Shown here one piece after another: positions 1 to 64,000 of a DNA stretch of 64,000 bases. Made by a program: the position numbers and the translations under genes. The notes under the pieces were generated by a model that was not told where the DNA came from, ran no database searches, and saw only the letters and a list, made by a program, of their open reading frames with translations. The DNA is from Selaginella moellendorffii. Lineage: Eukaryota > Plantae > Lycopodiophyta. The stretch is taken from the NCBI RefSeq assembly GCF_000143415.4, contig NW_003314395.1, positions 1-64,000 on the forward strand. Direction: 5' to 3'. The first letter of the stretch is position 1. Each line of letters begins with the position of its first letter.

Positions 1-660
1 TTCAGGCGAGTTAGCTTGGCGTGTCTTGTGGCTCCTTACTCATAGCCGATCGCGGGAACCGGCTGATTTGCAAGATACAAATCGATGATCCAAACTCGTG
101 TGATTCAAGCGATTCAGCCGTTTCAGGTGACTTCTCATCCTTTACCTGGATTTTTTTCTTTCGATTGGATTTAAAACTCCTGCTTTTTGCTGATTTCATG
201 ATCAGGATCACAAAAATGGGCTTTAATTCCCGTAGTGCTGCTTGGAGCTTTTATAATCTGGAAGATACTTGATCAGCGACGCCGGCAAGTATGTTTCACG
301 AGCAAAGCTGGTGACTCTTATGAAAATATTTCTAGGCAGGCGATCAGCTGGGAAACACTGAAAGATTGCTGGCGGACGTTCCAGAGGACGATGATCTGCA
401 AGTTTGGCAGCAGAAGCGAACTTGCTAGCGCCGTCTTTAGTCTTTTCCTGCTTGTATGTCATCAGGCACAGCTCCTCGGGTCTGTCTTCTTTGGTGTTGC
501 ACACGAAGTAAAAACGAAGCCAACTGAAACTCTCCCAACTTGGACGCTTCTGTTGCTCCTTCTCGCCCTCTTCCTTTTCTGGATTTGAGGAATTTGACTA
601 TGGTGCTTGAGTGTTTGGAGAAGTTCCAGTAGGAATTCAAGGACAAGCTCAACCACAGCT
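1..660 (+). pseudogene. NHL-repeat domain protein gene, 3' part (unit copy 1), disrupted
   Basis: SCGSLLIADRGNRLICKIQI matches the last NHL blade of plant NHL-domain proteins; TM exon carries a deletion relative to copies 2/3; 3' end approximate. Confidence 0.7.
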
Positions 661-726
661 AAGAATGTGCTCACACAAACTTTGTTTTTCCACTCTTCTT
701 GAATAGTCCATTGTTTTACAAATAAG

Positions 727-879
727 TTGACGCTCATGTTCCGGCCGGCTGAGGAGATGGACGTGCTCGAGTTCTCTGAGGCGGAGAGCAATCTCAACGA
801 TCTGGTGACCGAGTACCAGCAGTACCGGGATGCTTCCATGACGACGATGATTTTGGGGAGGATCGCGCAATCCACAACG
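727..879 (+). pseudogene. beta-tubulin C-terminal fragment (copy 1)
   Basis: [34 protein letters not shown] versus beta-tubulin [41 protein letters not shown]; acidic tail DDDDFGED lies in a shifted frame. Confidence 0.85.
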
Positions 880-999
880 TAAAAACCATTCTCTTTTTTC
901 ACAAAGGTTTAAAGTATTACTATTACTATAAAAGTATTACTATTTTTTTCCAAGTCAAGGGTTAGGTTATACTTTCTCGCTTGGATTTTTCTATTCGAG

Positions 1000-1827
1000 A
1001 TGTCGGAACGCGCGGTTTCGTCAGGTATGGATGCTTCTCTCCATCAAGAAGCTACGGTCTCTCGCGATCATGAGCCTCCAACGCTTGGCCGCCGAGCTCA
1101 AGCGCCCTGGCATGGCGGCCATCACCGAGCTTCACACCCGCGAGCTCCAGCTCCAGCTCCAGCGCATCGAGCAGCGCATGGACACCACCGTCCTCGAGCA
1201 TCTCATGGAGGCCACGAGCCAGCGCCACCTTTAGCTCCAGTTCTTCAAGGTGGCGCTCCAGTTCCAGCTCCGGCTCCAGCGCCAGCTGCTTTCGTTCATG
1301 CTCGCGGCCACCACCCTGGTGATCGAGCTCCAGCGCCTGCTCTCCTTGATCATGCTCGCCACCACGATCCTGCTCCACCAGCAGCGGTGTACCATCATCA
1401 TCACGGTGATGGAGCTCCTCTGGTTGTTCACCACCATCACCATGGTCACCATCATGGAGGCCGCCACCACCACCACCACCACCACCACCATCGTCCCGAC
1501 GGTCACAACGCAGCGATGGCCACACCGACACCCGCGGCAGTGGTTACAGTGGCTCGGAGGACGCCCTGGTCGCTGCTCCAGCTTCTTCTCTGGGTTTTGG
1601 TTGCGGTCTTGGTCCTGCTTGCGTGCTTTTTGCTAGTGCGATGGATGTTATCTCGAAGGAAACAGCGCAGGAATGCGATCTTTCAGGACCCTCAGTGGCG
1701 GATCGAAGTGACGAATCCTCTGGCAGTTGTGGTGGACGATTCTCTGACTGAGAAGAAAGAGCCCGAGTGGAGGATTAAAGTGCTAAACGCACAGGAGGAA
1801 GACGATTCTCTGACTATGAGCTTGTGA
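1000..1827 (+). CDS. His/Pro/Ala-rich (AGP-like) single-pass membrane protein, copy 1
   Basis: Intact ORF with APAPAP modules, poly-His tract, hydrophobic helix, basic RRKQRR and a tail with two PxWRIxVxN..DDSLT repeats; ATG shared by all copies is at 1027. Confidence 0.7.
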   Translation: MSERAVSSGMDASLHQEATVSRDHEPPTLGRRAQAPWHGGHHRASHPRAPAPAPAHRAAHGHHRPRASHGGHEPAPPLAPVLQGGAPVPAPAPAPAAFVHARGHHPGDRAPAPALLDHARHHDPAPPAAVYHHHHGDGAPLVVHHHHHGHHHGGRHHHHHHHHHRPDGHNAAMATPTPAAVVTVARRTPWSLLQLLLWVLVAVLVLLACFLLVRWMLSRRKQRRNAIFQDPQWRIEVTNPLAVVVDDSLTEKKEPEWRIKVLNAQEEDDSLTMSL

Positions 1828-1899
1828 AAGTACGGTGCTACCAGCATAGCGAGTGCTCGAGAGGTTTAAGCGGCGGGATTAGTGTGGTCTAGAATGCAC

Positions 1900-2560
1900 T
1901 CTGGCTTCACTCTAAACGGCACCAACTGACGATGCCTTGCTCTCATGAAGTACCGAGGCTGTGATCTGGACGCTCAAACGGTTGATACTGCATTGGAAGA
2001 CCTGTTCCAGTGTTTGGAGTGAAGAAGACACAGAGAGCTTCGTCCATCTGCAAAGGTTATATTCATCGCGACAATCTCTATGCAAGGTGTCGAAGCCTCG
2101 TCAAGTTTTTAAATGAATACCCCGGAAGCAACATCGGACTATCTTGATTGCCGGCTATGCTCAGCACAACGAACCGGACGAGCTGTTTCAGCGGATGCTG
2201 ATAAACTTTCGTGGCAGAACTGAAGGCTTGGGCAGCTCTGGCAATTAGGAAGGTAATTCACTTGACTATCTCCAGATATAGAGACGAAGTCATTGCGTCC
2301 GTGGCCAACTCAAAGCGAGAGTATCACTGGTGCTGAGCATGTAGTATTGCGAAGGACTGCCGAGTTATGGTCACCTGCGGCTTTGTTCTGGAAGTCTTAA
2401 AACCGGACGGGATTGCTTTCACTTCATCCTCACTGAGTGTAGCGATGCTGGCTTGGTCGACACAGCAACCCAGGCAATGAGCTGATCGTAGGTAACTCCA
2501 GATCTGGAGCACTTTCACTGTATGGTGGTGAGGCTGTCGAGATGGCGAAAACGATGCCTT
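1900..2560 (+). pseudogene. PLS-type PPR gene debris (copy 1)
   Basis: Frameshifted PPR words (LYARC, LIAGYAQHNEP, LKPDGIAF, LTECS.AGLV). Confidence 0.65.
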
Positions 2561-2913
2561 TGTGGATTATATTTTATGCTTTAAGATTTATTTCGACTTT
2601 TATTTATTGAAAAAGGAGTTGATTTCACGGTATCTTTTATTAGCTAATTATTTTTTTAGAGAGAGAAAGAGAAAAAATAATGGAGAGGCTATAACTTAAA
2701 TAATATAGAAAGGTGGTTTTAAAGAATTATAATGTTTCTCTTTGTTTCTCTTTTCTGTTGACATTTTTGGTTCTGAAACACAAAGTTGTCTGAGTGTGTG
2801 TCAGTGTTCTAATGTGGGTAGCAAGCTCAACAACTTTACAATAGACTAGATATGTCAAAGAGAGGGTTAGTATTTGCTAGTTTTTAACCTTGAGTTAGCT
2901 CTGGAGGAACAAT

Positions 2914-3106
2914 GATTCTAAGAGATGGGGAAGTCCTGTGTGAAGGGCATAATGTGCACTGCCCATCGAAAGGGAATCAAGTTAATATTCCCGAATTGGG
3001 ACAAGGAAGTGGGCGGTAACGCCGACAAATCCAGAGACACTGGCAGGGGCCCTGGAAAGAGTTCTCTTTTCTTTTTAACAGGCCTGCCGACCTTGAAATT
3101 GGTTCA
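2914..3106 (+). pseudogene. degenerate 25S/26S rRNA fragment
   Basis: gattctaagagatggggaag...cgaaagggaatcaagttaatattcccgaa...gaaagagttctcttttctttttaacaggcctgccgaccttgaaattggtt is collinear with a conserved LSU rRNA segment; absent at the same position in other unit copies. Confidence 0.85.
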
Positions 3107-3279
3107 TAGCAGCTTAACTAATAAAAGATGACAAAATCAACTATAAATCCACTTAATCTCCTTCAAATATTATTCTTCCTTTTTAATAAATAAAAGTAGA
3201 AATAAAATTTAATGCATTAAATAATCAGCATAACCCAAGCTTTTTGCATCCTCTAGAAAGTTCAAAATTCATTTTTGTG

Positions 3280-3474
3280 TCAAAACTTTCTTGGCTCCCA
3301 AAACCAATCCATTATTGAGTAATGCCAAGAAAAATCCTTACAACCATTTCTAAGAGTATACTCACAACAGCCCTTCATTCCACCAGCTTTTGAGGACTTG
3401 CAGTGATGAGGATCATACTTCTCCAGGAATTGAACATCATCTCCCCCAATATTTTGCCCAAAATTCATAATCAT
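3280..3474 (-). CDS. small Cys-containing ORF of unknown function (copy a)
   Basis: 64-aa ORF in AT-rich DNA, open in three copies; no recognised domain. Confidence 0.3.
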   Translation of the reverse strand: MIMNFGQNIGGDDVQFLEKYDPHHCKSSKAGGMKGCCEYTLRNGCKDFSWHYSIMDWFWEPRKF

Positions 3475-3599
3475 TTTACTTTTTTTGACAATACTTTATA
3501 TGCTAGAAGTTTAATTGGAGAATGGAAAGGCTATAATTAAAATAGTATGTAGTGGATACAAAAATGGTTATAAAAATTATAAGATAAAAAGGAGTGTTG

Positions 3600-4800
3600 G
3601 TTTGGCATTTCGCTCTGTTTCAAGCTGACCATGATCACTTGGGAAGTGGAAGAATTTTATAGCCAGACAAGAAGCAAGCTGCAGCCTACGTGCATATGGA
3701 ACTGTAGGCAAAGTTCAGAAGAAGCTTGGACACTGACAAACGTGGAATCATTCATAAGTTTGTACTTATGGGATAAAACTCACGCACATAGGGACAAGAT
3801 GGCTTCTCAAGGCTGCTCTCAAGGATCAGGGGTAGGTTTCAGACGTAGGGGCCATTGCATGGAACATTCCTGACAAAGAAAAAGAGGAGTCGTTGTGTGG
3901 GTATAGCAAGAGGCTGACTATCATTGTGAGTTCAAGAGCAACAATTTGTATTGGCAAGAATTTGCATGTAGACCTGCAATATTTCATCTCCACTCATAGA
4001 TCCTGGCACTTGATCTCTTTTTCCAGCATGTAGTAGCAAGGCTGTCAACTTGAGAAGCATGCCAGCTGATTCCAGGATGGAAACTGGATTTTTGATGAGC
4101 AAAAGAGGTAAGCTTAGTTCTGGACTGCAACAATGTATTAACTTTAAGAAGTTTTATATGCAGACAAAAGATTCCACATTCTAAACCTCTTGGACTCTAC
4201 TCCCAAGTGTGGCATGCTCAACAAGTTTTCGCAGTACATGGGAGCAGCTAAAGGAAATGACAAAGCCGAGAAAGGAATGGCTCTTCATTCGGCAGCTTGC
4301 AAGGCGGGCTATGATCTTGACATGTTCATGGCAAGGAGTCTGGTGGATCTATATGCAAGGTGTGGGAGCATGGAAGATTCATGCAAGATAGGTGCAAATT
4401 GTGGATATGAAGCTGATGCATTTGTCATGAGCAGCCTCGTGGACATGTGGAAGCATCAGAAGTATTTGGGAGGATGAAGAACCACAACGTTGGTTGTATG
4501 GAATATAATCATCATGGGACATGCACTTTGAGCGCTTCTATTGGATGTAATGAGATGCTGGAATTGTAGAAAAACATTGTTTCGTGGGATATATTGAGAA
4601 TATGTCTCAAAATGTCTACCTTTGCTCTCGAGCTCTACAAGCAAGCTGGCAGCCAAACACTCAGGCTTAGCTGGTGCTTTTGTGCAAAGAGGGAAGAGTC
4701 CACAAGCTCCACATGAATGATTTTTGGGGCAGCCTGGATATGAGATGATTGGTAGTTTCCTTTAGATGGGGGACATTGATTTGAGGGGCACTGCTATATT
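3600..4800 (+). pseudogene. PPR pseudogene fragments
   Basis: MFMARSLVDLYARCGSMED and FVMSSLVDM motifs with stops and frameshifts. Confidence 0.75.
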
Positions 4801-5159
4801 GAAGTGTGAGAGATCTGGTATAGACAAGAACAAGGAGGCAAACTGGCTTTTTGCTCTAGCTCTAGTTTTGGAATATAGATGATTGTAGATAGATTGGTTT
4901 CTTTTGATATGTGTGTTCTTAGAAATTTTACATCCAAGTCAAGCTATACATTGAGTCTATTCACCTCCTTGATGTCATTTTGAACTTTTAATTTGGCTCT
5001 TGTTTAAAATAATGTCATCAATAGTCTCTTCATCCTCATCATGACCCATACTCTTCATTAGGATCAACATCCCCCCCTCCCCCCCAAAAAGAACAATTCC
5101 AATGAAATCAACAAGCCCTAAATTCCTTCATTTTCTCTTCTTTGAAAGATAAAATGTAA

Positions 5160-5828
5160 TCTACCTCTAGCAATGGTGGTGACTGTTGGAAACAGAAAAA
5201 ATGTTCTAGAGAATTTTAAAAGAGAAAACGAAAATACCTTCGCCATCCTTGCTGATTTTGCGTATAGCCAAGTTCCTCGTATCCACCTAAGGACCGCGCC
5301 ATTGTCACAAATAGCAAGGCTTTGTGGGCGATTAAAAAGTGACTTTGCCGCCGGGCTGTCGACATAGCCGGACTCCCCCACGAGTGAACCGGCAAGAGCT
5401 TCCAAGCTGCTATCTAGAGGAAAAAAAAATCTTAAGCTTTGGCGCCACAAAACAAAGCATAAGAAAAGCCTCTAGTGCTTACTCCAGTCGAGAATTCCCT
5501 GTGCAGCGAGTGGCGCCTCTTCCAGACGCTCCCCAAGGGTATGAGGATCGTCAGTAGTGTGCGAGAGTGGCAGTCTCAGCTTCCATATACGATTGCCACT
5601 AGAATCGAGCGCCAACACAAACTTGTTCCGCAGGTCCATATACAAGCCAAAGGCATTTACCGAGTGCTTGTCGAGATCAAACAAGGTCTTGACAGTAAAC
5701 CCAGAACAAGCAAGAGAGTTCAACTCACTAACAAACTGACCTGAAGCGTCATTAGCAAGCGAGGCGACCAGCAGCGCTCCGATGATCCAGGCCGAGCTGT
5801 TCTTCATATCGTGCTCTAAAACCCTCAA
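5160..5828 (-). pseudogene. NHL-repeat gene 5' half, inverted and truncated
   Basis: SGFTVKTLFD, LALDSSGNRIWKL and GESGYVD..SLFNRPQSLAICDNG; breaks off after VTTIA. Confidence 0.8.
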
Positions 5829-8649
5829 GCGTCGTTTAGCCTGAGATGGTTAGAAGATCCATTTCCTATGTGGTTAAATACCCATGAATCATAATTGAAC
5901 TGTGTGTTCACGCCATTTGCAAGCTACAAAGAGTTATCATCAAGCAAGGCAGTGGAAACGCATGGATTTTGGTACTAGAACCATTCATGAACAATGGATA
6001 AGAACAACTAAGATGAAGGTATGCTATATATGAAGATTATCTCATGTTCTTTGGAAAATGTTGCCAGTTCTGGTGGGTGATTATCCATATCGAGCACTAA
6101 TTCTACTGTGAGAGAATATCAGATCATTGCACTCACATACATCCCACTCCCAGATCAAGCATGGAACGTTCAATTTCAGGGCTGAACGCATTCAGCCTTC
6201 ATGCAAAGAGATTGTGATGGGAATGGCATGACTGCTGCCAAGCATGTTGTGTAATTTTTGCCAAGGTGTTTGTGAAATAGGTTTACAGTGAACTTTCTAT
6301 TTGCAGATCCTAATCACTCCCAGGGTCACCATAATCAGTACAAACAAGTATAAAAGTATAAAGTATAAAAGGTTAAATTGTCATCTTCATTTTCATTGAG
6401 AAGCTGTTAACTAATCCATAACAATCTAGATAGCATTATTTCCTTAAAATATTTTGTGCAAACTAGTGATAAAGTTTATTGAAATGTTATCTCATTTGTT
6501 TATTTATATAAAAAGAATAAAAGAAGTTAGTTGTAAGTAATTAAAAAGAACAATTTGCAAAATGATTCATTAACATTTAAATATAAAGAGATTTATGCGT
6601 TTTGCTTTCTTTTCTCAAGCTAGTTTTCGAATGTTTGCAGCGTCATGGGACTTAACTTTTTAAGGCTATGCATTTTTGAGTTTAAATACTACTGAGTTAC
6701 AAAATATATTGCCCAAACTCACTCGATAGTACTTGCTTAAAATTGGGTATCCTCTCTTGGTTAAATCTTATGACAAGCCAAATATCAATTTAAACATATG
6801 ACCCCAAATACAAATTTTTGAATTTGGACTTTTTAGGAAGTCATCTACCATATTGTATAAAGTTTTGCTTATACTTATTGAGATGTATTAATTACATTAG
6901 CAATTTAATGAGTTGACAAGATTAATGTTAATTTATTGGATGAGTTATTACTATAGTGTCATAGGTAAAAATAAAATTCCTTTAGGCTTGCTATAAGTGG
7001 CAAATAAGTTGGTTCATAACTTTTTAGTATGACACTAGTGGATCTTTACTATGTATGATTATAACTGGATCAAAGTTCATATAGTCATTATTGTATTCTC
7101 TCATAAAATTTTCTTAAATTAGATTAATAATTTGCTATGTGTTGCATATAGCAATGCTTGGTTTGCTTATTCTTACTTATTAATCCAATTGATCTAATAA
7201 AGTTTATAATTATAAGCACATTTATAGTTTATAAACAGAAGATTAATCTTATTGAATATCAACCATTTAGAATAAAGAGAATATACTAGAAAGTGTTTAA
7301 GAAAGTTTAAAAATTATAAACATGTTTATAGATTACAAATACAAGATTAATCTTAATGGATAACAATGGTAGAATATCCTAGAATATTGAAGCATATTCT
7401 AAGTATATCCACTACCATCCCATAAGCAAGCCAAAACGACAAGTTTAATGTTTAGTCAACTTGAGTCCAAAAATAAAGTTATTAAAGATGAAATATCATC
7501 ATTTTCTCTTCTTTGAAAAATAAGATATGGTTTCAAAGAAATCAAGTGGTTTTATCGTTCCATAAGTTACTTTTTTATCCACATGCCACACAATCTTTAA
7601 AGTTTAGAGTGGTGAAGAAACTTGGTTTGTCTAAATATCCCCTTTGGTTTTCATAAGTTTATTGTGCATAAAACCATTAAACTTTAAAAAAAACATGAGG
7701 TTCTTGAACCTTTATCACAAAATATGAAAAAGCCATTGTAAAATACTCTTGAGCTGTATCCATAATAAATTTCACTTTATTCACATTAACATCCCTTAAC
7801 CTTTCACAAGAAAACAACCTTTTCCATAATATCTAGCTTTGTAAAAATTAAAACATTTGCCCTCCACCTTGTTGGTCCGAACAAATGTTTTTAATGTTAT
7901 TGTTATCTTCATTCTATGAGATTTGATACAATAATAATCATTTCTTACCTAAATATGAAGTATTGGGTAATTGGTTATCATATTATCTACCCCATTAACC
8001 ATTCTATTGACCATAGTTGACTAAGTTGCTTCAGTGATGGTATCAATCAATTTTGCTAGAAAATCTTTTTTGACTTTTTGCTATACATCCACCAAACTCA
8101 AACCATTAATAAAGCATTGCATTTTGAGCAAGCATTTGTAAAATTAAAGTAATGATCACAGAATTTATGAACATACACATTCAAAGACAAAATCCCTTTC
8201 ATGATCTTTAATAACTAGTTCACAAGATCAACTTTTTTAAACTTCTTCACAAATGAAGCATAAAGAACCTTTGTTAAACCACTTAGAAATCCTTAATTAA
8301 ATTACTAAATCTAAAATAAAAACCATAAAACTATTCTAAAAATATTTTATGGTTTGTTCTTTTTGGGGGGGAGGGGGGGATGCTGATCCTAATGAAGAGA
8401 ATGGGTCATGATGAGGATGAAGAGACTATTGATGACATTATTTTAAACAAGAGCCAAATTAAAAGTTCAAAATGACATCAAGGAGGTGAATAGACTCAAT
8501 GTATGGCTTGACTTTGGATGTAGAATTTGTAAGAACACACATATCAAAAGAAACCAATCTATCTACAATCATCTATATTCCAAAACTAGATCTAGAGCAA
8601 AAAGCCAGCTTGCCTCCTTGTTCTTATCTATACTAGATCTCTCACACTT

Positions 8650-9840
8650 CAATATAGCAGTGCCCTCAAATCAGTGTCCCCAATCTAAAGGAAATTACCA
8701 ATCATCTCATATCCAGGCTGCCCCAAAAATCCTTCATGTGGAGCTTGTGGACTCTTCCCTCTTTGCACAAAAGCACCAGCTAAGCCTGAGTGTTTGGCTG
8801 CCAGCTTGCTTGTAGAGCTCGAGAGCAAAGGTGGACATTTTGAGACATATTCTCAATATATCCCACGAAACAATGTTTTTCTACAATTCCAGCATCTCAT
8901 TACATCCAATAGAAGAGCTCAAAGTGCATGTCCCATGATGATTATATTCCATACAACCAACGTTGTGGTTCTTCATCCTCCCAAATACTTCTGATGCTTC
9001 CACATGTCCATGAGGCTTCTCATGACAAATGCATCAGCTTCATATCCACAATTTGCACCCATCCTGCATGAATCTTCCATGCTCCCATACCTTGCATACA
9101 GATCCACCAGACTCCTTGCCACGAACATGTCAAGATCACAGCCCGCCTTGCAAGCTACCGAATGAAGAGCCATTCCTTTCTCGGCTTTGTCATTTCCTTT
9201 AGCTGCTCCCAAGTACTGCGAAAACTTGCTGAGCATGCCACACTTGGGAGTAGAGTCCAAGAGGTTTAGAATGTGGAATCTGTTGTCTGCATATAAAACT
9301 TCTTAAAGTTAATACATTGTTGCAGTCCAGAACTAAGCTTACCTCTTTTGCTCATCAAAAATCCAGTTTCCATCCTGGAATCAGCTGGCATGCTTCTCAA
9401 GTTGACAGCCTTGCTACTACATGCTGGAAAAAGAGATCAAGTGCCAGGATCTATGAGTGGAGATGAAATATTGCAGGTCTACATGCAAATTCTTGCCAAT
9501 ACAAATTGTTTCTCCTGAACTCATGATGATAGCCAGCCTCTTGCTATACCCACACAACGACTCCTCTTTTTCTTTGTCAGGAATGTTCCATGCAATGGCC
9601 CCTACGTCTGAAACCTACGAGAGCAGCCTTGAGAAGCCATCTTGTCCCTATGTGCATGAGTTTTATCCCATAAGTACAAACTTATGAATGATTCCACGTT
9701 TGTCAGTGTCCAAGCTTCTTCTGAACTTTGCCTACAGTTCCATATGCATGTAGGCTGCAGCTTGCTTCTTGTCTGGCTATAACATTCTTCCACTTCCCAA
9801 GTGATCATGGTCAGCTTGAAACAGAGCGAAATGCCAAAGC
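8650..9840 (-). pseudogene. PPR pseudogene fragments (inverted copy)
   Basis: Reverse complement of 3600-4800. Confidence 0.75.
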
Positions 9841-9970
9841 AACAATCCTTTATTTCTTAAAATTTTTTTAACCATTTTGGTATCCACTACATACTCTTTT
9901 AATTATAGCCTTTCCATTCTCCAATTAAACTTCTAGCATATAAAGTATTGTCAAAAAAAGTAAAATTATT

Positions 9971-10159
9971 ATGAATTTTGGGCAAAATATTGGGGGAGAT
10001 GATGTTCAATTCCTGGAGAAGTATGATCCTCATCACTGCAAGTCCTCAAAAGCTGGTGGAATGAAGGGTTGTTGTGAGTATACTCTTAGAAATGGTTGTA
10101 AGGATTTTTCTTGGCATTACTCAATAATGGATTGGTTTTGGGAGCCAAGAAAGTTTTGA
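9971..10159 (+). CDS. small Cys-containing ORF of unknown function (copy b)
   Basis: Same peptide as 3280-3474 from its second Met; TATAAA ~30 bp upstream of the ATG. Confidence 0.3.
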   Translation: MNFGQNIGGDDVQFLEKYDPHHCKSSKAGGMKGCCEYTLRNGCKDFSWHYSIMDWFWEPRKF

Positions 10160-10177
10160 CACAAAAATGAATTTTGA

Positions 10178-13100
10178 GTCTTGCCTAGGTACTTCTTTGA
10201 GTATAATATAGAGATCAACTTTTGAAATTGGTTGAATTTAAAAGAAGGCTTTTAAAATTTATTATTCTTAGAAATCATTTAAGCCTTCCTCCTAATCATA
10301 ATATTGAGTTTTGAAGGGTTGATCTTTTTTTTCTAATTGTAAAGTGAAGTAATATGCATAGATATTTTTTGATTGCCCTACTTTATATGCACAAAATCAT
10401 TTTGCCAAATAAGTTCTAGCCAAGATTTGCCTAGTAAAGTTTCGTAAGCAAAATTTTGTTCTATCATTTTAAGCACAACATAATTAAATTTGTACTTTAG
10501 GCCAGCCATATTGGTTAAAATATTTCTAATAATTCCAATGAGCCTGACACTTCAGTTATTTGCTATTCGTATATTAAATGGGGCTGGTTGAATTGGGCCT
10601 AAATTTAATTTTTTGCAAATACTCTCTTTTAGAATATTTACACTTGAGCCACCATCCATAAGTATTCTAAATAATAGATTTTTGCCAATTTTTATATCAA
10701 TTGTAGGAACTTCATTATCACAATCTTTTGGCTCAATTACAATGGCCATAAATGGGATTAAAATTTCATCCTTCTTAGACGAAAACTTTATGAGCAATGT
10801 AACTCTAACATAAAGTGTTATAGTTAGAAGTTGGCCTAGAGTGACTATAATTCTAACACTAAAATGCCTTTCACTACCTTCTTCTCATCCTTATTATATA
10901 ACTTTAGTATAAGATTTTCCTTTTGCACTAATGGTAAATTTATGTTATCTTATAAAAGCATAAAGACGGCTTTTAAAATTTATTGATCTTGGAAATTGTT
11001 TAAGCCTTTCTCCCAATCATAAGATTGAGTTTTGAAGGGTTGATTTTTCTTTTTTAATTGTATAGTGGAAATAATAGGCATAGACCTTTTCTGTTCCTTT
11101 ATTCTATATGCATGAAACCATTTTTCCAAGCAATTTTTAGCTAAAGTTTGCCTAGTAGAGTTTTATAAGCAAAATTTTATCATGTCATTTTAAGCATAAC
11201 ATAATTAAATTTGTACTTTATGCCAACCATATTGGTTAAGACATTTATAATAATTCCAATAGGCTTAATGCTTCAGTCATTTGTTATTTATACATTAAAT
11301 AAGGTTGGTTGAATTGGGCTTAGGCATAATTTTTTGCAAATACTCTCTTCTAGAATATTTATGTTTGAGCCACCATCGATAAAATTTTCAAATAATAGAT
11401 TCTTGTTAATTTTTATATCAATTATAGAAACTTCATCACTATAGTCCTTTGGCTCAATTACAATAGCTATAAATGGGATTAAAATTTCTTCCTTCTTAGG
11501 CAAAAACTTTATGAGCAATGCAACTCTAAGATGTTATAATTAAAAGTTAGTCTAGAGGGAGTGTAATTTCAACATTAAAATGCCTTTTATTGCTTTTTTC
11601 TCATCTTTGCCATCTAACTTTAGTATAAAATTTTTCTTTTGCGATAATGGTAAATTTGTATTAGTTTGTAAAGGCATGAGACTCTTTGTATTAGATTCAC
11701 TATTCTCTAAATCGACTTGTAGTTGCAAGTTTTGAAGTTGTTGAGTGATTTCTACACTAGATTTTTTTTTTTTTGTGCCATTGAGAATTAGGGATGATTT
11801 CTACTTCATCATCACTCACTTTATTTTAACTTTTAAATTCAATTCTTCTTCATTGGGCTTTGGTCATAACACAGATGCTAAGTAACTCTTTTGCATCTAA
11901 CTATTCTACCTCCATTTGTTTAGTTGTAGATTGCATATCTTTAGGAGGGCTATCATTCTTGTTTGATTGTATTCTCTAAGATAATGAGTAGGAGTTTTAG
12001 CTTGATTATACTCCTTTGGCCTTTCATAATCTCTAGGCCTATTATAATCTCTAGGCTGATAAGTTTTTAGGCCAATTATAGTCTCTAAGCCTATTTTTCT
12101 CATAGCTAGGTGGATAATCTAAAAAAATTCTTCTATATGGATAATTTTGATGGTTATCCTGCCTTTCAGTGTGTGGGTATTCATGTTTGGTGCTTCAATT
12201 ATCATTGTAATTATTCCTCTTGCAATAACTTCTATCGCTAAGTGGATAGCTTTACATATATATTGTTTTATCATCTCAAATTGCCTATTAGCTTCTTGGT
12301 TGTTTAAACAAAGTTTTACATTCCTTAGCTGAATGCCTTTATCTTTTACAAATTTAGCACTTGATTAGCTAAAGTTTGTATTCTTCCTTGTTATGGCTTT
12401 CATTTTTGCATTTGGTGCACCAAATCTTTTATTTGAAATTGGTTTGCAATTTGAAACTTCTTAACTGATTAATTTCCTTATCTATAAAAGTCATCTTTTC
12501 ATTTAACTTTACCATATTTAGTATGTCATATTGTTTTATGAGATCTTGGTAGGCAATCATGGCTTTTTTTTAAATTATCAAAATCTACATGAGCTCTTTT
12601 TATTATAATGTTCACGATAAATTTTTTTAAGGCTCTGTATGTATAGATGTGTATAAATGTAGATGCATTTTGTTTGACGATAAGTCTTTACAATAGTTAT
12701 AACGTTTGTTGAATCAAGTCGATTGTCTTAAACTTTCCTTGATGAAACTTTTGCAACTCACAATGGTTTTCTCTTGAGTTAGTTTCCATGGAAAAAGATT
12801 TGAGGAAAAATTTTGTTTGCTCATCAAATGTGCCAAACTTTTGGACTTTATTGTAATAGTACCAGTTTTTAGCTTTGCTTTTGAGCGTATAGAGGAAAAA
12901 CTTTTTTTTCTACCTATCTACTTAATTGAGTTTAATTGCTTCTGTGTATTGCTCAATACGCAATTGTGGGTCCTCTCCTTTAATTCTAGAAAAGGATGGA
13001 TATATGATGATAGTGCCTATTGTTCTTGCAATTGTCATCATGTTCATTATCATTTGACAGAAAATACTTTATTTTGCAACTAGTATAGGCAACACAAGTG

Positions 13101-13300
13101 TTTAGTTCATCTAGATCACCGTTAAAAGGTAAAGGTTATAAATTTAACTCTTGTTTCTCTTTTAGGGAATTACTCTAGTTGTTTTATATTCCACTACTCT
13201 CAACTGAAGTAAAGGCGTTTTCTATATATCAATACTACCAAAAAAAAGTAGCATATGGATTCATGTATTCTAATTATCCATTAAAGTTGTATTGGGATTT
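10178..13300 (-). mobile_element. old, AT-rich Ty3/gypsy remnant (gag-like region and aspartic protease)
   Basis: Protease motifs LMDGGSSVNIL and FIDGGSNINIL followed by ICKKL.L.PIQPAPF; gag-like short repeats at 11906-12103; many stops; boundaries approximate, may continue in 19209-20600. Confidence 0.75.
10245..11685. repeat. ~720-bp tandem duplication of the gypsy protease region
   Basis: 10245-10965 and 10966-11685 align throughout, each with a DGGS protease ORF. Confidence 0.85.
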
Positions 13301-13343
13301 TTAATCTCTTCTACTTAGTTGAGGTGTACTCAAAAACTTCAGG

Positions 13344-13528
13344 AACACAACAAATATATAAATGAATAAATGTGAAAATTTGCATTTTAGACCAATTGAG
13401 TGACGCTCAATTGCTAGAGGGGAAATAATCGCCTAAAGTGGTGATTATTTCCCCTAGCAATTGAGCGTCGCTCAATTTGTCTAAAAAGCAAATTTTCATA
13501 TTTATTCATTTGTATATTTGTTTTTTGT
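13344..13528. repeat. ~185-bp foldback hairpin (arms ~90 bp, 6-nt loop)
   Basis: caaatatataaatgaataaatgtgaaaatttgc...aataatcgcc pairs with ggtgattatt...gcaaattttcatatttattcatttgtatatttg. Confidence 0.9.
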
Positions 13529-13685
13529 TTATGCCTTACTTTAGAAGATATAAGGCATATTTCACATAATTGCCCTTGATTCCTCCCTATGGGGCTAGAT
13601 ATAATGTGAGTGCTCTCAAAATCTATAAAAGAGTGGCATCTTTCACACTAAGCAGTGTTTGTCAGGAATCCCCCAATTCTTGCCA

Positions 13686-13805
13686 CATTCCTGACTCTCG
13701 CCAGATTCCTGACCTACAGACCACATTCCTGACTCTCGAGACACTTCCCTATTCCTGACTCTCAAGACACTTCCCAATTCCTGAGTCTCGAGCCACATTT
13801 CTGAT
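13686..13805. repeat. short degenerate tandem repeats (attcctgactctcga core) in LTR U3
   Basis: About six attcctga-based units in each LTR. Confidence 0.8.
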
Positions 13806-14118
13806 AATGATGTGGCGCCTCCTCGACCTCAGCTGTATTTAGGCCGTCCTCGATCCAAGAATGGTGGAGCTTCATCAACCTATAGTATCTATAGGTTAGC
13901 CTTGTTCCATTTCTCCACAATCTGAATCAACACCAGTCTAAGGCTTCTTCTTTGTTTTCACTAGCTTTTTCTCTTTGTCTTTAGCATTTTCCAGTCTTGA
14001 TCTTGTTGGGGGTCTTGACAGTTTGATTCAGATTGTGTTTTTTACTTTTCTTTTAGCTCGTTTTGATTATTTGATTGCCTTTGTCTTTTTCCCCTTTTTC
14101 TTTTCTTTCTTCTTGCCA

Positions 14119-15090
14119 ATGGAGTCTCCAAGCCATCCTGATTTCTTTGCCGAAGTCCTTGCAAAAATCCAGTCTGAGAATACCGAGCTGAAGGCGACCC
14201 TTCTTCGCATGCAGCAGGAGCTTGCTTCACTTTCGGCTCAAGGATCCAGCAAAGTTCCTGAACCGAAGGTGAGTTTCCCGGCGAAATTTTCAGGCAAGCG
14301 TTCGGAGCTTCGTGGATTTTTGAACCAAATGGAGCTGATCTTTGCACTTCAACATCGGCGGTACCCCACTCCCGAGTCTCAAATCGGCGCGATTGGGAAG
14401 TTGCTCGAGGGTGCAGCTTTGTCATGGTTTTCTCCTCTTCTGGAGAAGAGCATGAAAGGGGTCGTGGTTCCGGAGCTGATGGATCTTCAATTGTTCAAAG
14501 AGAAGCTCGAAGCATGTTTTGGCGAGACGGATCGGGTTCGGGCTGCTACCACAAAGATGAGACGTCTCTCTCAGGGGTCTCGTTCTGCCTCGATCTACGC
14601 TGCAGAGTTCCAACTCCTTGCCTTGGACACTCAGTGGGAGGAGCGGGCCCTGATTGACCAATTTCGTTTCGGCCTCAACAACGGTGTCAAGGATTTGTTG
14701 CTCACCATGGAGGATCCCAAGGACCTGTCGGACGCCATCAACAAAGCTGTTCGATGTGACAATCGTCTCTTTGAACGTCGTCAGGAAAGTCGCCGCGCCG
14801 CTGTTTTTCCGTCCCAGACTCAGGAATCCCAGCTTGAGTCTTTGGGGCATAGTCCTGAACCTACTGCTCCGGTCCCGATGGATATTTCTGGTACTCCCCG
14901 ACTCATTAGAGGGAAGTTGAGTCCTGCTGAGAGGCAATGTCGAATATCTCATAATCTTTGCCTCTACTATGCTGATCCTAATCACAAAGCAGCTATGTGT
15001 CCCAGGAAGCCTCCCCGATTGCTCGAGTTCACTCTGCCTCAAAGTCCACTTCTGTTGCAGTCGGGAAACGACCCTGTCCAAACAGAGTAG
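14119..15090 (+). CDS. gag: retrotransposon Gag (PEG10-like capsid, degenerate zinc knuckle)
   Basis: PAKFSGKRSELRGFLNQ, LSQGSRSASIYAAEF, PVPMDI, CLYYADPNHKAAMCP; first ATG (MESPS) at 14119. Confidence 0.9.
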   Translation: MESPSHPDFFAEVLAKIQSENTELKATLLRMQQELASLSAQGSSKVPEPKVSFPAKFSGKRSELRGFLNQMELIFALQHRRYPTPESQIGAIGKLLEGAALSWFSPLLEKSMKGVVVPELMDLQLFKEKLEACFGETDRVRAATTKMRRLSQGSRSASIYAAEFQLLALDTQWEERALIDQFRFGLNNGVKDLLLTMEDPKDLSDAINKAVRCDNRLFERRQESRRAAVFPSQTQESQLESLGHSPEPTAPVPMDISGTPRLIRGKLSPAERQCRISHNLCLYYADPNHKAAMCPRKPPRLLEFTLPQSPLLLQSGNDPVQTE

Positions 15091-18000
15091 GAGCTGTCTG
15101 TTTGGACTCCCCAAATAAAAATCACTTTTCTTCCTTATCAAACTCCTCACCACCTTTCATCAAAGCCACCACCAATTCCCGCAACTTCCGCGTCCCATGT
15201 CTCCTTTCTTTCACCGGACAATCAGGACTCAAGGCTTTGGCGCTACTGGACTCGGGTGCAACTTCCTGCTTCATGGACACGGACTTTGTTGCCCGATATC
15301 ACGTTCCTCTTTCTCCTACCATACGGGATCTAAGGGTTGAAGGCATCAGCGGGCATTTTGTGTCTCCATCTTCTGGACTTAGGGAAACGTTGCCCGTTCG
15401 AGTACACATCGGGTCCACCGTCACCGATATCGCCTTCAACATCATCAACAGCAAGTCTTCCTCTGTGGTGCTCAGTCTTCCTTGGTTCCAACTACATCAG
15501 CCTTAGATTTGTTGGAAGGACTTACAGCTCATCTCTCCCACATCACCATCTCCCACGGTTTCCCCTGGTGTTCATCGAGTCGGAATCAAGAAAAGTTCCC
15601 TAAACTCAAGTCGGGGTTTTGTTCCTGACTCTACGAAGTTTTTATCCTCTTCTTTTTCCTCTCTTCCATCTTACACTGGACAGTATCCTCGTCTCATCAT
15701 TCCATTTAGTCGTACCCCTTCTCCTATCTCCACAATCACTATGAAAGAACTCCTTCATGAAGAACCTCTTTTTCTTTTTGCTTTGCATGTTTCTCCTGTC
15801 AGTCTTCCTGAGAAGTATCATGATTTTGGGGATGTGTTTGACAAGAAAAAAGCTAGTGTACTGCCTGTTCATCGGCCTTATGATTGTCCCATTGATTTAT
15901 AGGAAGGAGCGTCACCTCCGTGGGGGCTTATCTACGGGTTATCCCCGTCCGAGCTTAAGGCCCTCAAAGAGTACGTGGATGAGAACCTTGCCTCGGGCTA
16001 CATTCAGCATTCGCAGTCCCCGGCTGGAGCGCCTGTCTTCTTTGTCAAGAAGAAGGATGGGAGCTTGCGGCTAGTCATCGACTACCGAGGTTTGAACAAG
16101 GTGACTGTTTGGAACCGTTATCCGCTGCCCCTGATCTCGGACTTGTTGGAACGCCTCGGCGGTGCCCGCTTCTTCACCAAGATCGACCTCCGTGGAGCAT
16201 ACAACCTGATCTGGATCCGGCCTGGTGATGAATGGAAGACTGCGTTCCGAACCTGCTATGGCCACTTCGAGTACACTGTCATGCCATTTGGCTTGACAAA
16301 TGCTCCAGCGGTTTTCCAACACATGGCGAACGACGTTTTTCGGGAGTTTCTTGATCAGATGGTGATCGTCTACCTCGATGACATCCTCATCTACTCAAAA
16401 ACTCAGGAGGAGCATGACGAACATGTTCGCAAGGTGCTAGCAAAGCTGCGAGAACACGGCCTATACGCGAAGCTTGAGAAATGTTCCTTTGATCAGCAGT
16501 CTATGGAGTTCCTTGGGTACATTGTCACTCCTGAGGGTATCACGATGGATCCTGCTAAAGTCAAGACTATTCTCGAATGGGAGCCTCCACAATCAATGTC
16601 AGAAATTCAGGTTTTCCTTGGCTTCGCCAACTTCTACCACAAATTCATTGATCACTACTCTGACATTGTCCTTCCTCTCACACATCTCACTCGCAAGGAT
16701 GTTCCCTTCTCTTGGTCTGCTGCTGCCCAGCAGGCCTTCGATACACTCAAGGCGGCCTTCAGTTCTGCTCCTGTCTTGATCCATGCTGATTCCTCACAAC
16801 CTTTCTTCATCGAGGCTGACGCCTCCGACTTTGCCATTGGTGCTGTGCTGTCTCAACTCGGAGCGGATCACGAACTTCATCCGGTCGCTTTCCATTCTTG
16901 GAAATTCCAGCCTGCGGAGATCAATTACGAAATCCACGACAAGGAGCTCCTTGCCATTGTGGATTCCTTTGGAGAGTGGCGCCGTTTCTTGGAGGGGGCG
17001 AGCCATCAAACAACAGTCTGGACGGATCACAAAAATCTCGAGTACTTTGCCACTTCCCGAGTTTTAAGCCGTCGTCAAGCAAGGTGGGCACAATTCCTGA
17101 GTCGGTTTGACTTTGTTATCAAGTACAGACCTGGAAAGTTTCAAGGCCTTCCTGATGCTCTTTCAAGGCGCTCCTATCTCAGTCTCAAGCCTGGTAATCC
17201 TGCCTTCGATCAACAGGATCAAGTTATCCTCGGTCCTGATCGGCTTCAAGTTATGGCAATTTCCCTGGCCCCTCAGGACTCCTCCTTGATGGATGCAATC
17301 AGAAACGATCTTCAATCTGATGATCTCGCTAACGACATTTTCCCCCATCTTCAGGCTGGACACCCAGTGACTCCCGACTGCCGGCGATTTGACGAGTTCG
17401 AGTTCTTAGATGGCTTATTGTACCGTGGGGAGCAGCTTTACGTTCCTGAAGGTGATGCTCGAAGGTTGGTCCTGATGGCGTGCCACGATAGCCCGACTGC
17501 TGGTCACTTCGGCATTGCGAAAACCTATGAGCTAGTTGCACGGGACTTTTGGTGGCCTCACATGGACGACTACATCAAAGCTTTTGTTACCTCCTGTGAC
17601 ACTTGTGCCTGGAATAAAGTACCTCGCCACCTTCCTTCAGGTTTGCTTCGTTCCCTTCCGGTCCCTTCAGGTCCTTGGGAATCCATCTCCATGGATTTTT
17701 TGAGTGATCTTCCGAGTTCTGGAGGCTTCAACAGCATTTTAGTCGTGGTGGATCGCTTCACAAAGATGGCGCACTTCTTGCCATGTACCAAGGAGTTTTC
17801 GGGCGAGGACATGGCAAAACTGGTATTCAGGGAAATTTTCCGACTTCATGGGATTCCTACAGATGTGGTTTTGGATCGGGGGCCTCAGTTCATCTCTCAT
17901 TTCTGGCAACGGTTTTTGCAGCTGCTTGGAGTGAAGGCCAACCTCTCTTCGGCATATCATCCTCAAACTGATGGGCAGTCCGAGCGAACGATTCAGACGT

Positions 18001-18836
18001 AGGAACAATTCTTGAGGTGCTTCATCAACTATCATCAGGATAACTGGTTTGATATCCTTCCCCTTGCTGAGTTTTCCTATAACAACTCTGTTCACTCCTC
18101 TCTTCGAGTTTCCCCCTTCTTTGCGAACTCTGGCCGAAATCCCCGATTCAATCTCTCACTTCCTTCTCCATCTGAATCCTCTCGTTCAAATCCCCGCTCT
18201 GAGGCATTTATCTCCAACCTCCAGGAAATCCACAACTCCATCTCCTTCCACCTCCATCGTGCTCAGGAATCTCATAAAACATTTGCCAATGTCCATCGTC
18301 AGGATTGTCCCCCTTACAATATCGGGGATAAAGTCTGGCTCCTCAGGCGAAATATCTCCACCACCAGGCCCTGTCCAAAACTCGATTTCAAACGCCTTGG
18401 TCCTTTCCCTATCACTGCCATCATTAATCCTGTCACTTATCGCCTTGCACTTCCCTCCTCATATCAAATTCACCCCGTTTTTCACTCCTCTCTCCTTGAG
18501 CCTTATATTCCCAGTCCTATTCCAAATCGGGTCATTCCTCCGCCTCCACCAGTGCAGCTCGAGGATGGGTCTGAGTACGAGGTTCAGGACATCCTTGATT
18601 CCAAGATTTCACGGTCTAAACTCTACTATCTGGTGGACTGGAAGGGTTACGGACCTGAGGAACGCACTTGGGAACCTGTGGACAACCTAATTTATTCTCC
18701 TGACCTTGTTCAGGACTTCCACCACCGCTATCCTTCTCGTCCCAGTCCTCATTTTTTTTCTCCCTCTCCCATCCCTCGCCGCTCATCTCATCCTCCTCTT
18801 CGTTCTCGTTCACATCCTCGTTCCACTCGTTCTTGA
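15063..18836 (+). pseudogene. pol: pol (protease, RT, RNase H, integrase, chromodomain) with three in-frame TAG stops
   Basis: ALLDSGAT, YLDDILI, ADASDFAIG, integrase zinc finger and core, GPF motif, YEVQDILDS..YLVDWKGY..TWEP; single frame with TAG at 15504, 15900 and 18000. Confidence 0.93.
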
Positions 18837-21443
18837 GGAGGGGGTGCTGTCAGGAATCCCCCAATTCTTGCCACATTCCTGACTCTCGCCGGATTCCTGA
18901 CCTGCAGACCACATTCCTGACTCTCGAGACACTTCCCTATTCTTGACTCTCGAGACACTTCCCGATTCCTGAGTCTCGAGCCACATTCCTGATGATGATG
19001 TGGCACCTCCTCGACCTCAGCTGTATTTAGGCCGTCCTCGATCCAAGAGTGGTGGAGCTTCATTAACCTATAGTATATATAGGTTAGCCTTGTTCCATTT
19101 CTCCACAATCTGAATCAACACCAGTCTAAGGCTTCTTCTTTGTTTTCACTAGCTTTTTCTCTTTGTCTTTAGCATTTTCCAGTCTTGATCTTGTTGGGGG
19201 TCTTGACAGTGTTTATAATTTGGGTAATCTTTTTATATATAAGAGATGAGCCTTGATTGATTTTCCTAAGTGTACTAAGTGTGCAATAATTCGAACAGTT
19301 AAAATGGTTCATGATAACAACTTTTGAATTTTTAATTCGTGAGTCTTGTTTAAGTTTTATAGGTATGTGTAGCAAAATTAAACTCAAAACAAGTGTACTC
19401 TCAAACTATATCTAATTAGTTGTCCATACTAAAGAACTTTAGAATAAAGTTTTGAGACAGCACAATGTTTTAATTGTGATTCTGCCTCTATCAAAGCCTC
19501 ATAAGATTTGCCTGAATAATTCCTCAATTTGTTCTTCACTAAGGCTAACTTTAGCTTTTCTTAAGCTAGAATTGAAGATAAGAGTTACAGGTGTTTAATT
19601 TTCTTATTTGTCTATGCCTAGAAAAATTGTGACACACTGTTGAAAAAATATCTTCTAAAATCTCAAGTGAGAATTTACTCAGAAAAAAAGAATTCTATAG
19701 TAGTTAATTATGTTTTCCACATTAAATAAATTCCATTTCTTCTTCTTTTAGATTTTTCTCAAAAAATTACTGTTTAAACAATTTGAATTTGAGCTTCTTA
19801 GCAATATATACTAAACTAAACAACTTAGGTAACTTTTCAAAAGAAAATAAAGTTTAGTACAATAGTGTTGACTCAAATTATGTTTTTCCAAGCTTCAATT
19901 TGTGCCAATTTCCAATTCGTCCTATACTCTATGGCTTGTGCTATTTGAACACTAAGCCATTACAATCGCAAAAAGAGCTCTTTTATTCATTATTGTTTGG
20001 GCTTAAGGCTTTTGCAATCACTAAAAAGATCTACTTGTGATTTTTAGTGCTAAACACATTTGGAATTCATAAAAAAATTTCTCCCGATTGTTTTTTAAGC
20101 CAAAGAGTGACAATTTATCCCACTGTGATCACCAAAAGTAATAAAGCTGTTTTTTTCCTATACTTGTGTTCTTGCCCTTGCCTGCAAAAATAGTGGCAAA
20201 CAAGCAAAGACAAAAATGTAGAAAAAAAAAAGAATGAGAAGAGAATAGAAAAGAATTTAATTTTGAACCTTAAAAGCGTGAATAAAGATAAGCATATATC
20301 ACTCTCTCAACTCTACTTTATATAAACAGTTATAGGCGGGAGAAAAAACAATCAATTCAATGCAAATGCATATAATAAATGAGTGGGGCTAATTTTCCAA
20401 CATGTTTAAGTATTATTTATATACTATATGATTTTATAACCATTCCTAATTGTTTCATGCTTATCTATAAAGAGTGTTGCCTAAGTTAGGTCTTTTTTCT
20501 TTGGATGCATAAAATTAAGCATAACTTCATTTTACTTAAGATTCCTTCTTTTGCTCTACCTAGGAAAATACATAAGATGAAACATTTACCTCTTCATTAG
20601 TGAAACTTAACCAAGAGAAGATACCCAATTTGAAGCAATTAGTAGTATTTAAACTCAAAAAGGCTTAGCACTAAATATCCTAAGATCCTAAATCTCTTTA
20701 TATTTAAACCTTAATGAATCATTTCTCAAACTATTCTCTTTAATTACTTACAACTAACTTTTTTATCCTTTATATATAAATTAAAAAAATGAGATAACAT
20801 TTCAATAGACTTTATCACTAATTTGCACAAAATATTTTAAGGAAATAATGTTATCTAGATTGTTATAGATTAGTTAACAAGGAGCTTCTCAATGAAGATG
20901 ACAATTTAAACTTTTAAACTGATTATGGTGACACTGGGAGTGATTGGGATCTGCAAATAGAAAGTTCACTGTAAACCTATTCCACAAAGACCTTGGCAAA
21001 TATATAACATTATGATTTTCTTAGGGCTTGCAGCGAATGCATTATACAACATGCTTGGCAGCAGTCATGCCATTCCCATCACAATCTCTTTCAGCCCTGA
21101 ATTTGAACATTCCATGCTTGATCTGGGAGAGGGACATATGTGATATTTTGGGATGAAATCATTGCAATGATCTGATATTCTCTCACAGTAGAATTAGTGC
21201 TCAATATGGATAATCACCCACCATAACTGGCAACATTTTCCAAAGAACATGAGAAAAGTTTAGAAATTGAAAGCTTCTTCATATATAGCATACCTTTTCG
21301 ATGGATCTTAGTTGTTCTTATCCATTGTTCATGAATGGTCCTAGTACCCCTTGCTTGATAACTCTTTGTAGCTTGCGAATGGCATGAACACACAGTTCAA
21401 TTATGATTCAAGGGTCTTCTAACCATCTCAGGCTAAACGACGC

Positions 21444-22850
21444 TTGAGGGTTTTAGAGCACGATAGCTCGACCTGGATCATCCGAGCGCTGCTGCTCGCC
21501 TCGCTTCCTAATGACGCTTCAGGTCGGTTTGTTCGTGAGTTTAACGCTCTTGCTCAAAACTTTTGTTCTGGGTTTTCTGTCAAGACCTTGTTTGATCTCG
21601 GCAAGCACTCGGTAAATGCCTTTGGCTTGTTTCCAGACCCGCAGAACAAGTTTGTGTTGGCGCTCGATTCTAGTGGCAATCGTATATGGAAGCTGAGACT
21701 GCCACTCTCGCAGAGTAAGCACTAGAGGCTTTCTTATGCTTCGTTTTGTGGTGCCAAAGCTTAAGTATTTTTTTCCTCTAGATAGCAGCTTGGAAGCTTT
21801 TGCCGGTTCACACGTGGGGGAGTCCGGCTATGTCGACGGCCCCGCGGCAAAGTCACGTTTTAATCGCCCACAAAGCCTTGCTATTTGCGACAATGGCGCG
21901 GTCTTTGTGGATACGACGAACTTGGCTATACGCAAAATCAGCAAGAATGGCGAAGGTAGTTTCGTTTTCTCTTTTAAAAATCTCTAGAACATTTTTTCTG
22001 TTTCCAACAGTGACCACCATTGCCGGAGGTAGCTCTCGAAGGCCAGGCATTGCCGACAGCCCGGAGACACAGCTCGTTTCTCAAGTGACTTTAGCATGGC
22101 GTGTTCTTGTGGCTCCTTACTCATAGCCGATCACGGAACCGGCTGATTCGCAAGATACAAATCGATGATCCAAAGTCGTGTGATTCAAGTGATTCAGCCG
22201 TTTCAGGTGCCTTCTCATCCTTTACCTGAATTTTTTTTCTTTCGATTGGATTTAAAACTCCTGCTTTTTGTTGATTTCATGATCAGGATCACAAAAATGG
22301 GCTTTAATTCCCGTAGTGCTGCTTGGCGTCTGTCTGGGGATGCCTCTGGGAGCTTTTATAATTTGGAAGATACTTGATCAGCAACTCCGGCAAGTAAGTT
22401 TCACGAGCAAAGCTGGTGACTCTTATGAAAATATTTCTAGGGAGGCGATCAGCTGGGGAACACTGAAAGATTGCTGGCAGACGTTCCGGAGGACGATGAT
22501 CTGCAAGTTCGGCAGCAGAAGCGAACTTGCTAGTGCCGTCTTTAGTCTTTTCCTGCTTGTATGTCATCAGGCAAAGCTCCTCGCGTCTGTCTTCTTTGGT
22601 GTTGCACACGAAGTAAAAACGAAGCCAACTGCGCCTGTCAAACAAGATCAAGACCTCCACTCTCTCCTTGGAAACACGAAAGATGAGCCTCCAGACCTCA
22701 TTGATTTCATGGAACTCTCCGAACTTGGAATCTTCTGTTGCTCCTTCTCGCCCTTCTTCCTTTTCCGGATTCGAGGAATGAGCTCGAGTGTTTGGAGAAG
22801 TTCCAGCAGGAATTCAAGGACAAGCTCAAGCACAGCTAAGAATGTGCTCA
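21444..22850 (+). pseudogene. NHL-repeat domain protein gene (copy 2), frameshifted
   Basis: Full exon set with short introns; 1-bp deletions near 22060 and 22135 relative to copy 3. Confidence 0.8.
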
Positions 22851-22903
22851 CACAAACTTTGTTTTTCCACTCTTCTTGAATAGTCCATTGTTTTACAAAT
22901 AAG

Positions 22904-23055
22904 TTGACGCTCATGTTCCGGCCGGCCGAGGAGATGGACGTGCTCGAGTTCTCTGAGGCGGAGAGCAATCTCAACGATCTGGTGACCGAGTACCAGCAGT
23001 ACCGGGACGCTTCCATGACGACGATGACTTTGGGGAGGATCCAAATCCACAGCGT
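22904..23055 (+). pseudogene. beta-tubulin C-terminal fragment (copy 2)
   Basis: [24 protein letters not shown]. Confidence 0.85.
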
Positions 23056-23154
23056 AAAAAACCATTCTCTTTTTTCACAAAGGCAAAAGTATTACTATTT
23101 TTTTCCAAGTCAAGGGTTAGGTTATATTTTCTCACTTGGATTTTTCTATTCGAG

Positions 23155-24003
23155 ATGCGCGCGGTTTCGTCAGGTATGGATGCTTCTCTCCATCAAGAAG
23201 CTATGGTCTCTCGCGATCATGAGCCTCCAACGCTTGGCCGCCGAGCTCAAGCGCCCTGGCATGGCGGCCATCACCGAGCTTCACACCCGCGAGCACCAGC
23301 TCCAGCTCCAGCGCATCGAGCAGCGCATGGACACCACCGTCCTCGAGCATCTCATGGAGGCCACGAGCCAGCGCCAGCTTTAGCTCCAGTTCTTCAAGGT
23401 GGCGCTCCAGTTCCAGCTCCGGCTCCAGCTCCAGCTGCTTTCGTTCATGCTCGCGGCCACCACCCTGGTGATCGAGCTCCAGCGCCTGCTCTCCTTGATC
23501 ATGCTCGCCACCACGATCCAGCTCCAGCAGCAGCGGTGTACCATCATCATCACGGTGATGGAGCTCCTCTGGTTGTTCACCACCATCACCATGGTCACCA
23601 TCACGGAGGCCACCACCATCACCATGGTCACCATCATGGAGGCCGCCACCACCACCACCACCACCACCGTCGCGACGGTCACAACGCAGCGATGGCCACA
23701 CCGACACCCGCGGCAGTGGTTACAGTGGCTCGGAGGACGCCCTGGTCGCTGCTCCAGCTTCTTCTCTGGGTTTTGGTTGCGATCTTGGTGCTGCTTGCGT
23801 GCTTTTTGCTAGTGCGATGGATGTTATCTCGAAGGAAACAGCGCAGGAATGCGATCTTTCAGGACCCTCGGTGGCGGATCGAAGTGACGAATCCTTTGGC
23901 AGCTGTGGTGGACGATTCTCTGACTGAGAAGAAAGAGCCCGAGTGGAGGATTAAAGTGCTAAACGCACAGGAGGAAGACGATTCTCTGACTATGAGCTTG
24001 TGA
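23155..24003 (+). CDS. His/Pro/Ala-rich single-pass membrane protein, copy 2
   Basis: Intact ORF; shared ATG (MDASLHQ) at 23176. Confidence 0.7.
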
Positions 24004-24074
24004 AAGTACGGTGCTACCAGCATAGCGAGTGCTCGAGAGGTTTAAACGGCGGGATTAGTGTGGTCTAGAATGCA

Positions 24075-24720
24075 CTCTGGCTTCGCTCTAAAAGGCACCA
24101 ACGGACGATGCCTTGCTCTCATGAAGTACCGAGGCTGTGATCTGGACGCTCAAACGGTTGATACTGCATTGGAAGACCTGTTCCAGTGTTTGGAGTGAAG
24201 AAGACACAGAGAGCTTCGTCGATCCGCAAAGGTTATATTCGTCGCGACAATCTCTATGCAAGGTGTCGAAGCTTTTAAACGAATACCCCGGAAGCAACAT
24301 CGTGGACTATCTTGATTGCCGGCTATGCTCAGCACAACGAACCGGACGAGCTGTTTCAACGGATGCTGATAAACTTTCGTGGCAGAACTGAAGGCTTGGG
24401 CAGCTCTGGCAATTGGGAAGGTAATTCACTTGACTATCTCCAGATATAGAGACGAAGTCATTGCGTCCGTGGCCAACTCAAAGCGAGAGTATCACTGGTG
24501 CTGAGCATGTAGTACTGCGAAGGACTGCCAAGTTATGGTCACCTGCGGCTTTGTTCTGGAAGTCTTAAAACCGGACGGATTGCTTTCACTTCATCCTCAC
24601 TGAGTGTAGCGATGCTGGCTTGGTCGACACAGCAACCCAGGCAATGAGCTGATCGTAGGTAACTCCAGATCTGGAGCACTTTCACTGTATGGTGGTGAGG
24701 CTGTCGAGATGGCGAAAACG
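24075..24720 (+). pseudogene. PPR debris (copy 2)
   Basis: Homologous to 1900-2560. Confidence 0.65.
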
Positions 24721-25253
24721 ATATGCTTTATCGACTTTTATTTATTGATAAAGAAGAATATGTGGAATGTTTAAGTAGTTGATTTCATTAGCTAATAATT
24801 TATTATTTTAGGCAAAAAAAAAATTAATGGAGAGGCTATAACTTAAATAGTATGGAAAGGTGGTTTTAAAGAATTATAAGGAATAACTTTTTTTCTCTTT
24901 GTTTCTCTTTTCTGTTGACATTTTTGGTTCTGAAACACAAAGTTATCTGAGTGTGTGGTCTAACGTGGATAGCAAGCTCAGCAACTTTACAATAGACTAG
25001 GCATGTCAAAGAGAGAGTTAGCATTTGCTAGTTTTTAACCTTGAGTTAGCTTTGGAGGAACATCATGTAGTTAAAGAGCTCTTTATTCTAACTAATAAAA
25101 GATGACAAAATCAACTATAAATCCACTTAATCTCCTTCAAAAATTATTCTTCCTTTTTAATAAATAAAAGTAGAAATAAAATTTAATGCATAAAATAATC
25201 AGCATAACCCAAGATTTTCACATCCTCTAGAAAGTTCAAAATTCAGTTTTGTG

Positions 25254-25454
25254 TCAATACTTTCTTGGTTCCCAAAACCAATCCATTATTGAGTAATGCC
25301 AAGAAAAATCCTTACAACCATTTCTGAGAATATACTCACAACAGTCTTTTGTTCCACCAGCTTTTGAGGACTTGCAGTGATGAGGATCATACTTCTTTAG
25401 GAATTCATCCAAGTCTGGAACATCATCTCCCCCAATATTTTGCCCCAAACTCAT
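25254..25454 (-). CDS. small Cys-containing ORF (copy c)
   Basis: 66-aa ORF with an in-frame 4-codon difference from copies a and b. Confidence 0.3.
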   Translation of the reverse strand: MSLGQNIGGDDVPDLDEFLKKYDPHHCKSSKAGGTKDCCEYILRNGCKDFSWHYSIMDWFWEPRKY

Positions 25455-25599
25455 AATAATTTTACTTTTTATATGCTAGAAGTTTAATTGGAAAAGAGAG
25501 AAAAATTAATAGAAAGGCTATAATTAAAATAGTATGGCATAGTGAAGATGGGATACCAAAATGGTTATAAAAATTATAAGAAATAAAGGAGTGTTGCTT

Positions 25600-27250
25600 T
25601 GGCATTTCGCTCTGTTTCAAGCCAAACATGATCACTTGGGAAGTGGAAGAATGTTATAGCCAGACAAGAAGCAAGCTGCAGCCTATGTGCATATGGAGGC
25701 AAAGTTCAGAAGAAGCTCAAACATTGACAAACATGGCATCATTCATAAGTTCTTACATATGGGACAAAACTCATGCATATAGGGACAAGATGGCTTCTCA
25801 AGGCTGCTTTCAAGGATTAGGGGTACGTTTCAGAAGTAGGAGCCATTGCATGGGACATTCACAATGAAGAAAAAGAGGAGTCGTTTTGTGGGTACAGCAG
25901 GAGGCTGGCTATCATCGTGAATTCAGGAGCAATGATTTGTCATGTAGATCTGCAATATTTCATCTCCACTCATAGCTGCAAAGGTTGCTTGGCACTTGAT
26001 CTCTTTTTCCAGCATGTAGTAGCAAGGCTGTCAACTTGAGAAGCGTGCCAGCTGATTCCAGGATGGAAACTGGATTTTTGATGAGCAAAAGAGGTAATCT
26101 TAGTTCTGGACTGCAACAGTGTATTAACTTTAAAAAGTTTTATACGCAGGCAATAGATTCCACATCCTAAACAGCCTCTTGGACTCTACTCCCAAGTGTG
26201 GCATGCTCAGCAAGTTTTCACAGTACTTGGGAGCAGCTGAAGGAAATGACGAAGCCAAAAAAGGAATGGCTCTTCATTCAGCAGCTTGCAAGGCACACTA
26301 TGATCTTGACATGTTTGTGGCAAGGAATCTAGTGGATCTGTACGCAAGGGGTGAGAGCATGGAAGATTTATGCAGGATGGGTGTGAGGTGTGGATATGAA
26401 GCCAATGCATTTGTCATGAGCAACCTCATGGACATGTGGAAGCATCAGAAGTATTTGGGAGGATGAAGAACCACAATGTTGGTTGTATGGAATATGATCA
26501 TCATGGGACATGCACCTTGAGCTCGGATGTAATGAGATGCTGGAATTGCATGAAGTAGAAAAACATTGTTTCATGGGATATACTGAAAATATGCCTCAAA
26601 ATGTCCTTTGCTCTCGAGCTTTACAAGCAAGCTGACAGCCAAACACTCAAGCTTAGCAGCAAAGGTGGACATTTTGAGGGAATCTAAACAAGAATCTACC
26701 ACTGCTCATCAAATTATATGGGAAGTGTGGAGACATGGCTATTGATTGAGAAGTTTAAGTGCATCTCTGTCACAATGACACACTTCTGCATAAAATTGAT
26801 CCTCATCCAAAAGAAATAAATGCAAAGGGATATAATAGTGATATCATTGTTCCCACTATTACCTCTCCTTAAGCCATGATGGCCTGGCTTTAATCTAATG
26901 GAGTGTGCTGCCAATGCCTCAAGATTACCTTGAATTCGATTCTACCCACTTTGTTGATACAATTGGTATTGGAAGTGTACTAGAAAGCCACTGGAAAGAG
27001 GTGGTGTTTGGCCCTCAAGTTTTGCTTTGAGAGTTCTTTTGTCTTCTTCTCTTGGAGCAATTGATTCATGCCCATGGCAAAAGACTCTCTAGAATCAGAT
27101 TCAATGGTGCTTCCAATTTCTTGGCGCTTTTGCGCAAAGAGGGTAAGCTCCACATGAAGGATTTTTGAGGCAGCCTAGACACGAGATGATTGGTAGTTTC
27201 CTTTAGATGGGGGACAATGTCATTTGAGGGGCACAACTATATTGAAGTGC
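25600..27250 (+). pseudogene. PPR pseudogene fragments (longer version)
   Basis: MFVARNLVDLYARG, LIKLYGKCGDM; about 450 bp not present in copy 1. Confidence 0.7.
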
Positions 27251-29603
27251 GAGAAATTTAGTACAGATAAGGCAAACTGACTTTTTGCCCTAGCTCTAGT
27301 TTTGGAATATGGATGATTGTAGATAGATTAGTTTCTTTTGTTATGTTTGTTTTTACAAGTTCTACATCCAAGTCAAGTTATACATTGAGTTTATTCACCT
27401 CCTTGATGTCATTTTGAACTTTTAATTTGGCTTTTGTTTTATAATGACATCATCAACAGTCTCTTCATCTTCATCATGGCTATCATTACCAATGTCATAC
27501 TCTTCATTAGGATTAGCATCCCCTTGTCCCAATTCCAATGAAATCAATAAGCCCTAAATCCCTAAACCATGAAATATTTTTAGAATATTTTTATGGCTTT
27601 TATTTTAGATTTGGTAATTTCATTAAGGATTTCTAAGTGGTTTAACAAAGGTTCTTTATGCTTCATTTGTGAAGAAGTTTGAAAAAGTTGATTTTGTGAA
27701 TTAGTTATTAAAAATCATGCAAAGGATTTTCGTAAGTTTTGTGATCATTACTTTAATTTAAAGATGCAATGTTTTATCAATGGTTTGAGTTTGGTGGATG
27801 TGTAACAAAAAGTCAAAAAAGATTTTATAGCAAAATTGATTAATGCCATCACTAAACCAACTCAGTCAACTATGGTCAATAGGATGGTTAATGAGGTAAA
27901 CAACATGATAACCAATTACCCAATGCTTTACATTTAGGGAAGAAATAATAATTATTGTATTAGAAGATGACAATAAAGTTAAAAACCTTTGTTTGGACCA
28001 ATAAAGTGGAGGGTTAATGTTTTAATTTTTACAAAGCTGAATGTTATAGAAAAAGTTGTTCTCTTGTGAAGGGTTATGGGATGTTAAGGTGAATATAGTG
28101 GAATTCATTATAGATACATCTCAAGAGTATTCATTTTTATATTTTGTGATAAAAATTCAAGAACCTCAAGCTTTTATAAAACTTAATGGTTTTATGCACA
28201 ATAAACTTCTGAAAACCAAAGAGGATATTTAGACAAACCAAGTTCCTTTACCACCCTGAACTTTAAAAGATTGTGTGGCATCTAGATTAAAATGTAATTT
28301 ATGGAACAATAAAACCACTTGGTTTCTCTAAAACCACATCTTATCTTTTAAAGAAGAGAAAATGATGATATTTCATCCCTAATAACTTTATTTTTGGACT
28401 CAACTTGACTAAACATTAGATTTGCTGTTTTCAATCTAATTTAAAATTTTTTTATGAAAGAATACAATAATGACCATTTGAACCTCGATCCACTTATAAT
28501 CATACATAGTAAGGATCCACTAGTGTCGTATTAAACAATTATAAACCAATTTATTTGCCACCCATAGCAAGCTTATAGGAAATTTATTTTCACTTATGAT
28601 ACTATAGCATCCAATAAGTTAACATTAATTTTGTCAACTTATGAAATTGCTAATGTGTCTAGTACATTTTAATAAGTACAAGCAAAACTTTATACAATAC
28701 GGTAAATTGACTTCCTGAGAAATCCAAATTCAAAAGCTTACATTTGGGGATTATATGCTTAAATTGATATTTGGCATATTATGAGACTTAACCAAGAGAG
28801 GATACCAAATTTGAAACAAGTAATATTGAGTGAACTTTGTAATATTTAAACTCAAAAATTCTTAGCCCTAAATATCCTAATATTCTAAATCTCTATATAT
28901 TGAAACCTTAAATTTTAGATATTGTTCTTTTTAATTACTTACAACTAAATTTTTTATTGTTTATATATAAATAAACAAATGAGATAACATTTCAATAGAC
29001 TTTATCACTAATTTGCACAAAATATTTTAAGGAAATAATGCTATCTAGATATTTGTGAAATAGGTTTACAGTGAACTTTCTATTTTCAGATCCTAATCAA
29101 AAGTTTAAATTGTCATCTTCGTTGAGAAGCTCTTCATTAACTAATCCGGGCTTGCGGCAAATGTGTTACACGACATGCTTGGCAGCAGTCGTGCCATTCC
29201 CATCACAATCTCTTAGCATGAAGGCTGAATGCGTTCTGCCCTGAAATTGAACGTTCCATGCTTGATCTGGGAGTGGGACGTATGTGATATTTTGGGATGA
29301 AATCATTGCAATGATCTGACATTCTCTCACAGTAGAATTAGTGCTCGATATGGATAATCAAACTGGCAACATTTTCCAAAGAACAAGAGATAATCCTAAA
29401 GCTTATATAGCATACCTTTCTTGATGGATCTTAGTCCATTGTTCATGAATGGTCCTAGTACCAAAATCCATGTTTTCCACTGCCTTGCTTGATGATAACT
29501 CTTTGTAGCTTGCGAATGGCGTGAACACACAGTTCAATTGTGATTCATGGGTATTTAACCACATAGGAAATGGATCTTCTAACCATCTCAGGCTAAACGA
29601 CAC

Positions 29604-31030
29604 TTGAGGGTTTTAGAGCACGATATGAAGAACAGCTCGGCCTGGATTATCGGAGCGCTGCTGCTCGCCTCGCTTGCTAATGACGCTTCAGGTCAGTTTG
29701 TTAGTGAGTTTAACTCTCTTGCTTGTTCTGGGTTTACTGTCAAGACCTTGTTTGATCTCGACAAGCACTCGGTAAATGCCTTGAACAAGTTTGTGTTGGC
29801 GCTCGATTCTAGTGGCAATCGTATATGGAAGCTGAGACTGCCCCTCTCGCACGCTACTGACGATCCTCATACCCTTGGGGAGCGTCTGGAAGAGGCGCCA
29901 CTCGCTGCACGGGGAATTCTCGACTGGAGTAAGCACTAGAGGCTTTTCTTATGCTTTGTTTTGTGGCGCCAAGGCTTAAGATTTTTTTTTCCTCTAGATA
30001 GCAGCTTGGAAGCTCTTGCCGGTTCACTCGTGGGGGAGTCCGGCTATGTCGACGGCCCCGCGGCAAAGTCACTTTTTAATCGCCCACAAATTTGTGACAA
30101 CGCGGTCTTTGTGGCGGATACGAGGAACTTGGCTATACGCAAAATCAGCAAGGATGGCGAAGGTATTTTTTCTGTTTCCAACAGTGACCACCATTGTCGG
30201 AGGTAGCTCTCGAAAGCCAGGCTTTGCCGATGGCCCCGGAGACACAGCTCGTTTCTCAAGCGAGTCTAGCTTGGCGTGTTCTTGTGGCTCCTTACTCATA
30301 GCCGATCGCGGGAACCGGTTGATTCGCGAGATACAAATCGATGATCCAAAGTCGTGTGATTCAAGTGATTCAGCCGTTTCCGGTGACTTCTCGTCCTTTG
30401 CCTTGATTTTTTTCTTTCGATTGGATTTAAAACTCCTGCTTTTTGTTGATTTCATGATCAGGATCACAAAAATGGGCTTTAATTCCCGTAGTGCTGCTTG
30501 GCGTCTGTCTGGGGATGCCTCTGGGACCTTTTATAATTTGGAAGATACTTGATCAGCGATGCCGGCAGGTAAGTTTCACGAGCAAAGCTGGTGGCTCTTA
30601 TGAAAATATTTCTAGGGAGGCGATCAGCTGTGAAACACTGAAAGATTGCTGGCGGACGTTCCGGAGGACGATGATCTGCAAGTTCGGCAGCAGAAGCGAC
30701 GTTGCTAGCGCCGTCTTTAGTCTTTTCCTGCACAGCGATGTCATCAGGCACAGCTCCTCGCGTCTGTCTTCTTTGGTGTTGCACACGAAGTAAAAACGAA
30801 GCCAACTGCGCCTGTCACACAAGATCAAGACCTCCACTCTCTCCTTGGAAACACGAAAGATGAGCTTCCAGACCTCATTGATTTCATGGAAGGCTCTCCC
30901 AACTTGGACGCTTCTGTTGCTCCTTCTCGCCCTCTTCCCTTTCCGGATTTGAGGAATTTGACTATGGAGCTTGAGTGTTTGGAGAAGTTCCAGCAGGAAT
31001 TCAAGGACAAGCTCAAGCACAGCTAAGAAT
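29604..31030 (+). pseudogene. NHL-repeat domain protein gene (copy 3), probably non-functional
   Basis: NHL blades present, but with in-exon deletions, a 75-bp insertion and an intron shrunk to ~22 nt near 30163-30184. Confidence 0.75.
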
Positions 31031-31090
31031 GTGCTCACACAAACTTTGTTTTTCCACTCTTCTTGAATAGTCCATTGTTTTACAAATAAG

Positions 31091-31242
31091 TTGACGCTCA
31101 TGTTCCGGCCGGCCGAGGAGATGGACGTGCTCGAGTTCTCTGAGGCGGAGAGCAATCTCAACGATCTGGTGACCGAGTACCAGCAGTACCGGGACGCTTC
31201 CATGACGACGATGACTTTGGGGAGGATCCAAATCCACAGCGT
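31091..31242 (+). pseudogene. beta-tubulin C-terminal fragment (copy 3)
   Basis: Same translation as copy 2. Confidence 0.85.
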
Positions 31243-31341
31243 AAAAAACCATTCTCTTTTTTCACAAAGGCAAAAGTATTACTATTTTTTTCCAAGTCAA
31301 GGGTTAGGTTATATTTTCTCACTTGGATTTTTCTATTCGAG

Positions 31342-32190
31342 ATGCGCGCGGTTTCGTCAGGTATGGATGCTTCTCTCCATCAAGAAGCTATGGTCTCTCG
31401 CGATCATGAGCCTCCAACGCTTGGCCGCCGAGCTCAAGCGCCCTGGCATGGCGGCCATCACCGAGCTTCACACCCGCGAGCACCAGCTCCAGCTCCAGCG
31501 CATCGAGCAGCGCATGGACACCACCGTCCTCGAGCATCTCATGGAGGCCACGAGCCAGCGCCAGCTTTAGCTCCAGTTCTTCAAGGTGGCGCTCCAGTTC
31601 CAGCTCCGGCTCCAGCTCCAGCTGCTTTCGTTCATGCTCGCGGCCACCACCCTGGTGATCGAGCTCCAGCGCCTGCTCTCCTTGATCATGCTCGCCACCA
31701 CGATCCAGCTCCAGCAGCAGCGGTGTACCATCATCATCACGGTGATGGAGCTCCTCTGGTTGTTCACCACCATCACCATGGTCACCATCACGGAGGCCAC
31801 CACCATCACCATGGTCACCATCATGGAGGCCGCCACCACCACCACCACCACCACCGTCGCGACGGTCACAACGCAGCGATGGCCACACCGACACCCGCGG
31901 CAGTGGTTACAGTGGCTCGGAGGACGCCCTGGTCGCTGCTCCAGCTTCTTCTCTGGGTTTTGGTTGCGATCTTGGTGCTGCTTGCGTGCTTTTTGCTAGT
32001 GCGATGGATGTTATCTCGAAGGAAACAGCACAGGAATGCGATCTTTCAGGACCCTCGGTGGCGGATCGAAGTGACGAATCCTTTGGCAGCTGTGGTGGAC
32101 GATTCTCTGACTGAGAAGAAAGAGCCCGAGTGGAGGATTAAAGTGCTAAACGCACAGGAGGAAGACGATTCTCTGACTATGAGCTTGTGA
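31342..32190 (+). CDS. His/Pro/Ala-rich single-pass membrane protein, copy 3
   Basis: Intact ORF, one residue different from copy 2 (QRRN/QHRN); shared ATG at 31363. Confidence 0.7.
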
Positions 32191-32320
32191 AAGTACGGTG
32201 CTACCAGCATAGCGAGTGCTCGAGAGGTTTAAACGGCGGGATTAGTGTGGTCTAGAATGCACTCTGGCTTCGCTCTAAACGGCACCAACGGACGATGCCT
32301 TGCTCTCATGAAGTACCGAG

Positions 32321-35300
32321 TGAAACGAACAAAAGAGCGAACCCTAGGCCAACCTCCCAACCCTTAAGGCATTACGGCCTTAAATCCCACCGGCCATGGA
32401 ATATTCTTGGAATATTCCCGTGGTTCGTGTCATTCTCCTCTCCCTCATGACCCAGCCACATACGGTAGCCTCGAGAAGCTATACGAGCCTCAAATGAAGG
32501 GAGTCCAAGGCAATACGGCCATGGAGAGAAGATGTGCAAACGGCAACACCAACGTCGCAACAAACGGTCACAAAAGAAAGAAAGCAATACGGCTTTCTTA
32601 CATGACAATACGGTCATGGAAAACAAGAGAATGAGAATAGAACAAACGGCTCAAATCATATAGCAATACGGCTATAGAACTCAATTCTCCCCTTCCTCAG
32701 GAATGTCATCCAAGTCATAACCAAAACTCGGAAACACTCTCTTCACGTCATCCTCAGTTTCCCATGTAGCTTCATCCATGGAATAACCATTCCATTGAAC
32801 TAACAACTCCCTAGTTGTTTTCCGGCGTGTTTTCACCAATCTTTGAGCAAGAATATTGGCTGGACCAGCCTTCTCTGCATCAATCTCTAGAACCTGGATA
32901 ATGGACTGATCCACGATATCACCAGAGTGCAAACACGTTTTAAGCTTGCTCACATGGAACGTTGGATGAATCTTCGAACTAACTGGCAAGTCCAAAGTGT
33001 ATGCAAGATCCCCTACACGCTGTAAAATTGTCCAAGGTCCACAATACTGTGGAGACAACTTAGCACTGCCACCTCCTTTTAGAGACCGTTGTGCATCCGA
33101 CAGCTTAAGGAAAACCTTGTCACCAACTTTGTACTCTTGATGACAACGATGCTCATCAGCCAATCTTTTGTCTCGTTCTTGAGCTTGCCTCATGTTCAAT
33201 TTTGCCAACTCAAGCTTGTCTTGCATATCCTCCAGGAAATCACAAGCATGAGGAACCCGAACCAAAGCCAAATTCAAACTCACAGGAGACCTAGGCTCAT
33301 AGCCATACATCGCCATAAAAGGAGACATGCCAATAGCCGATTGATGAGCGCTATTGTGAGTAAATTGAAGCAAAGGCAAGTATTTTTCCCATACTCCCTG
33401 TCGAGTCAAGTTTCCCACAAAAGACCGTAGCATATCTTCTAATAGCTGATTCATGCGCTTTGTCTGCCCATCAGATTGTGGATGCTCACCACTACTCATG
33501 CTCAGTTTAGTCTCTAGTTTTTCAAAGACCGTTTGCCAAAACTTGGACGTGAACTTAGGATCCCGATCACTCACAATGTCACCCGGCAAACCATAGAGAC
33601 TGAATAACCGGTCTACAAACAACTAAGCAAGTTCAGAAGCTTTTATCGTTGTCTTCACAGGGAAGAAGTGAGCCATCTTCGTCAAACGATCCACAACAAC
33701 CCAAATAGCATCATTTCCTCGAAAGGTTTTGGGCAAACCAGTGATAAAGTCCATCGAGATGCTATCCCACTTATTCTCGGGTACACGTAAAGGATGATAG
33801 AGGCCAGCGAGCTTCTGATGATCATCTTTGACCGCCTGGCAGGTCAAGCAACCACGTACGTACTTCTCAACATCTGACTTCATCCCAGGCCAAAAAAAAT
33901 GCCTCTTCACCAACATATACGTTCTCAATACCCCCGGATGCCCAGCATTTGGCACATCATGACACTCAACCAAAATCCGTTTGATGAGTTTGTCAACACG
34001 AGGAACCACAACACGTCCCTTCTTCACCAGGATTCCATCTCGTATTTCGAATGACGCAAACTTGTCACCCTTCAAATCTGTAGAGGCGTCCCTCAACAAA
34101 ACCTTCGCGCGAATATCAGTGATGAAGGAGTCGAAGTCAGCAAACTCCTTAAGCTCATCCAAGAGATTGCTGGATAGCTTCACAAACGAGATAGAATTTA
34201 CCATCCTGGATAATGCATCAGCCACCTTATTGTCACCTCCATGCTTGTACCGGATCTTAACAGACATTTCCTGCAGGAACTCTTGCCAACGAGCAAGGCG
34301 GCCTCGAAGATCCACATCTGGAGAGACTGATGATCTGAAACTATATGGAAGTCCGATCCATATAGATAATGTTGCTATTCTTGAGTAGGTCAATTCTGCT
34401 GTGTGACATCAAACTTGTGGCTCATGAAGGCGAGAGAATGCCTAACTTGAAGCAATACGGCCTCAAAAGCACTATCACTCACATCATTGCCTATAATTTC
34501 CACCATAGTCACCTTATCATTCATTGACCCCTTCAGAACAATCCTTGCTATGATGTCCAGCTCTATGGCAACGAAAACAATTGCCCTCCGCCTTGTCTTT
34601 CTCTCGTTGGTCCAAACGAAGTTTTTTAGCTTCACTGCCATCTTCATGCTTCGAGCCACAACGGAATAACGACCGTTTCTTCCCCGAATATGAAGAATTA
34701 GCAAGCTGGTCATCACGTTGACTACTCCGTGGACTATCTCGTTGACCAGAGTTGACCAAGTTGACTGACGGTTCGGGCGAAAAGATCTGAGCCTTAGTGA
34801 TAGTATCAGTCAATGTTGCTAGAAAATCTTTCTTGACCTTTTGCTGCACATCCACTAAGCTCAATCCTTTAATAAAACATTGCACCTTTAGCAGCTCATT
34901 GTAGGTGCCCGTGAGACTAAGGCAAAGATCACGGAACTTGCGGGCATACGCATCCAAAGACAAAGTCCCCTGCCGGATCTCTAACAACTGATTCACGAGA
35001 TCAACCTCTTCAAACTTCTTGACAAACGAAGCATGGAAAACCTTTGTCAAATCAGTCCAAGAAGTCGGCATCGGATTAGCTTTGATGTAGTTCTTCCACC
35101 ACGAAGAAGCATGGCCCGTAAGCTTCGTCACAAAGAAATCTATCTTCACCTTATCCTCACAAGGATTGTGAGACCAACAACTTTCCCACAATTCCAACTA
35201 AGAATCAACCTCTTGACTATCACAAACATCCGGTGATGATTTCCATTCCACGATACCATAATCCTTGGCATGCTTGACGTACCAATGGTAATCACGGACA

Positions 35301-35654
35301 TGAGATTGATTCAACCTTTGAGGGTTCATGCGAAGCAAGAAATCTTTGATGAGATTGACGGAATCCTTAACCTCCTTTATGTCGCTTTGAACTACAGAAA
35401 TCTGGTGTCCTTGCTGCAGAACGACATCATCAAAAGTCTCTTCCGCATCGTCATGGCTATCCTCACTAACGCCATACTCCTCATCAGGATCAATATCTTG
35501 CTCACCCGCCATCCCCAAAAGAACGTGCTGCTCTGATACCAATGAAACGAACAAAAGAGCGAACCCTAGGCCAACCTCCCAACCCTTAAGGTGTTACGGC
35601 CTTAAATCCCACAGGCCATGGAATATTCTTGGAATATTCCCGTGGTTCGTGTCA
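32321..35654 (-). mobile_element. non-autonomous Ty3/gypsy chromovirus with 112-bp LTRs, lacking protease and RT
   Basis: LTRs 32321-32432 and 35543-35654; TSD CCGAG; iMet PBS TGGTATCAGAGC at 35530-35541; PPT next to 32433; gag with CFRCHRAGHHSKDC, partial RNase H, integrase, chromodomain-like LVQWNG..EATWE. Confidence 0.95.
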
Positions 35655-36060
35655 CCGAGGCTGTGATCTGGACGCTCAAACGGTTGATACTGCATTGGAG
35701 GGCCTGTTCCAGTGTTTGGAGTGAAGAAGACACAGAGAGCTTCGTCGATCTGCAAAGGTTATATTCGTCGTGACAATCTCTATGCAAGGTGTCGAAGCCT
35801 CATCAAGTTTTTAAACGAACACCCCGGAAGCAACATCGTGGACTATCTTGATTGCCGGCTATGCTCAGCACAACGAACCGGACGAGCTGTTTCAACGGAT
35901 GCTGATAAACTTTCGTGGCAGAACTGAAGGCTTGGGCAGCTCTGGCAATTGGGAAGGTAATTCACTTGACTATCTCCAAATATAGAGACGAAGTCATTGC
36001 GTCCGTGGCCAACTCAAAGCGAGAGTATCGGCTGTCAAGATGGCGAAAACGATGCCTTTG
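35655..36060 (+). pseudogene. PPR debris (copy 3), resuming after the LTR insertion
   Basis: aagtaccgag|ccgaggctgtgatctgg reconstitutes the sequence seen in copies 1 and 2. Confidence 0.7.
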
Positions 36061-36588
36061 TTGATTATATTTTATGCTTTAAGATTTATTTCGACTTTTA
36101 TTTGTTGAAAAAGAAAGGAGATTAAGTAGTTGATTTCACCGTATCTTTTATTAGCTAATAATTTTATTATTTTTGGCAAAAAATAAAAAAATTAATGGAA
36201 CTTAAATAGTATGGAAAGGTGGTTTTAAAGAATTATAAGGAATAACTTTGTTTCTCTTTGTTTCTCTTTTCTGTTGATGTTATTAGTTGTCTGAGTGTGT
36301 GCCAGTGTTCTAACGTGGATAGCAAGCTCAACAACTTTACAATAGACTAGGCATGTCAAAGAGAGAGTTAGCATTTGTTAGTTTTTAACTTTGAGTTAAT
36401 TTGTTAGTTCTCTAATAGCAGCTTAACTAATAAAAGATGACAAAATCAACTATAAATTCATTTAATCTCCTTCAAACATTATTCTTCCTTTTTAATAAAT
36501 AAAAGTAGAAATAAAATTTAATGCATAAAATAACCAACATAACCCAAGCTTTTCGCATCCTCTAGAAAGTTCAAAATTTAGTTTTGTG

Positions 36589-36835
36589 TCAAAACTTTCT
36601 TGGCTCCCAAAACCAATCCATTATTGAGTAATGCCAAGAAAAATCCTCACAAGAGTATACTCACAACAGCCCTTTGTTCCACCACCTTTTGAGGACTTGC
36701 AGTGATGAAGATCATGCTTCTTTAGGAATTCACAACAGCCCTTTGTTCCACCACCTTTTGAGGACTTGCAGTGATGAGGATCATGCTTCTTTAGGAATTC
36801 ATCCAGGTCTGGAACATCATCTCCCCCAATACTCA
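36589..36835 (-). pseudogene. small Cys ORF (copy d) with internal duplication and frameshift
   Basis: EFLKKHD(P/L)HHCKSSKGGGTKGCC present twice; downstream deletion shifts the frame. Confidence 0.5.
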
Positions 36836-37289
36836 TAATAATTTTACTTTTTGACAATACTTTATATGCTAGAAGTCTAATTGGAGGAGAGAGAAAATTA
36901 ATGGAAGGGCTATAATTAAAATAGAATGGCATAGTGAAGATAATGGTTATAAAAATTATAAGATTGCTTTGTCATTTTGCTCTGTTTCAAGCCAAACATG
37001 ATCACTTGGGAAGTGGAAGAATGTTATAGCCAGACAAGAAGCAAACTGTAGCCTATGTGCATATGGGACTGTAGGCAAAGTTTAGAAGAAGTTCAGACAC
37101 TGACAAACATGGCATCATTCATAAGGTCGTACTTATGTGTCCACGAGGCTGCTCATGACAAATACATCGGATTCATATCCACACTTCGCACCCATCCTGC
37201 ATGAATCTTCCATGCTCCCACTCCTTGCATACAGATCTACCAGACTCCTTGCCATGAACATACACTCCCTATGTACATGAGTTTTATCC

Positions 37290-37710
37290 TGTATGTCATC
37301 AGGCAAAGCTCCTTGCGTCTGTCTTCTTTGGTGTTGCAGACGAAGTAAAAACGAAGCCAACTGCGCATGTCATGGAACTCTCCAAACTTGGAATCTTCTG
37401 TTGCTCCTTCTCGCCCTCTTCCTTTTCCGGATTCAAGGAATTTGACTATGGATCTCGAGTGTTTGGAGAAGTTCCAGCAGGAATTCAAGGACAAGCTCAA
37501 GCACAGCTAAGAATGTGCTCACACAAACTTTGTTTTTCCACTCTTCTTGAATAGTCCATTGTTTTACAAATAGGTTGACGCTCATGTTCCGGCGTTCCTC
37601 CGGCGAGGAGATGGACGAGCTCGAGTTCCAACGATCTGGTGACCGAGTACCAGCAGTACCGGGCGCTTCCATGACAACGATGACTTTGGGGAGGATCCCT
37701 CCACAGCGTA
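37290..37710 (+). pseudogene. NHL 3' fragment plus beta-tubulin fragment (copy 4)
   Basis: Homologous to 22560-23055; the tubulin piece retains MFRR..GEEMDELEF. Confidence 0.75.
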
Positions 37711-38001
37711 AAAACCACTCTCTTTTTTCACAAAGTACTATTTTTTTCCAAGTCAAGGGTTAGGTTATACTTTTTCGCTTGGATTTTTCTATTCGAGATG
37801 TCGGAACGTAAGTTTCAGAAACCCAACCACAAAACACAATCATGGCTCACGATGGCTCACAAATATTCTAGTGAATATTCTAAAAATATTTTATTTTTAA
37901 TTCTAGTAATGTAGTACTTTTTATTATATATAAACTACTCAAACATCCTACAAATCATCATTATCTTCAACCTAACTGACGAAAGGGCGGTTTCGTCAGG
38001 T

Positions 38002-38832
38002 ATGGATGCTTCTCTCCATCAAGAAGCTATGGTCTCTCGTGATCATGGGCCTCCAACGCTTGGCCGCCGAGCTCAAGCGCCCTGGCATGGCGGCCATCAC
38101 CGAGCTTCACACCCGCGAGCACCAGCTCCAGCTCCAGCGCATCGAGCAGCGCATGGACACCACCGTCCTCGAGCATCTCATGGAGGCCACGAGCCAGCGC
38201 CAGCTTTAGCTCCAGTTCTTCAAGGTGGCGCTCCAGTTCCAGCTCCGGCTCCAGCGCCAGCTGCTTTCGTTCATGCTCGCGGCCACCACCCTGGTGATCG
38301 AGCTCCAGCGCCTGCTCTCCTTGATCATGCTCGCCACCACGATCCAGCTCCAGCAGCAGCGGTGTACCATCATCATCACGGTGATGGAGCTCCTCTGGTT
38401 GTTCACCACCATCACCATGGTCACCATCACGGAGGCCACCACCATCACCATGGTCACCATCATGGAGGCCGCCACCACCACCACCACCACCACCACCGTC
38501 GCGACGGTCACAACGCAGCGATGGCCACACCGACACCCGCGGCAGTGGTTACAGTGGCTCGGAGGACGCCCTGGTCGCTGCTCCAGCTTCTTCTCTGGGT
38601 TTTGGTTGCGATCTTGGTGCTGCTTGCGTGCTTTTTGCTAGTGCGATGGATGTTATCTCGAAGGAAACAGCGCAGGAATGCGATCTTTCAGGACCCTCGG
38701 TGGCGGATCGAAGTGACGAATCCTCTGGCAGTTGTGGTGGACGATTCTCTGACTGAGAAGAAAGAGCCCGAGTGGAGGATTAAAGTGCTAAACGCACAGG
38801 AGGAAGACAATTCTCTGACTATGAGCCTGTGA
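38002..38832 (+). CDS. His/Pro/Ala-rich single-pass membrane protein, copy 4
   Basis: Intact 276-aa ORF; possible upstream micro-exon at 37798-37807. Confidence 0.7.
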   Translation: MDASLHQEAMVSRDHGPPTLGRRAQAPWHGGHHRASHPRAPAPAPAHRAAHGHHRPRASHGGHEPAPALAPVLQGGAPVPAPAPAPAAFVHARGHHPGDRAPAPALLDHARHHDPAPAAAVYHHHHGDGAPLVVHHHHHGHHHGGHHHHHGHHHGGRHHHHHHHHRRDGHNAAMATPTPAAVVTVARRTPWSLLQLLLWVLVAILVLLACFLLVRWMLSRRKQRRNAIFQDPRWRIEVTNPLAVVVDDSLTEKKEPEWRIKVLNAQEEDNSLTMSL

Positions 38833-38899
38833 AAGAACGCTGCTACCAGCATAGCGAGTGCTCGAGAGGTTTAAGCGGCGGGATTAGTGTCGTCTGGAA

Positions 38900-39490
38900 T
38901 GCACTCTGTCTTTGCTCTAAACGGCACCAACTGACGATGCCTTACTCTCATGAAGTACCAAGGCTGTGATCTGAAGGCCTGTTCCAGTGTTTGGAGTGAA
39001 GAAGACACAGAGAGCTTCGTCGATCTATTTCCAAGCTGCAAAGGTTATATTCGTCGTGACGATCTCTATGAGCCTCGTCAAGTTTTTGAACGAATACCCC
39101 AGAAGCAACATCGTGGACTACCTGATTGCCGGCTATGTTCAGCACAACGAACCGGACGAGCTGTTTCAACGGATGCTGGTAAACTTTCGTGGCAGAATTG
39201 GCAGCTCTGGCAATTGGGAAGGTAATTCACTTGACTATCTCCAGATATAGAGCCGAAGTCATTGTGTCCGTGGCCAACTCAAAGCGGGAGTATCACTGGT
39301 GCTGAGCATGTAGTACCATGGACTGCCGAGCTATGGTCACTGTTCTGGAAGTCTTAAAAATGGACGGCATTGCTTTCACTTCATCCTCACTGAGTGTAGC
39401 CATGCTGGCTTGGTCCACACAGCAATCCCGGCAAGTCAGTAACAAGCACTTTCACTGAGGCTTTCACTGTATGGCGGTGACGCTGCGAAA
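38900..39490 (+). pseudogene. PPR debris (copy 4)
   Basis: Homologous to 1900-2560 (RQVFERIPQK, LIAGYVQHNEP, ECSHAGLV). Confidence 0.65.
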
Positions 39491-41160
39491 ACGATGTCTT
39501 TTTTAAATTATATTTTATGCTTTATATTTCGTATTGAAAAAGAAGAATAACTGGAATTATAGTTGATTGCATCATATATTTTATTAGCTATTATTATATG
39601 CTAGAAGTTTTTTTTGGAGGAGAGAGAAAAATAATGGAGAAGCTATAATTAAAATAGTATGGAGAAGAGGTTTAAAAGAGCCTAGTGGAGATTGGTCTGG
39701 GATAACAAAATGGTTTTGAAGAATTATAAGGAATAAAAGAGTGTTCCTTTGTTTCTAGACGTTTTTGGTTCTGTTGCTGGGAAATGCAAAGTTGTCTGAG
39801 TGTGTGCAAGTGTTGTATGTCAAAGAGAGGGCATTTGCTAGTTTTTAGTCTTGAGTTAGCTTTGGAGGAATGATATCAAGAAGGTTCTCTAATACCATCA
39901 TGTTTTCTGAAACAGCTTAGCTAATAAAATCAACTATAAGTCTTAATCTTACCACATATTCTTCCTTTTTAATAAATAAAAGTAGAAAGTATAAAATAAT
40001 CAATATAACTTCACAGACCAGCTTTACAGAAAGTTTAAATATAATTTTGGTGTCAATACTTTCTAGCTCCTATGGATTGACTGCCAATATCTATAGAAGC
40101 AGGCTCCCAAATGATGAATATTCATTTGTGTTAGGGTAAAATTTATAAATTTGGATATGGTCTTTTATTTTGACTTTATTTTCGGGCTCAACTTGACCAA
40201 ACCTTAAGCTTGCATTAGTAGTCTTTTTATTTTAATATATGAATGACTACTTGAATCAATAAACTAATCCTACAGTCTTGATTCATCCACTCATAATTAT
40301 AGGAGGTTTATTTTTACTTATAGTATTATGGTAATAACTTAAAGTAACCACTGATAAACTAACATTAATCTTTCTAACTCAAAGTGTAACTTTAAATTGC
40401 TCACTCACAAGCTTAAGCATAACCACCAAGGGGAACAAAATAAGACTTAAGTTTCAGGGTTTTCAATTATTGAACAAAGGGATAAAGCCAAACTCTTAAG
40501 CACACAATCAAAAAGTAAAAGAATAAGAGTATGAAACAATATTAAAATTTAGAGCATCCAATATTTCAATACTAAGACTAATATATAAAATAAAACCAAA
40601 TATATTCTAATGCTAATTTTGGCATATTAATGGTATAATATAAGGACATAGATACTTCACCAGCTAAGGAGCTTGGGTTTAAACAAAATTAGATGTAGAA
40701 CAAAGAAAAATATACCTTGTTAAATAGGTTGGTCCTTACTATACATTTGGACCCCTTAATATGAAAGCTAGCTTTAGGTAGTTTTAAAAGTTAGTTTTTA
40801 GGATAAACTTAGAATACAAGAATGTTGAATTTGATAATGTGGAGCAAGGTGACACCATTGAACTAACTTCATCAAGCAATGATATCATCATTCAACAAAT
40901 TTACAACAACATAATTTAAATGTTATATGTTGGTGAAATTACAGCAGATATAGTTTAATGACAATGTTTCAAACCATAATCAACAAGCACTGCTTGTTGC
41001 TCTCCTTAAATTTGTAGGTGTCTTGCAATACTAACAGTAATCAATGGTTTTTTTCACCCATTGACATGATTTTCAGGCACAGTATCTGGACCCACATGCA
41101 CCCAAGGATGCCACAACAGGATAATGGAGTTTCCACTTATGATTTGTCCTTTTGCAATGT

Positions 41161-42218
41161 TCACGCGAGCCAGGGAATACCATAGGAAACACACGATTCA
41201 TAAGACGCTGCTCCTGGTAACTTCACGATAGCACCCAGACCAATTCTCCACAGATCTAGCAAGATCGTCACGATCATTGCCGCAGCCAAGGAATCAATGG
41301 CAGTTTGCGACAGCGTCCATCGAGAGCGAGGATTTTCATCTAGCCTGCACATCAAAACTAAAGTCTCTATCGCGCTCGGGCGAAGCGAAGCGAACGAACC
41401 TGATAAACATGGGGAAGCTCACAAAAAAGTATATGGCGTAGAATAGCGATCCAATTCTGTAGAATGCGTCTCTGTCCACCATGTCGTAGTAAGGAAACTA
41501 TAAAAGAAGGAAAGAAACTTGTCTATCAGCTTCGTGAAGTTCATAAAAGGAAAAGTGCTTACGTTGGAGATTGTCACAGCTTCCATGAACGCCGTAAGGT
41601 AGGACAAACCGAAGATCCACAGCGCTTGACATCCCCAGCTAAAAACTCGGTTTGATCCTTTGAGAGCGTGGCGGAGTCGCCTCAGCGTGAAGTCGGACAC
41701 CATATGATAAAAGAGGAAGTAAGCATGCGTAAGGAAGAATGTCACAAGCGGCACCTGGAACGATCAGTCCATCGTTTCAGCAAGCGATGTTACGAGAAAC
41801 AAGGAAATTGAAAACTTTGTACCGTGCTCGTACATGATTTAACCTCCAGGACGGGAACGTGTAAGTTGCACCAAGAACAGTGTAGAAGTAATGCGTCCAG
41901 AAGTAGTTTCCAACGTATCCGAAAATCGCAACCCACAAGTTCGCCTGGAAAACGAGAACAGCAATCCACAAGTTAGCCTGGAAAACGAGAACAATCGGAC
42001 ATAGCTAGCTATAAAACCAGGAAGAAGCATCCACACCTTTATCCAGTAGCGATCATACCAACGCAGCTTCTTGTCTTCCTGATCAAAGAAAGACATCACG
42101 AAACAAGTCGGAAAGACTGAAAGAAAAACTCCAATACCTTTCCAACGAGAAACACTGGAACGACAAAACACGGCAGTGCCACCACCAATCCCAGCAGAAA
42201 ATACTCGAGCTCCTTAAA

Positions 42219-42265
<47 letters not shown>

Positions 42266-42560
42266 ATTACTTCCTACATTGCCAAGATCAAAGTTTTACC
42301 TCGTAGATCCTGAGCGGCACTATGATTCCGAGACACAGCACGATCCAAACGGGACTATACGCCAGAAAGAAGAGCTCGCCCCATCGCTTGCTGGGACAGG
42401 GCGCCAGCCACAAGCTCCCGCTGGATTTCCTATCCAATCCTGCAAATGCAGCACAAGAATCTCATTCCAGCGCAACTCCAAATCTTCCCCTACCTCGCAC
42501 AGGAGCAGCGGCGCCATCGGCAGCGCCATCGCTCTTCCTCCGCTGCTTGAGCGCTCCCAT
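41161..42560 (-). CDS. CPI1: cycloeucalenol cycloisomerase (sterol biosynthesis), multi-exon
   Basis: SKRWGELFFLAYSP, DRYWIKANLW..IFGYVGNYFWTHYF..LGATYTFPSW, LTHAYFLFYH, GSLFYAIYFFVSFPMF, MIVTILLDLWR. Confidence 0.93.
42224..42262. repeat. (GA)n microsatellite in a CPI1 intron
   Basis: About 19 perfect GA units. Confidence 0.95.
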
Positions 42561-42639
42561 CCCGCCCTAAAAATTTAGAATATCAGAGGTTTAAGCCTAA
42601 CGAGGTTCGATTCCAGCGAGTAGCTTCTTCTTCTTCTTC

Positions 42640-44814
42640 TCATTTGGCCAAGTACTCCTCCGCGAAGCTCTTATCTTTCGGTGACAACTCGCGTTCCTTG
42701 AATCGAAAAGCACTGCGAAGCATGTCTTTAGCTTTCCCATCCGGCCTACACCCAGCCTTGATCATCTCGTCAAACACACCCGAGACCTCGTCCAGCTTCT
42801 CGGCTCGGATCAAAGCCTTCATGAGCGTCGTGTAAGTGATCTTGTCCGCCGTCAATCCAGCCTCCTTGATGTACTCAAACACCGCGAACGCCTCCTGGCT
42901 TCTCCCGGCCATGCTGAAGGCGTTGATGAGCAAGTTGAGCATCGCCAGGTTGATCTCGATGTTCTCCTTCTCCATCGTCTGGAGGACATGAAGCGTCTGC
43001 TCGCACATCCCCAGCTGCGCGTACGCGTTCGCCAGAGCCGAGTAAGCCGTCGGCGATGGCCCCATTCCATCCTCCTTCATCGTCTGGAGACACTCCACTG
43101 CGTCCTGGAAGAGCCGCGCTTGAGCGTAGACGTCCACCAAGGTTGTGTAAGTCACCACGTTTGGAAACATCCCCTTGGAGCGCATCTCCTCCACCATCTC
43201 GTTCACGTCGTTCCACCGCTTGTGCTCTCCCAGGCCGTGGATCACGATGTTGAAAGTTTGAGCCGTGGGAGCGCAGCCATCGTTCACCATCTTGTAGTAG
43301 AGTTTTCTCGCTTCTAGAGGCTGCCCCGCCTTGCAGCAGGCGTCTATGAGCGAGTTCCAGGACACCACGTCCGGCTCGATGCCACCATCTTGCATTTTGA
43401 AGAACGCGATGCGGGCTTGCTCCAGCTGCCTGGTCCGGCCGAAGGTGTTGATGATCACGTTGTAGACGTGAGCGTCGGGTGTGACTCCTGCTTGCTGCAT
43501 CTCTCGCAGGAGCTTCACGCCTTTCTGCCACTGCCCTGTGTCCCTGTAGATCGTTATCATCCTCGCGTACATGTAGGTGTTGGGCCGGATATCACAGTCC
43601 CGCATCTCCTGATAGAGAGCTTCCAGCCGATCCATAAGCCCCGCGCGAGCGTAAGCATCGATGAGCAGGCAGTATGTTATCTTGTTTATCGACATCCCTG
43701 TGTCTCGGAGTAGCGTCTTGACGGTGTCTATTTGTTGTAGCTGGCCTTTCCTCGAGTAGCCACCGAGAAGCGTGTTGTAAGCCTTGAGGTTCGGCCTCAA
43801 GCCATACCACTTCATTTCTTCCAGCAGAGCTTCCGCCTCGGCAGTCCTCCCGTGCTTTCCGAGAGAAAGCATCAGCGATATGTAGCTATCCCTGTCCGCC
43901 ACCAGGCCGGAAGCTTGCAACTTCTCCAGGAAAAACATGCCTTCGTTGGGCTTGTGAGCTTGTCCACAGGCAAAGATGAGATCGTTGTAGACTTTTCCGT
44001 CAACCTGGACGCCCTCGGCTTGCATTTCCTGGAAGAGCCTAAACCCCGTGTAGATATCCACAACACCATGCCGGCAAGCTTGAATGACGTGCGTGTAGCT
44101 CACCACGTCCGGAGGAAAGCCGAGAGTCTTCATCTTGCTCAAAGTCTCTAGAGCTTTTCCATAGTCCCTGTTCTGTGCGTAAGCCCCGACGAGAGCATTG
44201 TATCCACGTCGCTGAAGATTGGATCCAAGCTTCTCGGCCACCTCTAGAGCTTTGTGTAGTTTCCTCTCCCTTCCATATCCATGGATGACCACCGAGTCCA
44301 AGACGTCGTAAGTCCGGCAGAAGGAATTCTCTCGGAGCCATTCCAAGAGCTCGGAAGCAAAGCTACTGCGTCCACTTACACACAGTTCTTGCAAGAGCCA
44401 GTGCCACGCTCTCTCTGGAACCTTCCTAAACTGTTCTACAGCAAACTTCTCCCCTATAGCGTTCTCCCTTTCCAAGCTGCCGAGCAATGCCTTCCAAGGC
44501 AATCCACCGTTCCAGTGATTCCGGAGCCTCTTCTCAATCTCCTCTAGCGAGATCTCCCGAAGCTTACCTCCATTCCGCGTGAAAAGCTTCTCATCTACGC
44601 CCTCTTGATCCTCCTCCTCCTCCCAAACCCTGAGCTCATCAATCGGGTCTCCATCCTCTTGAGTCCATTGCTGATCATCCGAAAGAGAGCAAAATCCTAC
44701 CAATCCTTGCGCCTGCCGTGGCCGCCATGGCGCCATGGCCGCGGAGAGCTTCATCGATGCCATCGCCGTGGAAGAGTGGAAGAATGCAGCGGTGTGGAAG
44801 GCTGTGGACGCCAT
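42640..44814 (-). CDS. CRP1: P-class PPR protein, chloroplast RNA processing 1-like, intronless
   Basis: Transit-peptide-like N-terminus, tandem P motifs, C-terminus TYTTLMKALIR..EMIKAGCRPDGKAKDMLRSAFR characteristic of CRP1 (At5g42310). Confidence 0.88.
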   Translation of the reverse strand: MASTAFHTAAFFHSSTAMASMKLSAAMAPWRPRQAQGLVGFCSLSDDQQWTQEDGDPIDELRVWEEEEDQEGVDEKLFTRNGGKLREISLEEIEKRLRNHWNGGLPWKALLGSLERENAIGEKFAVEQFRKVPERAWHWLLQELCVSGRSSFASELLEWLRENSFCRTYDVLDSVVIHGYGRERKLHKALEVAEKLGSNLQRRGYNALVGAYAQNRDYGKALETLSKMKTLGFPPDVVSYTHVIQACRHGVVDIYTGFRLFQEMQAEGVQVDGKVYNDLIFACGQAHKPNEGMFFLEKLQASGLVADRDSYISLMLSLGKHGRTAEAEALLEEMKWYGLRPNLKAYNTLLGGYSRKGQLQQIDTVKTLLRDTGMSINKITYCLLIDAYARAGLMDRLEALYQEMRDCDIRPNTYMYARMITIYRDTGQWQKGVKLLREMQQAGVTPDAHVYNVIINTFGRTRQLEQARIAFFKMQDGGIEPDVVSWNSLIDACCKAGQPLEARKLYYKMVNDGCAPTAQTFNIVIHGLGEHKRWNDVNEMVEEMRSKGMFPNVVTYTTLVDVYAQARLFQDAVECLQTMKEDGMGPSPTAYSALANAYAQLGMCEQTLHVLQTMEKENIEINLAMLNLLINAFSMAGRSQEAFAVFEYIKEAGLTADKITYTTLMKALIRAEKLDEVSGVFDEMIKAGCRPDGKAKDMLRSAFRFKERELSPKDKSFAEEYLAK

Positions 44815-44977
44815 AGCTCCACTCCCGCCCTAAAATCAAAATATCGAGGTTTAACTTATACCCTAGACGAGGGCTCGATTCCAGCGAGTGAAAATTTGCC
44901 AGTGTACGTTTCTACCAATGCAATGTGCGTGATTTCATGCATATAAGCTCTCTTCTTCTTTCTCTCGCCTTTGCACG

Positions 44978-46372
44978 ATGGCTATGGCTTCCAGCAATGG
45001 AAAGCTTGTGTGCGTCACTGGAGGAACTGGCTACATTGCCTCCTGGATCGTCCGCGAGCTCCTCCAAAGGGGCTACACAGTCCACACCACTGCGCGCAAT
45101 CCAGGTGAGGAACACCACCGTGATTATTTCTTCCACACGCGATGGATCGATCGATGCTTGCTTGCTTGCGAAGATGATCCCGCCAAGGTCGGCTTCCTGT
45201 GGGACTTGCCCGGAGCGAAGGAGCGCCTCCGGATCTTCAAGGCCGATTTGCTCGAGCCGGGCAGCTTCGACGCCGCGCTGAGTGGCGTGTACGGCGTCAT
45301 TCACGTCGCTGGCGTCGTGCTGATCGATCCCAAAGACGATCCACAGGTTTGGTTTCTCTCGCAAAATCTTTGAACACTCCACCAAACTCTTTGATCGTTA
45401 TCGTTCTGCTTTGTTTCTAGCTCAAACTCGTCGAAACCTCCACCAATGGCGTGCTCAACGTCCTCGGCTCGTGTACAAAGTTCTCCTCCATCGCCAAGGT
45501 CGTCCTCACTTCATCCTGCTCGGCGATTCGCTACGACCACCACCACCAAACTGGAAAGAACGATTCACTGCTTGACGAGAGCTCCTGGACGAATCCGGGC
45601 TACTGCAGCCAACACAAGGTCCCAAAAGATCTGTTTTGTCAGATCCATCCAGTTGATAGAGATGATCATCTTCGTCTCTTGTTTGTTTCTAACCAGTTTC
45701 TTTTGTCTCGAATCGTTTCTTCTTCCCTGTTTGTTCTAGTTCTAGCTAACGAAATCTCTTGTTTCTCTCCAGCTATGGTATCCACTGGCCAAGACACTAG
45801 CCGAGAGGACTGCCTGGGATTTTAGCAAGCTCCATGGGATCAATCTCGTCGTGGTGAATCCATCCTTCATCGTTGGACCGCTTCTACAGCCGGTTCCAAC
45901 CAGCACCATCCTCATCGTCCTCGGCATGCTCAAAGGTCGAGAGAAAAAAAAAACCAATTTTTTGCTCAAGATCATCCTATTCGTTCCAGGCCATATCAAG
46001 CTCTATCCAAACATGATCGTCGGCTTCGTTCACATCCAGGACGTGGTAGCAGCACACCTCCTCGCCTACGAATCCCCCGACGCGGCTGGCCGATACATTT
46101 GCTCCGAGAGAGTGGCTCACTGGAGAGAAGTTCTCGAGATGCTACGAGCGAAGTATCCCCAGTATCCTCTTCCAAGCGAGTAAGAATCCTTTCTCACGAT
46201 CACTCACCACAAGATCCAACAATGCAGGCCATCCCAGGACCAAGGCCAAGACATTCCTCACGAGATGAGCGCTGAAAAGCTCAAGCAACTCGGCCTCGAG
46301 AGTTATCAGCCGCTGGAGAAGATGTTTGACGACTGCATCGAGAGCCTCAAACTCAAAGGTTTTCTGGAATGA
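44978..46372 (+). CDS. TKPR2: tetraketide alpha-pyrone reductase 2-like (DFR/CCR superfamily), multi-exon
   Basis: VTGGTGYIAS, KVGFLW, LTSSCSAIRY, WYPLAKT, VNPSFIVGP..PTST, YPN..VGFVHI.DVVAAH, VAHW, MFDDCI. Confidence 0.85.
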
Positions 46373-46474
46373 AAAGAACAAGCGCTTCTTCTATAGATGG
46401 AATAAGTAAACAAACACACACGAAAACAATGGAAAGTGGAGAGCACTTCCCTTCGTAACTTGGAAACTTTCCTC

Positions 46475-47198
46475 CTAGTGCGAGCAGACAAGCGAGCTCA
46501 TGAAACTCCACCAGTGCTTGAGCGGATGTGAGATCGGCTGCGTGACACTGGTCTGTCGCTCGGAGATCTCATCGGCCTTCTTTCGATAGAGGAGGAACTG
46601 CCGAGTTCCAAGTACCCCGATGCATTCATTAGAGTCGAGAGCTGTTAGACAAGAGAGAACCAACTTAGAATCGATCACCACCAGGGGAAAATCTCTTACG
46701 TACCTTTGAAGTCGCCATTGTCGCAGTAGAGCTCCACAAGCTGCTTGCTAAGTAGAGGAAGCCTCCCCTCGCGAGCATACACACGAAGAGCCGTGTCCAC
46801 AACACGTCCGACGGTGTCAGCTTTGTCCACGAGAAAACGTAGAGGACCGGGGCTTCCCAGGACAGTCACAGTGACTAGCATAAGATTTGCATCACCTTTT
46901 CCCTGCAAGACGCAAGAACAGCTCAAGAAAAACGATGGAAGAAACGAAAGAAAAAGGACTTCCAACGTACCTGGCTCTTGCTCAGCAGCGCAGCCAATGG
47001 AGTCTTCCCCGGAGGCCTCTTGGCGGAGAGATTCTCATCCGCATAAGCTCGACTCGGAGCGTTCTTATCCTTCTCCGCCACCACCGGCACCTTTCTCCCG
47101 GGCACCACCACCATAGCCTTGGACTTTGGAGAAGTTCGTCCTTTAGAACCGAGTGAGGAGCTGCTGGAAGCCACCACTTCCATCGCGTGAGGAGCCAT
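46475..47198 (-). CDS. uncharacterised plant protein (At4g22758-like), 3 exons
   Basis: LVTVTVLGSPGPLRFLV..VVDTALRVYAREGRLPLL and IG..G.RQFLL motifs. Confidence 0.8.
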
Positions 47199-47939
47199 TC
47201 GCGAAGAAGCAGCAGCAACGAAAAGAAATCTTCGTAGAAGTAGCAATCTTGGAGAGGAGAGGATGATCTTGCTCGCTGTGGAAACCAGCAGGATCGTTGT
47301 CAAAATGTTCTTTCAGCCCATAAGTGCCGCCAGAAGTACGTGGAGAGCTCTTCCGGCACAGAAGACTCTCATCTAAATCCTCGCTACGAAAGGATCAATG
47401 CCGAGAACGCACGAGTCGGAGCCTGGGAGCCCAGTTCGATAGAATTGGATGCCAACGCGGTAAAACTTCTTGGCCAAGGTGCTGTCAAGCCGCAAGCTTT
47501 GGCTCCAGGATGAGCCCGCTTGCTTCGCCGAATCACTCTGCATAAATGATGTGATCATCCAATGGAGCCAAGCGCCCACCCCACACGAGTTCGCTCGCTT
47601 CGCTGCGCCAAGAACAACAAAGGAAAAGATGATCAGTGACCAAAGGCGTGATCCGAGTCAAATTGGGGGATCGCGCAGCGCCCACAAGAGATTTGTGTGC
47701 CATTTGCTGGCGATCGATGAGTACCTTGAAAGCGCGGAAAGGATTGCGACGCTGCCACGAACCGCTCTCAAAGGATCATAGCCGCCGCTCAAGCACAGCC
47801 TGCGAGCCCTAACGCCATCCCGGCCTTACATTCGCTCGCGCAACGGCCGCGATTGCCGCTGACGTGGCGGTCTCGCGGCCGTTGGACAGGCCACGTTTGA
47901 CACGTTCAAAAGGGGCGAATATGCCCAGAACGGATATCC

Positions 47940-50274
47940 TCAGAATTCTCGTTTGAAGTTTAGTTTCTTACACGGCGGGAGCTCCAGCTTGGTGATGCTC
48001 GTCGCCGGGCGCTTCCGCGAGCGGCAAAACTTTGCGAGTTTTTCTTCCACGACATTGCCCGAGCTGTTGAATTCGATGCCATAGCTTCGCATGATCCTGG
48101 CGTCGCGAGAAGTTGGGAGCTGCCATGGCCCGTCCCACCAAGCGTGAGGGAGTAGCGGAGTTATAGCACATTGCGTGGTTTGGTTCGCGCAGCTTAGCCT
48201 GCCACTGAAAGTTCTCCAAGCGTGGCCCCATCCTCGCTGCGAAGAAAGGCCGCGAGTCACTAGAGCCGGATGGAAGCTGCTGTAGAACATGAAATCCTCT
48301 TCTTTTTTCCCGTGCTCGTCGCCTGGAACTGGAAAAGAATCAGTGAGTGGACCACGAAATGGAGAATCTCGATCATCATACCAAGGGTATTTGCGGCCGC
48401 TAATGATGCGAGCAATTGAGCGTAAGTGGTGGCAACTCGTTTGGATCCCCCCGAGACTACTCCATACTTTGCTCTTGATGCCAAAAAGAAATCGACGAGT
48501 GCCACCCAGCGAGGTAACGGACCCCAGTCGTCGACTCGCTTTTTTGGAGGCTGTTCACATTTTCACACGCTTTAGCGAGTGACAAACATTTCGAAACGCA
48601 TTCAAGCGCTCTACCTGGAAGTAGTTCTCTTTCATGACGTCGCTCACGTTTGGTGACGAGGCCAGGTATAGTCTATAATCGAAGTGTATGACCTGGTCCA
48701 AGAAAACGATGCTCGAGATCATTATCAAAGATTGGAGAAACCGTTTTAAAATACCTCAGCGAATGCTTCCAAGTTCGTCCTCATGTAGTCGACAACGGCA
48801 GGAGTGTCTGTCACGATCGCTATTCGAGGAAGTCTGTCTAAGTTGAGCTGGTTTATCATTCTTTTCAGGCAAATACAAGCTGTTTCCACAGCACGTCTGG
48901 ACCTGAAAAATCGTCGTGATCAGAAACAAAAAGAATGGAAAAAAAATTCAAAAGCTAGAACCTGCTGTGTAGCATTCGCAAGTGAAGAGCTAAGTCGGGA
49001 TCTCGCCCGCCGCCAAGAGCCCACCGAACTGCGTCAACAATATCCGGCTTTGGTGAGACAAATGCGTGCATGAGCTCTCCGTAGAGATTCCCACGCGTGG
49101 AAGGTGCAAATGAGTCTCCCAGAATCTTTGTCGCAGCGGTTTTCATTTTGAAGTTGATGTTCTTGAGGAAAATCTGTAGAGCGACAGCGTCTTGAGCACC
49201 ATAAAACCTGGACAGGGGATCACGTTAAATGCTGCCATAAGAACCACATAATTACCAGATAATTGGCTGTGACCATTTGCTCCAATCTCCGCACAGAGAG
49301 TTTGTTCCTGACGGCCTTTGGATTAAATCCATTCTCAGCTTGAGAGGCCGTTTATACCTCGTAGCACATTCGTGAATCACCCACAAGTGTTTCAGTTCTC
49401 TCATAGTGAAAGTTTCGCGAGAGAACGAAATGTAATCGCCAAATGGATGGTGTGTCCTCTCGTTTAGTCCTAGATATCCCGGGTTCTGGGAGCTGCCAGA
49501 GAAGAAATAGATCAAGCATCCACAGAAGAAAAATGGTTTGAAGCACCTGTCCTCCCCGACGATGAGCGATCGGTTTAGCATCAGAGATAGTCCAGCGGCA
49601 GTCAAGATCTTGTACATTTCATTACCAAAGCCGTCCTCTTTAGCTCTTCCAAAGATAAAGTTCCTCTTGCAAAAGTCCTCCCCTGCCAAAGCTCTCACGC
49701 GACGAGCGCCTGCAAGCATCTACATACTTTAAGATTTCGCCAGGAAAAGTTCTTAAGCAAAAGAAGAAGAACACAAGCAAAGAAATTCCATACCATGCTC
49801 GGCAAAATACTCCTCGATCATTCCTCTCAGATTTAGATCGACAAGTCTGGTGCTCCTCGCAGTAGCCATCGCACCCATTTCCTCCACCGTAGCACAAGTC
49901 CTGGAATTTTTGAGCTGGTCCTCCTCTGGAAAATTCCATTCTTCTCTTTCCTCTTGATCCTCCAGAGAATATCTGTTGCTATCTCCCTGTTCTAGAGCCT
50001 GTCCATCCTCAGAGCGAAGCCCGTGATCCATTTCTTCTATTGTGTCGGTGATGGCCATTCCCTGGCGAAAATCCCCTGTTTCCTCGAGAAAGAGCCTCTG
50101 GCGATGGACGATCTGGCCGTAGAGCGATCCCTGGTGCAACCACGCCGGAATCTTGGCCGAATGGTACCAAATCCAGCAGCCGAGCGCGATTCCCCAGAAG
50201 ATAAACCAGCTGCTCCATCGCCGGTGCTCCTTGAGCTTCGATTGCTTGACCCTCGCGCTCTGCGGCGGCGGCAT
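47940..50274 (-). CDS. type II membrane, putative fucosyltransferase-like protein (At3g26950-like), multi-exon
   Basis: N-terminal TM; GFGNEMYKILTAAGLSLMLNRSLIVG, PFGDYI, ALVDFFLASRAK, TPLLP.AWWDGPWQ. Confidence 0.8.
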
Positions 50275-51427
50275 TCCCGATATTACACATCATCCCAATC
50301 GTAGCGCATTCCTCAAGCGCATCGCCGCCATGGTCGACCTAGATCTTCGTCTCCATCCGGCCCTGTCGATCAAGCGCTTACCCGGGAGATTCTCTCTGGC
50401 CGTGCGCAATACAAGTATCAAATCATCGTGTTTGCCTGTTTTCGTTCTTTATCTTTTCTTTACAGGGACGATGACAATGGTGTGTATAAAGGCTATAGGT
50501 ACCAAGGCTTTCTTGGCGTGTGTAGAAAAGACAAGTATCTTAATGTCCAATGACAGCGTAGTGCCAGTCAAATATTTACTTTAAACCTTGGTAAAGGTAA
50601 TTAGAATTGCCGCCCAAATTCGAATTTAGGGTTTAGGTCACTCAACCATGAGCTGCTCGCGATGCTTTGGCGGGGCAGCTCTGGCGACGGCGAATTCGAG
50701 CGCGCGATCGGCTTCTACAACCGAGGATTCCTGCGCCAGCGCCTCCAGCATCTCATCGGCCGTCGAATCCTTCGCCGAGGTCTCGTCCTGCGGCGCCAAG
50801 AACCGGCGCCGGGACTCGCTCTTGAGGGATTCAGACGTGGAAGCGTCATCGCAGGGTCCTAGGCGCACGAGAATGCGATTATCGGGCACGGTTAGTCGCA
50901 ATCGATATTTCGCTTCGTTTCTGATCGCAGGGTCTGACAGAGCGCAAGAAATTCCAGCGCGAGAGCGGTTTCGATCCAGGCCGACGGCGGAGGAGCCTAC
51001 ATTCCCCCGCCGCTTCCGAAGAACAACGATCTTGAGGAATGACGTGACCGCTACCAGGTGAGATTTTGGTCCGATTCCTCTCGCGTTCTTGGCTCACAGC
51101 TCTCACATTCCAGGAACGCGTCTCTAATTTCTCTTTTGCGTGTTGTAGTTCCATTTGATCTTTGACCAAATATTTTTTCTTGTGAAACTTCTCCGTTCCT
51201 TTCTAGCTCTCCAATCTTGATCCTTTCTCTCCACTTCGCATGGAACTCTCCACGGCACGCCAAGGACAGGAAATCAACGGTCTCAAACCTTCCAGATGCC
51301 AAACACGTGGCCCTTTAAGACATAACACGGGTATGTTTTAGTTCTTTAACGCCTTTTTCTTCTCCTTTTTCTGACCCTTATATATTTGAGGTTAGGGCCA
51401 GGGATCCTTCATTGGTGTCGGCGAGCG

Positions 51428-52314
51428 ATGCGTCTTCCTGGAGGTTTGCATAGATTGGCACTGAGGAAATTGATAGGGCAGCAGCGGCGATGCTTTGCCT
51501 CTCGCATTGTCTCGCCCGCTCGGTGTCTGGTCGATCGGGCGAATTTTTTCCGGCCTGAGACTGGATTGTCCAGGCTTGTTGGGGGCTTGCTAGGGGCCCC
51601 GATCGGCGATGTCAGTGATGCTAGGCAGCAGCAGAGACGAGGGTTTCTGGGTTTTGGTGATGGAGATGAAGACAGGGGGCTTTCCAAGCACTACGAAGAG
51701 AAGCGAGTCATGGGGTACATTTTTCCTGTTCGGTTTTTCTCGCGCTTGGGTTCTCAGTATTTGTCCGCAGGTACACGCCAGAGCAACTGTTCGACGTGGT
51801 CGCAGGTGTTGATATGTATGAGGAATTTGTGCCTTGGTGCCAACGGTCCAACGTGATCTGGCAGAAAGGCAGCGAACTTGAAGCAGAGCTTGAAATAGGA
51901 TTTCAGTTCTTTGTCGAGAGCTACACCTCGCATGTTCAGCTCACACGGCCCAAACTCATCAAGGTATGCGCGTCTCTTGGGCATGTTTAGTAACTAACCA
52001 GACGTTTATGGACGTAGACATCGGTCTCGAAGAGTGCAATTTTCGAGTACTTGAACAACACATGGGAAATAAGTCCTGGACCTTCTCCCGCAACATGCAA
52101 CCTCCACTTTACGGTCGACTTTCAGTTCAGGTCTCCTTTGTACACGAAGGTCTGTTGCTTCATTTAGCTTTGCTTGAACACGAAAGAGCTGAGTCGATCC
52201 TATTGTCAGGTAGCGAACGTATTTTTTGACGAAGTCGTCGCTCGACTTGTTGCTGCGTTTGAAAACCGCTGCTTGAGGGTATACGGCCCTTCAAAGGTTG
52301 TTATGCATGCGTAA
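51428..52314 (+). CDS. COQ10: coenzyme Q-binding START-fold protein, mitochondrial, 4 exons
   Basis: FLGFGDG..YEEKRVMGYTPEQLFDVVA.VD.Y.EFVPWCQRS, AELEIGF..ESYTS, VDFQF.SPLY. Confidence 0.92.
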
Positions 52315-52694
52315 TCAGGTTTAGGTGGGGTGGGAAGAGGCCCTCCTTTTTTGTTTCCTCTCTTCCATCATTTGTGAAGCACATTGCTTCGAATCGCATT
52401 CCGGGATGTAATCTCACTTACCTTCGCCAAACTGGCTTTCTGGTCTGACTACAATGATTTTCGTGTCCTATCAGGTGAAGAATCCTGGAAGCAAGCTGTA
52501 GAGTTGTCATTTTTTCCGAGGTAGCCAGTTTCTCTTCTGTAGCTTAGTAATCTAATGTTTTCTTTTAGATTTGAAAAACTGTAAGAGCTTGGAGCGGAAG
52601 TGGGATAAACTCCCAAAATGAAGGCTAGTGATGCTTCAGTGATGGAAAGATTAATCATCATAAGACGCTCTCGTGCTAGGGTATTCTCTTGTAG

Positions 52695-54878
52695 ATGACT
52701 GAGCTTCGTTTTGTAGCAAGCTGCCTTCCAAAAAGGACGACAAATGCGGCGCCTCTTGACGGAGAAGTTCTTACCAGGTACTCTAAATTGCAAGTGGAAG
52801 GGGAAAAGCTGGAGGTCACTTTTCTACTCACCGCATTGAAGTCGTGCAGAAAGCTAAAGGATCTTGAGTTCAGCAAAAGGATTCACAGGGATGCGGTTGC
52901 GAGCGGTGACATCTCCAACGTCTTCGTAGCGAACACACTCCTCGACATGTATGTGAAAAGTGGCAGTCTCGATACTGCTCGCAGTCTTTTCGAAGGCATG
53001 AAGCAGCGCAGTGCAGTATCCTGGACAGCAATGATAGTGGGATATACTCAGATTGGTCGACCCGAGCTAGCATTGGAACTATACGACCGCATGCAGAACG
53101 AAGGCTGTGAACCGGACCGTGTGACACTCTTGGCTGCACTCAAGGCCTGTGCAGCATTTGCAAAGAAAGAAAAGGGACAGCTCCTAGATCAGAAAGTAGT
53201 GAGGCTCAAGTGCCTGGCAACGGCCAGCCGTCTTTACTCTCAAGCTTGTCAAGGCGGAGATCAGATGGATACTGCTGTAGGGAACAGTTTGATTGACTTG
53301 TTCGCCAAGTGTGGGAGCTTGGAGGACGCTCGCAGGCAGTTCGAGAGCATGCCGAAGCGAAATGTGGTCTCGTGGAACTGCATCATTCTTGGCTATGCTT
53401 TAGGCGGGGAAGGCAGGATAGCGCTGGAGTTCTTCGCACGCATGCAGGAACAGGGGTACCAGCCGAGCGATGTCACATTTCTGGCTGCTCTCAAGGCTTG
53501 TGCTAGCATGGCTGACAAAGAAGAAGGCAAGCTGGTGGAAGGGAAAATCTTGAAGGTGACAAGCTTGGATAGAGGAAGATTGATCCACTTTCAGGCACTT
53601 CGAAACGGGGGCAGTCTGGGTCTCGCGCTAGGCACAAGTTTCGTTGACGTGTTTGCGAAGTGCGGGAGCATGGTGGAGGCTAGAAAAATTTTCGAGGAGC
53701 TCCAGACTCGAAGTATGGTTTCTTGGACTGTCATGATACTGGGATACGTACAAAATGGAGAGCCCGACACGGCTTTGAGGCTATTTGCAAGGATGTGGGA
53801 CGAGAGATGCGCTCCCGATGGTCTCGCGTTCGTAGCTGCTCTCAAGGCGTGTGCTAGCTTGGCAGAGACAGAAGAAGCAAAGCTTGTTGGAGGAAGGCTC
53901 GTTAAGTCCGTGGCACTGGAACGGGGAAGGGCCATTCATTCTCAGGCTGCTGGAGCCGGGCTTGTGGATCTTGTGGTGGCGAACACGCTGATCGACATGT
54001 ACGCCAAGTGTGGAAGCATCTGGGACGCTCGGCATGTCTTTGAAGCCATGAAGAAGCGCAGCGCAGTGTCTTGGAACTGCATTCTCATGGGGTGCGTCCA
54101 CAATGGCGAGGCCGAGTTAGCTCTCGAGCTCTATCGACGCATGCAGCGGCAGCAAAGCTCGTTATCGTCTCCACCACCAGACGCCGTGACGTTCGTCGCA
54201 GCACTGAAGGCCTGTGCGACGCTGGCAGCTCTGGAAGTCGGGACACAGATCGAAGCCGAGATTTGCAACGCGGGTTTGGAGTGCGAGCTGATGGTGGCGA
54301 ACTCTCTCGTCGATCTCTACGGGAAGTGCGGTGCGATGGGCGAAGCCGAGCGGGTTTTCAGCTCGGTTCCCAGGAAGGATGTGGTGACTTGGAGCTGCTT
54401 GATCGCGGGATACAGCTCCAGGGGCGACGCGCTGCTCGTGTTTGAGCTGTTCGAGCGTATGCAAGTGGAAGACAAGCTCCAACCCGACGGTATCACTTTC
54501 CTCTCGCTTCTAACGTCGTGTGCCGCGGCAGGACTCGCTTCCAGAGCCAAGGAGTACTTCGTCTCCATGCAAGCGGTGTATGGCATCACTCCCTCGATCG
54601 AGCACTACAACTGCGTGGTGGATCTCTTGGGCCGGGTGGGGCAGCTCCAGGACGCAGTGGAAATCGCGAGGAGCATGCCGTATGATCCAGGTGCTGTGGT
54701 CTGGATGGCGCTCCTCGACGCCGCCGAGAAGTGGAGTGATCCGGAAGTGGGAAGAACAGCGTACGAGTTCTTGGTGGAAAGAGGAAGATCATCCAAAGCG
54801 GCGGGAGCAGCGTCCGCGATAATGGCCAAAATCCAAGCTCACGCCGGGAAGCTTTCAAAAGATTCCTTTTTAAAATAA
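52695..54878 (+). CDS. PLS-class PPR protein with E domain and no DYW (putative organellar RNA-editing factor)
   Basis: Repeating P-L-S motifs; ends ITPSIEHYNCVVDLLGRVG..MPYDPGAVVWMALL. Confidence 0.92.
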   Translation: MTELRFVASCLPKRTTNAAPLDGEVLTRYSKLQVEGEKLEVTFLLTALKSCRKLKDLEFSKRIHRDAVASGDISNVFVANTLLDMYVKSGSLDTARSLFEGMKQRSAVSWTAMIVGYTQIGRPELALELYDRMQNEGCEPDRVTLLAALKACAAFAKKEKGQLLDQKVVRLKCLATASRLYSQACQGGDQMDTAVGNSLIDLFAKCGSLEDARRQFESMPKRNVVSWNCIILGYALGGEGRIALEFFARMQEQGYQPSDVTFLAALKACASMADKEEGKLVEGKILKVTSLDRGRLIHFQALRNGGSLGLALGTSFVDVFAKCGSMVEARKIFEELQTRSMVSWTVMILGYVQNGEPDTALRLFARMWDERCAPDGLAFVAALKACASLAETEEAKLVGGRLVKSVALERGRAIHSQAAGAGLVDLVVANTLIDMYAKCGSIWDARHVFEAMKKRSAVSWNCILMGCVHNGEAELALELYRRMQRQQSSLSSPPPDAVTFVAALKACATLAALEVGTQIEAEICNAGLECELMVANSLVDLYGKCGAMGEAERVFSSVPRKDVVTWSCLIAGYSSRGDALLVFELFERMQVEDKLQPDGITFLSLLTSCAAAGLASRAKEYFVSMQAVYGITPSIEHYNCVVDLLGRVGQLQDAVEIARSMPYDPGAVVWMALLDAAEKWSDPEVGRTAYEFLVERGRSSKAAGAASAIMAKIQAHAGKLSKDSFLK

Positions 54879-55296
54879 CGTATATTCGTTGAGCGCGAAT
54901 TTGTGGTGCTTGGTTCGAGTCCCTGGGATGGACTAACTAGGTCACGTCGGCATTCAATGCAGTAGTATGGCGATGATAAAGAAGGGCAAGCGAGGGCTGG
55001 CGATGGGGGCAGGGTTTCTTTTTGTATTCTTTCTTCCTTCCTCTCTCTCTCTCTCTGGTGTCCTTTGTTGCCGGCGCGGCGATTGCGAGAGGGAAATGGC
55101 CGCATTGATGAGCGCCAGGAGCTGCTCCAATCTGGTGGTGCGGCAGTGATGGCGCCCTCGTGCATTCTCATTCTCTTCTTCTACCTTGAGCTCTCATTCA
55201 ATGGAACGGGGGTGTTGAAAGATTTGGCTTTTTTGGTTTCTTCTTGGTTCGATCGATTGCTGCCGCTGCCGCGCACCACAAGATTTGCAAGCGAGG

Positions 55297-57341
55297 ATGA
55301 AAGGGATGATGGCATTGCCGTGGACGAGGAGACGGCGGCACCAGCGGCTCGTGAGCGAGATCGGTGTCGGCGCTGATTCTTCTCCCGAGGTTTGTAACCA
55401 GGCAAAATATTTCGTGGGCTTTGAGAGTTTTCTTGCCAGAATTTCGATGACAAGGAGCTAGAGCTCGTCTCGTGGCTTAAGATACGCGGTGAGCACGACG
55501 CATGCTCGTTGCTCAAGACAGGCCCTGATAAAAGGTATAGCTTGAGATTGGTTTGTTTAGTACTTAGCCTTCTCTTGGCCCAGGGGATTGTTTGCCGTGC
55601 GAGATATCAAGGCTGGCGAGTGCATTCTCAGAGTTTCTCGCGACACGGTATGATGCTCGTGTGTTTCTTTAATTTTGTGAGCAACAGCGTTTTCGTTCCC
55701 AGATGATGACTGCAGATAGATTGCCTCTGGAATTCCAGCAGCTGCTTTCAAGTGGAGTGAGTGAATGGGCGCAGTTAGCTCTTTTGCTTCTTTTCGAGAA
55801 ACGAGCAGGAGAGGTAGATAAAATCTATGTGAACTTTTTTTACTGACTAGTGTCCTTTCCAGGCTTCCATATGGGCTCCTTACATTTCTTGCTTGCCAAG
55901 GTGGGGCACGATCCACAGCACGGTGAGTTCCCACTATATTAATTCTCGGTTTCTCAGATTTTGCGGTGCAGGCGTTTTGGAGAAAAGAAGAGCTCGCAAT
56001 GATACAGGAGAGTTCTTTGAGCTATGAAACTATGAGCAGAAGAGCAGCAATCAGAGAGGAGTTCAATGAAATGCAGCCGGTTAGTCTGATTTTCCTGCAA
56101 GTAGCTTACATATGTGACTGCAGGTACTGTAGATCTTTCAACGGTATGAGCATGTATTTGGAGGTCCTGTGTCGTATGCAAGTTTCAAGCATGCTTATGT
56201 AACAGGTGAAATATATCCTATATCATGTCATTTTCCCGTGTTCCTAATCAAGCTACAGTGTGCTCGCGCGCATGGCGCATTGATGGCCTTGAGAAGCTAG
56301 CAATGGTAACACCTTGGCCTTTGTATTTAACTTGTCTGAGTCTATGCTCTTACAGGTTCCCTTTGCTGATTTTATGAATCACGACTGGAGCTCGAACGCG
56401 ATGCTTACATATGACACTGATAATGGCTCTACCGAGGTAGAAGAAGTGAAAGTTTATTCCGACTGTCTCGACATCGCCTTGTTTTGTGCTCAGCTCTTCG
56501 CAGATAAAAACTATGCTGCCGGTGAGCAAGTAAGTATCGGCTGGCTTTCCTTTCTAAAGCTGATTGAAGAGTTGGTCAGGTAACCATAAGTTTTGGACCA
56601 TTATGCAACGCATCCCTTGCACTGGACTTTGGATTTACTGTACCATACAATCCGTGGGACAAGGTTAGCGTTGTTGAGTTTACAGCCTCACTTATTTTGG
56701 CTCGTAAACAGGTACAACTATGGCTTGGCATCTCTCGAAGGGACAGCCTTCGGAAAGAAAAATTGCAGTACCTGCATGCTCATGAGATGCTGACATTGAC
56801 GAACCCTGATGGCTCTGATAGTGGTGGCATGAGCTTCACATTGAGGTAAGGCTTTCAACTTTTAACTTGTCCTGAGTTGAGACTGCTACAGGGAAGTTTG
56901 TGACTCAGCAGGTAATGGAAGGGAACTCCCTGGGCCTCTTTTTACAATGGCACGGGTAGTATGTGCTACGTCAAGCGAAGGTACTCAAGCTGTTGTCACA
57001 ACACTCGTCCTGAATCTGTTAATGTGTCTGCAGCTCTACTCAGCTGTGATAAGAAACAAGATGGACTCAAGGAAACTGACGCTCTTGCGCTAATATTAAC
57101 TTGCGTGGAGACTCGAATTCAGCAGCATTTTGAGGCTATCCTGGTCTGGTGCTCTTATTGTTTTGCAGTGTAACTGACTTTTAGTGCTTCCTTTCAGGCC
57201 TTGCAGAGCTGCAGGTCGCAAGCACCGGCAGAAAGCACCACTTTACTCTGCGTAGAAATGGCTGAGGCTATCCTTGGAGGAGAGCTGAGAGTACTGCGCT
57301 CTGTGAGTGCGTGGCTTAAGCACCAGTGCGTTGTGGCATGA
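55297..57341 (+). CDS. SET-domain, Rubisco LSMT-like protein lysine methyltransferase (At3g55080-like), multi-exon
   Basis: RGLFA..I.AGECILRV, SIWAPYISCLP, VCSRAW, VPFADFMNHD, NASLALDFGFT; start codon uncertain. Confidence 0.85.
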
Positions 57342-57603
57342 CGGGAAATTTACTCTCGTTTCTTCATTGCTTGTCCGGGGGACCAGATCTGAGCTATATT
57401 AAGGTACAGTGAAGAGCAAAAGCACCAATGTGCTGACGAATATCATTCCTCCTGGACTTAAACTTTGGCTTTGCAGTACACAATGGTGGATTGTAGCTCT
57501 GAGCTTACCTATACGCCAATACTACGGTTGTTAAGAATTATTTTGTGGAGGGACTTATTGTTCATGAAATCGTGAATTATTTTGCATCTTGTCAGCTGCC
57601 TCC

Positions 57604-59801
57604 TCAGTGCTTCTTTTTCAGAAACTTTGCGTACCACTTTGCTGATTTCTTTGGGATCCGCTTCAGGCTGTTATCTAGCTCAACATGGATGATCCCAAAG
57701 CGCACATTATAACCCGAGCCCCATTCCCAGCTGTCCAGAAAACTCCACAGGAAGTAAGCTTGGACTCTACAGCCATCTCTGCCAACAAAAAGTTGGAAGG
57801 TAAGCTTCGCATCTTTTTAGTTCAGAGTCTCACCTTATTGATGCTGCAAGATTTGACAGGTACGTCTTGTAATAGTTAATCCTGGGCTGATCATCCAGCT
57901 GTTGAGCCAACGGACTGGAACTGTTGGTAGTATCACTGATCCCTGTGAATGAAGAGAAACAAGCTTGCTTCTACTGCATCAGCTCACCAGGTACGTACCA
58001 TTTTCAGTGATATAGATTATTGGATTGCGGTACTTATCCTTGATGTAATTCATCAGCCTCCTGATCCCGTACGGTACGACGTAGAAGCCATTGATATTCC
58101 TCCCGATCAACACGCCCTTCTTCTTGTCTGCGAGAAGACGAACGAGAGAGCTGGAATGAGAGGAATCCATTTCTAGGCCCACCTAGGAACGCAAAGTCGA
58201 CGTCCTTGTAGTAAGCCGGGTGGTAGATGGCTTGGCGCTGATTGAGGAGGTTTCCCTGGACAAAGGTACGGTTTGGATTGTCTTTCACGTAGAGGCTGAA
58301 GTAGTGATTGATGCCAATGAAATCAGAGGTGCCTTGGAGCCATTTCTTCTCCTCGGCTGTGAATTTTGGCAGCCTGCTTCCAACGTTTGCGACCAACGCT
58401 GGTGGATACTCCCCATACGTGACGGGATGAAGCATCCTGGACGCGAACAAAGTAAAGTTTTTTCGTAAAGTTTGTAGAGATCAAGGTTCTTACCATCCGA
58501 GATTGAACTGCTGAGCTCTTTCGGCGGCAGCTTTGTCTTGCTTGGAGTTTGAAACAGGTTCGTACCACAATGTGTCAAGCGTGATACCAATCACCCCTTT
58601 CTGACTAGCCTGCGATTGTTTTCGTCAAGTTGAGGTAATCTTTAAGACTTTTTAATTTTTCTGGTGTACCTTGTATCTTTTGGTGTAGATCTCGATCGCT
58701 TTCGCATGGGCGAGGAGTAAATGGTGGCCTACGACGTATGGCTCCATGGACGAGTCTCCTCCCGTGCAGTTTCCGATCTCGGGCGAGCATCTTCCCGGCG
58801 CAAACACGCCAATGTTGTAGCCAATGACTGCGAAGATGTGGGGCTCGTTGAGCGTGATCCAGTTCTTCACTCTGTCCCCGAATGCTTTGAAGCAAGCCTC
58901 CACGAAAACTCCAAAGTCGTCCCTGGCGTGTCACGGTATGTTTTGCAAGAGCTCATGGTTGGATTTACTAACTTACACGATCTTGGAGCTCAAGAATCCT
59001 CCATAGGATTTCTCCAGAGCATAGGGGAGGTCCCAGTGGAAGAGCGTCACGTATGGCTTCAAGCCTGGATCCGCGAAGCAAGCACTTCAAAATACGTGCA
59101 AGCGGTCGTGCCATGCAAACCTTTGGCAAGGAGTGTATCGATGACATCGTTGTAATGACTGATTGCCTTTGGATTAACACTGCCAGTGCCATCTGCAGTA
59201 CAAGCAAGGAAAACGTGGTAGCTCATCTCGAGCTAGCTAGACAGCAAAACGATCTCATACCGGGAAACATGCGAGGCCAATCAATCGACAGCCTGTACGC
59301 ATCCGCGCCAAGGCGATCCAGTATCGAGAAGTCCTCCTGCAAGCATTCTCCGACTTTCAGATCGATGGATTCAAGCGATAAGATGACGAGCAGTGAATCA
59401 AGCGAAAACTCAACCTTGTAGCGATGATACTGATCAATCGCGGGATCTGCTGTGCTGCCATCTGCGATCTTGCCTGGACCAAGAAAACAACTGTGACTTT
59501 TCTCGCGAGGAATTTGGCAGATTGTACCAGGGATCTGTGAAAAAACGTCCCAGTTGCTGGGCTTCCTTCCATCTTCCTTGGTTGCGCCTTCAACCTGGAT
59601 CAGGCCAGCGCAGCGGCGTTAGTATAGAGCGGAGTGCCGATCTCTCGCCACCTGATAAGAAGCTGATGCAGCGCCAAACACAAATCCCTTTGGAAAGCTG
59701 TATCTGCTCAGCACATCTTGCATGTCCTGGGAGGAATCTGCATTGCTGCAAATGCAAAGCCACAGGACCAGAAACAGCACAGCTAGAGGCCTTGGATCCA
59801 T
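57604..59801 (-). CDS. glycoside hydrolase family 1 beta-glucosidase, secreted, multi-exon
   Basis: Signal peptide, [23 protein letters not shown], catalytic TLNEP and [14 protein letters not shown]. Confidence 0.95.
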
Positions 59802-60622
59802 CGGCTCCTCCAGCCGGCGCGACTCGAGAGATCTATCACGAAGGAGGAGATCCCTCGCCTCTGCCTTTTATATTGCTGGTTGATCTGGCCTTGCATTTTG
59901 TCAAACACGCATGATCAGTTTGATCAGTTTAGGCAGAGCTAAGGCGTTATTGTGACAACCTCTTGGCTGTATGTATACGTTGTAAAGCGGGTCCAAGACT
60001 GGTACGTCATAGAAATACAGGATAGATACAGGTTGTGTCGTATTTATGTTGTTGAAATGTCTGCTGTCCACACATTGAAGTCCTGGAACTTTGAAGATAA
60101 GGTATTTGTGATGCCCTGATCCCTTGTGGTTTCTTTTTCAGTGGTCAGTAATCAAAACTAAAAGCAATGTATGTCTTAATCTTAGATATTTTATTTGTAT
60201 AGTTTATGCTTTTTAATTTCCTTTCTTTAAGAAATAAATTTAATCAATCTTTTAATTCTGGGAAGATACTGATCACTGAGTGATTCTTGGCTCTTCTCCA
60301 TAATTTTGTCCTTGCCTACAAAATAAGAAAATATGCTTAACTTTGCAGTAGATTTCTAGATAATGGTTTACAGTAAGTTTGTTTCTCACTCAAAATGATC
60401 TTACAATTTCTTCTCCACCTCCAATGGTCCTCTTCTTTCAGCAAGCATTATTACAAATGGTTTATTAGAACCATGTAGCCGCTTTGAGCCACATTCCTCT
60501 AATTTAGGGTTGTTAATTTTCTTTGTTATTTTCCCAAGAGATCTTTCTTTCTTCATAAGACTAGGCTAATTCTCTTCACATGATATTAGAGATATAGCTT
60601 AAAACTTTTCATGAATAGTGCC

Positions 60623-60742
60623 TTAAGAGGCAGTTCCCAGGTAGGGCGAGCATGTTCCCGCCCAGAACAGGCAAGCTGGGCGTTAGCTCGGCGAGTGTGT
60701 GCTGGAGGGAACGAGCAAGGCCGTGCCCGGGAACAGCCTTAA
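60623..60742. mobile_element. candidate MITE-like hairpin
   Basis: GC-rich ~120-bp island with imperfect terminal inverted repeats (ggcagttcccagg / cccgggaacagcc), bounded by TTAA. Confidence 0.4.
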
Positions 60743-61069
60743 CGGGCTGTGGTGAGACTGTTAACAAACACGTGGAATAACATTATTGGAGGATGAGAGC
60801 GTTCTCCAGAATTGGCAATTGGTAACCTGGTTCTCTAGAACTTAGCAGCTGGCAGCTAGGTTCTGGAGAACCTGGCAGTTGTCAGCCACGTTCTCGCAAA
60901 GAATGTGACTCAATCCGACAGCTGCCAACAGTTGGATCAAGTTAACGGGTGAGCCACAGCCCATTAAGACATTAGGACATTCATTCTCCAGAGAAATGGA
61001 ATAATTCTATAGAACAAATTTCTTTGCTTAGAAATACATAGTTCTAGTTTATGAGATAGGGATTTTGGC

Positions 61070-61510
61070 CCATGGTATCTAGAATGAGAAAGTGCCAATC
61101 GAAGGATGGCAACATCAATCAATACAACAAGTGGCACCATGTGATTGATGGCTTAGCCTGCAAATCACATATAATAAGCAAGCAGCATTGCCACACATTC
61201 AACTCTGGTGGGAGCATTCTTATGACAAATCCTTTTTAGTGGAGGCACTCGGACTTGTGTGGTCCATTTCAAATCATGACCAATAGAAAGAAGTATTTTA
61301 TTAGATTCATAAACAATGTTACGAGTTATGTGGTTCTTAGCTACTAAAGGTGAAGCTCTGCCAACATTTAAAGCTTATAAGCATAAAGTGGAGAATCAAC
61401 TTGATTTACATATTAAAGTGCTCCACTCTAATGGAAAGTTGAGTATATGTCCTTTAATTTTGCTACTTAGAAATTTATTGGCAATTCACAATTCCATACA
61501 CTCCTAAGCT
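61070..61510 (+). mobile_element. Ty1/copia remnant (PBS-like site and integrase fragment)
   Basis: tggtatctaga at ~61073; WFLATKGEALPTFKAYKHKVENQLDLHIKVLHSNG is a typical copia integrase segment. Confidence 0.7.
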
Positions 61511-62128
61511 TAATGTGGGGTAGCCTGTGCATGTGCTGGAACTCCAATAGGGGCTGTGGAGCCGGGCAGCCAAGGTTTAACCTCGACTGCCCTCAACACT
61601 CCCATTCCCCACTATCCTTCCAATGCTTGTGGCTTACCATGTCCCAAGGAGACAAGTATATGATGATTGTCATATCAATGATAGTGTCAATGTCAAATAT
61701 ATCATTCCACCATCACTCTATAGCACTTGTGTGTTGCCATTTTTATCTTTTAACATTTTGTAAGCAATTGAAGCAATTGTATGTGAAGTGATAATAGGTC
61801 ATTAATTCAAGGCATTAAAAGTATTCTCTTGAGCTCATGCATACCATCATTATTATCTCCAAATCCATCAAAACAATCTTTATTGTCTCATCTAGAGACA
61901 ATATCATCTATATGGTGTATGTACCAATACCAGAAACAACTTATTGTTCACAACTTTGAGTTCAAGAGGGTATAAATCAGCACCACACTATCGATCAATT
62001 CATTAGTGCTGAATTCATCCAGTCCTTCTTCGCTTGCATGTGAGTCTTGGGTGGAAGCTTCAACCTGGATCAAATTACTGAGCAAAGCACAATTGTTTCA
62101 CGGACATAGTTAATGACAAACCAAACAA

Positions 62129-63563
62129 TCAAAAGAATGCTCCAAACCTCTGGCCTGGGCTTGCACCAGTGCTGCTGCTGTTGCTACCGCAACTGGTAAA
62201 TTTTGTCACCAGCATGTTGCCCAAGAACCTCTCCATCACACCGCTGGGCATGCAGAGCGCCACCTTTCGCTCCCGCCCTCCTTTAGCAGTGGGCAGGACG
62301 AAAGCAGTGCCGTCTCCAAACCATACCTCGGGGACAAGCGTGTAGTGAACCTGTTGCCCCCAACCAAAATCGGTTTTGAAGATGGGAAACGTGTGCATGG
62401 TGGTGCAGTTCACATCCCTGCCGGCATAGTAGTCCACGTTAAACGCAAACTCAAGGCCTTTCCGGCGCTGGATTTCCATCCAGTCGACAGCTGATTGGAT
62501 GTATTCGCCACTGATCTTGGCAATGTCGTTGTGGATGAGCTTTGCGGCGAACGAGATGTGGTGGGACTTGATATCGCCGGCCCTGGCCGGGAGGGTCGCC
62601 AAGTGGATGGCATTTCCAAAGTAGCTCATCGGGACCGGAGGGTCCTTAAATCGCTTGTTGCCCCTGCAAGACACCGGGTACATGTACCGCGTGGTGGCAT
62701 CGTTGGGCAGCTCGCGAGCCTCGGTGATGGACTTCCAGATAAGAGCCGAGAGAGCCACGAAGCTGCTGGCCCGGCCGAAGCCAAACGGGCCAGCCTCGAC
62801 CTCGTGGACGAGCGCGTCCATGCCCGATGAGCTGACGGTGATGGTCTTCTTGCGATAAGTGGAAGCCGCGTCGACGATCTGGTAGCCGAGCTTCTCGGCG
62901 GCGACATAGTCCCGCATTGGAATGGTCACCCTTGGTGGGTTGCGGGCTTGGAACAGCTCCGCATGGAACAGCGGTGGGGTGATTGCCAATCCCCGGTGGA
63001 TCCGCGACCAGGCATGGAAGAATTCGGACACGGAGTAGCCGTCTGCTACAGTCTCACACAACGCACCGCCTAGAGTAATGCCACCACAGCCAAAACGCGT
63101 AATCTACATATAAACATCGATCAGAGTAGTTCTTCCTATACTTCACACCTGGATTTGCAGCGTGGGCGAGTTGTCGCAAAACCTGTCCTGGGTGTTGAGT
63201 TGCTGCTCGATGGAGCAATCGTCCAAGCTCTGCCAGTCATCAAACCTGGCATCGGTGGAGGCCACCCGGAGCGGAATGCCCGCGTCGTTGCAGTTGACTT
63301 TGGGGGGAGCCATCGGTACCAGCTTGAACTCTCCCTGCAAACACAAAGTAGTGAGTGAGGGTGAGCGCTAGGGAGCGCTTGAGCTTGGCAACGGTGGCTT
63401 CAAATGGTTGTGGAGCTTGTGGTGGCAAGTAGTAGTGCACGAAACTGGAATAGAACGAGGAGCTTGCTAGGAGATCGACGTTCGAAAGGGATTTCCAGCA
63501 GGGCTGTGGAGTTGGAGATGCGGGTGTGACATTGTGAATGCGGATTAGGGAGACGGAGGCCAT
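62129..63563 (-). CDS. BAHD acyltransferase, HxxxD changed to ExxxD, +1 frameshift in exon 1 (possible pseudogene)
   Basis: FAGR, LQIQ|ITRFGCGG with the conserved BAHD intron, YFGNA, DFGWG; extra C in a homopolymer at 63302-63307. Confidence 0.88.
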
Positions 63564-64000
63564 TGCAGCTCATGGGAAAAACTTGGTCTCGCTTGGAGAT
63601 TAATAGCATTGAACTTCCCACGAGATGCATGCCGCTCCGTTGGTTACTGTGGTGTATTCACGTAATTCAGGTTTTTAGACTCTCTCAATTTCACGTTACC
63701 AACGTTACTGGTTTGTAATCCAGGTTGGAGAGTCAATCTGTGAATGGAAGCAAGGATCAGAAGGTGAATTGAAGCAACAAGTTGACTGGGGAATTTAACT
63801 GTTAAGGATACGGAGGAGATCTGCGCGCCATCGCTGGATCACACGAGTTCTAGCAGCAGTACTAGTACTTCCATGGCGGAATCTTCTTCGTGTAGCACTA
63901 GCACCACCGCGGCCAATTCTTCTTCTTCCTTGGAAGAGGAGCATCACGTCTAACGAGATCATTCCAGGGAGAAAGAAACAAAATTTTAAAGAGTGTTTGG

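Follow-up and report, generated by a model that had tools for sequence, protein, structure and literature searches.

What does a set of intact open reading frames mean when everything around them is broken? In a 64,000-nucleotide window of the Selaginella moellendorffii genome (the whole stretch analysed here), four copies of a frame for a His-rich, single-pass membrane protein lie among the remains of other genes. A sequence-only reading had proposed that such a gene, held intact by selection, drives the array. We favor, with a probability of about 0.6, a lineage-restricted, probably coding passenger ORF in an 8.2-kb segmental/tandem duplication, kept intact chiefly by youth and gene conversion. 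The four frames would be copies of one unannotated ORF riding along in the unit, the remainder of which would be scraps of three genes: part of an NHL exon, the C-terminal end of a beta-tubulin and a fragment of a PPR gene.

Open frames and the unit that carries them

The four frames start where the earlier reading had placed them and are open over 275-282 codons, with 97% identity as protein in an alignment of the copies (Table 1). Because an insertion severed its upstream ATG, copy 4 starts at an internal Met, which is numbered residue 10 in copy 1 and residue 8 in copies 2 and 3. This insertion begins with GTAAGT and ends with AAAG, but its excision as an intron would not restore the frame.

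Table 1. Positions of the open frames, their parts and neighboring features in the window
Feature	Position	Strand	Remarks
Copy 1 of the His-rich membrane ORF	1000..1827	+	275 aa; most diverged copy; His/Gly repeat one unit shorter
Copy 2 of the His-rich membrane ORF	23155..24003	+	282 aa; reference copy
Copy 3 of the His-rich membrane ORF	31342..32190	+	282 aa; one base off copy 2 (R to H within RRKQRR)
Copy 4 of the His-rich membrane ORF	38002..38832	+	276 aa; internal Met as start
AT-rich insertion, copy 4	37808..37986	+	~180 bp; separates first ATG (37798) from remaining frame; seen once in window
Variable His/Gly tract, copy 2	23578..23668	+	33-bp tandem repeat (2.4-2.7 copies), then CAC/CCA run (Tandem Repeats Finder)
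Membrane helix and basic RRKQRR, copy 2	23743..23859	+	about residues 197-235
C-terminal tail, copy 2	23860..24000	+	two diverged in-frame repeats, ~24 codons each; acidic
Full duplication unit (copy 2 unit)	21991..30164	+	~8.2 kb; self-BLAST
Beta-tubulin scrap	22892..23017	+	covers residues 389-430 of ~445; matches tubulin beta chains at E 1e-8
NHL-repeat scrap, head of copy 3 unit	30181..30345	+	~55 residues; closest to SOQ1 NHL domain, E 7e-6
Decayed PPR scrap, copy 1 unit	4268..4528	+	inverted copy 9167-8922; tblastn with the window's intact PPR protein, E about 1e-5
Truncated Ty3/gypsy insertion, copy 3 unit	32321..35659	-	gag, integrase, chromodomain; ~130 bp past stop

The GC content of copy 2 is 59%, versus 45-50% for its flanks, with values of 0.79/0.51/0.48 at the three codon positions, that is, a 3-base periodicity. 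Mononucleotide shuffles of its 849 bp seldom stay fully open (any of six frames in just 0.15% of 2000 shuffles), and the frame is thus not a chance outcome of composition. Across the low-complexity part, two further frames stay open over 128-169 codons; the part encoding the helix and tail is not of low complexity and contains stops in all five other frames. The open stretch that precedes copy 2 in its own frame (22957-23154) holds no ATG, GTG or TTG.

The copy 3 unit follows the copy 2 unit head to tail, with 8187 bp from ATG to ATG, and an inverted partial unit found by self-BLAST was also duplicated, without the frame. The tubulin scrap precedes every copy, with an additional deletion in copy 4, and since merely ~140 bp separate it from the ATG of copy 2, there is no obvious promoter. 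Equivalents of the NHL scrap lie near 15-100 and 22095-22226. A PPR-looking piece directly 3′ of the stop was too decayed to be detected by Pfam or tblastn. The Ty3/gypsy insertion is bounded by TG..CA ends and flanked by a CCGAG target duplication; copy 2 lacks it and provides the empty site. Among Pfam-scanned ORFs of at least 110 aa, no transposase or Rep/helicase domain was found, the mobile-element proteins all being Ty3/gypsy, and no tRNA was found in the window.

The co-duplicated NHL, tubulin and PPR sequences, which had been described as carrying frameshifts or deletions, are all scraps. For tubulin and NHL, the decay did not follow the duplication: these short scraps recur in each copy, so both neighbors were broken beforehand.

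The predicted protein and its possible relatives

Each frame encodes a disordered N-domain rich in His, Ala, Pro, Gly and Arg, one membrane helix, the motif RRKQRR (RRKQHR in copy 3) and a tail. All the parts previously described were thus recovered, including the Ala-Pro modules and the variable His/Gly tract, except that the tail, given as ~55 aa, measured 51 residues. The N-domain of ~195 residues is built from AP-run, hydrophobic and His-run modules (24% His, 10% Gly, 17 Arg and zero Lys) and contains 14 AP/PA dipeptides, APAPAPA runs among them, with 2 TP and 0 SP. Length differences within the coding part map to the 33-bp and CAC repeats of the His/Gly tract. The best Kyte-Doolittle window begins at residue 202 (hydropathy maximum 3.3), and AlphaFold2 predicted a single helix at 199-235 (pLDDT 89-98), the remainder being disordered. 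The only Cys of the protein is located within this helix. With 2 basic residues before the helix and 6 after, the positive-inside argument made earlier for its topology is sound. Both tail repeats share P-x-W-R-I-x-V-x-N ... D-D-S-L-T, and the tail self-alignment score was matched by 0/2000 DNA shuffles and 0/5000 protein shuffles. The internal repeats are diverged by roughly a third to 40% at the DNA level, yet still in frame, which argues for a longer coding history. No N-terminal signal peptide was found in a hydropathy scan, where the first 30 residues peaked at a 9-residue hydropathy of 0.6 with no hydrophobic core.

Long His/Gly runs are of a type that binds Zn, Ni, Cu and Co by chelation and has its titration range near neutral pH. 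The product, if translated, would be a bitopic membrane protein of ~280 residues, with a disordered arm, a helix, a basic stretch and an acidic two-repeat tail. The helix may then act as a signal anchor leaving the tail cytosolic, and the His-rich arm, lumenal or outer, would be tethered to the membrane and chelate divalent metals (Zn, Cu, Ni) in a pH-titratable manner. Some 195 residues would need to cross the membrane without a signal peptide, an observation that goes against coding.

The family was reported as unrecognised, and our searches agree: no family was recognised using Pfam, NCBIfam, word search, ESM Atlas or a metagenome scan, nor by phmmer when 1.84 billion proteins were searched with the helix and tail. 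A relative was absent from every protein set searched, as was an exact gene call for any copy or internal-Met version. As a control, a PPR gene from the same window matched nothing above 42% identity; gene models of this genome are probably missing from the searched libraries, and the "orphan" status is therefore weakly founded. The ESM Atlas recognition of 1561 was under the level typical of most real families.

Several known classes resemble the ORF. The best Pfam row for the three copies tested was PF06679 (DUF1180, FAM174-like; 20.5-21.2 bits, E 4e-4), whose members are also small and single-pass, with a low-complexity N-part and one helix followed by a basic stretch, but have a signal peptide, unlike the ORF. 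We rejected this identity, as the match is below the gathering cut-off of 27.7, does not extend beyond the low-complexity stretch, helix and adjoining basic residues, and is probably compositional. Similarly, Mid2-type fungal surface sensors (PF04478) combine a long disordered outer arm, which is heavily modified, with a single helix and a short tail in the cytosol. Mid2 was the sole named cluster from the ESM Atlas feature search, at a score (0.75) far under any meaningful level, and no Pfam match to PF04478 was obtained; Mid2 arms are Ser/Thr-rich and fungal, whereas the arm here is His/Ala/Pro-rich and from a plant. The lone word-search match was to the His tract of a CDF-family protein (P0001, PF01545), at E 3e-3 over 9% of the query. 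Long His/Gly runs are common to the ORF and to HIPP metallochaperones, KS-type dehydrins and CDF/ZIP His loops, a resemblance in composition only; the ORF has no HMA domain, K-segment or transporter core, and no HMA row appeared in Pfam at E up to 1. A HIPP-type metal protein was rejected, there being no HMA domain with CxxC and only the one Cys. Nor does the frame contain a transposase, Rep/helicase or gag/pol domain, the Pfam rows being sub-threshold and helix-driven.

Alternating Ala-Pro runs are the usual arabinogalactan glycomodule, and classical AGPs combine a signal peptide, a PAST content of about 50% or more, AP/SP/TP glycomodules and a GPI-addition signal. The ORF resembles AGPs, including His-rich non-classical AGPs/HRGPs, in its AP runs, its disordered low-complexity His-rich main domain and its membrane attachment, and it has the clustered glycomodules. 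Its PAST over residues 1-195 is 37%, against the threshold of about 50%, and in place of the GPI-addition signal, the helix is followed by a ~60-residue hydrophilic stretch. No sequence relationship to AGPs was detectable. With the signal peptide, PAST and GPI signal failing, three of the four defining features, AGP membership was rejected, and the idea of an AGP-like surface glycoprotein is not supported.

Youth, gene conversion and selection

Divergence in the frame is 1.8%, 0.85% and 0.12% for three pairs. Counted from the ATG, position +688 is the sole difference between copies 2 and 3 over the interval -370 to +938. Between copies 2 and 4, there is one substitution from +68 to +740 but 11 in the 150 bp past the stop. 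Copy 4 has zero private substitutions from +68 to +824, with flanks at 1.6-2.9%, and a change-free stretch amid diverged flanks points to a conversion tract rather than constraint. Moreover, the topology favored by informative sites changes along the unit: 13|24 upstream, 14|23 over the frame, 12|34 downstream. The edges of the low-divergence tracts ignore the frame borders, and synonymous sites inside are equally unchanged. Young tandem/segmental duplicates homogenised by gene conversion show the same mosaic phylogeny and frame-ignoring tracts, and we noted no difference from them. All four copies are therefore intact chiefly through youth (0.1-2% apart in frame) and recent recombination/conversion that overwrote parts of them.

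The constraint proposed earlier was based on a by-eye count between copies 1 and 2, which proved exact (8 synonymous, 8 replacement). Over all copies, we counted 10 synonymous and 11 replacement events, with an omega of 0.37-0.5. An unbiased model gives a probability of 0.025 for at least 10 synonymous events among 21; setting kappa to 4-6 and allowing for CpG bias raises it to 0.07-0.10, the observed transition excess being 2:1. The ratio thus does not differ significantly from neutrality when these biases are included, substitutions are distributed 6/7/8 over codon positions 1/2/3, and the claim of fewer replacements than neutral is not supported. Pairwise omega is 0.25-0.38, below 1 in every pair. 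Copy 1 carries 12 private substitutions, at 1.4% in frame versus 1.0% in flanks. Neither these nor the tracts of low divergence seen in copies 2, 3 and 4 revealed a substitution rate that is lower than in the flanks and bounded by the frame. No frameshifting indel occurs in the 0.83-kb frame, where 3-4 are predicted from the indel-to-substitution ratio of the flanks (P about 0.02-0.05; flanks contain 7-11 per kb), an expectation that is lowered because homopolymer runs are 5-8 times fewer in the frame. In-frame indels of the coding part are confined to the 33-bp and CAC (3-bp) repeats. Both 5′ disruptions, the 6-bp indel and the copy 4 insertion, lie ahead of the internal Met, as though constraint started from that residue.

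Purifying or dosage selection as the cause of intactness is not demonstrable. At the observed divergence, a neutral frame has a 0.4-0.6 probability of acquiring no stop (0.42-0.59 computed). The contrast drawn earlier between intact frames and decaying neighbors thus loses its force: where neighbors were scraps beforehand, divergence among the copies is <2% and conversion tracts occur, intact duplicates beside broken neighbors are not evidence of selection. The omega below 1 in all pairs, the zero frameshifting indels and the position of the 5′ disruptions do speak against pure neutrality.

Weighing the explanations

It is rather unlikely that the frame functions as a gene whose product, a surface glycoprotein, binds metals or senses pH, and that purifying selection maintains it and extra dosage favored its amplification. 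The consistently low omega, with its P of 0.025 under the unbiased model, the lack of frameshifts beside indel-rich flanks, the old internal repeats still in frame and a plausible protein architecture would all fit such a gene. This P rises once transition and CpG bias are included, private substitutions of copy 1 are alike in density in frame and flanks, the low-divergence tracts disregard the frame borders and have unchanged synonymous sites as well, the frame is homopolymer-poor with coding-part indels in repeats only, and neither the signal peptide nor the PAST content fits. Moreover, copy 4 has lost its first ATG, duplication of the inverted partial unit did not include the frame, and the view that the gene drives the array finds no support: the frame makes up 10% of the 8.2-kb unit, and much of its similarity stems from conversion tracts off the frame edges. 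Equally doubtful is a lycophyte-specific family born of expanding triplet, 33-bp and 72-bp repeats, whose membrane-tethered, His-rich, metal- or pH-responsive proteins without signal peptide would be expressed, selected and expanding by segmental duplication and genome-wide dispersal. We also consider it improbable that the frame, without host function, is carried by a mobile element that takes up gene fragments (a Helitron, Pack-type or GingerRoot-like DNA transposon) and was spread by transposition and local duplication. Same-strand pieces of three unrelated genes adjoin the frame, as is typical of capture by such elements, and there is a precedent in the spikemoss Selaginella lepidophylla, in which a DNA transposon carrying gene fragments was described (PMC6839031). 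The copies lie, however, in head-to-tail units as expected from unequal crossing-over, a non-exhaustive look around the module identified neither terminal repeats nor Helitron ends or target duplications, and the scanned ORFs and the window supplied neither transposase or Rep/helicase nor tRNA.

That the frame is untranslated is possible, if still on the unlikely side. It could be a dead relic, for instance an exon captured from a longer gene for a His-rich membrane protein, now without the signal-peptide exon and promoter, or else a frame generated by repeats that never was a gene; in either case, it would be open only through GC-richness, repeats and youth. The missing relative and gene call, the low ESM Atlas recognition, the lack of a signal peptide, the tiny promoter space taken up by the tubulin scrap, the two further frames open over the low-complexity part and the even spread of substitutions over codon positions are all consistent with this. 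Against it stand the helix-plus-tail part with stops in its five other frames, the rarity of a full-length open frame among shuffles, the diverged repeats that kept frame and, though weakly, omega below 1. Most likely, the frame is a real, or until recently real, coding sequence that traveled as a passenger in the duplicated unit.

As it stands, the main value of the locus is cautionary. Should the passenger ORF be expressed, it would offer a clean case of a membrane protein built from internal repeats within one lineage; it would also be a new poly-His chelator, tethered to the membrane, from an early-diverging vascular plant, bearing on metal homeostasis and the origin of new genes. Finally, gene annotation usually masks repeats, and the analysis flags a multi-copy ORF family that repeat-masking annotation may have missed.

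The four open frames and their predicted product

All four copies of the His-rich, one-helix frame reported by the sequence-only reading were open at exactly the positions it had given. The frames (copies 1 to 4 in window order, copy 2 serving as the reference) show 97% protein identity in alignment, and no extra or decayed copy was found when the window was searched with the frame by tblastn and blastn. The 282 residues of copy 2 include 46 His, 44 Ala, 28 Pro, 25 Arg, and 20 Gly. Residues 1-195 are 24% His and 37% Pro, Ala, Ser, and Thr combined, with 14 AP/PA dipeptides, 17 Arg, and no Lys. The single strongly hydrophobic segment (19-residue hydropathy of 3.3, starting at residue 202) is followed by RRKQRR (RRKQHR in copy 3) and then by a 51-residue tail. 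AlphaFold2, run with no alignment, gave one confident helix at residues 199-235, the rest of the protein not being ordered. In the predicted product, a disordered poly-His/AP arm would be joined by one helix to a short acidic tail.

The G+C content of the frame is 59%, as against 45-50% in the flanks, and its three-base periodicity is strong (GC of 0.79, 0.51, and 0.48 at codon positions 1, 2, and 3, respectively). Shuffling the 849 bp left any frame open end to end in only 0.15% of cases. Over the region of the helix and tail, stops are present in all five other frames; the antisense and +2 frames were considered as the real frame and rejected, being open solely over the low-complexity part and broken across the helix and tail.

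The frame has been assembled from internal repeats. In the His/Gly tract of variable length, a 33-bp tandem repeat precedes a CAC run. The tail consists of two diverged units of approximately 24 codons each, with the common motifs P-x-W-R-I-x-V-x-N and D-D-S-L-T, and the score of their alignment was reached by 0/2000 DNA shuffles and 0/5000 protein shuffles. By eye, the N-terminal domain repeats about six times a module of an AP run, two to three hydrophobic residues, and a His run. The older internal repeats have diverged, yet all are still in one frame, which argues for a coding history predating the recent duplications and is our best argument on this point. We estimate the probability that the frame is, or recently was, coding at roughly 60%.

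The true start may be an internal Met (residue 10 in copy 1 and residue 8 in copies 2 and 3), since a 6-bp indel and an insertion of about 180 bp in copy 4 both lie 5′ of it. This insertion (37808-37986), AT-rich and unique in the window, severs the first ATG of copy 4. It has a perfect GTAAGT donor-like hexamer at its start and AG at its end. Its identification as an intron was rejected, as removal from GT to AG is out of phase and fails to restore the frame.

The duplicated block and the other features of the window

Features mapped in the window, with their positions, strands, and supporting matches
Feature	Position	Strand	Size or extent	Remarks
Copy 1 frame	1000-1827		275 aa	Open reading frame
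Copy 2 frame	23155-24003		282 aa	Open reading frame
Copy 3 frame	31342-32190		282 aa	Open reading frame
Copy 4 frame	38002-38832		276 aa	Open reading frame
Inverted partial unit	5161-10177			3′ of copy 1; without the His-rich frame; from self-comparison
NHL-repeat scrap	Before each frame		~55 residues	Closest to SOQ1, E 7e-6
Beta-tubulin scrap	Ends ~140 bp before ATG		Residues 389-430	E 1e-8
Weak PPR scrap	4268-4528			2.4 kb downstream; inverted copy 9167-8922
Ty3/gypsy element	13660-19210	+	Full-length	gag, RT, RNase H, integrase, and chromodomain frames largely open
Gypsy element	32321-35659	-	Truncated	gag, integrase zinc finger, SH3/chromodomain
PPR gene	42640-44814	-	724 aa	Intronless, intact; outside the duplicated block
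DUF7810-family (PF25102) gene	47940-50274	-	Several exons	Spliced; three pieces, E 5e-41, 1e-52, and 3.5e-5
PPR gene	52695-54878	+	727 aa	Intronless, intact; outside the duplicated block
Glycosyl hydrolase family 1	58034-58450	-	Piece	E 1e-8
BAHD-type acyltransferase frame	62129-63061	-	Profile positions 155-428 of 434	E 1e-34

Self-comparison of the window gave a duplication unit of approximately 8.2 kb. The units of copies 2 and 3 lie head to tail (8187 bp from ATG to ATG), copy 4 is in a partial unit directly after that of copy 3, and copy 1 is 22 kb upstream. The inverted partial unit beside copy 1 is a large palindrome (arms at 3262-5096 and 10177-8354, 96.8% identical), and a tandem pair was observed at 10241-10961 and 10962-11677 (82% identical).

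The same NHL and beta-tubulin scraps are found 5′ of each frame. Both are truncated identically in every copy and must therefore have been broken before the duplications, so their state is uninformative on decay since then; the contrast previously drawn between intact frames and decaying neighbours is thus unsupported. The PPR-looking pieces just 3′ of the stop, and other ORFs of the units scanned with them, had no Pfam match. A second frame conserved between units was seen upstream of the tubulin scrap (202-585, 22283-22876, and 30458-30790, all on the + strand). It is open over 111-198 codons and has a hydrophobic stretch near its start, with no ATG common to the copies. A Pfam scan of 22316-22879 gave no match, and this second frame may be another gene scrap.

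The LTRs of the full-length Ty3/gypsy element (363 bp each, at 13660-14022 and 18848-19210) are 97% identical, making the element about as young as the duplications. The truncated gypsy element, in which no RT was found, lies in the copy 3 unit 130 bp past the stop; its ends are TG..CA, and its target duplication is CCGAG. Its site is empty in copy 2, and the insertion is later than the split of copies 2 and 3. No transposon protein domains other than those of gypsy were found in the ORFs of at least 110 aa scanned with Pfam. In another spikemoss, Selaginella lepidophylla, a DNA transposon carrying gene fragments has been reported (PMC6839031). The window is plant-like, and its G+C content (44%), PPR genes, and gypsy elements fit an origin in Selaginella moellendorffii. 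Neither tRNAs (by tRNA scan) nor Rfam families were found in it. The DUF7810-family gene has the appearance of an intact, ordinary gene of the host.

Divergence, conversion, and the case for constraint

The frame had been proposed to be under constraint, and the crude pairwise divergences seem to favour this. Copies 1 and 2 differ by 1.8% in the frame, 4.1% in the upstream flank, and 5.3% in the downstream flank; the corresponding values for copies 2 and 4 are 0.85%, 3.4%, and 7.1%. Copies 2 and 3 differ by 0.12% in the frame and 3.7% upstream, with just 130 bp comparable downstream. The fine map, however, says otherwise, as the edges of the low-divergence tracts do not match the borders of the frame. 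Downstream, the divergence of copies 1 and 2 is again 1.8% over the following 700 bp, and substitutions private to copy 1 number 12 in the 849 bp of the frame (1.4%) versus 11 in approximately 1070 bp of flank (1.0%). Between 370 bp before the ATG and 90 bp past the stop, copies 2 and 3 have the same sequence but for one replacement change. From +68 to +824 relative to the ATG, copy 4 lacks private substitutions, synonymous sites included; four are found in the two ends of its frame and 1.6-2.9% in its flanks, and it differs from copy 2 at 11 positions over the first 150 bp past the stop. Variants specific to one copy include +688 in copy 3 and +825 and +843 in copy 4. The parsimony-informative sites group copies 1 and 3 against 2 and 4 upstream (n = 4), 1 and 4 against 2 and 3 across the frame (n = 7), and 1 and 2 against 3 and 4 downstream (n = 2). 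Judged from these alignments, the pattern is a mosaic of the kind that recombination or gene conversion produces between young repeats, and is usual in young tandem duplicates.

The earlier by-eye count for copies 1 and 2 proved exact, with eight synonymous and eight replacement changes by Nei-Gojobori, and the ratio of replacement to synonymous change (omega) was 0.25-0.38 for all copy pairs. Over the four copies, 21 substitution events were counted (10 synonymous and 11 replacement; 6, 7, and 8 at codon positions 1, 2, and 3; 14/21 transitions). The synonymous fraction expected under neutrality varies with the mutation model. With an unbiased model it is 0.25, P for at least 10/21 synonymous changes is 0.025, and the implied omega is 0.38; with kappa of 4-6 and CpG bias, it rises to 0.30-0.31, P to 0.08-0.10, and the implied omega to ~0.5. 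The openness of the frames is uninformative by itself, because 21 neutral substitutions would produce no stop with a probability of 0.42-0.59.

In the alignments, a real hint of constraint comes solely from the absence of frameshifts. The flanks contain 7-11 indel events per kb, most of them not multiples of three, while the indels of the frame (6, 27-30, and 3 bp) are all in-frame. The flanks have 0.15-0.20 frameshifting indels per substitution; at this rate, 3-4 frameshifts are expected for 21 substitutions, and the probability of none is ~0.02-0.05. This hint is weakened because the 27-30-bp and 3-bp indels fall in repeats with a period that is a multiple of three, because homopolymer runs are 5-8 times scarcer in the frame than in the flanks, and because conversion erases indels. 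With P as high as 0.08-0.10 and low-divergence tracts that ignore the frame edges, constraint is not supported by the data of the window, and neither is the earlier proposal that dosage of this protein drives the array. The frame is a young, four-copy, repeat-built passenger of a segmental duplication, homogenised by conversion.

Relatives and possible role of the product

The family remains, as first noted, an unrecognised one in the Pfam, NCBIfam, phmmer, ESM Atlas, and metagenome searches. Pfam scans of the frames gave only sub-threshold, helix-driven rows, the best being FAM174-like (21 bits versus a cut-off of 27.7) and spanning a low-complexity stretch, the helix, and the basic stretch; NCBIfam gave nothing meaningful. 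When the whole protein was the query, His tracts dominated the word search, and its lone match was a CDF-family protein over 9% of the query; the same search with residues 176-282 gave no match. With phmmer, the helix and tail had 0 matches at E up to 0.001 among 1.84 billion representatives. The best ESM Atlas score, 0.80, is at a level that shuffled sequences attain one-third of the time, and recognition was low. The metagenome locus scan found no relative of the frame, look-ups of the exact products (four frames, two internal-Met versions, and the PPR protein) found no gene call on record, and the literature gave nothing relevant on a His-rich Selaginella protein of this kind. As a positive control, the intact 724-residue PPR gene had a best public match 42% identical and no near-identical entry, which suggests that the gene models of the region are missing from the protein sets searched. 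The blank result thus shows the family to be unannotated and to have no detectable distant kin, and is no proof against paralogues or close orthologues.

The product would work like AGP, FAM174, Mid2, and HIPP proteins; membership in these families was rejected, defining features having been tested and failed. Two flanking basic charges precede the helix and six follow it, so the tail is predicted to be cytosolic and the N-terminal arm outside or lumenal. This topology would require that a long Arg-rich arm lacking a signal peptide be inserted by way of a signal anchor. Such insertion is unusual and weakens the case for a surface glycoprotein, unless the signal peptide comes from an upstream exon that has escaped notice. 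In the arm, if made, the 46 His would act as chelators of Zn, Cu, or Ni, and their charge would change near pH 6. Tentatively, the most likely activity would be that of a membrane-tethered arm with a metal-buffering or pH-responsive role.
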